From Chiloscyllium plagiosum (lineage: Eukaryota), in the NCBI RefSeq assembly GCF_004010195.1, contig NC_057719.1, forward strand, positions 7,543,135 through 7,607,134: a DNA stretch of 64,000 nucleotides. The letters run 5' to 3'. The stretch's first letter is position 1, and every line of letters begins with the position of its first letter. The position numbers were made by a program, and so were the translations under genes. Positions 1 to 64,000 of this stretch are shown here, piece after piece. The notes beneath the pieces were generated by a model. The model did no database searches. It was given only the letters and a program-made list of their open reading frames with translations, and was not told the DNA's origin.

Positions 1-845
1 ATCTTACTGAAACATCTGTAACCAGGAACCTCCAACAACCATTCCTCTTCTATCCACGTTTCCGTGATGGCCACAACATCGTAGTCCCAGGTACTGATCC
101 ACGCCTTAAGTTCACCCACCTTATTTCTGATACTCCTTGCGTTGAAGTATACGCACTTGAATCCATCTCTGTGTCCGCAAGTATTCCCTGTCAGTGCTAA
201 ACAAGTTTTTTATCCACCTAGCTAGAACACCCTGCACACCATGAGACTTCACTTTCTCTATTAGTTTACCATGGGGAACCTTATCAAACACTTTACTGAA
301 GTCCATGTATATGACATCTACAGCCCTTCTCTCATCTATCAACTTGGTCACTTCCTCAAAGAACTCTAGTAAGTTGGTAAGGCACGATCTACCCCGCACA
401 AAACCATGTTGCCTATCACTAATAAGCCCAGTCTTTTCCAAATATAAATAATATTTATCGCTCAGTACCTTCTCTAGCAACTTACCCACCACTGACGCCA
501 GGCTCGCTGGTCTGTAGTTACCTGCAATATCCCTACTACCCTTCTTGTACAGGGGGACAACATGAGCAACCCTCCAGTCCTTCGGCACCTCACCTGTATT
601 TAAGGATGCCACAAAGTTATCTGTCAGGGCCCCAGCTATATCCTCTCTCGCCTCCCTCAGCAACCTGGGATAGATCCCATCTGGTCCTGGGGATTTGTCC
701 ACCTTAATAACTTCTAGCCTACCCAACACATCTTCCTTACTTATGTCAACATGAAGCAAGTAAACAAATTTCTGTCTAGAATCTCAGCATTCATCATCTC
801 CTGTTCCTCAGTGAACGCTGATGCAAAGTAATCATTGAGAATCTA
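1..845 (-). mobile_element. CR1 LINE ORF2 fragments (RT joined to an APE N-terminal piece)
   Basis: ORF 121-759 has KSPGPDGIYPRLL, GNYRP, QHGFVRGRSCLTNLLEFFEEVT and YMDFSKVFDKVPH. Near 195 it switches to endonuclease sequence (WDYDVVAITETW). Confidence 0.9.
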
Positions 846-1704
846 TGACAGAGACTAGCTCTTCCCTTCATGATACTGTATTCTGTAGTGCACATTCTCA
901 AACTTCAAAGCCTCTTTTGGATAGGAAATGAGAAAAACAGTGAGCATAAAGTTGTGTGTCCTTTATAATCTCTGTCTGAGACAATTGATCCTGAAATCAA
1001 CACATGCATCTCACCAGCTGCAACAGACATGTTCAAACAGAGTGAAAGCCAGTTTCCTTATTGTTCCCCCATTCTAATACATAAGACCATGAGAAATAGG
1101 AACTGAACTAGGCTGTTGTGCTCCTGAAGCCTGCTCCACCATTCAATAGGATAGTGGTCGATGCGACATTCCCCATCTCCACTTTCCTGCCCTTTCCCTC
1201 TAACCCATGATTCCCCAACTGATCAAGAATCTCTCTCAGCCTTAAGAACTCTGCTCCCATGGCTTTCTGTGGCAAGGAGAAGAAAGTCCTCCTCATCTCA
1301 GTCTTGGTGTCACTTAATTCTAAGTTTATTCAGTTTGGTCCTAGACTCTCCCATGAGGGGAAATATTCTCTCAGCAGTTACCCTGTTAAACTCCTTCAGA
1401 ATCTGATAAATCTCACTGAGATTACCTCTGTTCATAACTGTTTACTGTCAGGAAACTCTGGTCACTGGAGACAGAGGCCACCACTGTCAATACTATGGGA
1501 AATAGCCACTCGGTTTGCCATTGATCTTTGAGCCATGTTCAGAGTTGCACGGTGACAAAATGCTTCCATGAACCTCTGCTCCTTGTCATTGGAGAACCTG
1601 GCAACTGGTGTCTCCATGTAATAATGACAAATGGATACAATGCCCCACAGAGAAACCTTGTCGATTGGATTCATCCAAGGGCACCGGTAGGTGAAGGTCA
1701 ACCA

Positions 1705-2285
1705 ACTTGTGGCATTCTTGCCTCGGAGTCAGAAACCTGTGCCTTCAAGCCCCAGTCCAAAGATGTGCAGGTCAGGTGAATTGTCCATGTTAAATTGCCC
1801 ACAGTGCTAGGTGCATTAGTCAGAGGGAAAATGGAACTGGGTGGGTTACTCTTTGGCGTGGTCGGTGTGGACTTGTTTGGCCGAAGGGCCTGTTTTCGCA
1901 CTGTAGGGATTCTAATCTAATCTAATCCAGAGACTCAAACACAAAATTGAACCTGCTGTACTGACGGAGCACTGGGCTACCAGAGATCACATTTCAGAAG
2001 AGATGCTAAACTGGAGACCGCCGATCTCTTTAGTTGCTTTAAGGGCTCTCGTGACATTATTTTGAAAAAGACCATGAGTTGTTCTCCATGACCAACATTT
2101 ACATCTCAATGAAGGCCACTAAAAAGCAGAATGCTTTGCCAGTATTTCATTGGTGTTTGCAATCCTTGCTGGGCCCAAAATGGCTACTGAGTCTCCCTCA
2201 TTACAATCGTAACTAGACTTCAGAGGTGCTTTGTTGGCATAAACCACATTAGAATGTGGTGGTGACAGGTGCTAAACAAATGGCA
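1705..2285 (+). mobile_element. Old Deu-domain SINE (SacSINE1-like), interrupted by an HE1 fragment
   Basis: tRNA-like head (cttgcctcggagtcagaa...ttcaagcccc) and a degenerate Deu-like body (attattttgaaaaaga...aaaatggctactg...cattacaa...cttca); recognised by eye. Confidence 0.55.
1752..1926 (+). mobile_element. HE1-type SINE, 3' part
   Basis: cagtccaaagatgtgcaggtcaggtgaattg...ggccgaagggcctgttt followed by a (tctaa)n tail. Confidence 0.85.
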
Positions 2286-2296
2286 AAAAATTTTTT

Positions 2297-2500
2297 TAGA
2301 TTAGATTACAGTGTGGAAACAGGCCCTTCGGCCCAACAAGTCCACACCGACCCACCGAAGCAACCCCTACATTTACCCTTTACCTAACACTACGGGCAAT
2401 TTAGCATGGCCAATTCACCTAACCTGCACATCTTTGGACTGTGGGAGGAAACCGGAGCACCCGGAGGAAACCCACGCAGACACGGGGAGAACGTGCAAAC
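2297..2500 (-). mobile_element. HE1-type SINE, partial
   Basis: (agatt)n tail, then reverse complement of the V-domain (ggaggaaaccggagcacccggaggaaacccacgcagacacgggg). Confidence 0.85.
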
Positions 2501-2835
2501 CTCCTAACAGTGGTCAGGACCAGGGACGCAACATGTACCGGGAAATAGAGAAGGCATGTCAGAAAGGCAAGGTTACATTGATCATGGGAGACTTCAATAT
2601 GCAGGTGGACTGGGTAAATAATGTTGTTAGTGGATCTAAAGAAAGGGAATTCATGGAATGCTTACAGGATGGGAATTGAGCCCCGGTTTCTGGCGCTGTG
2701 AGGCAGCCCATAATTTCTTTCTCTGTATTCCAAGGCAGTTTGGGAATTAAGGAACCTTCAGGCCAATTATCCAAATGTTTACGGTGTTGATTGTGAGGAG
2801 AAATTCACCTAAGACCAGGGATTGATTGCAGATCT

Positions 2836-3949
2836 TCTTGATGCAATGATGTCCTAGACACTCTGATAAAAAGCCTGGAAATTTTAATGAATGATTTGGT
2901 TTTAAATTTGTAATTGAAGGCCATCTTGCTATGGATTGTACTCAATTCCATGCTTGGCTTTGTAAACCATTGAGCTGACTGATAGAACAACCAGAACATA
3001 CTGCCTTGATCTTGTACTACAGATCGATTTCTAATGTGACCAGTTTTACGGAATGGGTCATTGATTGTGATAAGCCACCAGGATAGCAGCATCAGGTAAA
3101 ACTGAACACTCTTATATCTAGAGAAGAGATTTATAGCGGGGGGGTGACCTGAAGGTGTAACTTAACACCATGAATGGAGGCAACTGAGTAAACATAGAGA
3201 AAATGTTTCCCCTTGACAAAGAAAAATCCATAACAACCAGAGCGCATCAACATAAGATGGGCACCAATAACTCCAAGAAGGTAATTAGGAAAACCTTTTA
3301 TTTCACCATGGGGCAGGAAGTGTGTGGAATTCTGTCCTGGAAAGAGGAGCTGAGGCAGGATGCTGTCAATATCTTTAAGGGGAGGCTAGAGAGGGTTAGA
3401 AGGAGATTCTGATGGAGTTGTATTAAATAAGTTGGGAGGAGGCATGTGTGCAGCATATTTTCTGATCTGGACTTGCCGCCCTATTTCTGTATGATTACCT
3501 GTTATTTACGTAATACTATGCAGGAAAACAAAGTCGGACTTACATTGTATTCTTTCACTAGAGTGCCAACACCTCCCTCTTCTGCCAATCCCATGCTACT
3601 GCAATTCTCTAATTATCAAACTGAGCAAATTGTCAAGCAACGGATGCCCAAAATAGAGTCTCCCTGAAAGTCAGCAAAGCATCAAGCTTCCTTCCACACT
3701 GGCACTGGGTGACTAATTTTGCCAAGATCATCCGGTTCAGAGGAGGTGCCAAGATTTAGGTGACAATAGCAGGCCAACACGATGCCCCTTAGCAATCAAG
3801 CAGCCAAAAATAGAGACTGGGACTTCAGATCTCTTCTGAAGGTCTATCCAGTACCCACGATGGCCCCCAATTACAAACTTAAAACCAAATTATTCGTTAA
3901 AATTTCCAGACTTTTAATCAGAGTGTCTAGGACATCATTGCATCCGAGC
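2836..3949. repeat. Pair of about 100-bp inverted repeats (2836-2938 and 3847-3949)
   Basis: gatgcaatgatgtcctagacactctgataaaaagcctggaaattttaa... is the reverse complement of ...ttaaaatttccagacttttaatcagagtgtctaggacatcattgcatc. The ORF track gives a near-identical peptide on opposite strands. Confidence 0.85.
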
Positions 3950-3952
3950 TTT

Positions 3953-4670
3953 TTTTATTCATTCCTGGGATGTGGGTGTCGCTGGCTGGGCCCAGCATTT
4001 ATTGCCCATCTCTAGTTGCCCCTTGAGAAGGTGGGGGTAAACTGCCTTCTTGAACCGCTGCAGTCCTTTTGTGCTGTAGGTTGACCCACAATACCCTGAG
4101 GGAGGGCCAATGAAGGAACGACGATATATTTCCAAGTCAGAAAGGTGAGTGGCTTGGAGGTGGTGTTCCCAGAGACTGCTGCCCATGCCATTTTCGTTGA
4201 AAGGTGCTGTCTGAGGATCTTTGGTGAGATTCTGCAGTGTATCTTGTGGATAGTACACACCACAGCACCTGAACATCAGTGGTGGAGGGAGTGGATGCTT
4301 GTGGATGTGGTGCCAATCAAGCGGGCTGCTTTGCCCCGGATGGTGTCAAGCTTCTTGAGATTTGTTGGAGCTGCACCCAACCAGGGCAAGTGGGGGGGTA
4401 TTCCATCACATTTCTGACTTGTATCTTCTGGATGGTGGACAGGCTTTAGGGAGTCAGGTCACAGTATTCCTAACCTTTGACCTCCTCTTGAAGCCAGTGT
4501 ATTTATGTGATGGGTTCAGTTGAGTTTCTGGTCAATGATAAGTCCCAGGATGTTGATAGTGGGAGACTCTGTGATGGTAACACCATTGAATGTCAATCGG
4601 CAGTGGTTAGATTGTCTCTTACTGGTGATGGTCATAGCCTGGCATTTTTGTGATGTGAACGTCACTTGCT
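3953..4670 (-). mobile_element. 3' part of a second CR1/L2-superclade LINE family ('family B')
   Basis: Peptide KCQAMTI...LTFNGVTITESPTINILGLIIDQKLN and tail gatgggcaataaatgctgg...cacatcccaggaatgaataaa. Related pieces lie at about 25030-25500, 26790-27270 and 46660-47015. Confidence 0.7.
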
Positions 4671-5099
4671 TGATTATCAGCTTTCTTTGATTGCTGTCCT
4701 GCAAACCCAACTCCTTTCGGCCTATTCCAGATTAGAAGTAGCTCCCATTTCTGAAGGTAGGTCCCCAGACTCGAAACACCAACTCTGTTTCTGTCTACAC
4801 AGATGCTGCCAGACCTGCTGAGTTTCTCCAGCAAACTCTGTTTTCGACACAAAGGTACTTAATCAGGTCAAAAAAAATCCAAAGAACTGCGGATGCTCAA
4901 AATCTGAAATAAAAACAGAAAGTACTGGAGACACTCAGCAGGTCTGACAGCATGTTTGTAGAGAAAGCAAAATTAACATTTTAGGTCCAGTGACTCCTTT
5001 TCAGAAATGGGTCAGCAAAACTGATTATTATCTTCTGAAGAAAAATTGCTAACCAAGATTATTACCTTCCTTTTGATAGCTTTATCAATAAATAATTGC

Positions 5100-6262
5100 G
5101 GGAAAGATTTAAAAGGGACCTAAGGGACAATCTTATCACGCAGAGGATGGTGCACGTAGGGAATTAGCTGCCAGAGGAGGTGTGTGGAGGCTGGCACAAT
5201 TACAACAATTGAAAAGCATCTGAATGGGTATATGAGTAGGGAGGGTTTGAGGGATATGAGCCAAATGCTGGCAAATGGGACTGGACTAATTTAGGCTAAC
5301 TGGTCGACATGTATGAGTTGGACCAAAGGGTCTATGTCCAAGCTGTACATTTCGATGAGTCTGTGTAATGCTGGTTTTGCAAAGGTCCCAGTGGAAGCCC
5401 ATCAGTTGGTGTTTCAGCTGTGAAGAGAGTATGGAGTTGGGCTTTTTGAGTTTTGATATAGAAGACCAATTCTGGTCTCCTTCCTATTGGAAGGATGTTG
5501 TGAAACTTGAAAGGGTTCAGAAAAGGTTTACAAGGATGTTGCCAGGGTTGAAGGATCTGAGCTATAGGGAGAGGCTGAACAGGCTGGGGCTGTTTTCCCT
5601 GGAGCGTCGGAGGCTGAGGGGTGACCTTATCAAAGTTTATAAAATCATGAGGAGTGTGGGTAGGGTAAATACACAAAGTCGTTTCCCTGGGTTGGGGGAG
5701 TCCAAAAGTAGAGGGCATAGATTTGAGAGGGGAAAGATATGAAAGGGACCTAAAGGGCAATTTTTAAAAAATCTAGAACTTCAAAGGGAAAAGATCAATA
5801 TCTCCAGTCAGCTAACTGCAGCATCATACCTGCGTATGATGGTGCATGTGCGAAATGAGCTGCGAGAGGAAGTGGTGGAGGCTGGTACAGTTACAGCATT
5901 TAAAAGGCATCTCGATGGGTATATGAATAGGAAGGGTTTAGAGGGATATGGGCCAAATGCTGGCAATGAGTTTCCTCCGGGTGCTCCGGTTTCCTCCCAC
6001 AATCCAAAGATGTGCAGGTCAGGTGAATTGGCCATGCTAAATTGTCCATAGTGTTAGGTGCATTAGTCAGCGGGAAAGTGGTCTAGGTGGGTTACTCTTC
6101 AGAGGGTCAGGGTGGACTGGTTGGAACGAAGGGCCTGTTTCCACACTGTAGGAAATCTAATCCAATCAAAAAATTGGGACGAGATTAGGTTAGGATATCT
6201 GATTGGTATGAATGAGTTGGACTGAAGCGTCTGTTTCCGTTCTGTACATCTCTATGACTCTA
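5100..6262 (+). mobile_element. Cluster of CR1 3' fragments with a nested HE1 fragment (5968-6168)
   Basis: [48 protein letters not shown]; tails ending ctctatgactct. Confidence 0.85.
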
Positions 6263-7802
6263 TAACTAAGATCATGTGAGACAATTAACATTTTAAAATA
6301 TAAAACTTTTTAATGGAATGGATTATTAGCAGTGCCAAGAAATGGTACAAACTCACCAGTCACCTCACCTGTGCTCAGTTTATGATCCCCAAGAAGTATT
6401 TAATTGCGGATCACATTGCAGCCTTGGTCGAAACATCAATATGAGAGATGGATTACATAGGAGGGGTGAAAGCAGTCTCAAGGGTCTTACATCAAGGCAA
6501 CAATTCATCAAGTGTGAGCAAAACTGTTACAATGGCACGTAACAGATGGAAAACTCCACTGGTTGGGGTCATACTAAGCACAAAGGATACTAGTCCTAGG
6601 GGACGGAAATTGTCAGAAGCCAATCACTTCACACCCAGGACGTCCTCAGTGCCATAGGTCTAACCATCTTCAGCTGCTTCATCATTGACTTCTCTTAATC
6701 GTAAAATAACAAAATGAAACAATATTGTAAAAAAAGACATTTTGAAAGGTCTCAAATTTCACCTGACTTCAATGTACAATTTTGTTGCCGTAAGTTTAAA
6801 TTAGCAGGATATGATGCTGTAATTAACTGACTCGAGATATTGATCTTTTCCCTTGAAGTTCTAGATGTTTAAAAATTAACTTGTTCATAGATGTTATGAA
6901 TCACCTCTGGCAGAGGTGGACTTGAACCACCATGTCTCAAGGTTGGGTGAAATGAAACGCGAGTGTGAAGCTGCGTTTACAGTACAGCATGTTTATATTG
7001 TGTCCAAAAGTGTTAGGACACAGCTTGCCTCAAATGCAAGTCTTTGTCACATAAGAACTTTATTAAAAGGCATTGTTTTCAACTCCTGTTCTTAGAACCT
7101 GCTTTTCACTTCCTGCTTTCAAGATTTTATAATTACAGAAACATTTATTTGGAAAAGCGTAGTGTGATTAAAGGTAGCCAGCATGGCTTTGTGAGGGCAG
7201 GTCATGCCTCACTAATCTTATTGAGCTCTTTGAGGGGGTGACAAGGTAGGTCGATGACGGTCAAGCAGTGGATGTGGTGTATATGGACTTCAGCAAGGCA
7301 TTTGATAAGGTTCCCCATGGTAGGCTCATTCATAAAGTCAGGAAGTATGGGATACAGGGAGATTTGGCTATCTAGATTCAGGGTTGGTTGGCTGACAGAA
7401 GGCAGAGAGTGGTTGTAGATGGAAAGTATTCTGCCTGGAGGTCAGTGTTGAGTGGTGTCTCGCAGGGCTCTGTTCTTGGGCCTCTGCTCTTTGTAGTTTT
7501 TATAAATGACTTGGATGAGGAGTGAGTTAGTTGGGGGGTGAGTTAATTAATTTGCAGATGACACAAAGGTTGGAGGTGCTGTTGATAGTATCGAGGGCTG
7601 TTGCAGGCTGCTGCGTGACATAGACAGGATGCAGAGCTGGGCTGAGAAATGGCAGATGGAATTCAACCTGGATAAATGTGAAGAGATGCATTTTGGAAGG
7701 TCGAACTCGAATGCTGAATATAGGATTGAAGACAGGATTCTTGGCAGTGTGGAGGAACAGGATCTTGGTGTTCAAGTACATAGATCCCTCAAAGTTGCCA
7801 CC

Positions 7803-7980
7803 TACGTTTTGGATGTAGGTTTGCTCACTGAGCTGGAAGCACTGCTGAAAATTCGCCTGAGGCCCACTGAAGATATTACCTAGTAGGGTGATGAAATGTC
7901 TGGAAATGAACCTTCCAGCTCAGTGAGCAAACCTACATCCAAAACCTCAACCTGAGCTACAAATCTTCTCAAAATTCACG
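7803..7980 (+). mobile_element. Short Poseidon-type Penelope terminal-repeat insert with inverted 5' stub
   Basis: 7807-7839 is the inverted copy of 7912-7944. The 3' end is homologous to the element end at 53098-53210. TGCCACC is duplicated at 7796-7802 and 7981-7987. Confidence 0.8.
7864..7903 (+). ncRNA. Minimal type-I hammerhead ribozyme motif (degenerate)
   Basis: cca CTGAAGA t attacc tagtag ggtgat GAAA tg TC tgg: CUGANGA and GAAA cores, stem II, NUH triplet and a cca/tgg stem I. Confidence 0.65.
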
Positions 7981-8491
7981 TGCCACCCAAGTGGATAGGG
8001 TTGTTAAGAAAACATGGTGATTTGGCTTTTATTAATAGGGGGATCGATTTTAAGAGCTGCGAGATTTTGCTACAGCTCTACAAGTCCCTGGTGAGACCAT
8101 ACTTGGAATACTATGTCCAGTTCTGGTTGCCCTACTACAGGAAAGATACAGAGGCTTTGGAGAGGGTGCAAAGAAGGTTTACCAGGATGCTTCCTGGACT
8201 GGAGGGCTTGTCTTATGAAGAGAAGTTGACTAAGTTCGGATTTTTGACCTGATCGAGGTAGACAAGGTAATGAGAAGCATGGATAGAGTCAATAGCCAGA
8301 GACTTTTCCCCAGTGCAGGATTGACTGGCACGAGGGGTTATCATTTTAAGATATTAGGAGAAAAGTATAGAGGGGACGTCAGAGGAAGGTTCTTTATGCA
8401 GGGAGTTGTGAATGCATGGACTGCATTGCCAGTGGTGGTGGTGGAAGTAGAGTCATTAGGGATATTTAAGTGACTGCTGGACATGAACATG

Positions 8492-8546
8492 GACCTGATG
8501 AAGGAGCAGCACTCCGAAAGCTAGTGCTTCCCAAATAAACCAGTTG
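8492..8546 (+). ncRNA. Minimal hammerhead motif from a different PLE-type terminal-repeat family
   Basis: c CTGATGA a ggag cagca ctcc GAAA gc TA g, followed by cttcccaaataaacc. A degenerate homolog lies at about 61088-61172. Confidence 0.65.
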
Positions 8547-8699
8547 TTATCATGAGCTCTGACATACTGCCATTCTGACTCAGATCATCTGAAATTGCTC
8601 TCCAAGACTCTGAAATGCTCCCTAGGCTTAAAAACTATGGGCTGGTTGTGCCACTGATAACGGTAATTGTAGCTAGGACCATGGAAATAACTGATAAAA

Positions 8700-10000
8700 G
8701 GATAACTAGGGAGAGATTTGGCCCCTTAAAGATCAGCAAGGCCACCTATGTGTGGAACCGCAGGAGATGGGGGAGATACTGAACAAGGATTTTGCATCAG
8801 TGTTTACTGTGGATAAGGATATGGAAGATAGAGAATGTGGGGAAATAAATAGCAACATCTTGAAAAATATCAATGTTACAGAGGAGGAGGTGCTGGACAT
8901 CTTAAAATGCAAAAAAGGCGGATAAATCCTTATGACCTGATCAGGTGTACCCCAGAACTCTGTGGGAAGCGATTGCTGGGCCCCTTGCTGATATATTTGT
9001 AACATGGATAGTCACAGGTGAGGTGCTGGAAGACTGGAGGTTGGCTAATGTGGTGCCACTATTTAAGAAAGGTGGTAATGAAAAACCAGGGAACTATAGA
9101 CTGGCGATCCTGACATCAGTGGTGGACATGTTATTGGAGGGAATCTTGAGGGACAGGATGTATACATATTTGGAAAGGCAAGGACTGATGAGGGATAGTC
9201 AACATGGCTTTGTGTGTGGGAAATCATGTCTCACGAACTTGATTGAGTTTTTTGTGGAAGTAACAAAGAGGATTGATGAGGGCAGAGCAGTGGACATGAC
9301 CTATATGGACTTCAGTAAGGCGTTCAACAAGGTTCCTTATGTTAGACTGATTAGGAAGGTTAGGTCACATGGAATACAGGGAGAACTAGCCATTTGGATA
9401 GTGTGCTTGCCTTTATTGGTTAGTGCATTGAATATAGGAATTGGAAGGTCATGTTGCAGCTGTACGGGACATTGGTTCGGTCACCTTTAGAATATTGTGA
9501 GCAATTCTGGTCTCCCTGCTTTAGGAAGGATGTCGTGAAATTTGAAAGGGTTCAGAAAAGATTTACAAGAATGTTGTCAGAGTTGGAGCGTTTGAGCTAT
9601 AAGGAGAGGTTGAATAGACTGGGGCTATTTTCCCTGGTGTATCTGAGGCTGCAGGGGATAAATAAAGTAAGTCGCCAATGTCTTTCCCTGGTGTGGGGGG
9701 AGGCCAAAAATAGAGGGCACAGGTTTAAGGTGAGAGGGGAAAGATATAAAAGGGACCTCAGGGGCAATTGTTTGACACAGAGAGTGGCGCGTGTATGGAG
9801 CAAGGTGTGAAAAAAAGTGGAGGAGGTTGGAACAATTATAACATGTAAAAGACATCTAGATGGGTATATGAAAAGGAAGGATTAGAGCGATATGGGCCAA
9901 CTGCTGGTAAATGGAACTAGATTAATTCAGGATATCTGGTCAGCATAGACGAGTTGGACCAAAGGGTCTGTTTCCGTGCTGTACACCTCTATGACTCTGT
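8700..10000 (+). mobile_element. CR1 LINE ORF2, internally deleted, with 3' tail
   Basis: ORFs 8945-9490 and 9451-9810 carry CR1 RT and C-terminal motifs; tail ctctatgactct. Confidence 0.9.
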
Positions 10001-11406
10001 AACAGAATGTGCAATTCAATGTCTGAGTAGAAAAGGTAAATCACATCACTGGACAGATCTAGGAAAAGAAGAAATATTAAGTATAATAGAAATCTAAGTT
10101 TAAATATTAATTATTACAAAATAATATTTTAAAAGGGCTAACCATATTAATGAAAGATTACCTTAATCCCTGAGTGAGTGGGCTTCCTTCAGCTTGTTTG
10201 TTGAATCTATGCTTTCTGAACAGATCTCAGATAATTATAGTAAACTTTGAGGCTGTATAATTAATTTCTGAGAGAAGTATTTCAGAGATGTTTTGTTGAT
10301 CATTATGAAGCCAGCCCTGAAAAGACCACCCACTCAAATTAGTGTATTGCTTTAACTCCATGACCTGACATAGAGGTTGGACGTGGTTTTTAACAGCTAT
10401 GATGGTCAGGTATTCCCTGAGTCAGAGACTGGCTTTATGTCAGATATTATGACTTGGATCAAAAGTTTTGATCTCATTTTGATTTCAGTTATCAGAGGCT
10501 CTGCCCTATGCTTTACATTCAAAAACATCAGTTGTTGCGATTGCTATTTGGGTCTGTGACTGCATGGACACACAAATTAGCAGCAGGAGTAAGCCACTTG
10601 GCCCCTTGAGCCTGTTCTGCTATCCAATAATTTAATGGCCTATCTGTTTGTCCCACATTTCCACTGACCCCTGATAACTTCTCATGCCTTTGTTTATGGG
10701 GAATCTATCTATTCTGTCTTTAAAAAAATTCAAAAACCCAGATTCCACCGCCTTTCCCAACCCAAATGTGAAGGAAAAAGAAATTCTCCTCATGTCAGTC
10801 TTAAATGGGTGACCCCTTACGTTTAAACAGTGACTTCCAGTTATTGACCCTCCCAATAAGAGGAACAATGCTCTTTCATATCCACCTGCTCAAGACCCCT
10901 GAGGACCATGTATATTTCAATCAAGTTGCCTCTTATTCTTTGAAACTCCAGCGAACACAAACCTTTCTGCCCAACCAATCCTCATAAGACAGCTCCTCCA
11001 ACCCAGTAAACCTTCTCTGAATTGTTTCCAGGGCTTTTACATCCTTCCTCAAGTAAGAAGACCAATGTCATACATGGTACTCCAGAATTGTACAGGTCAT
11101 TCTGCTACAATGCAAGTTTCATTACTGTGAATTTGCTAAAACACATTTGGGGACACTGTTGCTATAGTGTGAACTTTTAAAGCGTGTATTGGCTTTAATG
11201 TGATTCCGGCCCCATTAGTTTAAATGGTGCTGCTTTTACACAACTTCCTTGTAACATGGGATTGCATGAGAACAGAGCCATCATGTTACAGCAGAACTGA
11301 CTGTATGCTTATCAGTGAATTGACGTTACCGAAAAAGAAGCAAAGCAAATCTTTGCAAGCTGTTCTGATTTTTGTTCTCGAAGTAAATAAATAATATTTT
11401 CTGCTG

Positions 11407-11998
11407 ACAAGGGACTAAGTCTCCTAAACATATACTCCTGCATTATGACCATATTATAGTTCAATAATGCTCCACATCTCGCCAAGGGCACAATTGCTCA
11501 GATCCCTATAAGATTCCAATATTCTTTTTCTTCAGCACAGTACAGGCCCTTCAGCCCTCGATGCTGTGCTGACCTTCTTTCTGTTCTAAGATCAAACTAA
11601 CCTGTATACCCTACATTGTACTATGTGCCTATCCAAGAGTCGCTTAAATGTCCCTAATGTATCTGACTCTACTATCACTGCTGGTAGTGCATTCCACACA
11701 CCCACCACTTGTTGGGATTAGATTAGATTAGATTCCCTACAGTGTGGAAACAGGCTCTTCGGCCCAACAAGTTCACAACAACCTTCCAAAGAGAAACTTG
11801 TCCAGACCATTCCCCTACATTTACACCAGACTAATGTATGACACTGTTTGAAATGGATAATTAAGAACTTATATTTTTCATCATAATTCAGTAGTTAATA
11901 TACCTGAGACTAGCTTTACAAGGGACTAAGTCTTCTAACCTTATACTCCTGTGTTATGACCATATTAAAATTCAATAATGCCATACATCTCGCCAAGG
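11407..11998 (+). repeat. Dispersed 81-bp direct repeat (11407-11487 and 11918-11998)
   Basis: acaagggactaagtct..ta....tatactcctg..ttatgaccatatta...ttcaataatgc...acatctcgccaagg occurs twice, separated by CR1 and HE1 tail fragments. Confidence 0.85.
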
Positions 11999-12966
11999 CC
12001 CTTAATTATTAACGAAATATGAATTCCAGCAGCTGCCATGATTGGAATTGAACCAGTGTCCCCAGAGTATTAGATTGAATCTTGGGACCACTAGGTCAGT
12101 AATGTTACCATGACACCATTTCCCCCTTATGTTGTTTCTTTAATATTTAGCCACTTCATGAACTATAATGTATCAGTGAACTAGGCTGTAGGTTTCGCTG
12201 TGTCCATGGTAACAAGTGGCATGTCTGCAATGCAGCTCGACCAAGGAAATCTATTCTGAATAAAAGCCAATGATCGGTTTGCCATCTGTTTGTTAGTAAA
12301 CAGCGCGTAGTGTCTACAATCAGTCATCTGTTCCTGCTGCACCATCTGAGTTTGACTTATGACTGAGTACACTTAAGGCTGAGGTGGAGTCTCAGGGAAT
12401 CTCTGGGGATCAGATGGAAAAGTGAAATTGGAGCTCTGGATCAGTGATAATTCGTCTGAATGAATTGTAGTCTTGACATATGTCAATGATCTAATCTTGC
12501 TTATGTGTCTTGTGTTCCTGTTACTGTTCTGTTTCATAAACTAATTAATTTAAACACTGACAAATCCCCTGGACACAATGAAATGTAGCCAAGAGTCTTC
12601 AAGGAATTGGCTGTGGTGGATAGTGGTTATACCAAGTCGAACATAGAACATAGAACAATATAGCGCAGAACAGGCCCTTCGGCCCTCAATGTTGCGCCAA
12701 CCTGTGAATTAATCTAAGCCCATCCCCCTACCCTATCCCATCATCATCCATGTGCTTATCCAAGGATTGTTTAAATGCCCCAAATGTGGCTGAGTTAACT
12801 ACATCGGCAGACAGAGCATTCCAGGCCCTTACCACTCTCTGAGTAAAGAACCTGCCTCTGACATCTGTCTTAAATCTATTACCCCTCAATTTGCAGCTAT
12901 GCCCCCTTGTACAAGCCGGCGTCATTATCCTTGGAAAAAGGACTCTCACTTTCCACCCTATTTAAT

Positions 12967-13289
12967 TGGATTAGATTCCCTCCAGTGTGGAAACAGGCCA
13001 TTCGGCCAACAAGTCCATACCGACCCTTCAAAGAGTAACCCACCTAGACCCATTCCCCATATTTACCCCAGACTAATGCATCTAATGCTATGTGGTAATT
13101 TAGCATGGCCAATTCATCTGACCTGCACATTTTTGGATTGTGGGAGGAAACTGGAGCACCCAGAGGAAACCCACGCAGGCACGGGGAGAACATGCAAACT
13201 CCACACAGAGAGTTGTCCGAGGCTGGAATCAAATTTGGGTCCCTGGCGCTGTGAGGCAGCAGTGCTAACCACTAAGCCACCATGCCGCG
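12967..13289 (-). mobile_element. Full-length HE1-type SINE nested in CR1
   Basis: tRNA-like head (ggcatggtggcttagtggttagcactgctgcctcacagcgccagggac), V-domain and CR1-like tail. Confidence 0.9.
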
Positions 13290-14576
13290 CAAACATCATC
13301 TTGTATGTCTCTATTAGATCCCTCTTAGCCTTCTTCTTTCCAATGAGAACAGACCTAAGTCCCTCAGCCTTTCCTCATAAGGCCTTCGCATTGGACCAGG
13401 CAACATCCTGGTAAATCTCCTCTGCACCTTTTCCAATGCTTCCACATCCTTCCTGTAATGGGGCGACCAGAACTGTACACAATATTTCAAGTGTGGTCAC
13501 ACCAGCGTTTTATATAGTTGCAGCGTGATATTGCAGCTCCGGAACTCAATCCCTCTACGAATGAAACCTAATACTCCATATGCCTTCTTAACAGCACTAT
13601 CAACCTGGGTGGCAACTTTCAGGGATCTATGTATATCGACTCCAGGATCCCTCTGCACATCCACACTACCAAGAATCTTTCCATTGACCCAGTATTCTGC
13701 CTTCCTGTTATTCTTCCCAAAGTGCATCACTTCACATTTATCAGCATTGAACTCCATTTACCACCTCTCAGCCCAATTCTGCAGTTTATCCAAGTCCCTC
13801 TGCAACCTGTAACATTCTTCCACACTGTCCACGATTCCACCGATTTTAGTGTCATCTGCAAACCTACTAACCCATCCACCCCTGCCTGCAGCCGAGTCAT
13901 TTATAAAAATGACAAACAGCAGTGGTCCCAAAACAGATCCTTGTGGCACACCACTAGTAATTGGACTCCAGGCTGAATATTTTCCATCAACCACCACTCA
14001 TTGCCTTCTTACAGAAAGTCAGTTTCTAATCCAAACTGCTAAATCACCCTCAATTCCATGCCTCTGCATTTTCTCCATCAGACTACCATGTGGAACCTTA
14101 TCAAAGGCTTTACACAAGTCCATGTATACCACGTCAACTGCCCTACCCTCATCTACATGCTTGGTCACCTTCTCAAAAAACTCAATGAGGTTTGTGAGAC
14201 ATGACATCCCTTGACGAAACCATGTTAACTATCTCCAATCAAATTGTTGCTTACTAGATGATTATAAATTCTATCTCTTATAATCCTTTCCAAAACTTTT
14301 CCTACATCAGACGTAAGGCTCACTAGTCTATAATTACCTGGGTCATCTCTACTGCCCTTCTTGAACAAGGGCACAACATTTGCAATCCTCCAGTTCTCTG
14401 GTACTAAATTTGTAGACAATGATGACTCAAAGATCAAGGACAAAGGCTCTGCTATCTCCTCCCTAGCTTCCCAGAGAATCCTCGGATAAATCCCATCTGG
14501 CCCAGGGGACTTACTTACTTTCACACATTCTAGAATTGATAACACCTCCTCCTTACTAACCTCAATCATTGCTAGG

Positions 14577-14768
14577 TGGAGATTAGAGTCAAGATTAGAG
14601 TGGTGCTGGAAAAGCACAGCAGGTCAGACAGCATCCGAGGAACAGGAAAATTGATGTTTCGGGCAAAAGCCCTTCATCAAGAATGGGCTACTGAAGGGCT
14701 TTTGCCTGAAACATCGATTTTTCTGCTCCTCGGATGCTGCCTGACCTGCTGTGCTTTTCCAGCACCAC
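14577..14768. mobile_element. Fold-back insert of two inverted Neptune-type PLE termini
   Basis: gtggtgctggaaaagcacagcaggtcag...tttcgggcaaaagcccttca mirrored by tgaagggcttttgcctgaaac...ctgacctgctgtgcttttccagcaccac. Confidence 0.85.
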
Positions 14769-17585
14769 GTCAATCAATAGCCTGTATCTCGGACTTCTCC
14801 TCTACAATATTCTCCTTTTCCTGAGTGAAAACAAATGAAAAATATTCATTTAGCATCTCTCCAATCTCCACAGAGTCCATACACAACTTTCCACTTACAT
14901 CTTTGACTGACCCTATTCCTACCCTAGTCATCCTTTTATTCATCACATATCTATAGAAAGCTATAGGGTTCTCCTTTATTCTACCTGCTAAAGAGTGTTC
15001 ATGTCCTCTTCTTGCTCTTCTTAACTCTCTCTTTAAATCCTTCCTAGCTAATCTGTAACTCTCCATCGCCTCATCTGAACCATCTTGTCTCAACGTCACA
15101 TAAGCTTCCCTCTTCCACTTAAAAAGAGATACAATTTCTTTAGTAAACCATGGTTCCCTTACCTTATCACTTCCTCCCTGCCTGACAGGGACATACGTAT
15201 CAAGGACAGCTCCACATTTCGATTGTCCCCATCCTCAGCATTCTGCTACCCCATTCTATGCCTCCTACGTCTTGTCTAATTGCGTTATAATTGCCCTTCC
15301 CCATTTATAACTCTTGCCCTTTGGCATGTACCTATCCCTTTCCATCACTAAACTAAATTATATAACCAAATTATGATCACTCTCTCCAAAGTGATCACCT
15401 GCCACTAAATCAAACATCTGGCTTGTTACCTTATCAAGTACCAGATCCAGTGTGGCCTCCCCTCTTGTCAGCCCTTCGACATACTGTGTCAGGAAACCCA
15501 CCATCCAATGTACTAAAGTTATAGCATTTCCAGTCAATGTTGGGAAAGTTAAAGTCCCCCATAATGACCACTCAGCTCCTTTCACTCCTACCCAGAATCA
15601 TTTTGCCAATCCTCTCCTCCACATCCTGGAAATTTATAGAGGCCTATAAAAAACTCCCAACAAGTGTGACCTCTTCTCTCCTGTTTCTAACCTCAGCAGA
15701 TACCACCTCAGTAGACGAATCCTCGTCAAAAGTTCTTCCAACCATCGTTATACTGTCCTTGACTAACAAGGCCGCGCCTCCCACTCTTTTACTGCCTTCC
15801 CTGATCTTAATGAAAGATCTAAACCTACAAGGTCCATTCCTGATCCTGCTGTATCCATGTCTCTGAAATGGCCGCAACATCAAAGTCCCAGGTACCTATC
15901 CATGCTGCAAGCTCACCTATCTTATTCTGGATACTCCTGGCATTGAAGTGGACGCACTTCAAGCCAGCTTGCTGTCTGCCAGCACATTCCTGTGACCTGT
16001 CCATGTCCTCCCTACTCACATCCTCCTGTGTACTGGAACTACACCGCAGGCTCCCATCCCCCTGCTGAGCTAGTTTAAACCCACCTGAATAGCACCAGCA
16101 AATTTCCCACCCAGGATACTTGTACCCCTCTGGTTCAAGTGAAGACCGCCCTGTTTGTAGAGATCTCACCTTCCACAGAATGAGCCCAATTATCCAAGTA
16201 CCTGAAATCCTCCCTCCTGCACCATCCTTGCAGCCACGTGTTCAGCTGATATCTCTCCCTATTCATTGCCTCACTATCACGTGGCACGGATAACAAACCA
16301 GAAATAACAACTCTGTTTGTTCTCGCTCTCAGCTTCCACCCTAGCTCCCTGAAACCCCTGCCTTACATCCCTATCCCTCTTTCTAACTACATTGTTGGTC
16401 CCTACATGGACCACGACTTGAGGCTGGTCATCTTCTCCCTTCAGAATCCCAAAGACACGATCTGAGACATCACGGACCCTGGCACCTGGGAGACAGCACA
16501 CCAACCGTGAGTCTCATTTGTTCCCAACAAACCTTCTATCTGACTCTCTAATTGTTGAGTCCCCAATGTCTAAACTCTCCTCCTTTACCCCTTTCCCTTC
16601 TGTGTAATAGGGGCAGACTCTGTGCCAGAGACTTGCCCCCCTATGCATGCCCCTGGTAAGTCGTTCCCCCCCAACAGTATCCAAAATGGTACAGCTGTTT
16701 TTCAGGGGAATGCCCACAGGGAATCCCTGCACTGACTGTTTTCTCCCCTTCAAACAGTTACCAGCTTCCTTGTAGCTCTTACCTACCACAGCCTCTGCCT
16801 CATGAATGATCCGAAGTTCATCCAGCTCCCGCTCCAGTTCCCTAATATAGTCTTGGAGGAGCGAGAGTTGAGTGCATTTCCTGCAGATGTGCTTGAATGG
16901 CATCCCTCACCTCAAACATCGTGCAGGAACATTCCTCTTCCTGCACTGCCATCCCTGCTCATCCTCTTATCATAAAGTAAAGAAAGAAGAGAAGCTTACT
17001 TGATGTGTTCCTGGTGTTTAAGGCTAGAGGAGGTGGATGGGTGGGAGGCCCTACAGGGCCACTCACTTATACAGCTGTGGGGTAAAAAAAACGTTCCTCC
17101 GTTCCCACAAACCTCTGCTCTCCGAGGTAAGCTTTTAAATATTTAAATTAGTGACTCACATTTCCCAACAGGCCCCAGTCCAAGCTCCCACTCTTCCTGC
17201 AGCTGAAAACAGAAATATGTTGATTGTAATCTTCCAAAATTCCCCAGACTCTGTCTGTATCTCTGAAACTGAATGGATCACTGTGAACCTGGCATTGTCA
17301 TTCAGTGCAAAAACTTGGGCAGCATCAAGAAAAGAGGAACAGCACTAGATACATAGGAACATAGGAACAGGAGAAGGCCATTCAACCCCTCAAAACTGTT
17401 TCATCATTCAATTAGATCATGGCTGATCTATGGCCTAACTATATGTACCTACTTTTGGCCCATATCACTTAATACCTTTGCTTAACAAAAATGTATTTAT
17501 TTCAGATTTAAAATTAACAAATAAACTCGCATCAACCACCTTTTGTGGAAGACAGTTCCAAACATCTACCATTCTTTTTGAGTAG

Positions 17586-18670
17586 AATGGAATACAGGGA
17601 GAACTAGCCATTTGGATACAAAACTGGCTTGAAGGTAGAAGACAGACGGTGGTGGTGGAGGGTTGTCTTTCAGACTGGAGGCCTGTGACCAGTGGTGTGC
17701 CACAAGGATCGGTGCTGGGTCCACTGCTTTTCGCCATTTATATAAACAAATTGGATGTGAACAAAAGAAGTATAGTTACTAAGTTTGCAGATGACATTAA
17801 AATTGCAGGTGTAGTGGACAGCGAAGAAGATTACCTCAGAGTACAATGGGATCTTGATCAGATTGGCCAATAGGCTGAGGAGTGGCAGATTAAGTTTAAT
17901 TTTGAAAAGCAAATCAAAGCAGGACTTATATACTTAATGGTAAGGTCCTAGGGAGTGTTGCTAACAAAGAGGCCTTGGGGTGCAGGTTCATAGCTCCTTG
18001 AAATTAGAGTTGCAGGTAGATAGGATAGTGAAGAAGGTGTTTAGTACACTTTCCTTTACTGGTCAGAGCATTGAGTATAGAATTGGGAGGTCATGTTGAT
18101 GCTGTACAGGACATTGGTTAGGCCACTTTTGGAATACTGTGTGAAAATCTGGTCTCCTTCCTATCAGAAGGATGTTGTGAAACATGAAAGGGTTCAGAAA
18201 AGATTTACAAGGATGTTGCCAGAGTTGGAGGATTTGAGCTACAGGGAGAGGTTGAATAGGCTGGGGCTGTTTTCCATGTAGCATCAGAGGCTGAGGGGTG
18301 ACCTTATAGAGGTTCACAAAATTATGAGGGGCATAGATAGGATAAATCGACAAAGTCTTTTCCCTGGGGTGAGCGAGTTCAGAACTAGAGGGCATAGATT
18401 TAGGGTGAGAGGGGAAAGATATAAAAGGAACCTAAGGAGCAACTTTTCCAAACAGAGGGTGGTGCATGTGTGGAATATGCTGCCAGAAGAAGTGGTAGAG
18501 GCTGGTAACAATTGCAGCATTTAAAAGGCATCTGAATGGGTGTGTGAATAGGAAGGATTTAGAGGGATAGAAAATGGGACTAGATTAGGTTAGGATATCT
18601 GGTCAGCATGGATGAGTTGGACTGAAGGGTCTGTTTTTGTGCTGTACATCTCTATGACTCTGTGACTCTA
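17586..18670 (+). mobile_element. 5'-truncated CR1 inserted in an older minus-strand CR1 3' fragment (17350-17585 and 18671-19010)
   Basis: [31 protein letters not shown]; tail ctctatgactctgtgactct; the host sequence resumes afterwards. Confidence 0.85.
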
Positions 18671-19139
18671 AGTGCTTCCTAACATCTCTCCTGAATGGAT
18701 GGACCCTAATTTTCAGACTGTGCATCCTAGTTCTAGAATTCCCAACCAGTGGAAATACTTTATCTTTATCTGCCTTGTCTTTTACTGTTAATATCTTGAA
18801 GACTTCGATCAGATTATCCCTTAACCTTCTAAATTCAAGAGGAAATGGGTCTAATTTGTGTAATCTCTCCTCATAATATTACCTCTGATATCCAGGTATC
18901 ATTTTTGTAAACCTACATGGTAGTTCCTCCAAGACTAATATATTGTTCATCAGGTCTGATACCCAGATTTGTTCACTGTCCTCCAAGTTGAATCTAACCA
19001 GAGTTTTGTATGACCAAGAGATGTGAATGCTTAGATGGGCATCTGAAGTAACAAGAAATAAAAAGATCGGGGACTGGTGAAGATTGTTGGGACATTGAAG
19101 ATTGTAACCCAAAAGGAGATTGGAGTAGGCGATTCATTG

Positions 19140-19752
19140 GTTGTGGTGCTGGAAAAGCACAGCTGGTCAGGCAGCATCTGAGGAGTAGGAGAATCAACGT
19201 TTCGGGCAAAAACCCTTCATCAGGAATGAGGCTGTGAGCTGAGGGAGTGGTGAGATTAATGGGAGGAGGGTGGGACTGGGGGAAAGGTAGCTGAGAGTGC
19301 GATAGGTGGATGGAGATGGGTGTAATGGTGCTAGGTCAGAGAGGAGAGTGGAATGGATAGGTGGGAAGGAAGATGGGAGAAAGTGAGGACTGCAGATGCT
19401 GGAGATCAGAGTCAAGAGTGTGTTGCTGGAAAAGCACAGCAGGTCAGGCAGCATCCATGGAGCAGGAGAATTGATGTTTCGGGCTAGAGCCCTTCATCAG
19501 GAATTCCCTTGGGTGACTGGGAAGGAAGATTGACAGGTAGGACAGGTCATGAGGGTAGTCCGGGAGTTGAAGGTTGGAACAGGGAGAAGGTGGGGGGAGG
19601 GGAAATTAGGAAACTGGTGAAATCCACATTGATGCCGTGGGGTTGGAGAGTCCTGAGGTGCCTGCTCCTCGGATGCTGACTGACCTGCTGTGCCTTTCCA
19701 GCACCACACTCTCGACTCAAATCTCCAGCATCTGCAGTGCATACTTTCACCT
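19140..19752. mobile_element. Composite of nested and inverted Neptune-type PLE 3' ends
   Basis: Three copies of the tgctggaaaagcacagc terminus. Minus-strand hammerhead motifs lie at 19196-19224 and 19473-19501. Peptide TLQPHGINVDFTSF matches the GIY-YIG ORF end at 33312-33430. Confidence 0.85.
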
Positions 19753-19906
19753 ATTCATTTGTTGTGGAGAGTGAGAGTGTATGTGTTTGGATGATCTGGA
19801 AGAAGGGAAAGATGGAGGCCTTCATTGGACAGAAAGACCTGATGGCAAGAGACGTAAAGACACAAGGACTGCAGACATGAGAACAGAAGGGGGACATGGT
19901 GGGGAA

Positions 19907-20228
19907 CACGGTGGCTCAGTGGTTAGCACTGCTGTCATGCAGCGCCAGGGGCCCAGGTTTGATTCCCACCTCGGGCGACTGTTTGTGTGGAGTTTGCACA
20001 TTCTCCCCATGTCTGTGTGAGTTTCCTCCGGGTGCTCTGGTTTCTTCCCACACTCCAAAGATGTGCAGGTCAGGTGCATTGGCCATGCTAAATTGCCCAT
20101 AGTGTTCAGGGATGTGTAGTCGGGTAAATATAGGATAGGGGGAATAGGTCTCAGCGGGTTACTTTTCAGAGCGTCGGTGTGGACTTGTTAGGGCCGAAGG
20201 GCCTGTTTCCACACTGTAGGGATTCTAA
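19907..20228 (+). mobile_element. Full-length HE1-type SINE
   Basis: A-box tggctcagtggttagc, B-box ggtttgattccc, V-domain and CR1-like tail. Confidence 0.9.
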
Positions 20229-20512
20229 GCTCGAAGGTGGAGATGAACCAGCATTGTAAGAATCCCCAAGTACAAGGGAGAGGCTGAAAGAGGAAGAATG
20301 ATGTGGGTTGACCATTATCCAGCAGTTTCACAATGACCTTTCCCACCATCTGGAAAGGAAGTATGTGCAAGGAAAAAGGTTGAAGAGTGGAATTAGGTGA
20401 ATTACATCTTCAGAGGGCCAACACGATAAACTGAGTGGTCTCTTTCTGTAATTACTGATTCTGTTTTTTTCCAGATTAAATCAATCAAATGTAAATTCCC
20501 CGGCTGACTTAA

Positions 20513-20930
20513 AGTCATAGAGATGTACAGAATGTAAACAGGCCCTTTGGTACAACCCATCCATACCGACCAGATATCCCAACCCAATCTAGTCCCACCT
20601 GCCAGCACCCGGCCCATATCCCTCCAAACCCTTCCTATTCATATATCAATCAAATGCCTCTTAAATGTTGCAATTGTACCAGCCTTTACCACTTCCTCTG
20701 GCAGCTCATTCCATACACGTACCACCCTCTGCTTGAAAACGTTGCCCCTTAGGTCTCTTTTATATCTTTCCCCTCTCACCCTAAACCTATGCCCTCTAGT
20801 TCTAGACTCCCCGACCCCAGGTAAAAGACTTTGCCTACTTATCCTATCCATGCCCCTCATAATTTTGTAAACCTCTATAAGGTCACCCCATCAGCCTCTG
20901 CCACTCCAGGGAAAACAGCCCCAGCCTGAA
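20513..20930 (-). mobile_element. CR1 3' fragment
   Basis: RTRGHRFRVRGERYKRDLRGNVFKQRVVRVWNELP. Confidence 0.85.
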
Positions 20931-21934
20931 CCTATATCACCTGGATCATTCATACAGATCGTCGACTGACTAGTCCAGTGACATTGTGACTGTACTTTGA
21001 ATAATATCTGAAAAAATTAATTCAGGGCATCAGCTTAGTGTCTCATCTGAAAGGTAGTACATCCAATATTGCAGCTTCTCAGGACATTGCTCTATTTTTC
21101 TACAAATGCTGTGCCATTTTTTAAGCTTCCTAGCACCTATTTATCAGTGAGAAAGGTTTCCAGCTCTAGCTCTGTCATGGTTTACCAACACTCTCCCACA
21201 GGCACAAATTGCCATCTGCTTGTTGACTGTTGATAAATCTCTCCTGAGAGAATGCGCTGTGGATCTAGTGCTGACAGAGATTGGCAGCTGTGATAAGCCT
21301 TTTGCTGGTGTTTGTGATCAAGGGATGTGGCCTAGAGCCACCTTGTCCTCGTGGCATCTTTATTTTTATCTGATCTCTATCCAAGCCAGCAGATGTCAGA
21401 ACAAAGTGTTGCAAACTACGACAAATGATTAAAAAACATACTTGATCGCAGTCTTGGAGTAATGTGTCTGTCACAGTTCATTGGGTAGCACTGTGGTCTC
21501 TGAGTCAGAATGGGCTGGTTTCAAGTCCCCCACTCTAGAGAATAGAACAGACATTCTACACTGTGTTTCGGAGACTCAGACTACCTGCCACACTGGAGAA
21601 ACAGCAGCAGCCATTGCCTTCGCTAGACCCTCTGAATCCGGGAGTACATAATGTGGGCCAACATTGATGTCACCTCTGCCAAACCAAGCTGCCCCAGCGA
21701 TGAAACCCCGCTGAACTTTCTACGCCTGACAGCCGTATCCTGAGGCAACTAATCCAAAAATGGGAATTTCTCGAGAAACTCAGCAGGTCTGGCACCATCT
21801 GTGGAGTGAAAGCAGAGTTAATATTGACCCTTCTTCAGATGACTGGACTCGAAACATTAACGATGTTTTTCTCTCCCAACAGATGCTGCCAGACGTGCTG
21901 AATTTCTCAAGCAATTCCTGTTTTTAAGAAGAAA

Positions 21935-23480
21935 GAACATTGCAGTACAGGAAGAGGCCTTTTGGCCCATCAAGACAGTGCTGACCCATGATGCCTTTCT
22001 AAACTGAAAACCTTTTGCCTCTCCGTGGTTAGTATCCTTCTATTTCCTGCCTATTCGTATACCTGTCAAGATGACTCTGAAATTGCTGTTGTGTGTACCT
22101 CTACAACCTCCTCTGGCAGCATATTCCAAGCACTTATCACCTTCTGTGTAAAAAGCCTGCCTCTCACATCTCCTTTAAACTTTTGCCCTTTTTGCCTTAA
22201 ACCTATGTCCCCCAATCATTGACATTTCTAGCCTGGGCAAAAAAGATTCTGACTCTCCATTCTATCCATGCCTCTAATAATTTTGTAGACTTCAATTAGG
22301 TTCCCCCTCAGCATGTGAAAAGTGAAAATAAACCAAATTTGTCCAATCTCTTCTCATAGCTAATGCCCTCCAAACCAGGCAATATCCTGGTAATCATTTC
22401 TGCACCCTCTCTAAAACCAGAACTGTACACAATATTCCAAACATAGCCTTAAATTCTATACTGCTGCAACATAACTTGCCAATTTTTATATTTAATGCCC
22501 CAACTAATGAAGGCAAGCATGCCATACGTCTCCTTGGCCAGCTTATCCACTTGTGTTGTCACTTTCAGGGAACTGTGGACTTGTACGCCCAGATCCCTCT
22601 GTATGTTGATGCCATTAAGGGTTCTGCCGTTTACTGTATATATCCCTGCTGCATTAAACCTTCCAAAATGCATCACTTCATATTTGTCTGGATTAAATTC
22701 CATCTGCCATTTGCCCACCCAAGTCTTCAGCCTACCAATTCCTGCTGTATCCATTGGTAATTCTCCTCACTATCCACAGCTCCCCAATCTTTGTGATCTC
22801 TTCAAACTTACTAATCAGACCACCTAGACTCTCCTCTTTATCATATATACATTATATATATTACAAACAATATGGGTCCCTGCACTGAACCCTGTGGAAC
22901 ACCACTAGTTCAGAAAATCACCCTTCTACCACTGCTCTATGTCTTCTGTGACCAAGCCAGTTCTGTATCCATCTTACCAGCTCACTATGGATCTCATGTG
23001 ACTTCACCTTTTGTATCTGCTATGAGGAACCTTGTCAAAGGTCTTGCAAAAATCCATGTAGACAACACCTCCTGCCCTGCCCTTATCAATCATCTTTGTC
23101 ACTTCTTCAAAAAACTCAATCAAGTTTGTGAGACACAGCATCCCCCGCATAAAGCCATGCTGCCTATCGCTACTGAGTCCATAATTATCTGAATGTGGAT
23201 AAATCCGGTTCCTAAGAATTTTCTCCAATAATTTCCCTACTATTGACATAAGGCTCACTGGCCTATAATTTCCCAGATTATCCCTGTTGCCCTTCTTAAA
23301 CAAAGGAACAACAGTGACTATTTTTCTGTCCTCTGGGGCTGTCCTGTGACTAAAGAGGATAGAAAGATTTTGTACAAGATCCCAACAATTTCCTCACCTG
23401 CCTCCCTCAGCATTCTGGAGTAGATTTCACCAGGTCCTGGGGACTTGTCTACCTTGCTTCTTTTCAAAACACCCAGCACT
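21935..23480 (-). mobile_element. CR1 ORF2 RT to 3' end, decayed
   Basis: FKKGNRDNLGNYRPVSL, QHGFMRG, WQMEFNPDK. Confidence 0.88.
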
Positions 23481-23539
23481 GGACTCCTTTTTTATATTGC
23501 CATGCCCTGTTTTAATTTCTTGCTCCATTTGGTCCTCCC

Positions 23540-23835
23540 AGGTTAGTGGAAATGTTTTAGTGAGGATCTCAAGGCATCCCTGAAGCGATCAAGCATCCCT
23601 TCCAGCTCGTTGAAGTCCTTGGCCTGTGACCAACCAGGTCAGATTGCTCTAGAAGGCACCAAACACAGCAAGAGACATGGTCAGGGTCATAAGGAGATAA
23701 AGTATTGGAGGGAGTATATAATTATCCAAATACCTCACCCGTCCAACCCATCAGCTGCCCCACTTGTGACAAAGTCTGCCAATGATACAGTGGACATCTC
23801 TGCCATCCATTAATCCAGAGTGAACACAAGTTGTC
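23540..23835 (+). mobile_element. Probable RTE-clade LINE 3' remnant
   Basis: Degenerate DLKASLK...LACD and a terminal CPTCDKVC-like motif. A second RTE-like remnant (LYNSETW) lies at about 61855-62165. Confidence 0.45.
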
Positions 23836-25664
23836 TCATTTCAATGGGTCTGTCTAAGAATGGCGAGTAGGCCATCTAGCTCATCACATCCATTCTATTC
23901 TCCATAGGCAAATCAGTCAATCCCACTCCTCACCTTAACCCTATAATTCACTAGTGCTTATCCAAATTACTGTTTAAAATAATTCGTCATCTCTGTATCC
24001 TCTGATATTGGAGGCAGTGAGTTGCAGGTTATTCCCACTTGCTGTATGGAAACATTCTTCCTCACTTTTCATTTTGTACCTTATCGAAATCCAACACAAC
24101 TTTGTACATAATTTGAAATAAGGAGTAGGAGGACATGTGAGGAAATTTCTTTTCACTTGGAGGTTAATGGGAGTCTGGAACTCACTGCCTGTAAGGGCGG
24201 TAAGAGGCAGAAACTCTCACAACCTTTAAGAAGTTTAGATGCAAAATGTGATGCTAAAGCCATACAAGGCTATGGGCCACTGTGGAAAATGGGATTAGTT
24301 TAGTGGTTGTTTCTGACAGGTGTTGACTCAATGGGCTGAAGGGTCTCCTTCTGTGCTGTGGACCTCTATGACTGAGTCATATCTCCCCTCAATATGCTTT
24401 GGTCCAAGAAGAACAATCCCAGATTCACTAATCTAAACCTGTAAGTGAAGTTTCTCATCATTGAAACCATTCTGGTAAATCCTATCTAAACTTTCATAGT
24501 CACGAGCAACACCCCACTCCCTCTGCCCCATCCCCTCTCCCCTCCCAGGCTATAGTGTTTAAAAGCAGATATTTCAATGGGAGAGGTGGGACAGGTGGGG
24601 TAGGAGAGGTTGGTGAGGGTTAACTGGTGAACCTTGAGGTGTTAGGGGTGCAAGGCTTCCCACCAGAGACAACATCTGTGAAAAAAAACAGACAGAATAA
24701 ATCTGAGGCAAAATGCATCCTGGGGGGAGGTCTGACGCAGGACATGGGAAAAAATGCTAAATAACAGGACAGTCACATCGATGCTTAATCACCTTGGAAT
24801 GGGTAGGCCTGTCTGCCTCCAGTCTGACCTCATGTCAAAATGACCAGGAGGTAGATTGGAGATGGGGAATTTGTGCACAGTATTTTCAAACCTAGTGCTT
24901 ACAAGGAATAGCAGCAGTTGTGGGTCTTTGGCTCTTAGATCCTGCTCCACTATTCCGTATGATTGTGGCTCATTGTAAGGCCAGATGAGTGCATAATGTT
25001 CAGTGTCAGACTCCTCAGACACTGAAGTAATTTGTGTCCAATTACAGGAAGATGCAAACAACATTCAGACTCGGGCTGCTAAGTAACATTCCAAACAAGT
25101 GCCAGACAGTGACCATCACCAACAAGAGAGAACCTAACTGTTGCCTCATGATATCCAATGCCATAGCTATCACTGAATCTCACACTATCAATATCCTGTG
25201 GGTTACCATTCACCAAACTCTGAACTGGACTTGTCATATAAATACTGCGGCAGTGAGAGCAGGTCAGAGACTAGGAATTCTGGGACAAGACACATCTCCT
25301 GACTCCTTGAAGTCTGCTTTGCTTTAATCCATTCATGGATGTGGACATCATTGGCTGAAGCAACGTTTTTGGACCATCCACAGTTGCCTTTGAGAAGTCA
25401 TCATCAATTGCCTTCTTGAACTGATGCAGTACATTTGGTGTAAGTACAATTCTGATGAGGGAGGGTATTCCAGATTTTGATCCAATACCATTGAAGATGG
25501 TGGATGGTACGCACTGCCACTGAAGTCCCAATTCTGAAGAAAGGTCATTAAACCCGAAATGTTGACTCTGCTTTATCTCATCAGATGCTGCCAGACCTGC
25601 TAAGTGTCTCCAGCAATTCCTGTTTCTGTTTCAGATTTCCAGTTTTTTTTTAGTGTCGTGGAGG

Positions 25665-26725
25665 CATAGAGTCATAGAGCCATGGAGTAATAGAGATGTA
25701 CAGCACAGAAACAGACCCTTCAGTCCAACCCGTCCATGCCAACCAGATATCCCAATCCAATCTAGTCCTATCTGCCAGCTCCCGGCCCATATCCCTCCAA
25801 ACCCTTCCTATTCATATACCCATCCAAATGCCTCATAAATGTTGCAATTGTACCAGCCTCCACCACATCCTCTGGCAGCTCATTCCATACACATACCACA
25901 CTCTGTGTGAAAAAGTTGCCCCTTAGGTCTCTTTTATATCTTTCCCCTCTCACCCTAAACCTAAGCCCTCTAGTTCTGGACTCCCTGACCCCAGGGAAAA
26001 GACTTTGCCTTTTTATCCTATCCATGCCCCTCATAATTTTGTAAACCTCTATAAGCTCACCCCTCAGCCTCCGACACTCCAGGGAAAACAGCCCCAGCCT
26101 GTTCAGCCTCTCCCTATAGCTCAAATCCTCCAACCCTGGCAACATCCTTGTAAAGTTGTACACTCAAACAGCACGGAAGCAGACCCTTTGATCCAACAAG
26201 TGACCATATTCCCAAACTAAACTAGCCCCACCTGCCGGCATTTGGCCTATATCCCTCCAAACAGTTCCTATTCATGAATGTATCCAAATGACTTTTAAAC
26301 GTTATAACTGTACCTGCATCAACCACTTTCTCTGGCAGTTCAATCCGCACATAAACCATTCTCTGTGTAAAAAGGTTGCCCCTCATGTATTTTTAAAATA
26401 TTTCTTCTCTCACCTTGAAAATATACCCCCTAGTTTTGAACTCCCCCATCCGAGGGAAAAGACCTTTGTCATTTATCTTATCTATGCCCCTCATGATCTC
26501 ATAAACCTCAGTAAGGCTAACCCTCAAACTCCTATGCTCCAGTGAAAAAAAGTCCCAGCCTATCCAGTCTATTTTTATATCTCAAACCCTCTATTCTTGG
26601 CAACATCCTGGTAAATCTTTTTTGAACCCTCTCCAGTTTAATAATATCCTTCCTATATTAGGGCGAGTAGAACTGCACACAGTACTCCAGAAGAGGCCTC
26701 ACCAACATCCTGTATAACCTCAAAA
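25665..26725 (-). mobile_element. Two adjacent CR1 3' fragments
   Basis: FTRMLPGLEDLSYRERLNRLGLFSLE...NFFTQSVVCVWNELP. Confidence 0.85.
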
Positions 26726-27270
26726 TTTTGTTTAGTGTTTAACACACTGCTGAGCATCAGGAATGGAGGGAGTGGATGTTTGTAGACACTGGGCATGCTT
26801 GGGGGAGTCAGGAGGTGAGTTACTTGCTATAGCCTTCCTAGTCATTGACCTGCTCTTGCAGCCATTGTATTCATATAGCTAGTCCAGTTCTGTCTTGGTG
26901 AATGGTAACACTACACAAGGTACAACTCAGGAGTGATGAAATACTCTCCACTTGCCTGGATATGTGCAGCTTCAACAACACTCAAGAAACATAAACACAC
27001 TCAAGGACAAAGCAACCCAGTTGATTGGTATTACGTCTACAAGCGCTGCCGACATTCCATAGCAACAGTGTGTACCATGCATAAAAAAATTCGCAATGGC
27101 TCCTTCTGAACCGAAGACAACTTCTATCTGTAAGGACAAGGGCACAGATACATGGGAACATCACCACATGCAAGACCCCTTCCAAGCCATTCACCATCCT
27201 GATCTGGAAATATATCACCATTCCTTCACTTTCACTGGGTCAAAATCCAGGAGCTCCTTCCCTAAAAGTA

Positions 27271-29200
27271 TTGAATTGAATTTATTGTCACGTGTACCAA
27301 GGCACAGTGGAAAGCTTTGTCTTGCGATCAATACAGGCAGATCACAGAGTTAAGCAGCATAGATAGTAAATAATAGGTAAACAGCGGCAAAAACAAAAAT
27401 ATAGGTCCAGGCAAATGTTAAGAGTTTATGAGTCCATTCAGTATTCTAACAACAATTGGGTAGAAACTGTTACAAAACCAGCTGATGCGTGTGTTCAGGC
27501 TTCTGTACCTTCTCCCTGAAGGTAGAGGTTATAGAAAAACATTGCCAGGGTGGGATGGATCTTTGAGAATGCTGGTGGCCTTGCCTTGACAGTGGGCCTG
27601 GTAGATGGATTCTATAGATGGGAGGTTGGCCTTTGTGATTGTGCGGGCCGAGTTCACCACTCTCTGTAACTGTCTCCGATCTTGAATGGTACAGTTGCCA
27701 TACCAGGGAGTGATACATCCAGACAGAATGTTCTCGATGGCACACCTATAAAAGTTGGCAAAAGTGAGGACTGCAGATACTGGAAATCAGATTTTAGATT
27801 AGAGTGGTGCTGGAAAAGCCCGAAACGTCGATTTTCCTGCTCCTCAGATGCTGCCTGATCTGCTGTGCTTTTCCAGCACCACTCTAATCTAAACAGCTAT
27901 AAAAGTTGGCAAGGGTATTCGCCATCACGTCAAATTTTCTCAGCTGCCTGAGGAAGAAGCGACGTTGTTGGGCCTTTGTTACCAGTGCGTCCACATGAAG
28001 AGTCCAAGAAAGCTTGTTGTGGATGACCACTCCCAGGAGCTTGACACACTCCACTCATTCCACCTCTGTGCTGTTAATGTGTAGGGGGGTATGAGTAACA
28101 TCCCGCTGAAAGTCAGTAATGAGTCCCTTGGTTTTGCCGGCATTGAGAGCTAGGTTGTTCTCAGTGCACCATTTTCCCAGGTCTTCCACCTCCTGTCAGT
28201 AGTCTGTTTCGTCGCCATCTGAGATTCAACCAACTATGGTGGTGTCATCAGCGAACTTGTAAATGGTATTTGGTGACACAGTCATGGGTATACAGTGAGT
28301 ACAGTAGAGGGCTGAGTATGCACTTCTAGGGGGCTCCAGTGTTGAGTGTTAGTGAGGATGAAATATTGTCCTCAATCTTCACTGATTGTGACCTATGGGT
28401 CAGGAAACTGAGGATCCATTTGCAGAGAGTGGGGCTTAGTCCAGGATCATGGAGTTTAGTAATCAGTCTCGAGGGGATAATAGTGTTGAAGGCTGAACTG
28501 TAGTCATTGAGTAGATTCTTATGTAGCTGTTCTTGGTCTCACGATGTTCTAGGGAGGAGTGAAGGGCAAGTGATATGGCACCCAACGTGGATCTGTTGGT
28601 CCAATAGGCAAATTGGAGTGGGTCAAGAGTAGTGGGGAGACTGGAGTTGATTAATGCCATTGAGACATGTTGCATGAACCTTCTTAGGCACAGGGATGAT
28701 ATTGGCCCTGTTGAAACAGGCAGGGACAGTGGCCTGCTGCAGGGAGAGGTTGAAGATGTCCGAGAAGACCTCTGCCAGTTGATCTGCACATGCTCTGAGT
28801 GCACGGCCTGGTACTTCATCTGGTCCTATCACTTTCCTTGGATTTACACAAAGGAAAACTGATCTGACCTCTGATGCAGTGGCTGTTGGGATAAGTTCGT
28901 CAGGACTTGTCATAATAGGTGTTACCTCTCTGTCGAAATTCTGCTCAAAGTGAACATAGAAGGTGTTGAGATGATCTGGAAAGGATAGGTCATCGTCTGC
29001 TATCTTGCACTGTCTCTTTTTAGAACCTGTGATGTCATTCAGTCCTTGCCATAGTCGCCGGGTGTCTGTCTGGGTCTCTAGTTTGGATTGATATTGGTGT
29101 TTGGCTGTCTTAATGGCTCTGCGAAAGTCAAACTTGGATTCCTTATATTTGAGTGGGTCTGCTGATCTGAAGGCCTCACCCCTGGTTTTTAGCAGGTTCT
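27271..29200 (-). mobile_element. Rex1/Babar-clade LINE, 3' half, decayed
   Basis: GPDEVPGRALRACADQLAEVFSDIFNLSLQQATVPACF, LDPLQFAY and KFADDTTIVG on the minus strand; tail gtgacaataaattcaattcaa. Confidence 0.85.
27762..27896. mobile_element. Fold-back Neptune PLE-terminus insert with a perfect 16-bp TSD
   Basis: CTATAAAAGTTGGCAA at 27746-27761 and 27897-27912; inverted arms tttagattagagtggtgctggaaaagc and gcttttccagcaccactctaatctaaa. Confidence 0.88.
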
Positions 29201-30489
29201 GTATATTGGGGTTCTTATATTTAATCGGTCACAGCAGTTCAAGAAGGGAGCTCACCACCATCTCCTCAAGGGCAACTATTATTATTCCAGCCAATGAGGG
29301 CCACATCCTGTGATAGAATAAAATAAAATTCCTGGCCCCATAAAGGAGCAAATGTACCCCTCTGTCTCCTGGAATAATATAGAAAGAGGGTAGCTATTCA
29401 GTCTTGTGGCTAAACTCTCTGTATCCTCTGTACACTTCTGCCGTATCCAATTCATCTCACCCCTCAACCCTTGCATACATCTTCCCTTTTGCAACTGATG
29501 TGATGTGCTTCAAGCAGGTATTATGGAATCTGTTTTCAAGCAGCACAATCCAGTGGTGGCTACGCTATTCACCTCAATCATTCCTTGCAATGGCATTTCC
29601 CATATTGCAACAACTCTCTGGGTAAACAGTTTTCCTTTGAATTCCTTATTGGATTCATTAATGACATCTTATATTTCTGTTTTAGATTGGACTTTACTAA
29701 GTCACAGACATCGGGTTAGATGCTGCAGCCAAGATACAGGTATATTCTGAGGGCTTAAAGCTGGAGGTCAATATTTACAGCCTGAATGACTTAAGCTGTG
29801 ATTAATTATGTATAAGCATTAAGTGCCTTTAGGTATTGAAACTAGGAGACTAGGACTAAATGAACAGGATTCATTCCTTGTGTGTAAGGGCTAATTGGAT
29901 AAGATTTCATAGTGACCTCCTTTCTCTGTCAATGTGAAAAAGTCCAGCCCCTTTCATTTCAGACTGACGTATCATTGTTCCTGTCAATCCACGGTCATTC
30001 CTATTGCTCTTATTGAAAGCTTCTTTCACTGGATATACTTCACCCCCTAGATTTACAAGAATTGGAGCAGGAATGGGGAAATTCTATTGTGTGGAGAAGC
30101 TGGGATTGTTCTGTGTTGGGCAAAGTTTAAAGGAAGGTTTAATGGAGATGGGAGGGATTTTGGTGAGAATAGATAATGAAGAATTGGTTCCAATGGCAGG
30201 ACTCACTCACTTTCACCTTCGAATCATCTCCTGATTGCTTCTCCTCAGAACCCACTTTGCATCTGAAAAGCTTGTTGTGATAAGAATCAAGACTCCATCT
30301 TGCTATTAATTTTGTGACTTCTTATCTTTTTCTATCCCACCTTCATCTCCATTTTGATCACTACATCTTCAATTGTCTGTGTATGCCGCTAAACCCTTGA
30401 ATTCCCTCCTTAATTCACACTCGCTCTCACTCTTAAGATGGTCTGAAATTTACCTCTTTGGCCAAGCTTTTGACTGTCCAACTTAATAC

Positions 30490-31037
30490 TTAGAACAAAG
30501 AAGAAAATTCACAGCTCGGAACAGGCTCTTCGGCCCTCCAAGCCTGAGCTGATCCAAATCCACTGTCTAAACCTATCGCCCAATTCCTAAGGATCTGTAT
30601 CCCTCTGCTCCCCACCTACTCATGCATCTGTCCAGATGCACCTTAAATGAACCTACTGTGCCTGCCTCTACCACTTCTACTGGCTACGCGATCTAAGTAC
30701 CTACCACCCTCTGTGTACTTGCTACGTGCATCCCCCTTAAACTTTCCACCTCTCACCTTGAAAGCATGACCTCTTGTTATTGAATCCTTCACTCTGGGGA
30801 AAAAGCTTGTCTCTATCCACCCTGTCTATACTTTTCATGATTTTATAGACCTCAATCAGGTCCCCCCTCAATATTTTTTTTCTAATGAAAGCAATCCTAA
30901 CCTACTCAACCTCTCTTCATTAGCTAGCCATGCCAGGCAACATCCTTGTAAACCTTCTCTGCACTCTCTCCAAAGCGTCCACATCCTTTTGGTAACGTAG
31001 CAACCAGAACTGTACACAGTATTCTAAATGTGGCCGA
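30490..31037 (-). mobile_element. CR1 3' fragment
   Basis: [11 protein letters not shown]...[19 protein letters not shown]. Confidence 0.85.
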
Positions 31038-31383
31038 AGCTGAAAATGTGTTGCTGGAAAAGTGCAGCAGGTCAGGCAGCATCCAAGGAACAGGAGAATC
31101 GACGTTTCTGGCATAAGCCCCTCCCATTCTGCCGAGGACATGCAGGTCCTGGGCCTCCTCCATCGCCACTCCCTCACCACCCGAAGCCGGGAGGAAGAAT
31201 CTTCCGCCTTGGGACCCTTCAACTCCATGGCATCAATGTGGACTTCACCAGTTTCCTCATTTCCCCTCTCCCAACCTTACCCCAGTTCCAACCTTCCAGT
31301 TCAGCATTGTCCTCATGACCTGTCCCACTTGTCAATCTTCCTTCCCACCTATCCACTCCACCCTTTTCTCCGACCTATCACCT
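31038..31383. mobile_element. Neptune PLE fragment (inverted terminus plus GIY-YIG C-terminal part)
   Basis: Terminus aaaatgtgttgctggaaaag..., then SHSAEDMQVLGLLHRHSLTT and IFRLGTLQLHGINVDFTSF on the + strand. Confidence 0.8.
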
Positions 31384-33082
31384 GGAGGGACACCAATATC
31401 CTGGAGAGGAGATTTGCTAGGGCTCTTCGTGAGGGTTTAAACTAGATTGGCAGGGGTATGGGAACCTGAGCTATGGATCAGATGATGGGGTAGGTAGTGA
31501 AGAGCCAGATACAGAATGCAACGAATCTGTGAGGAAGGATAGACACTTGATAGGGCAAAGGTACAGTCAGTAGGATGGGTTGAAGTGTGTCTATTTTAAT
31601 GCAAGAAGTCTCAGGAGTAAGGGTGAAGAACTCAGAGCATAGGTCAGTACTTGGAACTATGATGTTGTGGCCATTATGGAAACTTGGATGTCACGGGGCA
31701 GGAATGGTTATTGGATGTTCCAGGGTTTAGGTGTTTCAAAAGGAATAGGGGAAAAGGTAGAAGAGGTGGGGGAGCGGCATTGTTAATCAGGGATAGTATC
31801 ACAGCTGCAGAAAGGGAGATTGTTGAATAGGATTTGTCTACTGAGTCAGTGTGGGTGGAAGCCAGAAACAGGAAAGGAGGATTATGTACATAGGCTGACT
31901 AGAGGGGAGGCCATATTGGATTTGGTGCTTGGCAATGAACCATGCCAGGTGTCAGATCTCTCGGTGGGAGAGCATTTTGGTGATAATGATCAGAACTCCA
32001 TGATGGAGAAAGTGAAGTCACATGGTGTGCAGGGTGTTCTAGCTAGGTGGATGAAGAACTGGTTGAGCAACAGGAGACAGAGAGTAGTAGTTGAAGGGAG
32101 TTTCTCGAAATGGAGAAAGGTGACCAGTGGTGTTCCACAGGGATCAGTATTGGGGCCACTGTTGTTTGTATTTTACATAAATGATCTGGAAGAGGGCACT
32201 GTTGGTATGATCAGCAAGTTTGCAGATGACATGAAGATTGGTGGAGTGGCAGAAAGCATAAGGGACTGTCAAAGAATACAGGAGGATATAGATAGACTGG
32301 AGAGTTGGGCAGAAAAGTGGCAGATGGATTTCAATCCAGACAAATGTGAGGTGATGCATTTAGGCAAGTCTAATTCTAGAGTGAATTATACAATGAACGG
32401 AAGAGCCTTGGGAAAAGTTGGTGGGCAGAAAGATCTGGGAGTGCAGGTCCATTGTACCCTGAAGGTTGCTGCACAGATGGATAGAGTGGTCAAGAAGGCA
32501 TATAGTATGCTTGCCTTCATCGGACGTGGTTTTGAGTATAAGAGCTGTACAGGAAGTTGGTTCGGCTGCATTTGGAATACTGTGTACAGTTCTGGTCGCC
32601 ACATTACCAAAAGGATGTGGACGCTTTGGAGAGGGTGCAGAGAAGGTTTACGAGGATGTTGGCTGGTATGGAAGGTAATTGCTATGAAGAGAGGTTGAGT
32701 AGGTTAGGTTTGTTTTCATTAGAAAAAAGGAGATTAAGGGGGGACCTGATTGAGGTTTACAAAATCATGAAGGGTATAGACAGGGTGGATAGAGACAAGC
32801 TTTTTCCCAGGGTGAAGGATTCAATAATGAGAAGTCATGCTTTCAAGGTGAGAGGTGGAAAGTTTAAAGGGGATACACGCGGCAAGTACTTCACACAGAG
32901 GGTGGTGGGCGTCTGGAATGCGTTGCCAGCAGAGGTGGTAGAGGCAGTCACGGTAGATTCATCTAAGGTACGTCTGAACAGATGCATGAGTAGGTGGGGA
33001 GCAGAGGGATACAGATGCTTAGGAATTGACCGATAGGTCTAGACAGTACATTTGGATCGGCATAGGCTTGGAGGACCGAAGG
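31384..33082 (+). mobile_element. CR1 (ORF1 end, APE, RT, 3' end) with internal deletions; tail resumes at 34247-34306
   Basis: [50 protein letters not shown]. Confidence 0.9.
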
Positions 33083-34246
33083 TAAAAACAATGACTGCAG
33101 ATGCTGGAAACCAGATTCTGGATTAGAGTGGTGCTGGAAAAGCACAGCAGTTCAGGCAGCATCCGAGGAGCAGGAAAATTGACGTTTCGGGCAAAAGCCC
33201 TGCATCAGGAATACAGGCAGAGTGCCTGAAGGGTGGAGAGATATGAAGGCGATAGGTCAAAGAGGAGGGTGGAGTGGATAGGTGGAAAAGAAGATAGGCA
33301 GGTAGAACAAGTCATGGGGACAGTGCTGAGCTGGAAGTTTGGAACTGCGATGAGGTGGGGGAAGGGGCAATGAGGAAACTGGTGAAGTCTACATTGATGC
33401 CCTGGGATTGAAGTGTTCCAAGGCGGAAGATGAGGCATTCTTCCTCCAGGTGTTGGGTGGTGAGGGAGCGGCGGTGAAGGAGGCCCAGGACCTCCATGTC
33501 CACAGCTGAGTTGGAGGGAGAGTTGAAATGTTGGGCCACAGGGCGGTATGGTTGATTGGTGCGGGTGTCCCAGAGATGATCCCTAAAGCACTCTGCTAGG
33601 AGGTGACCAGTCTCCCCAATATAGATTAGACCACATTGGAAGCAACGGATACAATAAATGATATTAGTGGATGTGCAGGTGAAACTTTGATGGATGTGGA
33701 AGGCTCTTTTGGGGCGTTGGATGGAGGTGAGGGAGGAGGTGTGGGCACAGGTTTTGCAATTCCTGCGGTGGCAGGGAAAGGTGCCAGGATGAGAGGGTGG
33801 GTTGTTGGGGGGCATGGACCTAACCAGGTAGTCACGGAGGGAATGATCTTTGTGGAAGGCAGAAAGGGGTGGGGAGGGAAATATATCCCTGGTGGTGGGG
33901 TCCGTTTGGAGGTGACGGAAATGTCGGTGGATGATTTGGTTTATGTGAAAGTTGGTAGGGTGGAAGGGGGCTTCTGACCTTGTTACGGTTGGAGGGGTCG
34001 GGTCTGAGGGCGGAGGTGCGGGATGTGGACAAGATGCGTTGGAGGACATCTTTAACCACGTGGGAAGGGAAATTGCGGTCTCTAAAGAAGGAGGCCATCT
34101 GGTGTGTTCTGTGGTGGAGCTGGTCCTCCTGGGAGCAGATACCGTGGAGGCGGGGGAATTGGGAATACGGGATGGCATTTTTGCAGGAGGTAGGGTGGGA
34201 AGAGGTGTAATCCAGGTAGCTGTGGGAGTCGGCAGGTTTGTGAAAA
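33083..34246 (-). mobile_element. Neptune-type Penelope-like element, 5'-truncated (RT thumb, Zn knuckle, GIY-YIG endonuclease, terminal repeat)
   Basis: ORF 33312-34178 has GTFPCHRRNCKTC and NIIYCIRCFQCGLIYIGET...VAQHFN...IFRLGTLQSQGIN. Hammerhead-like motif at 33181-33209 (core CUGAUGC, mutated). Degenerate TSD ggaggaccgaagg / ggagggccgtagg. Confidence 0.9.
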
Positions 34247-34319
34247 GGAGGGCCGTAGGGCTTGTTCCTGGGTTGTAAATTTTCTTTGTTATTTGTTTTG
34301 TTCTCTTTGAGCAGTCACT

Positions 34320-36810
34320 TTATTGGGAGTTTTCTACAGGCCCCCCCCCTAGCAAAAGAGACATGGAGGAGCAGATTGGGAGGCATATTTTGGATATGTG
34401 TATAAATAACATGGTTGTTGTCATGGGTGACTTTAACTTCCCTAATATTGATTGAAACCTACTTAATTCAAATAGTTTGGAATGAACAGTTTTTGTCATT
34501 TGTCCAGGAAGGGTTCCTGATGCAACATGTACAAAGGCTGGCTAGAGGGGAGGCCATATTGGATTTGGTGCTTGGCAATGAACCATGCCAGGTGTTAGAT
34601 CTCTGGGTGGGAGAGCATTTTGGTGATAATGATCACAACTCCCTGACCTTTACTATACTCATGGAGAGAGATGGAAGCAGATGGTATGGGAAAGTATTTA
34701 ATTGGGGGAGGGGGAATTACAGTGCTATTAGGCAGGAAGTGGGGCACCTAAATTGGGAACAGATGTTCTCGGGAAAATGCACGACATAAATATGGAGGTT
34801 GTTTAGGAAGCATCTGCTGAGAGTGCTGGACAGGTTTGTCCCACTGAGGCAGGGTGAAAGAACCTTGGGTGACAAGGGATGTGGAACATCTAGTCAAGAG
34901 GAAGAAGGAAGCTTACTTAAGGTTGAAGAGGCATGGATCAGACAGTGCTTTGGAGGGAACTGAAAATGGACTGAGGACAGCTGGAAGGGGCATGAAAAAG
35001 CTTTAGCGGGTAGGATTAAGGAAAATCCTAAGGTGTTCTACACTAATGTGGGGAACAAGGGTTGACTAGAATGAGGGTAGGGCCGATCAGGGTGAATGGA
35101 GGGAACTTGTACCTGGAGTCATAGTAAGTAGGGGAGGTTATTAATGAATAATTTTGCTTCAATATTCGCTACTGAGAGGGACCTTGACATTTCTGAGGAC
35201 AGCATGAAACAGACTGATATAATACAACAGGTTGATGTTAGGAAGGAGGATGTGCTGAAAAGTTTGAAAAACATAAGGATAGATAAACCTTGGGCCAGAC
35301 AGGATATAACATAGGTTACTACAGGAAGTGAGGGAAGAGATTACTGCACCTTTGGCAACGATCTTTGTGCCCTCACAGTCCATTGGAGTAGTACCAGATG
35401 ATTGGAGGGTGGCAAATATTATACCCTTGTTCAAGAAAGGGAATAGGGATAATCCTGGGAATTACAGACAAGTTAGTCTTACATCGGTGGTGGGCAATAT
35501 ATTAGAGAAGATTCTGAGAGACAGGATTTATGATTACTTGGAAAACTATTCTTTGATTAGAGATAGTCAGCATGGTTTTGTGAGAGGCAGATCATGCCTC
35601 ACAAACCTTATTGAATTATTTGAGGATGAGACAAAATACGTTGATGAAGGTAGAGCAGTGGGTGTGATGTACATGGATTTTAGCAAGGCATTTGATAAAG
35701 TTCCTCATGGTAGGCTCATTCAGAAGGTAAAGAGACATGGGATACAAGGAAACCAGTCTATCTGGATACAGAATTGGCTGGGCCATAGAAGATAGAGGGT
35801 GGTGGTAGATGGAAAGTATTCAACCTGGAGCTTGGTGACCAGTGGTGTTCCGCAGGGATCGGTTCTGGGACCTCTGCTCTTTGGGATTTTTTAAAATGAT
35901 TTGGATGACAAAATGGTAGGGTGGGTTAGTAAGTTTACCGATGACACAAATGTTGGTAGAGTTGTGGATAATGTGGAGGATTATTGCAGGTTGCAATGAG
36001 ACATTGACAAGATGCAGAACTGGGCTGATTAAATGGCAGATGGAGTTCAACCTGGAAAAGTGTGAAGTCATTCACTTTGGAAGGTCAAATTTGAATGCAG
36101 AATACAGAGTTAAAGGCAGGATTATTGGCAGTCAGGAGGAACAGAGGGATCTTGGGGACCATGTCCATAGATCTCTCAAAGTTGCCACCCAAGTTGATAA
36201 GGTTGTTAAGAAGACGTATGGTGTGTTGGCTTTCATTGGCAGGTGGATTGAGTTCAAGAGCCTCAAGGTTATGCTGCAGTTCTGTGGAGTCCTGGTTAGA
36301 TTATAATTGGAATATTGTGTCTCCTCATTATAGGTAAGATTTAGAAACTTGAGAGAGGGTGCAGAGAAGTTTTGCCAGGATGCTGCCTGGACTGGAGGGC
36401 AAGTAATGAAGAAAGGCTGAGGAAGCTAGGGCTTTTCTCACTGGAGCGAAGAAGGATGAGAGGTGACTTGGTAGAGGTGTACAAGATGATGAGTACTTAG
36501 ATAGAGTGGATAGCCAGAGATTTTTTCCCATGGCGAAGTTGTTTATCATGAAGGGCATAATTTTAAGGTAATTGGAGGAAGGTTTAGGAGGCATGTCAGA
36601 GGTAGGTTCTTTACTTAGAGTGTTGGGTGCATGGAATGCACTGCCAGTAATGGTAGTAGAGACAGATACATTAGGGACATTAAAACGACTCTTTGAAAAG
36701 CACATGGTAGTTAGTACAATGAAGGGTATGTAGGTTAGTCTGATCTTAGAGATGCTGACACAACATTGAGGGCCGAAGGGTCTGTACTGTGCTGTACTGT
36801 TCTATGTTCT
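34320..36810 (+). mobile_element. CR1 ORF2, nearly complete, decayed
   Basis: MGDFNFP, ILDLVLGNEP, GNYRQVSLTSVVG, QHGFVRGRSCLTNL, WQMEFN; tail ttctatgttcta. Confidence 0.92.
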
Positions 36811-38473
36811 AAAAGACAGGATGTGGTAATGGTTGGAGAGAAGTGATAGAGATGCAAAATAGTATAAATCATAGAAAATTGGCCAGCTTTGCTGAGAGCA
36901 AACCCATGTAAATAACACTCTTGGGGGGTGGGGATAGACATTGTGTAATCAAAATGGACAACAGTATTCATGGTCTGAAGTTCTTGAACTCCATGTTAAG
37001 TCTTAAAGACCACAAAGTGCCCAAGTAGAAAATGAAGCATTAGAGTCATAGAGTCTTAGAGACGTACAGCACAGAAACAGACCCTTCAGTCTCTCCCGTC
37101 CATGCCAACCATATTTCCTAATCTAATCTAGTCCCATTTGCCAGCACTCGGCCCATGTTCCTCAAAATCCTTCCTGTTCATATATCCATCCAGGTGCCTA
37201 TTTGCTGTCAAATTCATTTAATTTATTACTAAAAAGGCAACCCTGTCCCCTCTGTCTGTCCTTTTTATAGGACGTGTATCCTTGGATATTTAGGTCCCAG
37301 CCTCTGATTCCCTTGCAGTCATGTCCCTGTGATATCCACAACATCACACTGGCTGATTTAAATCTGTGCTACAAGCGCATTTCTTTTGTTTCATATACTG
37401 TGTGCATCTAAATACAACACTCTTAGTCCTGTGTTGACTGCACTCCTTCTCATAGTTAATCCCTTTTCTGCTGTGCCTGAAGATAGTTTCCTGACCCTTT
37501 CCATACACTCTGTTCTATTACTGTATTGCTCTGGACTCAGGTTCTCTCCTGAGTCTTCCCGCCCATACCACCCCCCTCAAAATCGCACGCCCCCTCCCCC
37601 CCCCGCCACTCCCCTTAACTTGTTTAAAGTTTTGCGACCTTGATTAGCACCATCATGTCTTCAACAGAAACTACGGATGGCGAATAAATGTTGGCCCAGC
37701 TGATGAGTCCCACATCCCGTGACTGAATTTTTAAAAAGAACTGTAAGACTTAACTTTTGGCGATTGTGGGTCTAAAAACAAGGAAGAGGAACCAACTGAA
37801 CGTAAAGCCTGACGTGGGACAGATTGCTCTCCAGTTCAGGCCCAGATATCAGCTTATTGGCATTTCATTAAAAGCAGCGTCATAAATCCCAATATTGTGA
37901 TGATTGTTTTGAGAAATTGCATGGATTAGGAGTTGTTCCCTGGGGTCTTTTGCTACTTTAAGTTTGGAGGGTGGATGAAAACATTTGAGAGCTGCAGATC
38001 TGCAATATGCAAAGGAAGATTTCCAGAAATACATTTGTTTTGATATAAGGAGAGAAAATTGATCAGGTTTATTGAAATGGCAGAAGGCAGAGATGGCATG
38101 AGGCATCCAACTCGGACTCCAATCGAAAACTAGATACAAACCTAATACCATATAAGCCCTAAGCAAGACTCGAGATCAGGACAAATATTCCTCTTATTAA
38201 GAGAATTTTTGAAAATGTTTGAAAATGGATGAGCTGTAAGAGGCAGTGTCCCCCAGAGACAGATGTAAGGAAATGACTAGCATTTCTTTAAAATGCCCCA
38301 AAATACCTCACAGCCAATTAAGTACTTTAGAAATGCTGTCATTGTTATGATGTAGGAAATGGAGCAGCCCGTTTGAGTTCAGCAATGTAACATTAACTGG
38401 GTTCCTGTGTTGTTCATCAAGAGATAGAAAGGCCTGGACATCAGGGCGATTGATATTCGCTTTACAGAGTAAT

Positions 38474-39560
38474 CAATAGACAATAGACAATAGGTGCAGG
38501 AGTAGGCCATTCAGCCCTTCGAGCCTGCACCGCCATTCAATATGATCATGGCTGATCATTCCTCATCAGTTTCCTCTTCCTGCCTTATCTCCGTAACCTT
38601 TGATTCCACTATCTTTGAGAGCTCTATCCAACTCTTTCTTAAATGAATCCAGAGACTGGGCCTCCACTGCCCTCTGGGGCAGAGCATTCCACACAGCCAC
38701 CACTCTCTGGGTGAAGAAGTTTCTCCTCATCTCTGTCCTAAATGGTCTACCCCGTATTTTTAAGCTGTGTCCTCTGGTTCAGCACTCACCCATCAGCGGA
38801 AACATGCTNNNNNNNNNNNNNNNNNNNNNNNNNNNNNNNNNNNNNNNNNNNNNNNNNNNNNNNNNNNNNNNNNNNNNNNNNNNNNNNNNNNNNNNNNNNN
38901 NNNNNNNNNNNNNNNNNNNNNNNNNNNNNNNNNNNNNNNNNNNNNNNNNNNNNNNNNNNNNNNNNNNNNNNNNNNNNNNNNNNNNNNNNNNNNNNNNNNN
39001 NNNNNNNNNNNNNNNNNNNNNNNNNNNNNNNNNNNNNNNNNNNNNNNNNNNNNNNNNNNNNNNNNNNNNNNNNNNNNNNNNNNNNNNNNNNNNNNNNNNN
39101 NNNNNNNNNNNNNNNNNNNNNNNNNNNNNNNNNNNNNNNNNNNNNNNNNNNNNNNNNNNNNNNNNNNNNNNNNNNNNNNNNNNNNNNNNNNNNNNNNNNN
39201 NNNNNNNNNNNNNNNNNNNNNNNNNNNNNNNNNNNNNNNNNNNNNNNNNNNNNNNNNNNNNNNNNNNNNNNNNNNTTTATCACTACCCTTTGTTTCCTGT
39301 CAGCCAATCAATTTTCAATCCAATCTAGTACTTTGCCCCCAATACCATGCGCCCTAATTTTACTCACTAACCTCCTGTGTGGGACTTTATCAAAAGCTTT
39401 CTGAAAGTCCAGGTACACTATATCTACTGGATCTCCCTCGTCCATCTTCAGAGTTACATCCTCAAAAAATTCAAGAAGATTAGTCAAGCATGATTTCCCC
39501 TTCATAAATCCATGCTGACTCTGTCCTATCCTGTTACTACTATCCAGATGTGCCGTAATT
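38474..39560 (-). mobile_element. CR1 copy spanning the assembly gap
   Basis: (caataga)n tail; MKGKSCLTNLLEFFEDVT...YLDFQKAFDKVPHRRL beyond the gap. Confidence 0.85.
38809..39275. other. Assembly gap (467 N)
   Basis: Run of N. Confidence 1.
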
Positions 39561-40079
39561 TCATCAAACAGGATCTTTTACATCCACTGGAGGGGGAAGA
39601 TGGAGCCTCAATTTTAATATCAAACAGAGAACGCTGGAGAAACTCAGCAGGTCTGGCAGCATCAGTGGAAAGAGAAACAGAGTTAGCATTTTGAGTTCAG
39701 CATTTTGCTTCTTCAGAACTGCATTTCCTCAATTTTAATGCCACATCCTAAAGGCAGAACTTACGACAGCACAGCACTTCTGCTGAACTGCACTCTTTCA
39801 ATATGTGGGTGAATTTCTAGAGTGGGACTTGAACCTACAACCTTCTGACTCACTAAGCCACAACCTAAAGAAGCAATATGGATTGAAGCTACAAAGCATG
39901 CAAGATTGAAGGTATAAGTGTTTCAATAGACTGAAACTGAAATGATAAACTATCAAATTACTAGGGCAAAGAGAAACATGCTTGAATCTGCAACTCATAC
40001 ACATACTTAGCACTCGTCAAAACCATTGCCATCTTTCTCCAAATTTGACATTAATAGCCCTCCAATTGTAATGGCACCC

Positions 40080-40490
40080 CTGCCACAATACTGAAAAGAG
40101 CTCTTCCCAAAGTTACAAATTACATCCTGTGTAATTCCCCCTTCTCATTCTTGATCTGTCAGCAACATATGACACACTGTCTCCTTCAATGCCTCTCAAT
40201 TGTTGTCCAGTTAGGCGGGACTACTCTCACCTACACCCATTTGTTCCTATCTAATCGGAGCCAGAGAATCACTTGTAATGGTCCCAATTCCTGCTCCTCC
40301 TTCATTCTCTCTTGTTTACCTCAAGAATCGATACTTGCCCCCACCCACTCCATTCCTCACCATCCTTTTAACCCACAGCAACATCATCCTAAAGGACAAA
40401 AAGAGACATATCTAGTTCCATGCGTACGCTTGTGACACAGCCCCATGTCAGCTCTCTTAACTCTCCATAGGTTAACAGACTGTTTATGTG
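40080..40490 (+). mobile_element. Old L2-like RT remnant
   Basis: Degenerate LLILDLSATYDT and FLSNRSQRIT...PQESILAP. Confidence 0.5.
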
Positions 40491-40581
40491 ACAACCACAG
40501 AATTACAGATTTGTTATGGCACGGAAAGAGGGCAGGACTTTTACAGTTAATGGTAGGGCCCTGGAGGAGGAGATGAGTTTT

Positions 40582-40877
40582 TGATTAGATTACTTACATT
40601 GTGGAAACAGGCCCTTCGGCCCAACAAGTCCACACCGACCCACCCAGACCCATTCCCTTACATTTACCCTTTCACCTAACACTACGGGCAATTTTAGCAT
40701 GGCCAATTCACCTAACCTGCACATCTTTGGACTGTGGAAGGAAATTGGAGCACTCGGAGGAAACCCACGCAGACACAGGGAGAACGTGCAAACTCCACAC
40801 AGACAGTTGCCCGAGGTGGGAATTGAACCCAGGTCTCTGGTGCGGTGAGGCAGCAGTGCTAACCACTGGACCACCGT
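40582..40877 (-). mobile_element. Full-length HE1-type SINE
   Basis: Head cacggtggtccagtggttagcactgctgcctcac, V-domain and tail. Confidence 0.9.
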
Positions 40878-41599
40878 GAGTTGCTGAACAAAGAGACCTA
40901 TGAAGCAGATGTATAGTTCCTTGTGGAAGAAAGTGGAGTCACAGGAAGACTGGATGGTTAAGAAGTTGTTTGACGTGCTTGCCTTCATTGTATGTGCATT
41001 GAGGATGGGAGTTATGATGTCATGTTGCATTCAGCCCGTTGTGCCTGCACCAGTTCTACTCCCTAGTGCCAATCTCCTGCCTTTTCCTCATTTCTCTGCA
41101 CAATATATCTATACAAATAACCATCCAATGCCTGTCTTGAAGGCCCCAGTTGACCCTGCCTTCCCTACGTTTCCAGTCAGTGTATTCCACACCCTAACTA
41201 CTTGCTATGTAAAAAAGATTTTTCTTGCATCACCCTTGTTTCATTTACACATTGCTTTAAAAGAATGAACAGAAATTTCATCCAACTAAACATTGGGAAA
41301 ACCAAAGCTATTGTCTTTACCCTTATCAAAACTATGTTGCTCTCCTTGGTAACTGTCTTGGGGTGAACCAGACATTTTAACCTTGTTGTTTTATTTGACC
41401 CTGACCTGAACTTCTGACTATATATCACACTCGTCACTAAGGCCAACTATTTGAAACTCTGTAACAGCTATGGCCCCTGTCTTCTGCTTCAGCTCATTTG
41501 CTGCTCACTGGATTATTTCAGCCTAGCTAATCTTCCTCCTTCTAATCCCCCCAAAATCTAAATAAAACAAAGGATTATTCTGAAAAAGATTCGTAGAAT

Positions 41600-42540
41600 T
41601 ATGGAGTTATACAGCATGGAAACAGACCCTTTGATCCAACTTCTCCATGCTGACCGGATTTCCTAAACAGATCTAGTCCCATTTGCCAGCATTTGGCCCA
41701 TATCCCTCTAATCCCATCCTATTCATGTACCCATCCAGATGCCTTTTAAATGTTGTAATTGTACCAGCCTCTACCACTGCCTCTGGCACCTCATTGCACA
41801 CACACACCACCCTTGTGTGAAAAAGTTGCCCCTTAGGTCCCTTTTAAATCTTCCCCTCTCACCTTAAATCTATGCCCTCTAGTTTAGGATTCCCTTACCT
41901 GGGAAAAAGACCTTGGCTATTCACCCTAACAATGCCTCACGTGATTTTATAAACCTGAATAAGGTCGCCCCTCAGCCTCCAACACTTCAGGGGTAAAAGC
42001 CCCAGCCTATTCAGCCTGTCCCTACAGCTGAAATCTTCCAAACCTGGCAACATCTTTTCTGAACCTTTTCAAGTTTAACAACATCATTCCTACAGCTGGG
42101 ACACCAGAATTGTATTCGAAAAGTGATCTTAATTAGTTCCTGTATAGCCGCAACACGACATCCTAACTCCTATCCTTAATGCACATACCAACGAAGGCAA
42201 GTGTGTCAAACAACTTCTCAACCACCCTGTCTTCCCGCGACTCCACTTTCAAGGAACTATGCATCTGCATCTTAGATCTCTTTGTTCAGCAACTCACCCC
42301 TCCCTCCAGGTCCTTACCATTAACTGTAAAAGCCCCACCTTGATTTGCCCTACAAAATGCAACACCTCGCATTTATCTAAATTAAACTCCATCTGCCACT
42401 GCTCTGCCCATTGGCCCATCTGATCAAGATCCTGTTGTAATCTGAAATAACCATCTTTAGTGCCACTACACCACCAATTTAGTATCATCTGCAAACTTAA
42501 AAATTATACTGTTTTCATTCATGTGCAAATCATTTACATA
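41600..42540 (-). mobile_element. CR1 RT-3' fragment
   Basis: WAEQWQMEFNLDKCEVLHF and a CR1 tail. Confidence 0.85.
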
Positions 42541-43124
42541 AATCACTGGATCCCTAAACATTAACTCTGCTTTCTCCCCACAGAAACCACCAGACCTGCT
42601 GAGTTTCTTCAGCAATTTCTGTTTTTGTTTTATCACTCAATTAACAGATAGGAACGGGGGACAGGAGCACGTTCTACTATTCTAGATGATGACTGATGCC
42701 ATGTTCTCCCACTATCTCAATAGACAGTGTCTGCTGACAGCCAGTGCTGGTTATAATTTTTGTAGCAAATATCTGGAGAACACAGAAACCAGAACTGCCC
42801 TTTGCAGTTATGTAAACTGCTTGAGCAGGCACAGTTCAATTGAGAGACTGTGTACGTGTGATGATTTTACCTGTATAACACCAATATGTGTGCAGTCAGG
42901 CCCTACATCATCAGGTAGATCTCTAATGATGTCATAAGCAAAAGAATCGCAGTCTGCTTCCTCTGCTAAATCATAGTCTCCTCTAAAATCATCATCCCTC
43001 TCTTACATCAAATCCCCCTCACTCCCTCATCACATCCCCTCTCTTCCCATCACATCACCCCCCCACCGCCCCCCCCACCCCCACCCTTTGCTTTTAAACC
43101 ACCATAAATGAAGACGAGGTTTAC

Positions 43125-43585
43125 AGTCTGGTGGTATCACTGGAATTGTTAATCCAGACACCCAGGTCATGTGCTGTGGACCTAGGTTTGATTCCCGCCA
43201 GGGCTGAAGGTGGAATTTGAATTTAATAATGAAGAGTCTAATGATAACAATAAAACCATTGTCAATTGTCAGGAAGCTTAAAAATGCTTATGCCCGAAAC
43301 GTCGATTCTCCTGTTTGTTTGATGCTGCCTGACCTGCTGCGCTTTGCCAGCAACACATTTTTAAGCTCTGATCTCCAGCATCTGCAGTCCTCACTTCCTC
43401 CTCAATTGTCGGGAAGGCCCATCTGGTTTACTAATAAAGGAAAACTGCTGTCCATACCCAATCTGGCCTTCATGTGACTCCAGACCCACAGCAATGTGGT
43501 TGACTCTTAACTGCCCTCTGGGCAATTAGGGATGGGTATTAAATGCAGGCCTAGCCAGTGATGCCCTCATCCTGTGAACAAATGT
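43125..43585 (+). mobile_element. tRNA-like SINE sharing its 3' tail with LINE family B; PLE insert at 43277-43401
   Basis: Homologous to 51782-52092 and 53955-54275; tail gggcaattagggatggg..taaatgc.ggcctagccag.gatgccc.catcctgtgaa. The insert is flanked by TCAATTGTCRGGAAG (43262-43276 and 43402-43416). Confidence 0.75.
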
Positions 43586-44829
43586 TAAAATATGCCCTAG
43601 TACCAGGGCACACATATGTGTGGTTTTTGAAGTGGCACATGATGGTATACGTGTGGTGTCAATAAACATCTCTACCTCCCTTGATGTAATTAGTCTCCAG
43701 AGAACTACTGGTTTCTGACTTGAACCTGGTCAATGATTGAATTTTGAAAACCTGGTGCAGTAGAGAATTCCACAGATTCACTACCTTGTGAGTATCCACC
43801 GTAACGTTCGTGTAAGAATGTTGTAAGATAAGATGTTTGTTGCCTGATATGGAGGGCTTATCTAATAAGGGGAGGTTGAGTAGATTGGGCCTGTATTCTT
43901 TGGATTATAGAGGAAGGAGAGGCATCCTTACTGACAAACAATATTTTTAGGGATCCTGACAGGGTAGATATGAAAAGGTTGTTTCCTTTTCTGGGAGAAT
44001 GTAGGGCTTGAGGGCATCATCCAAGAATAAAACGTCACACATTTAAGACAGAGATGAGGAGGAATTCCTTCTCTCAGAGGGGAGTGAATCTGTGGAGGAT
44101 AGTCAAAGCTAGATCATTAAGTATATTCAAAGTTGAGATAGATTTTTAATCAGTAAAGGAATCAAGGGTCATGGGGAAAAGGCAGAAAAGTGGAACTGAG
44201 GACTATCAGATCAGGCATGATCTCATTGAAAGGCAGAGTGCACTTGTTGGGCCAAAGGCCTCCATCACTCCAGTGTCTCCTGGTCTTACTGTAAGGCTGA
44301 TTCTGTGAAAACATTGGCTGAAGAATTTCCTGCATTACAACATTGATGACATTTTGAACACACTTTACCTGGCTGCAGAGCACAATGGGGAGATCTGGAG
44401 ATTGTGAATGGCACTCTACAAACACAGGCATTTGGTATTCTGTTTACAGTCTTGTTAGCCGGTCTGTAAAGTTGGATGGCTTTTGTGGATTGGCATCACT
44501 TCACCAGCTGGTATTGCAACAGACCCTTTGCAGTGTTGTGAAAAACGTTGCTTGCAGAGATTGGTTTGCACAGTTTGTTGAATTTGTAACACTGGCCGAA
44601 TCACAGAAAGCTGCAGTCTTATGCCACAGGTGCAATATCATCATAAAACACACTTGAAACCACTTGGGTCTCTGCTATTTTCAGCCACCTACGCAACAGA
44701 TTTGTGTAGGTGTTACAGTAAATTGTAAATCAGGTTCAAATTAAAGGCAGTGAAAATGGTTGCCTGTGAATACAATCATAAAAGTTTGGAAAGACTAAGA
44801 TTGTCCACACTCCAGAGAATAGCAGATCA

Positions 44830-45545
44830 TCATAAGGACATAAGAACTAGGAGCAGGAGTAGACCATCTGGCCCTTTGAGCCTGCTCCACCATTCAATAA
44901 GATCAAAGCTAATCTTCTCGTGGCCTCAGCTTCACTTACCCGCCCTCTCACCACTACCCTTAATTCCTTTACTGTTCAAAACATTATCTATCTTAGCTTT
45001 AAAAACATGCAATGAGGAAGCCTCAACTCCTTCACTGAGCAACCCTCTGGGTGAAGAGATTCCTTCTCAATTCAGTCCTAAATCTGCTCCCCCTAACCTT
45101 GAAACTATGCCCTCTTGTCCTAGTTTCACACGCTAGTGGAAACATCCTCTATTCCCTTCATAATTTTATATGTTTCTTTTATAAGATTCCCCCTCATTCT
45201 TCTAAATTCCAATGAATATAATCCCAGTCTACTCCCTTCCTCCTCATAAGCCAACCCAATCCAGAGGCAACCTAGTGAACCTCCTCTGCACCCCCTCTAG
45301 TGCTAGTACATCCTTTCTCAAGTAAGGGGACCAAAACTTCACGCAGTACTCCAGGTGTGGCCTCACCAGCACCCTATAGATAACCTCCCAGATTTTAAAC
45401 TCAATTCCTTTACAATGAAGGACAGAATTCCATTTACCTTCTTAATTACCTGTTGCAGCTGAAGACTAACTTTCTATGATTCATGTACAAGGAAACCCAG
45501 GTCCCTCTGAACAACAGCACGCTGCAATTTTTTTACTGTTCAAAT
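44830..45545 (-). mobile_element. CR1 3' fragment
   Basis: cataag tail repeats and a reverse-complement [13 protein letters not shown] region. Confidence 0.8.
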
Positions 45546-47029
45546 AATCGTCATTCAGAAACTGAGATTGATGTATTTTTGGTCACGAATCATGAAATAT
45601 GTGGATAGGATGAGAAAATGGATTTGAGACAGAGCTAAGTGCTGTTCTGATTAAATATCAGAGAAGGCTTGATGGGCAGAATGGCCTACCTGTTTTTATT
45701 TCCTAGTCAGCAATGTGTGATGCCAAAAACAACTTGTATTTCTATAGTTCCCTCAGTGCAGCAAACCGTCCCAAGAGACACACTTTTGACACAGAGCCAC
45801 AAAAGGAGGCATTAGTAGAAACAAAAGCAGAAATTGCTGGAAAAAATCAGCAGATCTGGCAGCATCTGTGGAAAAAAAACAGAGTTAAAATTCTTCAGAA
45901 CACTACCAGACTTGTGTCTTTTTTTCAGCAATTTCTGTTTTTGATTCTGATTTCCAGCAGCTGCAGGTTTTTTTTGTTAAGGTATTAGCAGAGGTGGTTG
46001 GAAGCATAACGGCTCAGTGTGAAGTATTAGCTTTAAGGAAGAGAGTGATAAAGAGACAGGGTGACTTATGGAGAAACATAGAATATTTGTGGCACACAGA
46101 GAGAAGTTCTTTTATGTCTTGTCCCATCTGAAAATTAACTATTCATTTCAGTTCTACTTTTCCAAATCTTGGTCCACAACCTTGTGAATTTGTACAAACA
46201 TACAAATTAGGAACAGGAGGGGCCCTTGAACCTGTCCCCAATCAACAAAATCATGGCTGATTACTTCACAATCAGCTTCGATAATCTTGTTTGTTAGGAA
46301 TCTGTTCACCTCTGCCTTAACAAGATTACAGGCTCTGCTTCCATCAACATTTGAGGAAGAGAGCTCCAAAGACTCTCAAACGTCAGTAAGGAAAGAATTT
46401 CTCTTTAATCTGTCTTAAGTGTGAAACCCTTTATTTGTAAACAGTGACCTCTAGTTCTACATTCTCTCACAAGAGGAACTATCCTTCCCATGTCTCCCCT
46501 GTTAAGACCTGTCAGGATTTTACCTTTCAATTCTTTACTACAGAGTGATGTCGATCGTGGATTGTTAAGTATATTCATGGCTGACATTGAGAGATTTTTA
46601 ATCAGTAAGGGAATCAAGGCTTATAGCAAAAAGGCAGGAAAGAGGATTTGAGGCTTACCAAGCAATCCATGTTCAAATGCAACAGGTTCTGGACAATATT
46701 CAGGCTTGGGGTGATAAGTGGCATGTAAGCCAAACAAAGACCAGGGAATGACCATCTAACCACCGGCCCTTGACATTCAATGACATTCATCACTGAATCC
46801 CCTACTATCAACATCCTTGGAGTTAACATTGACCAGAAACTTGCCATATAAACACAATGGCTACAAGAGCAGGTCAGAGGCTAGGGTAGTCTGGTAAGTA
46901 ACTCACCTTCTGACTCCACAAAGCCCATCTGCCAGCCACAAGGCACAAGTCAGGAATGCGATGGAATACTTTCCACTTGCCTGAATGAGTGCAGCTCAAA
47001 CAACATTCAACATTTGGAAATGAATGGTC

Positions 47030-49437
47030 TTGTTTGGAAACGAATAGGCAGCATGGGTTTATGTGGGGAAGGACATGTCCCACCAACTTGATTGAAATTT
47101 TTGACAAGGTGACAATAATGATTGATGAGAGAAAGGCAGAGGATGTTGTTCACATGGACTTCAGCAAGGCATTTGATAAGGTACCTCATGACAGGCTGGT
47201 ACAGAAATAGAGTTTCATGGGATCAGGCGTGAGCTGGCTACATTGGGACAAACTCATTTGGTCATAGAATACAGAGAGTAGCAGTGGAAAGGTACTTCTC
47301 TGTATGAAGATCAATAATTAGTGGTGTTCCACATGGATCAGTGCTGGGACCTTTGTTGTGTGTAATATATAAATGATCTGGAGGAAAATGTAGGTGGTCT
47401 GATTAGTAAGTTTGCAGATGACATCAAAATTGGCAGAGTTGCAGGTAGTGAGGAAGATTGTCAAAGGATGCAGCGGGATACAGATAGATTGCAGATGTGG
47501 ATAGAGAAATGGCAGGTGGAGTTTAATCTGGACAAATGCAAGATGATGCATTTTGGAAGATCGAATTCAGGTACGAATTATACAATAAATGGCAGAACCC
47601 TTAGAAGCATTGGTAAACAGAGGAATCTGGCATACAAGACCACAGATTCCTGGAAGTGGCAACGCAGGTGAATAAGGTGGACAAGAAGGCATACAGCACA
47701 CTTGCCTTCATTGGCCTGGGCATCAAATATAAAAGATGGCAAGTTATATTACATGTGTATAAAACTCTAGTTAGAGCATATTTGGAATATTGTGTGCAGT
47801 TCTGGTTGCCACACTACCAGAAGGACATTGATGCTTTGGAGAGGGTGCAGAGAAGGTTTACCAGGATGTTGCCTGGTGTGGAAGGTTTTAATTATGAGGA
47901 GAGGTTGTATAGACTTGAATTGTTGTCACTGGAAAGACAGGGGCTGAGAGGCGACCTGATAGAGTTCTACAAAATCATGAGAGATGTAGATAAGTTATGT
48001 AGTCAGAGGCTTTTTCCCAGGATGAAAGGTCAACTACAAGAGAGCTCAGGTTCAAGGTGAGAGGGGCAAGGTTTAGGGGAGCAATGTGGGGAAAAGTTTT
48101 CACACCGAAGGTGATGTGTGCCTGGAATGTATTGCCAGTGGAGGTGGTGGAAGCAGGCAGATTAGCAACATTTACGGTATAGCTTGACAGACATGAACAG
48201 GCGGTGAACAGAGGGCTCGAAACTGCGAATGGGCAATAAGTAGTGGGTCTAAATAAAGATTGGGAATTGGCACAGGCTTGGTGGGCCAAAGGGCCTGCTC
48301 CTGTGCTGTATTGTATTGCACTGTAGGCTGATCCAGACGATCAAATCACAGCCAGTGAGTTAGAAAATTGGATACAAATTTAGCTTGGCCATAGAACATA
48401 AAAGGTAGTTGTGGAAGGGTATTTTTGTGATTGGAGGTCTGCGACCAGTCGTATTTCTCAAGGATCGGTGCTGAGACCTCTGTTGTTTGTGATATAAATA
48501 AACAATTTACATGAAAATGTTGGTGTTATGATTAGTAGGTTTGCAGATGACGTGAAAATAGGTGGAGTTGTAGATAGTGAGGAGGAATATCAAAGGATGC
48601 AGCAGAATATAGAGCAGCCGGAAAGTTGGGCTGAGAAATGGCAGATGGAGTTTAATCCGGACAAGTGTGATGTAATGCACTTTGAGAGGTCAAATGTAAG
48701 ATGCAAGCATACAGTAAATGGTTGCACCCTTAAGGGTTTGATATAGAGACGGATGTTGTAGTCCAAGTCCATTGCTCCATGAAAGTGGCAACACAACTGG
48801 ATAAGGTGGTAAAGAATGTATACAGCATGTTGCCTTCTTTGGTCCGGACCTTAATAAAAGAAGTTGGCAGGTCATGTTGTACTTTATGAGAATTTGGTCA
48901 GGCCACACTTGAAGTACTGAGAACAGTTCTGGTTGCCACACTATAGGAAGGATGTGGAAGCTTTGGAGAATGCGCAGAAGAGGTTTACCAGTATGTTGCC
49001 TGGATTGAAGTGTATTAGCTACAAGGAGAGGTTGGATAAACTTGGATTGTTTCAGCTAGAGCCACTGAGGCTGAGAGGCGACCTGAAAGGAATATATAAA
49101 ATTATGAGTGGCGTGGATTGAGGGATTGTTGGAATCTCTTTTCCAGCTTGGAAATACCAGGGTACATAGGTTTAAGGTGAGACGGGAAAAGTTTAAGGGA
49201 GATGTGCGGGGAAAAGTTCTTACACAGATGGTGGTAGGTAGCTGGAATGCACTGTCGGGGAGGTGGTAGAAACAGATATGAAAGCAAAGCTTGGGAGACA
49301 TTTAGACAGACACATAAACAGGCAGAGAATACAGGGATACGGACCACGTGCAGGCAGATGGGAAATTAGTTTAAAATAGTATTATGGTTGACATGGACAT
49401 GGCTGGCCAAAGGGCCTATTCTTGTGCTGTACTGTTT
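47030..49437 (+). mobile_element. Two tandem decayed CR1 RT-3' copies (about 47030-48320 and 48350-49437)
   Basis: [47 protein letters not shown]. Confidence 0.88.
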
Positions 49438-49881
49438 TAAATCCACTAATCTGGTAAATCCTCCTTGACTGGCTTCCAACATCCTTCAACAGTTCAAGTG
49501 CAGCATGTCTAATTATACAATCTAATTATTTTAAACGTAATGAAGGTTTCTGCCTTTGCTATTCAAACTCCACACTTGTGCCTTGTAGACGGTGGACAGG
49601 CTTTGGGGAGTCAGGGGTGAGTCCAGCAGTATTCCTAGTGACTGCCTGTTCTTTTAGCTACTTATTTGTTATTATTTTAATTAATCTGCTCTGACATGTT
49701 AGAATTAGAATTAGGTTTATTGTCACATATACTCAAGTTGAGTGATACATGAGTACAGTGAAAAGTGTACAAATTTGCCATTTCCTGTGCCGTCTTAGGT
49801 AAAAAGATACCTAGGTACGAAATCCTAGATATAAATTTAAATAAATAATACTAAAGGTTCACATTACAGTCTTTCTAAAGC

Positions 49882-50359
49882 AGGGAGACCGTGCTGGGCT
49901 TGCTCGAGGCTGAGAGTCTGCGCTGAGCTTCCTCGAGGCTGGGAGTCCACTTTGGGCTTCCTCGAGGCTGAGAGTCCACACTGGGCATCTTTGAGGCTGA
50001 GAGTCCGCGCTGGGCTTCCTCAAGGCTGAGAGTCTGCACTGGGCTTCCTTGAGGCTGAGAGTCCGTGCTGGGCTTCCTCAAGGCTGAGAGTCTGCACTGG
50101 GCTTCCTTGAGGCTGAGAGTCCGTGCTGGGCTTCCTTGAGGCTGAGAGTCCGTGCTGGGCTTCCTTGAGGCTGAGAGTCCGTGCTGGGCTTCCTCGAGGC
50201 TGAGAGTCCACGCTGGGCATCCTCAAGGCTGAGAGTCCGCGCTGGGCTTCCTCAAGGCTGAGAGTCCATGGTGGGCTTCCTCGAGACTTGGAGTCTGCGC
50301 TGGGCTTCCTTGAGGCTGGGAGTCCGTGCTGGGCTTCCTCGAGGCTGGGAGTCTACGCT
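49882..50359. repeat. 29-bp minisatellite, array 1 (about 16 units)
   Basis: Unit approximately GGGCTTCCTYRAGGCTGAGAGTCCGTGCT. Confidence 0.95.
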
Positions 50360-50881
50360 GTATTATGGTTGTAAAATAGTATTATGGTTGACATGGACAT
50401 GGCTGGTCAAAGGGCCTATTCTTGTGCTGTACTGTTTTAAATCCACTAATCTGGTAAATCCTCCTTGACTGGCTTCCAACATCCTTCAACAGTTCAAGAG
50501 CAGCATGTCTAATTATACAATCTAATTATTTTAAACGTAATGAAGGTTTCTGCCTTTGCTACTCAAACTCCACACTTGTGCCTTGTAGACGGTGGACAGG
50601 CTTTGGGGAGTCAGGGGTGAGTCCAGCAGTATTCCTAGTGACTGCCTGTTCTTTTAGCTACTTATTTGTTATTATTTTAATTAATCTGCTCTGACATGTT
50701 AGTATTAGAATTAGGTTTATTGTCACATATACTCAAGTTGAGTGATACGTGAGTACAGTGAAAAGTGTACAAATTTGCCATTTCCTGTGCCATCTTAGGT
50801 AAAAAGATACCTAGGTACAAAATCCTAGATATAAATTTAAAGAAATAATACTAAAGGTTCACATTACAGTCTTTCTAAAGC

Positions 50882-51560
50882 AGGGAGTCTGCACTGGGCT
50901 TCCTCAAGGCTGGGAGTCTGTACTGGGCTTCCTCGAGGCTGGGAGTCTGTACTGGGCTTCCTCGAGGCTGGGAGTCCACGCTGGGCTTCCTTGAGGCTGG
51001 GTGTCCACATTGGGCTTCCTTGAGGCTGGGAGTCTGTACTGGGATTCCTCGTGGCTGGGAGTCTGTGCTGGGCTTCATCAAGGCTGGGAGTCTGTGCTTT
51101 GCTTCATCGAGGCTGGGAGTCTGGGCTGGGCTTCCTCGAGGCTGGAAGTCCACATTGGGCTTCCTTGAGACTGGGAGTCCACACTGGGCTACCTCGAGGC
51201 TGGGGGTCTGTACTGGGCTTCCTCGAGGCTGGGAGTCTGCGCTGGGCTTCCTCGAGGCTGGAAATCCACATTGGGCTTCCTCGAGGCTGGGTGTCCATAT
51301 TGGGCTTCCTCGAGGCTGGGAGTCCGTACTGGGCTTCCTCGAGGCTGGGATTCCGCGCTGGGCTTCCTCGAGGCTGGGAGTTCGCGCGGGGCTTCCTTGA
51401 GGCTGAGAGTCCGTACTGGGCTTCCTCGAGGCTGGGAGTCCACTCTGGGCTTCCTCGAGTCTGGGAGTCCATGCTGAGCTTCCTCGAGGCTGGGAGTCAA
51501 CTCTTGGCTTCCTTGGGGCTGGGAGTCCATGCTGGGCTTCTTCAAAGCCGAGAGTCTCTG
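50882..51560. repeat. 29-bp minisatellite, array 2 (about 23 units)
   Basis: gggctt recurs at 50896, 50925, 50954 and 50983; unit approximately GGGCTTCCTCGAGGCTGGGAGTCYRYRCT. Confidence 0.95.
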
Positions 51561-51781
51561 GAGTGCATGCTGGCTCAACTCTCCACCACTGATGCCATCC
51601 AAGGAATGTAGAGAGAAAAAGAAAGAAAAAGAAAAACAAACAAAAAGAGAATAAGGAAGAAAAGAAATTGACTTAGATGCCTATTCCACTGCCATCTTTA
51701 AGGGGTTGCTAATAGGTGTGAAAGAGAAATAGAGATGCAGAATGGGTGTAAATTGAGGTGTTAAGATTAAAATGCAATAAG

Positions 51782-52092
51782 GGGACGTGATGGCCTAGTG
51801 GTATTATTGCTAGCCAATTGATTCTATTACCTAGGTCATGTTCTGGGGACCTGGGCTTGAAACCTGCCGTGGTGAATGGTGGAACTAGAATTCAATGAAA
51901 ATCTGGAATTAAAAGTCTAATGACGTTGATTGTCACAACAAAAACTCATCTGGTTCACTAACGTCCTTTAGGGAAGGAAATCTGCCATCCTTACCTGGTC
52001 TGGCCTACATGTGACTCTAGACCCACAGCAACGTGGGTAAGTATGGGCAATGAATGCTGGCCTATCCAGCCATGCCCCCATCCTGTGAATAG
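51782..52092 (+). mobile_element. tRNA-like SINE (family with LINE-B tail)
   Basis: gtgatggcctagtggtatt...gggcttgaaacctgcc...gggcaatgaatgctggcc...catcctgtgaat. Confidence 0.75.
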
Positions 52093-52204
52093 GTTTTTTA
52101 AAGCCCCAATGAGGAGAGGGATGGACCATGATTTGTTTGACCTCTTATCTGATTTCTCATATCCTCTTACTTAACCTCTTATCTCATAACTAATGAACTG
52201 ATAA

Positions 52205-53211
52205 TTGAGGGTTAGGGTGTAGGTTTGCTTGCTGAGCTGTAGGTTTGATATCCAGACGTTTCATTACCTGGCTAGGTAACATCATCAGTGGCCATCTCCA
52301 AGTGAAGCAAAGCTGTTGTCTCCTGCTTTCTATTTATATGTTTGTCCTGGATGGGGTTCCTGGGGTTTGGGGTGATGTCATTTCCTGTTCATTTTCTGAG
52401 GGGTTGATAGATGGTATCTAGATCTATGTGTTTGTTTCAACGTATTCAAGAAGAATGGATACTCTAAAAATGCAGTCCGCAGATTCCTCAAGAACAAACC
52501 ACGACAAGCAAACCAAACACAGCCAGAAACCCTAACCACCTTACCATACATCAAAGAAGTTTCAGAAATTACAGTCAGACTACTAAGACCCCTCAGAATC
52601 CTAGTAGCCCACTAACACTCTCAAACAAAAACTAACAAACTTAAAAGACCCAGTACAACCCATGGACAAAACCAACGTCATCTACAAAATTCCATGCAAG
52701 GACTGCCACAAACACTACGTAGGACAAACAGGAAGAAAGTTAGCCACCAGGATACACGAACACCAGCTAGCCACAAAAAGACATGACCCTCTCTCCCTTA
52801 TAGAGATGCAGAATGGGTGTAAATTGAGGTGTTAAGATTAAAATGCAATAAACCACCATTTCGACTGGGACAACACATCTATCCTGGGACAGGCTAAGCA
52901 AAGACATGCCAGAGAATTCCCAGAGACCTGGCACTCCAACCACAACGCCATAAACAAACACATAGATCTAGATGCCATCTATCAACCCCTCAGAAAATGA
53001 ACAGGAAATGACATCACCCCAAATCCCAGGAACCCCATCCAGGACAAACATATAAATAGAAAGCAGGAGACAATAGCTTCGCTTCACTTGGAGGTCGCCA
53101 CTGATGTGTTACCTAGCCAGGTAATGAAACGTCTGGATATCAAACCTAAGCTCTGCGAGCAAACCTACACCCTAAACCTCAACCTGAGCTATAAACCTTC
53201 ACCAACATTGC
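52205..53211 (+). mobile_element. Poseidon-type Penelope element, 5'-truncated, with inverted 5' pseudo-LTR
   Basis: Hand translation gives TLPYIKEVSE, TNVIYKIPCKDCHKHYVGQTGRKLATRIHEH, HHFDWDNTSIL and NAINKHIDLDAIY. 52205-52437 is the reverse complement of 52952-53182. AACTGATAATTGA is duplicated at 52196-52208 and 53212-53224. Confidence 0.92.
52252..52291 (-). ncRNA. Minimal type-I hammerhead ribozyme motif
   Basis: Minus strand reads cca CTGATGA t gttacc tagcca ggtaat GAAA cg TC tgg. The sister copy at 53098-53136 (+) lacks the core A9. Confidence 0.78.
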
Positions 53212-53900
53212 AACTGATAATTGATTTCAGAAAGAAAGGAGAACATGCCTCCATCTACATCAATGGAACTGAGGTTGAGAGGGTGGACAGCGTCGGGTTC
53301 CTTGGAGTGACAATAACCGACAACTTGTCCTGGACTTGCCATATAGACGCCACAGTCAAGAAGGCACAACGACGCCACTTGTTCCTCAGGCGGCTCAGGA
53401 AATTTGGCATGTCCATAACGACCCTCACCAACCTCTATAGATGCACCATTGAAAGCATATTATTCATATGCATAAAGGCCTGGTTTGGCAACTGCTCTGC
53501 CCAGGACTGTAAGAAAGTATACTAAGTGATGTGCACAGCCCAGACCATCATGGATGCCAAGTTTCTATCCATGGACTCCATTTATACAGCTCGCTACTGC
53601 AGGAAGGCTGCCAACATCACCAAAGACCCATTGCACCCTGGTAATGAACTCGTACAATCTCTTGCAGAAGAGACAAAAGTCTGAACACACACGCACACAA
53701 CACATCTCTAGCCTCAAATAATGCTGAACTCGCTAATGCTGACCTCGCCTAGTGCATGCCCTGTGCAATGTAAACTGTATGCCTCAGTCTAAGTCTTTTT
53801 GATCTGTACATCCTTACTTCCTATGATCTGCTTGTACTGCTCGGAAATAAAGCTTTTCATTGTACCTGGTAAATGTGACAATAAATCAATCAATCAATCA
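53212..53900 (+). mobile_element. Rex1/Babar LINE 3' fragment
   Basis: LIIDFRKK...INGTEVERV..FLGVTITDNLSW..HIDATVKKAQRR..FLRRLRKFG..NLYRCTIESIL; tail gtgacaataaa(tcaa)n. Confidence 0.88.
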
Positions 53901-53954
53901 TTTGTTAGTGGTGCAGGCTCGATGGGCTGAATGGCTTTTTCTGCTCCTATAGCA

Positions 53955-54275
53955 AAGGCAATGGTCTAGCAGTATTACCACTCAACTGTTTATCCAGAGA
54001 CTCAGGTACCTGTGTTCAAATCCCGCCATGGCAGGAATGGTGGAATTTGAATCCAATAAAAATCTGGAATTAAGAGTTTAATGATGACCATGAAGTCATT
54101 GTCAAAAAAAACCTACTTGGTTCACTAATGCCCTTTTAGGGAAGGAAATCTGCCATCCTTACCTAGTTTGGCTTACACATCACTCCAGATCCACAGCAAT
54201 GTGGTTGATTCTTAACTGTTCTCTGGGCAATTAGGGATTGACAATAATTACTGGCCCAGCTAGAGATGCATTTAT
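53955..54275 (+). mobile_element. tRNA-like SINE (family with LINE-B tail)
   Basis: Homologous to 43125-43585 and 51782-52092. Confidence 0.72.
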
Positions 54276-54814
54276 GATTTTTTTTAAAATGTTCTCCTGG
54301 GGAAAGGAATGCTCAGTTCAAGGTGCAAGCATGGTTTGTGTAGTCTCTCTTGGTGAAGGGAATGTTCAACTCAAGAGATTTGATTGATCTGATTTATTAT
54401 CAAGTGTATTTTATTACAAACTACAGTGAAAAGCGTTGTATAGTGTCACCACTCTCCGGCACCATCTTAAAACACAGAAAAATAAATCAAAACATAGAAT
54501 ATAAAGACAGAAAAAGAAAGAAATTATGTTCAACTTTACAGTCCATCCTGTTAAATGCTCAGCTATGGCAGTATCCCCTTGACGTTCAGGTGGAACAAGA
54601 ATCGTCACTTCGTTGATCGACACTGCTGCCACTGTGAGTCCTCACTGGACCTCACCAATGCAGCCGCACTCATGCTGCCACATCCCGCACCATCCAAACT
54701 CAACTCCACTGCTGCCAAGAGACTGCTCTGGGCCCAAATCTGCCTCCACCACTGCCTCCATCAATCTGCACTGGATGCAGATGCCACGAGGAACCCAAAC
54801 TCAGCTTCACCCAT

Positions 54815-55660
54815 GGCATGGTGGCTCAGTGGTTAGCACTGTTGCCAGGGACTAGGGTTCAATTCCACCCTTGGGTAGCTGTCAGTGTGGGGTTTGCACG
54901 TTCTCCCCTGTATCTGTGCGGGTTGCTCTCCAGGTGCTCCAGTTTCCTCCCACAGTCTAATAACAGATGTGCAGATTGGGTGAATTCGTTATGATAAACT
55001 GCCCCATAGTGTCCAAAGATGAGCAGGTCAGGGTGGATTGGTCATGCTAAATTGCTGTCAGTCAAAAACTGTGGTGCTGGAAAAGCACAGCTGGTTAGGC
55101 AGCATCTGAGGAGAATCAACATTTCAAGCATAAGCTCTTCATCAGGAATGTGATCAGTTGGGTGCGTAGCCTGGTGTTGAGGAAGGAGATATGGCTGTAG
55201 TAGTGGGTCTGCTTCAGATTGTAGCTGAAGAGCTTAAGGGCAGAGGAGATGACCTAAGAGGTGAAGAGACAGAGAGAGAGACGCACTGAGATTCTTGTAG
55301 AAGGAGGAGGTGAACTTTTTCAAGGTGGGCATCCTTGGTGCAGGCTCGAAGGGTTGAATGGCCTACTCCTGCACCTATTGTCTATTGTCGATTGTCTAAC
55401 TAGGAGAAAGTGAGGACTGCAAATGCTGTAGATCAGAGTCAAAAAGGGTGGTACTGGAAAAGCACAGCCAGTTAGGCAGCATCCGATGAACAGGAGAGTT
55501 GATGTTTTGAGCATAAGCTCTTCACCAGGATTGCTAAATTGTCCCATCGTGTCCAAAGATGAGCAGGTCAAGGTGGATTGGGCATGTGAAATTGTCCCAC
55601 AGTGTCCAAATAATGTGCAGGCTAGGTGGATTAGCCATGGGAAATGAGGTGTAATGTGGA
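54815..55660 (+). mobile_element. HE1-like SINE with a tandemly repeated unit of about 50 bp, split by a Neptune/CR1 composite insert (55055-55531)
   Basis: Head gcatggtggctcagtggttagcact; unit aaattg.ccc.atagtgtccaaagatg.gcagg..aggtggatt.g.catg seen about 4 times; TGCTAAATTG at 55045-55054 and 55532-55541. Confidence 0.75.
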
Positions 55661-55699
55661 TGGGGCAGGGTCTCTCCTGAGGGCCAGTGAGCACTCTTC

Positions 55700-56000
55700 C
55701 CGCACCGTGGGGAATGCCATGATGGATGGTGTTGTGGAAACCGGGGGTTAAACATGGCGGCGGGAAGATGAAAGACTACAACGCCCGGCATGCCCGCGGG
55801 AGGAGCGAGACCCGGATGTGGCGCTGGGTACTCTCGCGAGATGACTGGGGGTGGAGGGAGGGAAGGCGCTGACGCAGCGCCTCATTTGCCGGACCCTCCC
55901 TATAGCGGCAATTGAAGCTCCATTCGGCAGTATATAAGCGCTCGCTGGAAGAGGACGGACGGCTTTCCCAAGCCCGCTCCAGGCAGCACCGCCAAAATAA
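55700..56000 (+). promoter_or_regulatory. CpG-rich Pol II promoter of GTF2A1
   Basis: The only CpG-dense unique stretch in the window. It holds YY1-like AACATGGCGGC (55751-55761), ZNF143/Staf-like ACTACAACGCCCGGCATGC (55775-55793), ETS CCGGATGTG (55812-55820), palindrome TCTCGCGAGA (55832-55841), CRE-like TGACGCA (55870-55876) and TATA box TATATAAG (55931-55938). Confidence 0.85.
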
Positions 56001-56107
56001 AATATTAGTCGATTTTTATTTTTGTTTTAAAAAGAAAATCTTTTTCTTGACCAAAAAAACAAACCACCTCATCTGGATATTTCATTTAAATTCTCCTCCG
56101 TATCCAC
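55960..56107 (+). other. Predicted 5' UTR of GTF2A1 exon 1
   Basis: Lies between a TSS inferred about 30 nt after the TATA box and the ATG; no upstream ATG seen. The TSS position is inferred only. Confidence 0.55.
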
Positions 56108-56137
56108 ATGGCGAGTTCGGCCAACTCAAACCCGGTG
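56108..56137 (+). CDS. GTF2A1: First coding exon of general transcription factor IIA subunit 1 (TFIIA alpha/beta)
   Basis: ATG GCG AGT TCG GCC AAC TCA AAC CCG GTG = MASSANSNPV, in Kozak-like context (ccacATGG), followed by a phase-0 donor GTAAGA at 56138. It resembles the vertebrate TFIIA N-terminus as I recall it (human MANSANTNTV-PKLYRSVIEDV) and lies just downstream of a CpG-rich TATA promoter. Exon 2 was not seen in the window. Confidence 0.85.
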
Positions 56138-59100
56138 GTAAGATTTTTTTTTGTGTGTTGAGCGTGGTTGTTTTTTTTAATCCTCCGAAAATAAAAGAGA
56201 CTTTAAGATGGGAACCATTATATATATTTTGAAAAAAACATTTATACTTTTCATTAAAATCTGTTTTAACCACTACCCAGGATGAAAACGATTTTTTTTT
56301 ATTTCTACTTCCTTTTTTCTTAAAAAAAACAAAGGTGAAAAGTAGTGTTTTGTTTGTTTTTCTCTGACCTGGGGAAATTTAAGCAAAATTCCGCAAAGTG
56401 AGAACTTGTTGGAATTTGAAAGTGTGGGTAGGGGGGGAGGTGAAGGAATGAAACAATTTTTTTAAAAAGCAAGATTTGACTCCCTATTCCCCCAACAGCC
56501 TTTTTAAATAACTAGACCTAAGCAAGCCATATCTTGAACAAACTGTGGGGATTTTTGTTTTGTTGAGAGCTGTGGCTGGAGTTTTACTTTTTACTGGCAG
56601 ATGGAGGAAAAAACCCCCCACATTTTACATCTATCTCTCCAGACAATTTCTTTTGTCTTGATTAGCAATTACATTTTTAAGTTGTGGTGCTTGCTAAAGT
56701 GGCTTGGGAAAGAAATGGAATGGGGAGGAAGATTCAATTGTTGGGTTGCTCATCATAAAGAATGTTAATAAAAAAACTCAATTCATGAGGTGACTTTTGC
56801 CTGAAAATTACAATTCAGAAGCTACTTTAGCTGTATACATGGGTGGGTGTGTGTGGATCAAGTTTGAAGCCAAGAAAAGCACTAAGATTTTGACTTTTTT
56901 GAGTAGATCTGAATATTACAAACTTACTTCAGATTTCAAGTTTAAAAATATAAACTTATTTTTGAACAATTTTTAAAAATAAAACAAACACCAACACAAT
57001 CCTCTAGAGAAACACAGGGTGATGGAGGCTGCACTGTTTGCTGATGAACCATTTTGTTTCCTGGCTGATTTTTAAAAAACATTCTGTTGCTGGTCTGAAG
57101 GTGAGGCATGAGATGCTTTCTTCCCCTTTCTCAGGGCCCTGAAGATATTTTACTCCTATTTTTCACCCTCCTCTGCCTTTTGTGGTAAAAGTCTGGTAAA
57201 TTGGTGTCTGCAGTCCCTCGTCTCTGCTCCGTAAGCTAATGTTTTGTGGTGGAGGATGGCCTGCTGTTTGTGCCTGCCTTCCCCCTCTCTCCTGTCTTTC
57301 CCCTCGCTGCTAGACGGCCTCCTCTATTATAATCTCGGTTGCATGGTGGGGATGTGCTTGCCAGCTCTACGTCACGAGATGAGGGGGCCCTCTGCGTATA
57401 AGAGGCCAGACTGGTGAGGGCTGTGCAAGCAAGTGGGGAGAGGGAGGCTTAACAGCAGCTGCAAGGCCCAAGGGTAAACAGCCTGCTGACATGTGTTCCC
57501 TTGATCTGTTTATGTTGTGACTCATCTACCTTGACAAACCTTCCTTTGCCTTCCATCCTTATCCCTAATTGTCTAATTTTTTTTCTCTATTTTTCTTGTG
57601 GGAGGCCGTGAGCGTTCCTTGAGCGGTGAGCTCTAGTGTTCAGTCTGTGAATGTGCATTCCAACCTGCAACAGCCCCTTTTTCAGCACAGCATTTTTCTT
57701 TGCATCTGTAATTCAACCAAGATGCATTAACAATAAACCATTTTTTCTAAAATGAAAATACTAATGTTGAAAATCTGAAGCAAATGTTTTCTCAATTCAA
57801 CTTTTTAATTCCATTGGCATGTTGTTAACTGTTTAGCCAGAATGATACTTTCTCTAAATGTAGAGAAATACTTAAGTGGGAGCTGGGGTTGAATTTGCAT
57901 AACACACGGTGGGCAATAAGGGCAGGCCCATGGGATGAATTGGATAGCTTTTTCAAATTTCAGTTGGAGAATATTTAATTCTCAGTCTTAGTGAGGTGAA
58001 TCATCTAATTACACAAATGTCTATGTAGCATTAAGGTAAATATAATTTTGTTTTCATTAGATGTTTTACTGTTATTGCTCTTATTTTAAAATGTCATCTT
58101 TACGTTAGTTTAAACTCTTAGCATTTTCAGGGGACTTGTAATTAAAACAGTTTTCTGAAAATAGTCTGGCAGCATTTAAGATGCTGCCTGACCTGTGCTT
58201 TTCCAGCAACACATTTTCAGGGTTTAAGAAAACTTCCCCAAGTACAACTGTTCCTGTAAGGAGGAGGAACACAAGTAGATCACTTAGTTTCTCGGCTCGT
58301 TTCTGCTATTTAATTAGGTCATGCTGGTTTGTAACACTGTCTCCACTCGTCAGTCTTTACTCGTTGCCATTCTTGCTAGGCAAAATTTTAAATTGATGCA
58401 ATGTTCCTGATATTTTGGAGGCTGGATTTTCAGTACCCTTTGAGTAGAAATATGCTCTAATTTTTGCTTTGACGTAGCTCTCATTTTAAGACTATGCCCT
58501 TGTACTATGGACTTTTGAGCAAACAAAATGGCTGCTTTTCTACACTGTTTGCCTCAATTATTTCATTAGTAGTTCACAGCCATTTAAACAAGAGGTTACA
58601 AGCTAATGTTATGCAACCTGTTGTCATGGTGTCCTTGAGTGTAGCAGGCTAAGTTGTATCCCTTCTGAAACAAATTTACATTCAATGCCTATAATTCCAT
58701 ATGCTACTCCAAATAAACGAGCAAATTCTGTTAGAACAGACACATTGCTTCCTCACTTTTGAATTTCACTTACTTTTGCATAAAAGCTAACACTTAATCA
58801 TTTTTGTTGTACTTTCTAGACCTGACTATTGCCCACGCACCTGGGTGTCTCATACTTTATACTAGTAAACTTGATGCTGACTAAAACTTGTCTTAAACTT
58901 CAATCAGCAAGTCCATCAAATCTGTGATTGCTGATTTGCATTGGCTCCCATTCAAAAGTCTATACACTCCTCCATCCTCTCAACTTGTTAGACACCTACA
59001 CTCCTCCAACTCTGGCCTCTTGTGCCTTCCCAATTAAATTGCTTCACCATTTATGATTCTACTGTCTCTTTCCCCAAACTCTGAAATTCTCTCCTTATCT

Positions 59101-59879
59101 CTTTTCAGAGGCACTCTTTAAGACTTGCTTCTGATCAGATTTTTGTCATCTGACCTAAAATGTTGTGATGCATTGTTTCATAATGCTCCTGTGAAGTACC
59201 TTGGAATATTGCAACTACTTTAAAGAAGTTATATAACTTGAAAATCTTGTTAAATCCTAGTTTGTTTTCTGGGCACAAACTCCTAAGCAGTACTTATTCT
59301 GTCACCACTAACAACACTTTTGATTTGTCTTTCTCAAGTGGATGCTCTCACTTTTCAATGTTAAATTTTTACATGATTTGTTTTTTTCCACTCAATCTGC
59401 CCTGTGCATCTTGGAAATTTCCAATTCACGTCTGCAACTTCAGAATCAGAAGTAACAGTATAAAGGTGGCAATGTGGCCCATTGTGTCTGTGACTTAAGT
59501 TGCTGCGAGGCGACAGTGCTCATCTGCTTTATCCAAATCCTTGCCTATGGTTTCCATCCAAATAATCATCTGATGCCTTCCTCAATTGAATTCCATCTCA
59601 ACGGTTTGCTGAGTGAAAAAAGTTTTTTGTTTCACTATTGTGCTTTTTGCAGACTGTTCCCTCTAATGTTCTTTTTTGCTAGTGGTGACAGTTTCTGCCT
59701 ATCTACTTTTAGTGCACAAGATTTTGAAAACCTCAATGTCCCCTTCGCTGCCTTCTCTCCAACCTTCTCATAACCAAACTCCTTGTCTTTGGAACCAACC
59801 TTGTAAATCATTTCTGCACTCACCAATTTGTTTACTTCTTAAAGTGGCATCTGCAATACTGAGAAACTCAATCACCTTT

Positions 59880-60880
59880 CAGCAGGAGACAGGAGGAGTG
59901 GAAGGGCATTTCTCAATGGAGAACTGACCAATGGTGTTCCACAGGGATTGTATTGGGATTTTGGTTATTTGTGATATACATAAATGATTTGGAGGAAGGT
60001 ATAGGTGCTCTGATTAGCAAGTTTGTAGATGACACTAAGATTGGTGGAGTAACAGATAGTGAAGGGGACTGTAAGAGAATACAGCAGAATAGAGATAGTG
60101 TCGTTTGGCAGAGATATGGCAGATGGAGTTCAAGCCTGACAAATGCAAGGTGATGTATTTTGGAAGATCCAATTCAAAAGCAAACAATATGGTAAATGGA
60201 AAAGCCTTGGCAAAACTGTACAGGGAGATCTGGGTGTTCATGTCTATTGTAGCTTGAAGGTGGCAACGGGCATTGATAGTGGTCAAGAAGGCAGATGGCA
60301 TGCTTTCCTTTATCAGATGGGATATTGAGTACGAGAGTTGGCTGGTCATGTTATAGTTATATAGGACTTTGGTTTGGCTCCATTTGGAATTTTGCATAGT
60401 TTTAGTTGTCACCTTACCCAAAGTTTGTGGATGCTTTGGAGAGGGTGCATAGGAGAATCACCAAGATGTTGCCTGGTATGGAGGACACTCTCTATGAAGA
60501 GAGGTTCAGTAGATTAGGGTTATTTTCATTAGAAAGATGGAGGTTTGAGGGGACCTGATTTATAAAATCTATAAAATCATGAGGTATAAACAGGGTGGAT
60601 AGCAGAAGCTTTTTCCCAGAGTGGTGGACTTAATTACTAAGAGTCACAAGTTCAAGGTGAGGGAAAAGTTTAAGGGAGTTGTGTGGAAAGTTCTTTATAC
60701 AGAGGATGGTGGGTCCCTGGAATGTGTTGCTGGTAGAGGTGGGCATAGTGGTGTTTAAGATGGTGCAGGGACCAGAGGGACACAGATCCTTAGAAAATAA
60801 GTGACAGGTTTAGATAGAGGATCTGGATCAGCGCAGGATTGAAGGGCCTGTTCCTGTGCAGTAATTTTCTTTGTTCTTTG
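59880..60880 (+). mobile_element. CR1 RT-3' fragment in the intron
   Basis: LFVIYINDLEEG...ISKFVDDTKIGG; tail aattttctttgttctttg. Confidence 0.85.
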
Positions 60881-62645
60881 AAATCTTAAACTTTCGGAGC
60901 GGTTCCTCATTTTGAATTAGTGAAAGAGGGCACGCAGGCAGAGAGATGATATTTGCATCTTGATCGAAACTTGTATCTCCTTTCTAACAGTTCTCTATCA
61001 TCCATTTTAAATTTGTTCACTCCACTTACACCAATTAATGATCTTTTGATCTTTGCCTTTAAACTGTCAGTGTGCGCCCTCTCACTGTACCTGACAAAGG
61101 AGGCTGCCTCTGAAAGCTTGCAATTTCAAATAAACCTCTTGAACTATAACCTGGTGTCATGTGATTTTTAAACTCTGCTTCTAAACAAGATTATGGCTGA
61201 TCTGCCCCAGACTGCAAATTTCTTTCATGCCAGCTCAACATAGACATCAACTCTTGATGTCTTCAAAAAAAACTGGTTTCCCACCTCTTAAAAATGCTAT
61301 CACTGACCCTGTCTTCATAATACTCTGGAATAGAGGATTCCAAGTGTTCAGTAACCTTGGAGAAGAAATTCCTGCATGTCTGTTTTAAATGTGTTCCCTT
61401 ATTCTGTAACTTTGACATTTTCCAAACTAGTCAAACATAATCCTGTCATGCCTTTTCAAATTCTGTTTCAATAATCTCATTCTTCTAAACTCAAATTAAT
61501 AAAAGCATCTAACCTGTTCAGCTATTTATTACCTCAAATGGTGATGGATTATCTGTGCAAGCTCTAGTTTCAATAAACTACAGCAGTAAGTGCTTGACAA
61601 TAGAAGTCTGTCTGCAGACTGGTTGTAGTATGACAATATGTCCCAGCTGTTAATTCTGCTGGTGTTCAGATCCAATCTGTAGAGGCCTGGGTTTGAGCAT
61701 CCTGAGGGTTGAGCTGGTTCCACTTTAGGGCTCATGTGGTGCAATAGTCATGTCCCAACCTATGGGCCCAAAGATCCTGGTTCAGCCTTACCTGTTCTGG
61801 ATATGTCATAACATGTCTGAGCAGGTTCACTTTAGAATAGCTACAGAGTATTTGTTGTCAGCTTAGTCCTGTACAATAGTGAGACATGGTCTACTATAAG
61901 TGAAATGAGCTCAAAAATTTCACTAGCATTTTTTTGCGTTCTCTGGATTCAGTGGGAGGAACATGGAACAGGCAGTAGTGTCCTGCTGGAAGCTAGCTTT
62001 ATAAGCATTCCGGCATAACCCCTGCACAATCACCTGATGAACTGGATGCAATATCTGGATGACTGCAAATTTCCTCCCTCTCTGGCTCTTATTTTCTCAA
62101 CACTTAAATGGGCAAGGTCCAAGAGGAGAAAAAAGAATGCTACCAAGGCAATGAAGCTCTTGTTGAAATGTGGCAGAAGTGACAATGCCAGGAGGAGCTT
62201 GCTACCAATTGGTTAAAATAATAACTTATTCACCAAGCTACACTGAAATTGTGGAAGTGCCAGTTGTTTCTGTGCCAGTAATTGAGACTGCAGAATGGTA
62301 TGTTGCCTCCTTGGTGTTACTGGAAGGCATTTGTTTACGTGAAGGTGAAGAACCAGAGTGGTGCTTGGCATCACAGTGGTATCAATGATATAGGAAAAAA
62401 AAGTCCTGGAGAAAGTAGATTTTGGGTCCCATTCAAGATCTGTACGGTAGCAATCTCAGGATTACTCCCAACGTCAAGTGCTATTGAATATAGATATATA
62501 AAGTTTGAGTTTGAACATGTGACTGAACTAATGGTGCAAGATTGGATGTCTTTAGGTTGGATTGCTGGTACCTAGGACCATTCTGGGGTAGGTCTGACCA
62601 GTCATAGAGATGTACTGGACGGAAACAGACCCTTCGGTCTAACTT

Positions 62646-62865
62646 GGAGAAAGTGAGGACTGCAGATGCTGGAGATCAGAGCTTAAAAATGTGTTGCTGG
62701 AAAAGCGCAGCAGGTCAGGCAGCATCAAAGGAACAGGAGAATCGACGTTTCGGGCATAAGCCCTTCTTCAGGAATCCTGAAGAAGGACTTATGCCCGAAA
62801 CGTTGATTCTCCTGCTCCTTTGATGCTGCCTGACCTGCTGCGCTTTTCCAGCAACGCATTTTTAA
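62646..62865. mobile_element. Fold-back Neptune PLE-terminus insert with two back-to-back hammerhead motifs
   Basis: Arms of about 90 bp (62683-62772 and 62776-62865) are near-perfect reverse complements. The minus motif is CCTGAAGAAGGGCTTATGCCCGAAACGTC (62744-62772) and the plus motif lies at 62776-62804. Degenerate TSD ccttcggtctaac / ccttcagactaac. Confidence 0.9.
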
Positions 62866-63825
62866 CCTTCAGACTAACCCATCCAGATGCCTTTTAAATG
62901 TTGCCCGAGGAGGAGGACTGGTTGTATCGCAACAGCACTAGGATTAATATTCTCTGAAGAGATCTGCTAGTGCTTTTTCAGGGGATTTAAGATCGCTTGT
63001 CAGGGGTTGGTAACTTGGGAAGTTCAGAAGAAAATCAAAGCTGGTAATGGGAAGTGCCAAATATAACCAGGATCAAATTACAGAGTAATATGAAAAAGGC
63101 AGAATTAAGTGTCCTTTCTGAATGCATGCAGAATTTGTAACAAGTTAGGTTAATTGGTGGTGCTGGTAGAAGTATAATTTAATTGATATGATTGAGACAT
63201 GGCTACAGGGTGACTAAGTCTGAGAACTGAACTCTGAAGAATATTTAGGAAGGAAAAGCAGGCTGATTATAAGAGGTGGGATCAGTACATTTGTAAGAAT
63301 CGTTGATCAGAAGAAAAGGGTGTTGATTTTGTTTGGGTGAAGCTAAGGTGAAATAATGTCTGACAAACCTGATTTTTAAAGGATGTTGCTAGAAGTGTTG
63401 ATAAGGAGGAATCAGTTGATATGTTCAGATTTTCAGTAGGCTCTTGATTCACTTCTCACTGGAGATTAGTAAACAAAACTAAAGAATTGTGGTTAATACA
63501 CTAACATGGAATGCGAATTAGTTACCATGCAAAAAAAACAGGAGGAATAGATGGGTCATTCTTGGGCTGTGACCATGTGTACTGCAAGGATTAGTGCTCA
63601 GGCCCTAATCTTTCCACTATCTACATTTCAATGAGGACGAATTGAATTATTTCAGTTCTTAGATGGTACCAAATTTGGTGGGAATGTGTTCAGGAAGATG
63701 CAAAGAGGCCATTTGGATAGACTGAGTATGTGGGCAGGTGTGTGGCAGATGGATTACACAGTGGATCAGTGGGGTTTAGTTGGAGGAACAAAAGCATGAT
63801 TTTTTTCAGTTGTCTAAATAAATTG

Positions 63826-64000
63826 TTGATTAGATTAGATTAGATTAATTCCCTACAGTGTGGAAACAGGCCCTTTGGTGCAACAAGTCCACACCTACCC
63901 TCCGAAGAGTAAGTCCCATTTCCCTCTGACTGTTGCACCTAACACTATGGGCAATTTAGCATAGCCAATTCACCTGACTGCACATCTTTGGACTGTGGGA
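63826..64000 (-). mobile_element. HE1-type SINE 3' part, cut by the window end
   Basis: (gatta)n tail followed by HE1 3' sequence. Confidence 0.88.

Follow-up and report, generated by a model that had tools for sequence, protein, structure and literature searches.

Minimal type-I hammerhead motifs, abundant and mostly decayed, in the end repeats of Penelope-like elements of a shark

The 64-kb stretch of the Chiloscyllium plagiosum genome analyzed here (hereafter, the window) contains motifs that, judged by their sequence, are real minimal type-I hammerheads within the pLTRs (end repeats) of Penelope-like elements (PLEs), most of them decayed. This kind of hammerhead is already described, and the shark motifs are new members of it; the motifs are very abundant here, and the form predicted to be competent for cleavage is almost never kept. 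In all likelihood, the motifs are passengers, that is, end pieces of endonuclease-bearing PLEs whose copies are made and decay as proposed below, and represent three PLE lineages: a Poseidon-type one (family a), a Neptune-type one (family b) with its sister family d, and a separate Neptune/Nematis-type one (family c).

Hammerhead motifs and their families

A search of both strands of the window with a strict descriptor (CUGANGA, 0–2 extra nucleotides, stem II of at least 3 bp, GAAANNUH) produced 7 matches, at 7867+ and 52288- (family a), 8495+ (family c), and 19223-, 19500-, 55145- and 62771- (family b), compared to a mean of 0.05 and a maximum of 1 in 40 dinucleotide shuffles; when a stem II of at least 4 bp was required, none of the 40 shuffles yielded a match. 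The possibility that the motifs are chance matches, which is refuted for the strict set, all 7 members of which occupy the same place in repeat families, appears negligible overall, even if, with one core mismatch permitted, the shuffles average 1.6 matches (maximum 5) and one such match in the window, at 21744-, belongs to no family.

The motifs named in the original prediction were all located at, or a few bases off, the positions given there, but several of the copies are broken (53101, 33208, 14680, 62777, 19500 and 61091), and no copy of family d passes. The extra base that had been noted after A9 is present, between A9 and 10.1, in 7 of the 7 strict matches; the dimer helix III site (palindromic 15.1–16.1) is kept in 4 of these and gone in 3. 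Among the 17 whole-core motifs, both boxes and stem II are retained in 7, from families a, b and c (compared to 0 of the 9 family d pieces), and the dimer palindrome and helix I in addition in 4; the published descriptor, with helix I of at least 3 bp, is passed by 2, both in family a. An Rfam search of the window yielded 11 matches at E ≤ 10, with the hammerhead family absent among them.

Helix I comprises at least 3 bp in the two family a copies and only 2 bp in family b and in the family c copy 8495. Family b fails the published descriptor because its helix I consists of just 2 bp, a U-U mismatch and one further pair; the source of this descriptor itself includes a 2-bp helix I in D. virilis (PMC4209133). 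Stem II, which had been described as different between families yet paired, is indeed paired in 90.9% of cells, but covariation within family b is not beyond the control: it involves 1 of 7 pairs (G-C replaced by A-U, once, in two copies that are related to each other), and its score was attained by 27 of 500 shuffles. Comparing families b and d by eye, pairing is retained both in stem II and at the first position of helix I, although the bases there are not the same. In the palindrome and helix I, several of the lesions are of the CG>TG/CA type. In minimum-energy folds of monomers and homodimers, stem II is formed in families a and b, not in c, and the catalytic fold is absent; these folds decide nothing.

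Profile searches with nhmmer detected 4, 16, 2 and 9 pieces of families a, b, c and d, respectively, in the window, more than were initially named. The four sequence families are recognizable as claimed, but their independence was overstated: the b profile matches d pieces and the d profile matches b pieces, so that d is a sister of b rather than an independent context. Likewise, the three family a motifs exist but stem from only two insertions.

The parent of family a is a Poseidon-type ORF, in a copy truncated downstream of the RT core, that ends just upstream of hammerhead 53101 and combines a C-terminal GIY-YIG containing CCHH, absence of the CX2-5CxxC zinc linker and a pLTR hammerhead behind it, as in the Penelope/Poseidon clade (the clade rule, presence or absence of the linker before GIY-YIG, is taken from 10.1101/2021.04.23.441226). 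The parent of family b is a Neptune-type ORF (33312-34245) that ends upstream of hammerhead 33208, shares 84% identity with an RT-GIY-YIG protein of Chiloscyllium punctatum, and carries a CX4CX2C linker, in agreement with the CX2-5CxxC before the C-terminal GIY-YIG in the Neptune clade. A Pfam search retrieved no family for the Neptune endonuclease of the window and GIY-YIG matches solely below the cutoff for P0001 and the Poseidon piece. We provisionally take family b to be Neptune rather than Nematis, following the original label, the linker being common to both.

For families c and d, no parent ORF is directly joined to any copy in the window, as originally reported and as upheld by tblastn with four Neptune-type proteins. 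Family d is putatively linked to endonuclease-bearing (EN+) PLEs by homology to b, and family c by c-like cores near PLE ORFs in two metagenome contigs, L001 and L002. These cores agree at 31 of 34 bases and have the stem II of family c, with a helix I of 5 bp and a different loop; the match spans the motif only and has 23 of its bases fixed by the search pattern. In L002, the core is situated ~750 nt downstream of a GIY-YIG ORF with a zinc linker; in L001, it adjoins an inverted PLE RT.

Organization of the insertions

The hallmarks of EN+ PLE insertion, namely, a tail, an inverted 5′ piece, a partial tandem and a target-site duplication, were all found and, together with the parent ORFs of families a and b, bear out the earlier reading of the motifs as minimal hammerheads of PLE pLTRs. 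The insertions are 5′-truncated, often with an inverted partner or as a partial tandem:

4746-4849 (plus), family d stub; hammerhead decayed, with A9>G and loss of the palindrome
4904-5009 (minus), family d stub; decayed core; absent from the original prediction
7804-7982 (plus), family a insertion; inverted piece 7804-7839 (minus) and pLTR piece with hammerhead 7864-7903, which passes the published descriptor and has a non-palindromic helix III site
8489-8545 (plus), family c stub, solitary; intact core (C3 at 8495) and palindrome; 2-bp helix I; AATAAA downstream
14577-14775 (unstranded), family b head-to-head fold-back; C3>U (14680) in the minus arm, plus arm begins within the core
19142-19754 (minus), family b partial tandem; inverted 5′ piece 19661-19754 (plus), endonuclease C-terminus 19556-19657; hammerheads 19500 (decayed; palindrome and helix I gone) and 19223 (intact), spacing 277 nt
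21754-21925 (unstranded), family d head-to-head fold-back; two incomplete cores
25529-25634 (plus), family d stub; both boxes kept, stem II and palindrome decayed
27761-27891 (unstranded), family b fold-back; plus arm begins in stem II
31043-31383 (unstranded), family b; inverted pLTR piece 31043-31123 (minus), endonuclease C-terminus and 3′ region 31119-31383 (plus)
33093-34245 (minus), 5′-truncated Neptune-type element; RT thumb, CX4CX2C linker, GIY-YIG endonuclease, pLTR; hammerhead 33181-33209 with A9>C; one frameshift near 33965
39616-39721 (minus), family d stub; G12>A, stem II gone
42546-42631 (plus), family d stub; begins in stem II
43286-43401 (plus), family b stub; begins in stem II; tail present
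45818-45972 (unstranded), family d inverted pair; core deleted
52205-53200 (plus), single Poseidon-type insertion; inverted piece 52205-52437 (minus), truncated GIY-YIG ORF 52440-53000 (plus); intact hammerhead 52252-52291; hammerhead 53098-53136 without A9 (at 53101; A restored in 31 of 37 RNA reads); one-sided tail; 13-bp target-site duplication
55060-55535 (minus), family b subfamily tandem; two pLTRs, each from -5, separated by an ORF-start-like stretch; hammerhead 55528 with two changes in the core and hammerhead 55145 without the palindrome, spacing 383 nt; 10-bp target-site duplication
58179-58217 (plus), family b fragment; region downstream of the hammerhead
61085-61173 (plus), family c stub; G8>A (61091)
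62646-62868 (unstranded), young family b head-to-head fold-back; 94% similarity between the arms, one-sided tail of 40 nt; minus-arm hammerhead 62744-62772 intact, plus-arm hammerhead 62776-62804 with a stem II mismatch (62777)

Ends of the copies and ribozyme load

Family b copies stop at either of two points, ~81–92 or 104–126 nt downstream of C3, with AT-rich flanks; loose ends accumulate at 62646 and 62686, 40 nt apart, where the flanks are AT-rich and show low agreement, in line with the tail and the two RT starts described in PMC11167929. At the other end, short copies begin 2–10 nt upstream of the core, and none was seen to begin at the cut site: of 15 family b pieces, 6 start at -10..-1, compared to 0.25 expected for this interval, which was chosen post hoc, and 0 at +26..+30, around the cut site. 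A splice acceptor was ruled out as the source of the 5′ boundary, there being no AG at this place and no common upstream exon; in D. virilis, the intron end lies 5 nt before C3 (PMC2377424, PMC4209133).

Under the mechanism that we propose, reverse transcription would start at the two 3′ end points, and the reverse transcriptase would pass the uncut or re-joined hammerhead, often halting at the 5′ border of helix I, which would most likely be where the element RNA begins, to leave stubs of 85–130 nt. Fold-backs might arise by self-priming or second-strand priming and tandems by template jumps. By analogy with published relatives, the ribozyme would be active, slowly, only in RNA of active master copies, working as a dimer via the ACGU/AGCU palindrome or with the aid of the element's protein; the inserted copies would then decay neutrally, CpG sites first.

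Alternatively, the 5′ boundary could be produced not by the RNA start but by an RT stop, or by a nick that the endonuclease makes at an ATT site in the DNA of the element itself. This appears somewhat less likely: 4 further family b pieces do end inside the core, but the c and d stubs start at the same relative place without a common ATT, and at 55060-55535 the pLTR continues from -5 into ORF-start-like sequence, as a transcript 5′ end would. Against an RNA start, a corresponding begin or end site is absent from the table of one single-cell polyA RNA run. We tentatively suggest, at somewhat less than even confidence, that transcription of shark PLEs begins at the 5′ edge of helix I and that internally primed reverse transcription of the 5′ pLTR yields a strong-stop-like cDNA of 85–130 nt that integrates alone. 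If so, such cDNA would account for some 10^5 hammerhead-headed stubs and fold-back hairpins in several unrelated PLE lineages, the ribozyme would not define the ends of the integrated copy, and the shark genome would be a very large natural record of a PLE replication intermediate.

The very large ribozyme load originally proposed holds for motif copies, with a genome-wide number near 10^5 being plausible, but not for working ribozymes, given that core or CpG-type lesions affect most copies and that intact copies have no intact cis partner or lie buried in hairpins. Summed contig depth, which is not copy number and serves only as a hint of 10^4–10^5 copies, is ~21–30 in single-copy bins, 0.83–0.89 million for Poseidon, 0.20 million for family c, and 4.95 million for the family b bin, which is common to another repeat. 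The density by the published descriptor is 2 matches in 63.5 kb, or 31 per Mb (95% range 4–114).

It is, in our view, highly improbable that the dispersed copies act as a load of working ribozymes, cleaving read-through and intronic RNA of the host either singly or as trans-dimers. Such activity would have at its disposal the 4 of 17 whole-core motifs with all features kept and paralogous copies that are transcribed on both strands, as indicated by one RNA run in which 96% of the 6,569 reads on a 10.3-kb stretch extend into other flanks, and trans-dimers might be favored by sheer copy number; however, 2 of the 4 intact motifs are buried in fold-backs (62646-62868 folds at ~-174 kcal/mol), neither of the two tandems has two intact partners, published monomers are uncleaved and dimers slow (PMC4209133), and the anole Poseidon hammerhead requires protein, RNA ends at its site having not been found (PMC11167929). 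One single-cell polyA run, a weak test with ~2 of 100 reads sampled, showed no pile-up of RNA ends at the motifs. Still less credible is the interpretation of the short stubs and tandems as an independent non-autonomous retrozyme family spreading via circular RNA cut at tandem hammerheads. The spacings in the two direct tandems are within the 150–450 bp range of retrozyme repeats (PMC7229834), and a 2026 preprint derives retrozymes from pLTRs and scores one chondrichthyan as positive (10.64898/2026.07.22.740005), but the hammerheads here are of the minimal rather than the canonical form, the spacers differ between the two tandems and consist of element 3′ region or of ORF-start-like DNA, and the unit ends are not at the cut site. 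Furthermore, 0 of 9 tandem-repeat rows overlap a motif, and the head-to-tail units with complete type-I hammerheads that define retrozymes are not seen in the window, where 0 of 2 partial tandems contain two intact motifs.

The sources cited here describe the role of the hammerhead in PLE transposition as unclear, and in the single in vitro system insertion can do without it. Thousands of shark insertions would allow the starts and ends of copies relative to the cut site to be read without bench work. For ribozyme surveys, it is pertinent that neither Rfam nor the published descriptor captures the commonest family in the window. As to the host, the formation of long double-stranded hairpins by the fold-backs is a likelier effect than cleavage.

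Comparison with known systems

A literature search on sharks combined with hammerheads or Penelope turned up, among the records listed, no study dedicated to them. The closest counterparts are the minimal hammerheads of metazoan PLEs, among them Xena, Poseidon and Neptune of fish (Cervera and De la Pena 2014, PMC4209133), which share with the shark motifs the type-I core, the extra base after A9, a 4-nt palindrome instead of a real helix III, the coexistence of several families per genome, and the prevalence of single motifs on truncated copies along with opposite-strand pairs. Cartilaginous fish are missing among the 56 motifs in Fig. S3 of that work, and the family b helix I is shorter than its descriptor permits; the shark density of 31 per Mb is seemingly higher than that implied by the ~9,000 and 4,000 motifs per genome in Xenopus and coelacanth, respectively.

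The Anolis carolinensis Poseidon (Frangieh et al. 2024, PMC11167929) resembles the shark elements in having two 3′ end points spaced by roughly the length of a tail, in targeting AT-rich sites, in inserting from RNA that is unprocessed and in the lack of RNA ends at the cut site; 5′-end clustering at helix I, seen in the shark, is not reported in the part of that work consulted. The axolotl is reported to carry up to 120,000 motifs (PMC7229834; 10.64898/2026.07.22.740005), a number comparable to the plausible shark load. The non-LTR retrozymes described in these two sources share type-I hammerheads and the PLE link, but the window has no array of canonical-hammerhead units. The PLE architecture delineated previously (Arkhipova et al. 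2013, PMC3846280; Craig et al. 2021, 10.1101/2021.04.23.441226) is reproduced in the shark, with 5′ truncation, partial tandems, solo pLTRs, head-to-head inverted pLTRs with palindromic junctions, a one-sided tail of 30–40 bp and short target-site duplications; for the solo pLTRs, those studies invoke recombination or deletion, whereas many of the shark ones look like direct products of short reverse transcription.

Hammerhead motifs and the integrity of their cores

A strict hammerhead descriptor, run on both strands of the window with 40 dinucleotide-preserving shuffles as the control, produced seven matches, 7867+, 8495+, 19223-, 19500-, 52288-, 55145- and 62771- (named by strand and the position of C3, a conserved core base), against 0.05 on average and never more than 1 in the shuffled windows, so the predicted motifs are genuine. 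With one core mismatch permitted, 12 matches were obtained vs 1.6 by chance; one of these, 21744-, belongs to no family. The Rfam search proposed as a check detected none of the hammerhead motifs in the window, its 11 matches at E<=10 including no hammerhead family.

Profile searches seeded with 3, 9, 2 and 7 window pieces of families a (Poseidon-type), b (Neptune-type), c and d, respectively, recovered 4, 16, 2 and 9 pieces in the window; the b and d profiles cross-match, and these pieces were told apart by eye. By our own count, a whole recognisable core is present in 17 pieces (three of family a, eight of b, two of c and four of d). Both boxes together with stem II survive in seven of them, and four of these seven (52288, 62771, 19223 and 8495) also retain helix I of at least 2 bp and the palindrome (ACGU or AGCU) for dimer helix III, which is gone in 19500, 55145 and 7867. 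That the core positions matter to hammerheads is well established, and several copies originally listed as hammerheads carry lesions: A9>C in 33208, C3>U in 14680, G8>A in 61091, a stem II mismatch in 62777 and loss of A9 in 53101. None of the nine family d pieces passes the strict descriptor. In the single-cell polyA RNA run X12, A9 of 53101 is present in 31 of 37 reads; thus, the family a core is intact, whereas this copy is defective. The Fig. S7 descriptor of PMC4209133 is satisfied by two copies, 7867 and 52288.

Three lineages and their relation to Penelope-like elements

Homology between families b and d extends over about 90 nt and takes in sequence downstream of the core, so the four families of the original prediction reduce to three lineages (a, b/d and c), one of them two-branched. 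By eye, the b/d stretch from +45 to +110 relative to C3 (e.g., 33100-33165) is more conserved between the two families than the hammerhead itself and contains a short self-complementary stem that directly precedes the first of the 3' end points and could be a structure for binding or for the start of RT.

The assignment of the motifs to Penelope-like elements (PLEs) was correct, with parent ORFs found for families a and b:

52205-53200: family a, single insertion of an inverted piece and a 5'-truncated copy, flanked by a 13-bp duplication; the ORF has a C-terminal GIY-YIG domain without zinc linker
33093-34245, minus strand: family b element; RT thumb, CX4CX2C linker, GIY-YIG domain

The zinc linker is reported to divide Neptune/Nematis from Penelope/Poseidon (10.1101/2021.04.23.441226). 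The family b ORF is 79-86% identical in two blocks to the protein P0001, which itself has RT and GIY-YIG matches below the Pfam cut-offs; the nearest protein to the Neptune-type ORF is from the bamboo shark Chiloscyllium punctatum (84%), and the endonuclease tail is retained at two further b loci.

As predicted, neither c nor d has a parent ORF in the window by tblastn with four Neptune-type proteins; family d would be placed among the PLEs by its homology to b. One metagenome scan yielded two contigs, L001 and L002, with a c-like core (31 of 34 bases alike, 23 of them imposed by the search pattern); their helix I has 5 bp, and their loop is unlike that of the shark. In L002, a GIY-YIG ORF with a zinc linker lies about 750 nt upstream of the core, and L001 carries an inverted PLE RT piece beside it; these elements are relatives, not the parent. 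Both the shark c copies and the two contigs have an AATAAA about 10-20 nt past the core (window 8530-8540, L001 1020-1030, L002 1385-1395).

Ends and architecture of the copies

Among the 15 b pieces that reach the end repeat (pLTR) and enter the count (one piece, ending at -38, was omitted), six begin at -10 to -1 from C3, an interval picked after data inspection, where a flat stop rate would predict 0.25; five vs 0.3 remain if the 62771/62777 fold-back (a head-to-head inverted pair of pLTR pieces) enters as a single case and the long copy is removed. Four others begin within the core, three downstream and two farther upstream, and none of the 15 around the cut site (+26 to +30). In the a copy 7867, the c copy 8495 and six d copies, upstream likeness to kin spans only 3-10 nt (by eye; c and d compared without a long reference). 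At 55060-55535, a unit flanked by a 10-bp duplication, a pLTR beginning at -5 continues into what we infer to be an ORF start, although the comparison protein P0001 lacks the N-terminus.

We read the boundary near helix I as the start of the element RNA; the rival origins are nicking at ATT and stopping of the polymerase. Whichever holds, the ends of the copies are not set by the cut site, and the RNA template would be uncut or re-joined at the hammerhead. The helix I boundary is the part deserving further attention.

The 3' ends of b pieces form two groups, one between +81 and +92 and the other between +104 and +126 from C3. Loose ends pile up at 62646 (688 X12 reads and 965 contigs of run X8) and, 40 nt away, at 62686 (212 reads), with AT-rich flanks of low agreement beyond, in agreement with the tail and two RT start sites described for anole Poseidon (PMC11167929). 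The arrangements in the window, PLE traits already on record (PMC3846280), are:

Head-to-head pairs: 7804, 14577, 19661, 21754, 27761, 31043, 45818, 52205, 62646
Partial tandems: 19142-19657, 55060-55535

The fold-back junction at 27815-27821 uses a short stretch shared by stem II and a more downstream part of its own pLTR, which suggests microhomology-guided priming.

The window is repeat-rich, self-matches covering 49% of it. Within the Poseidon endonuclease ORF, 52800-52851 exactly repeats (52/52) the sequence 51729-51780 in the left flank, 425 nt from the insertion; local template switching, subsequent repair and an assembly artefact are the alternatives. The insertion target is an older LINE-like ORF (53190-53525 and 51829-52036), a piece of which (53001-53522) matches Pfam ALKBH8_N. 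GC-rich 29-nt tandem repeats at 49885-50360 (16 copies) and 50883-51540 (23 copies) have long open frames on both strands, and a gap of 467 N lies at about 38810-39275.

Cleavage competence, genome load and known systems

Two of the four intact motifs sit within fold-backs that pair from end to end, 62646-62868 at about -174 kcal/mol; of the other two, 19223 stands in tandem with a decayed motif and 8495 is solitary. Stem II was predicted to stay paired while differing between families: among b cells 90.9% are paired, yet the covariation score is matched by 27 of 500 shuffles and the only two-sided change falls in two related copies. X12 placed 6,569 reads on 52440-62780, 96% continuing into other flanks, and left 9 of 30 bins empty, so most come from other loci; family b is read from both strands. 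No site in this stretch has many read starts or ends, a weak negative owing to the library type. On the Poseidon ORF (52440-53129), reads are 3-4 times commoner in one direction, which could reflect element transcription or oligo-dT priming on the A-rich strand.

The two Fig. S7-descriptor matches in 63.5 kb correspond to 31 per Mb (95% range 4-114), and the seven strict matches to 110 per Mb (44-227). For a genome a few gigabases in size, extrapolation points to about 10^5 motifs; summed contig depth, though not a copy number, hints in the same direction. The very large load predicted stands for motifs, whereas competent ribozymes are far fewer than it implied; 4 of the 17 whole-core motifs are intact.

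Minimal hammerheads are reported not to cleave as monomers and to cleave slowly as dimers (PMC4209133; review PMC6765202); that of the anole is described as cleaving only with protein, dispensable for insertion and leaving no RNA ends in public data (PMC11167929). PLE minimal hammerheads have been known since 2014 (PMC4209133, whose alignment includes no cartilaginous fish), and one chondrichthyan is counted among retrozyme-bearing species in a preprint of 2026 (10.64898/2026.07.22.740005); judging from search listings, we found no study of shark PLE hammerheads. The shark motifs are new members of an already known kind. In the literature, Xenopus is credited with about 9,000 motifs and coelacanth with about 4,000 (PMC4209133), and axolotl with as many as 120,000 canonical ones (PMC7229834), so the shark load is high yet has precedent.
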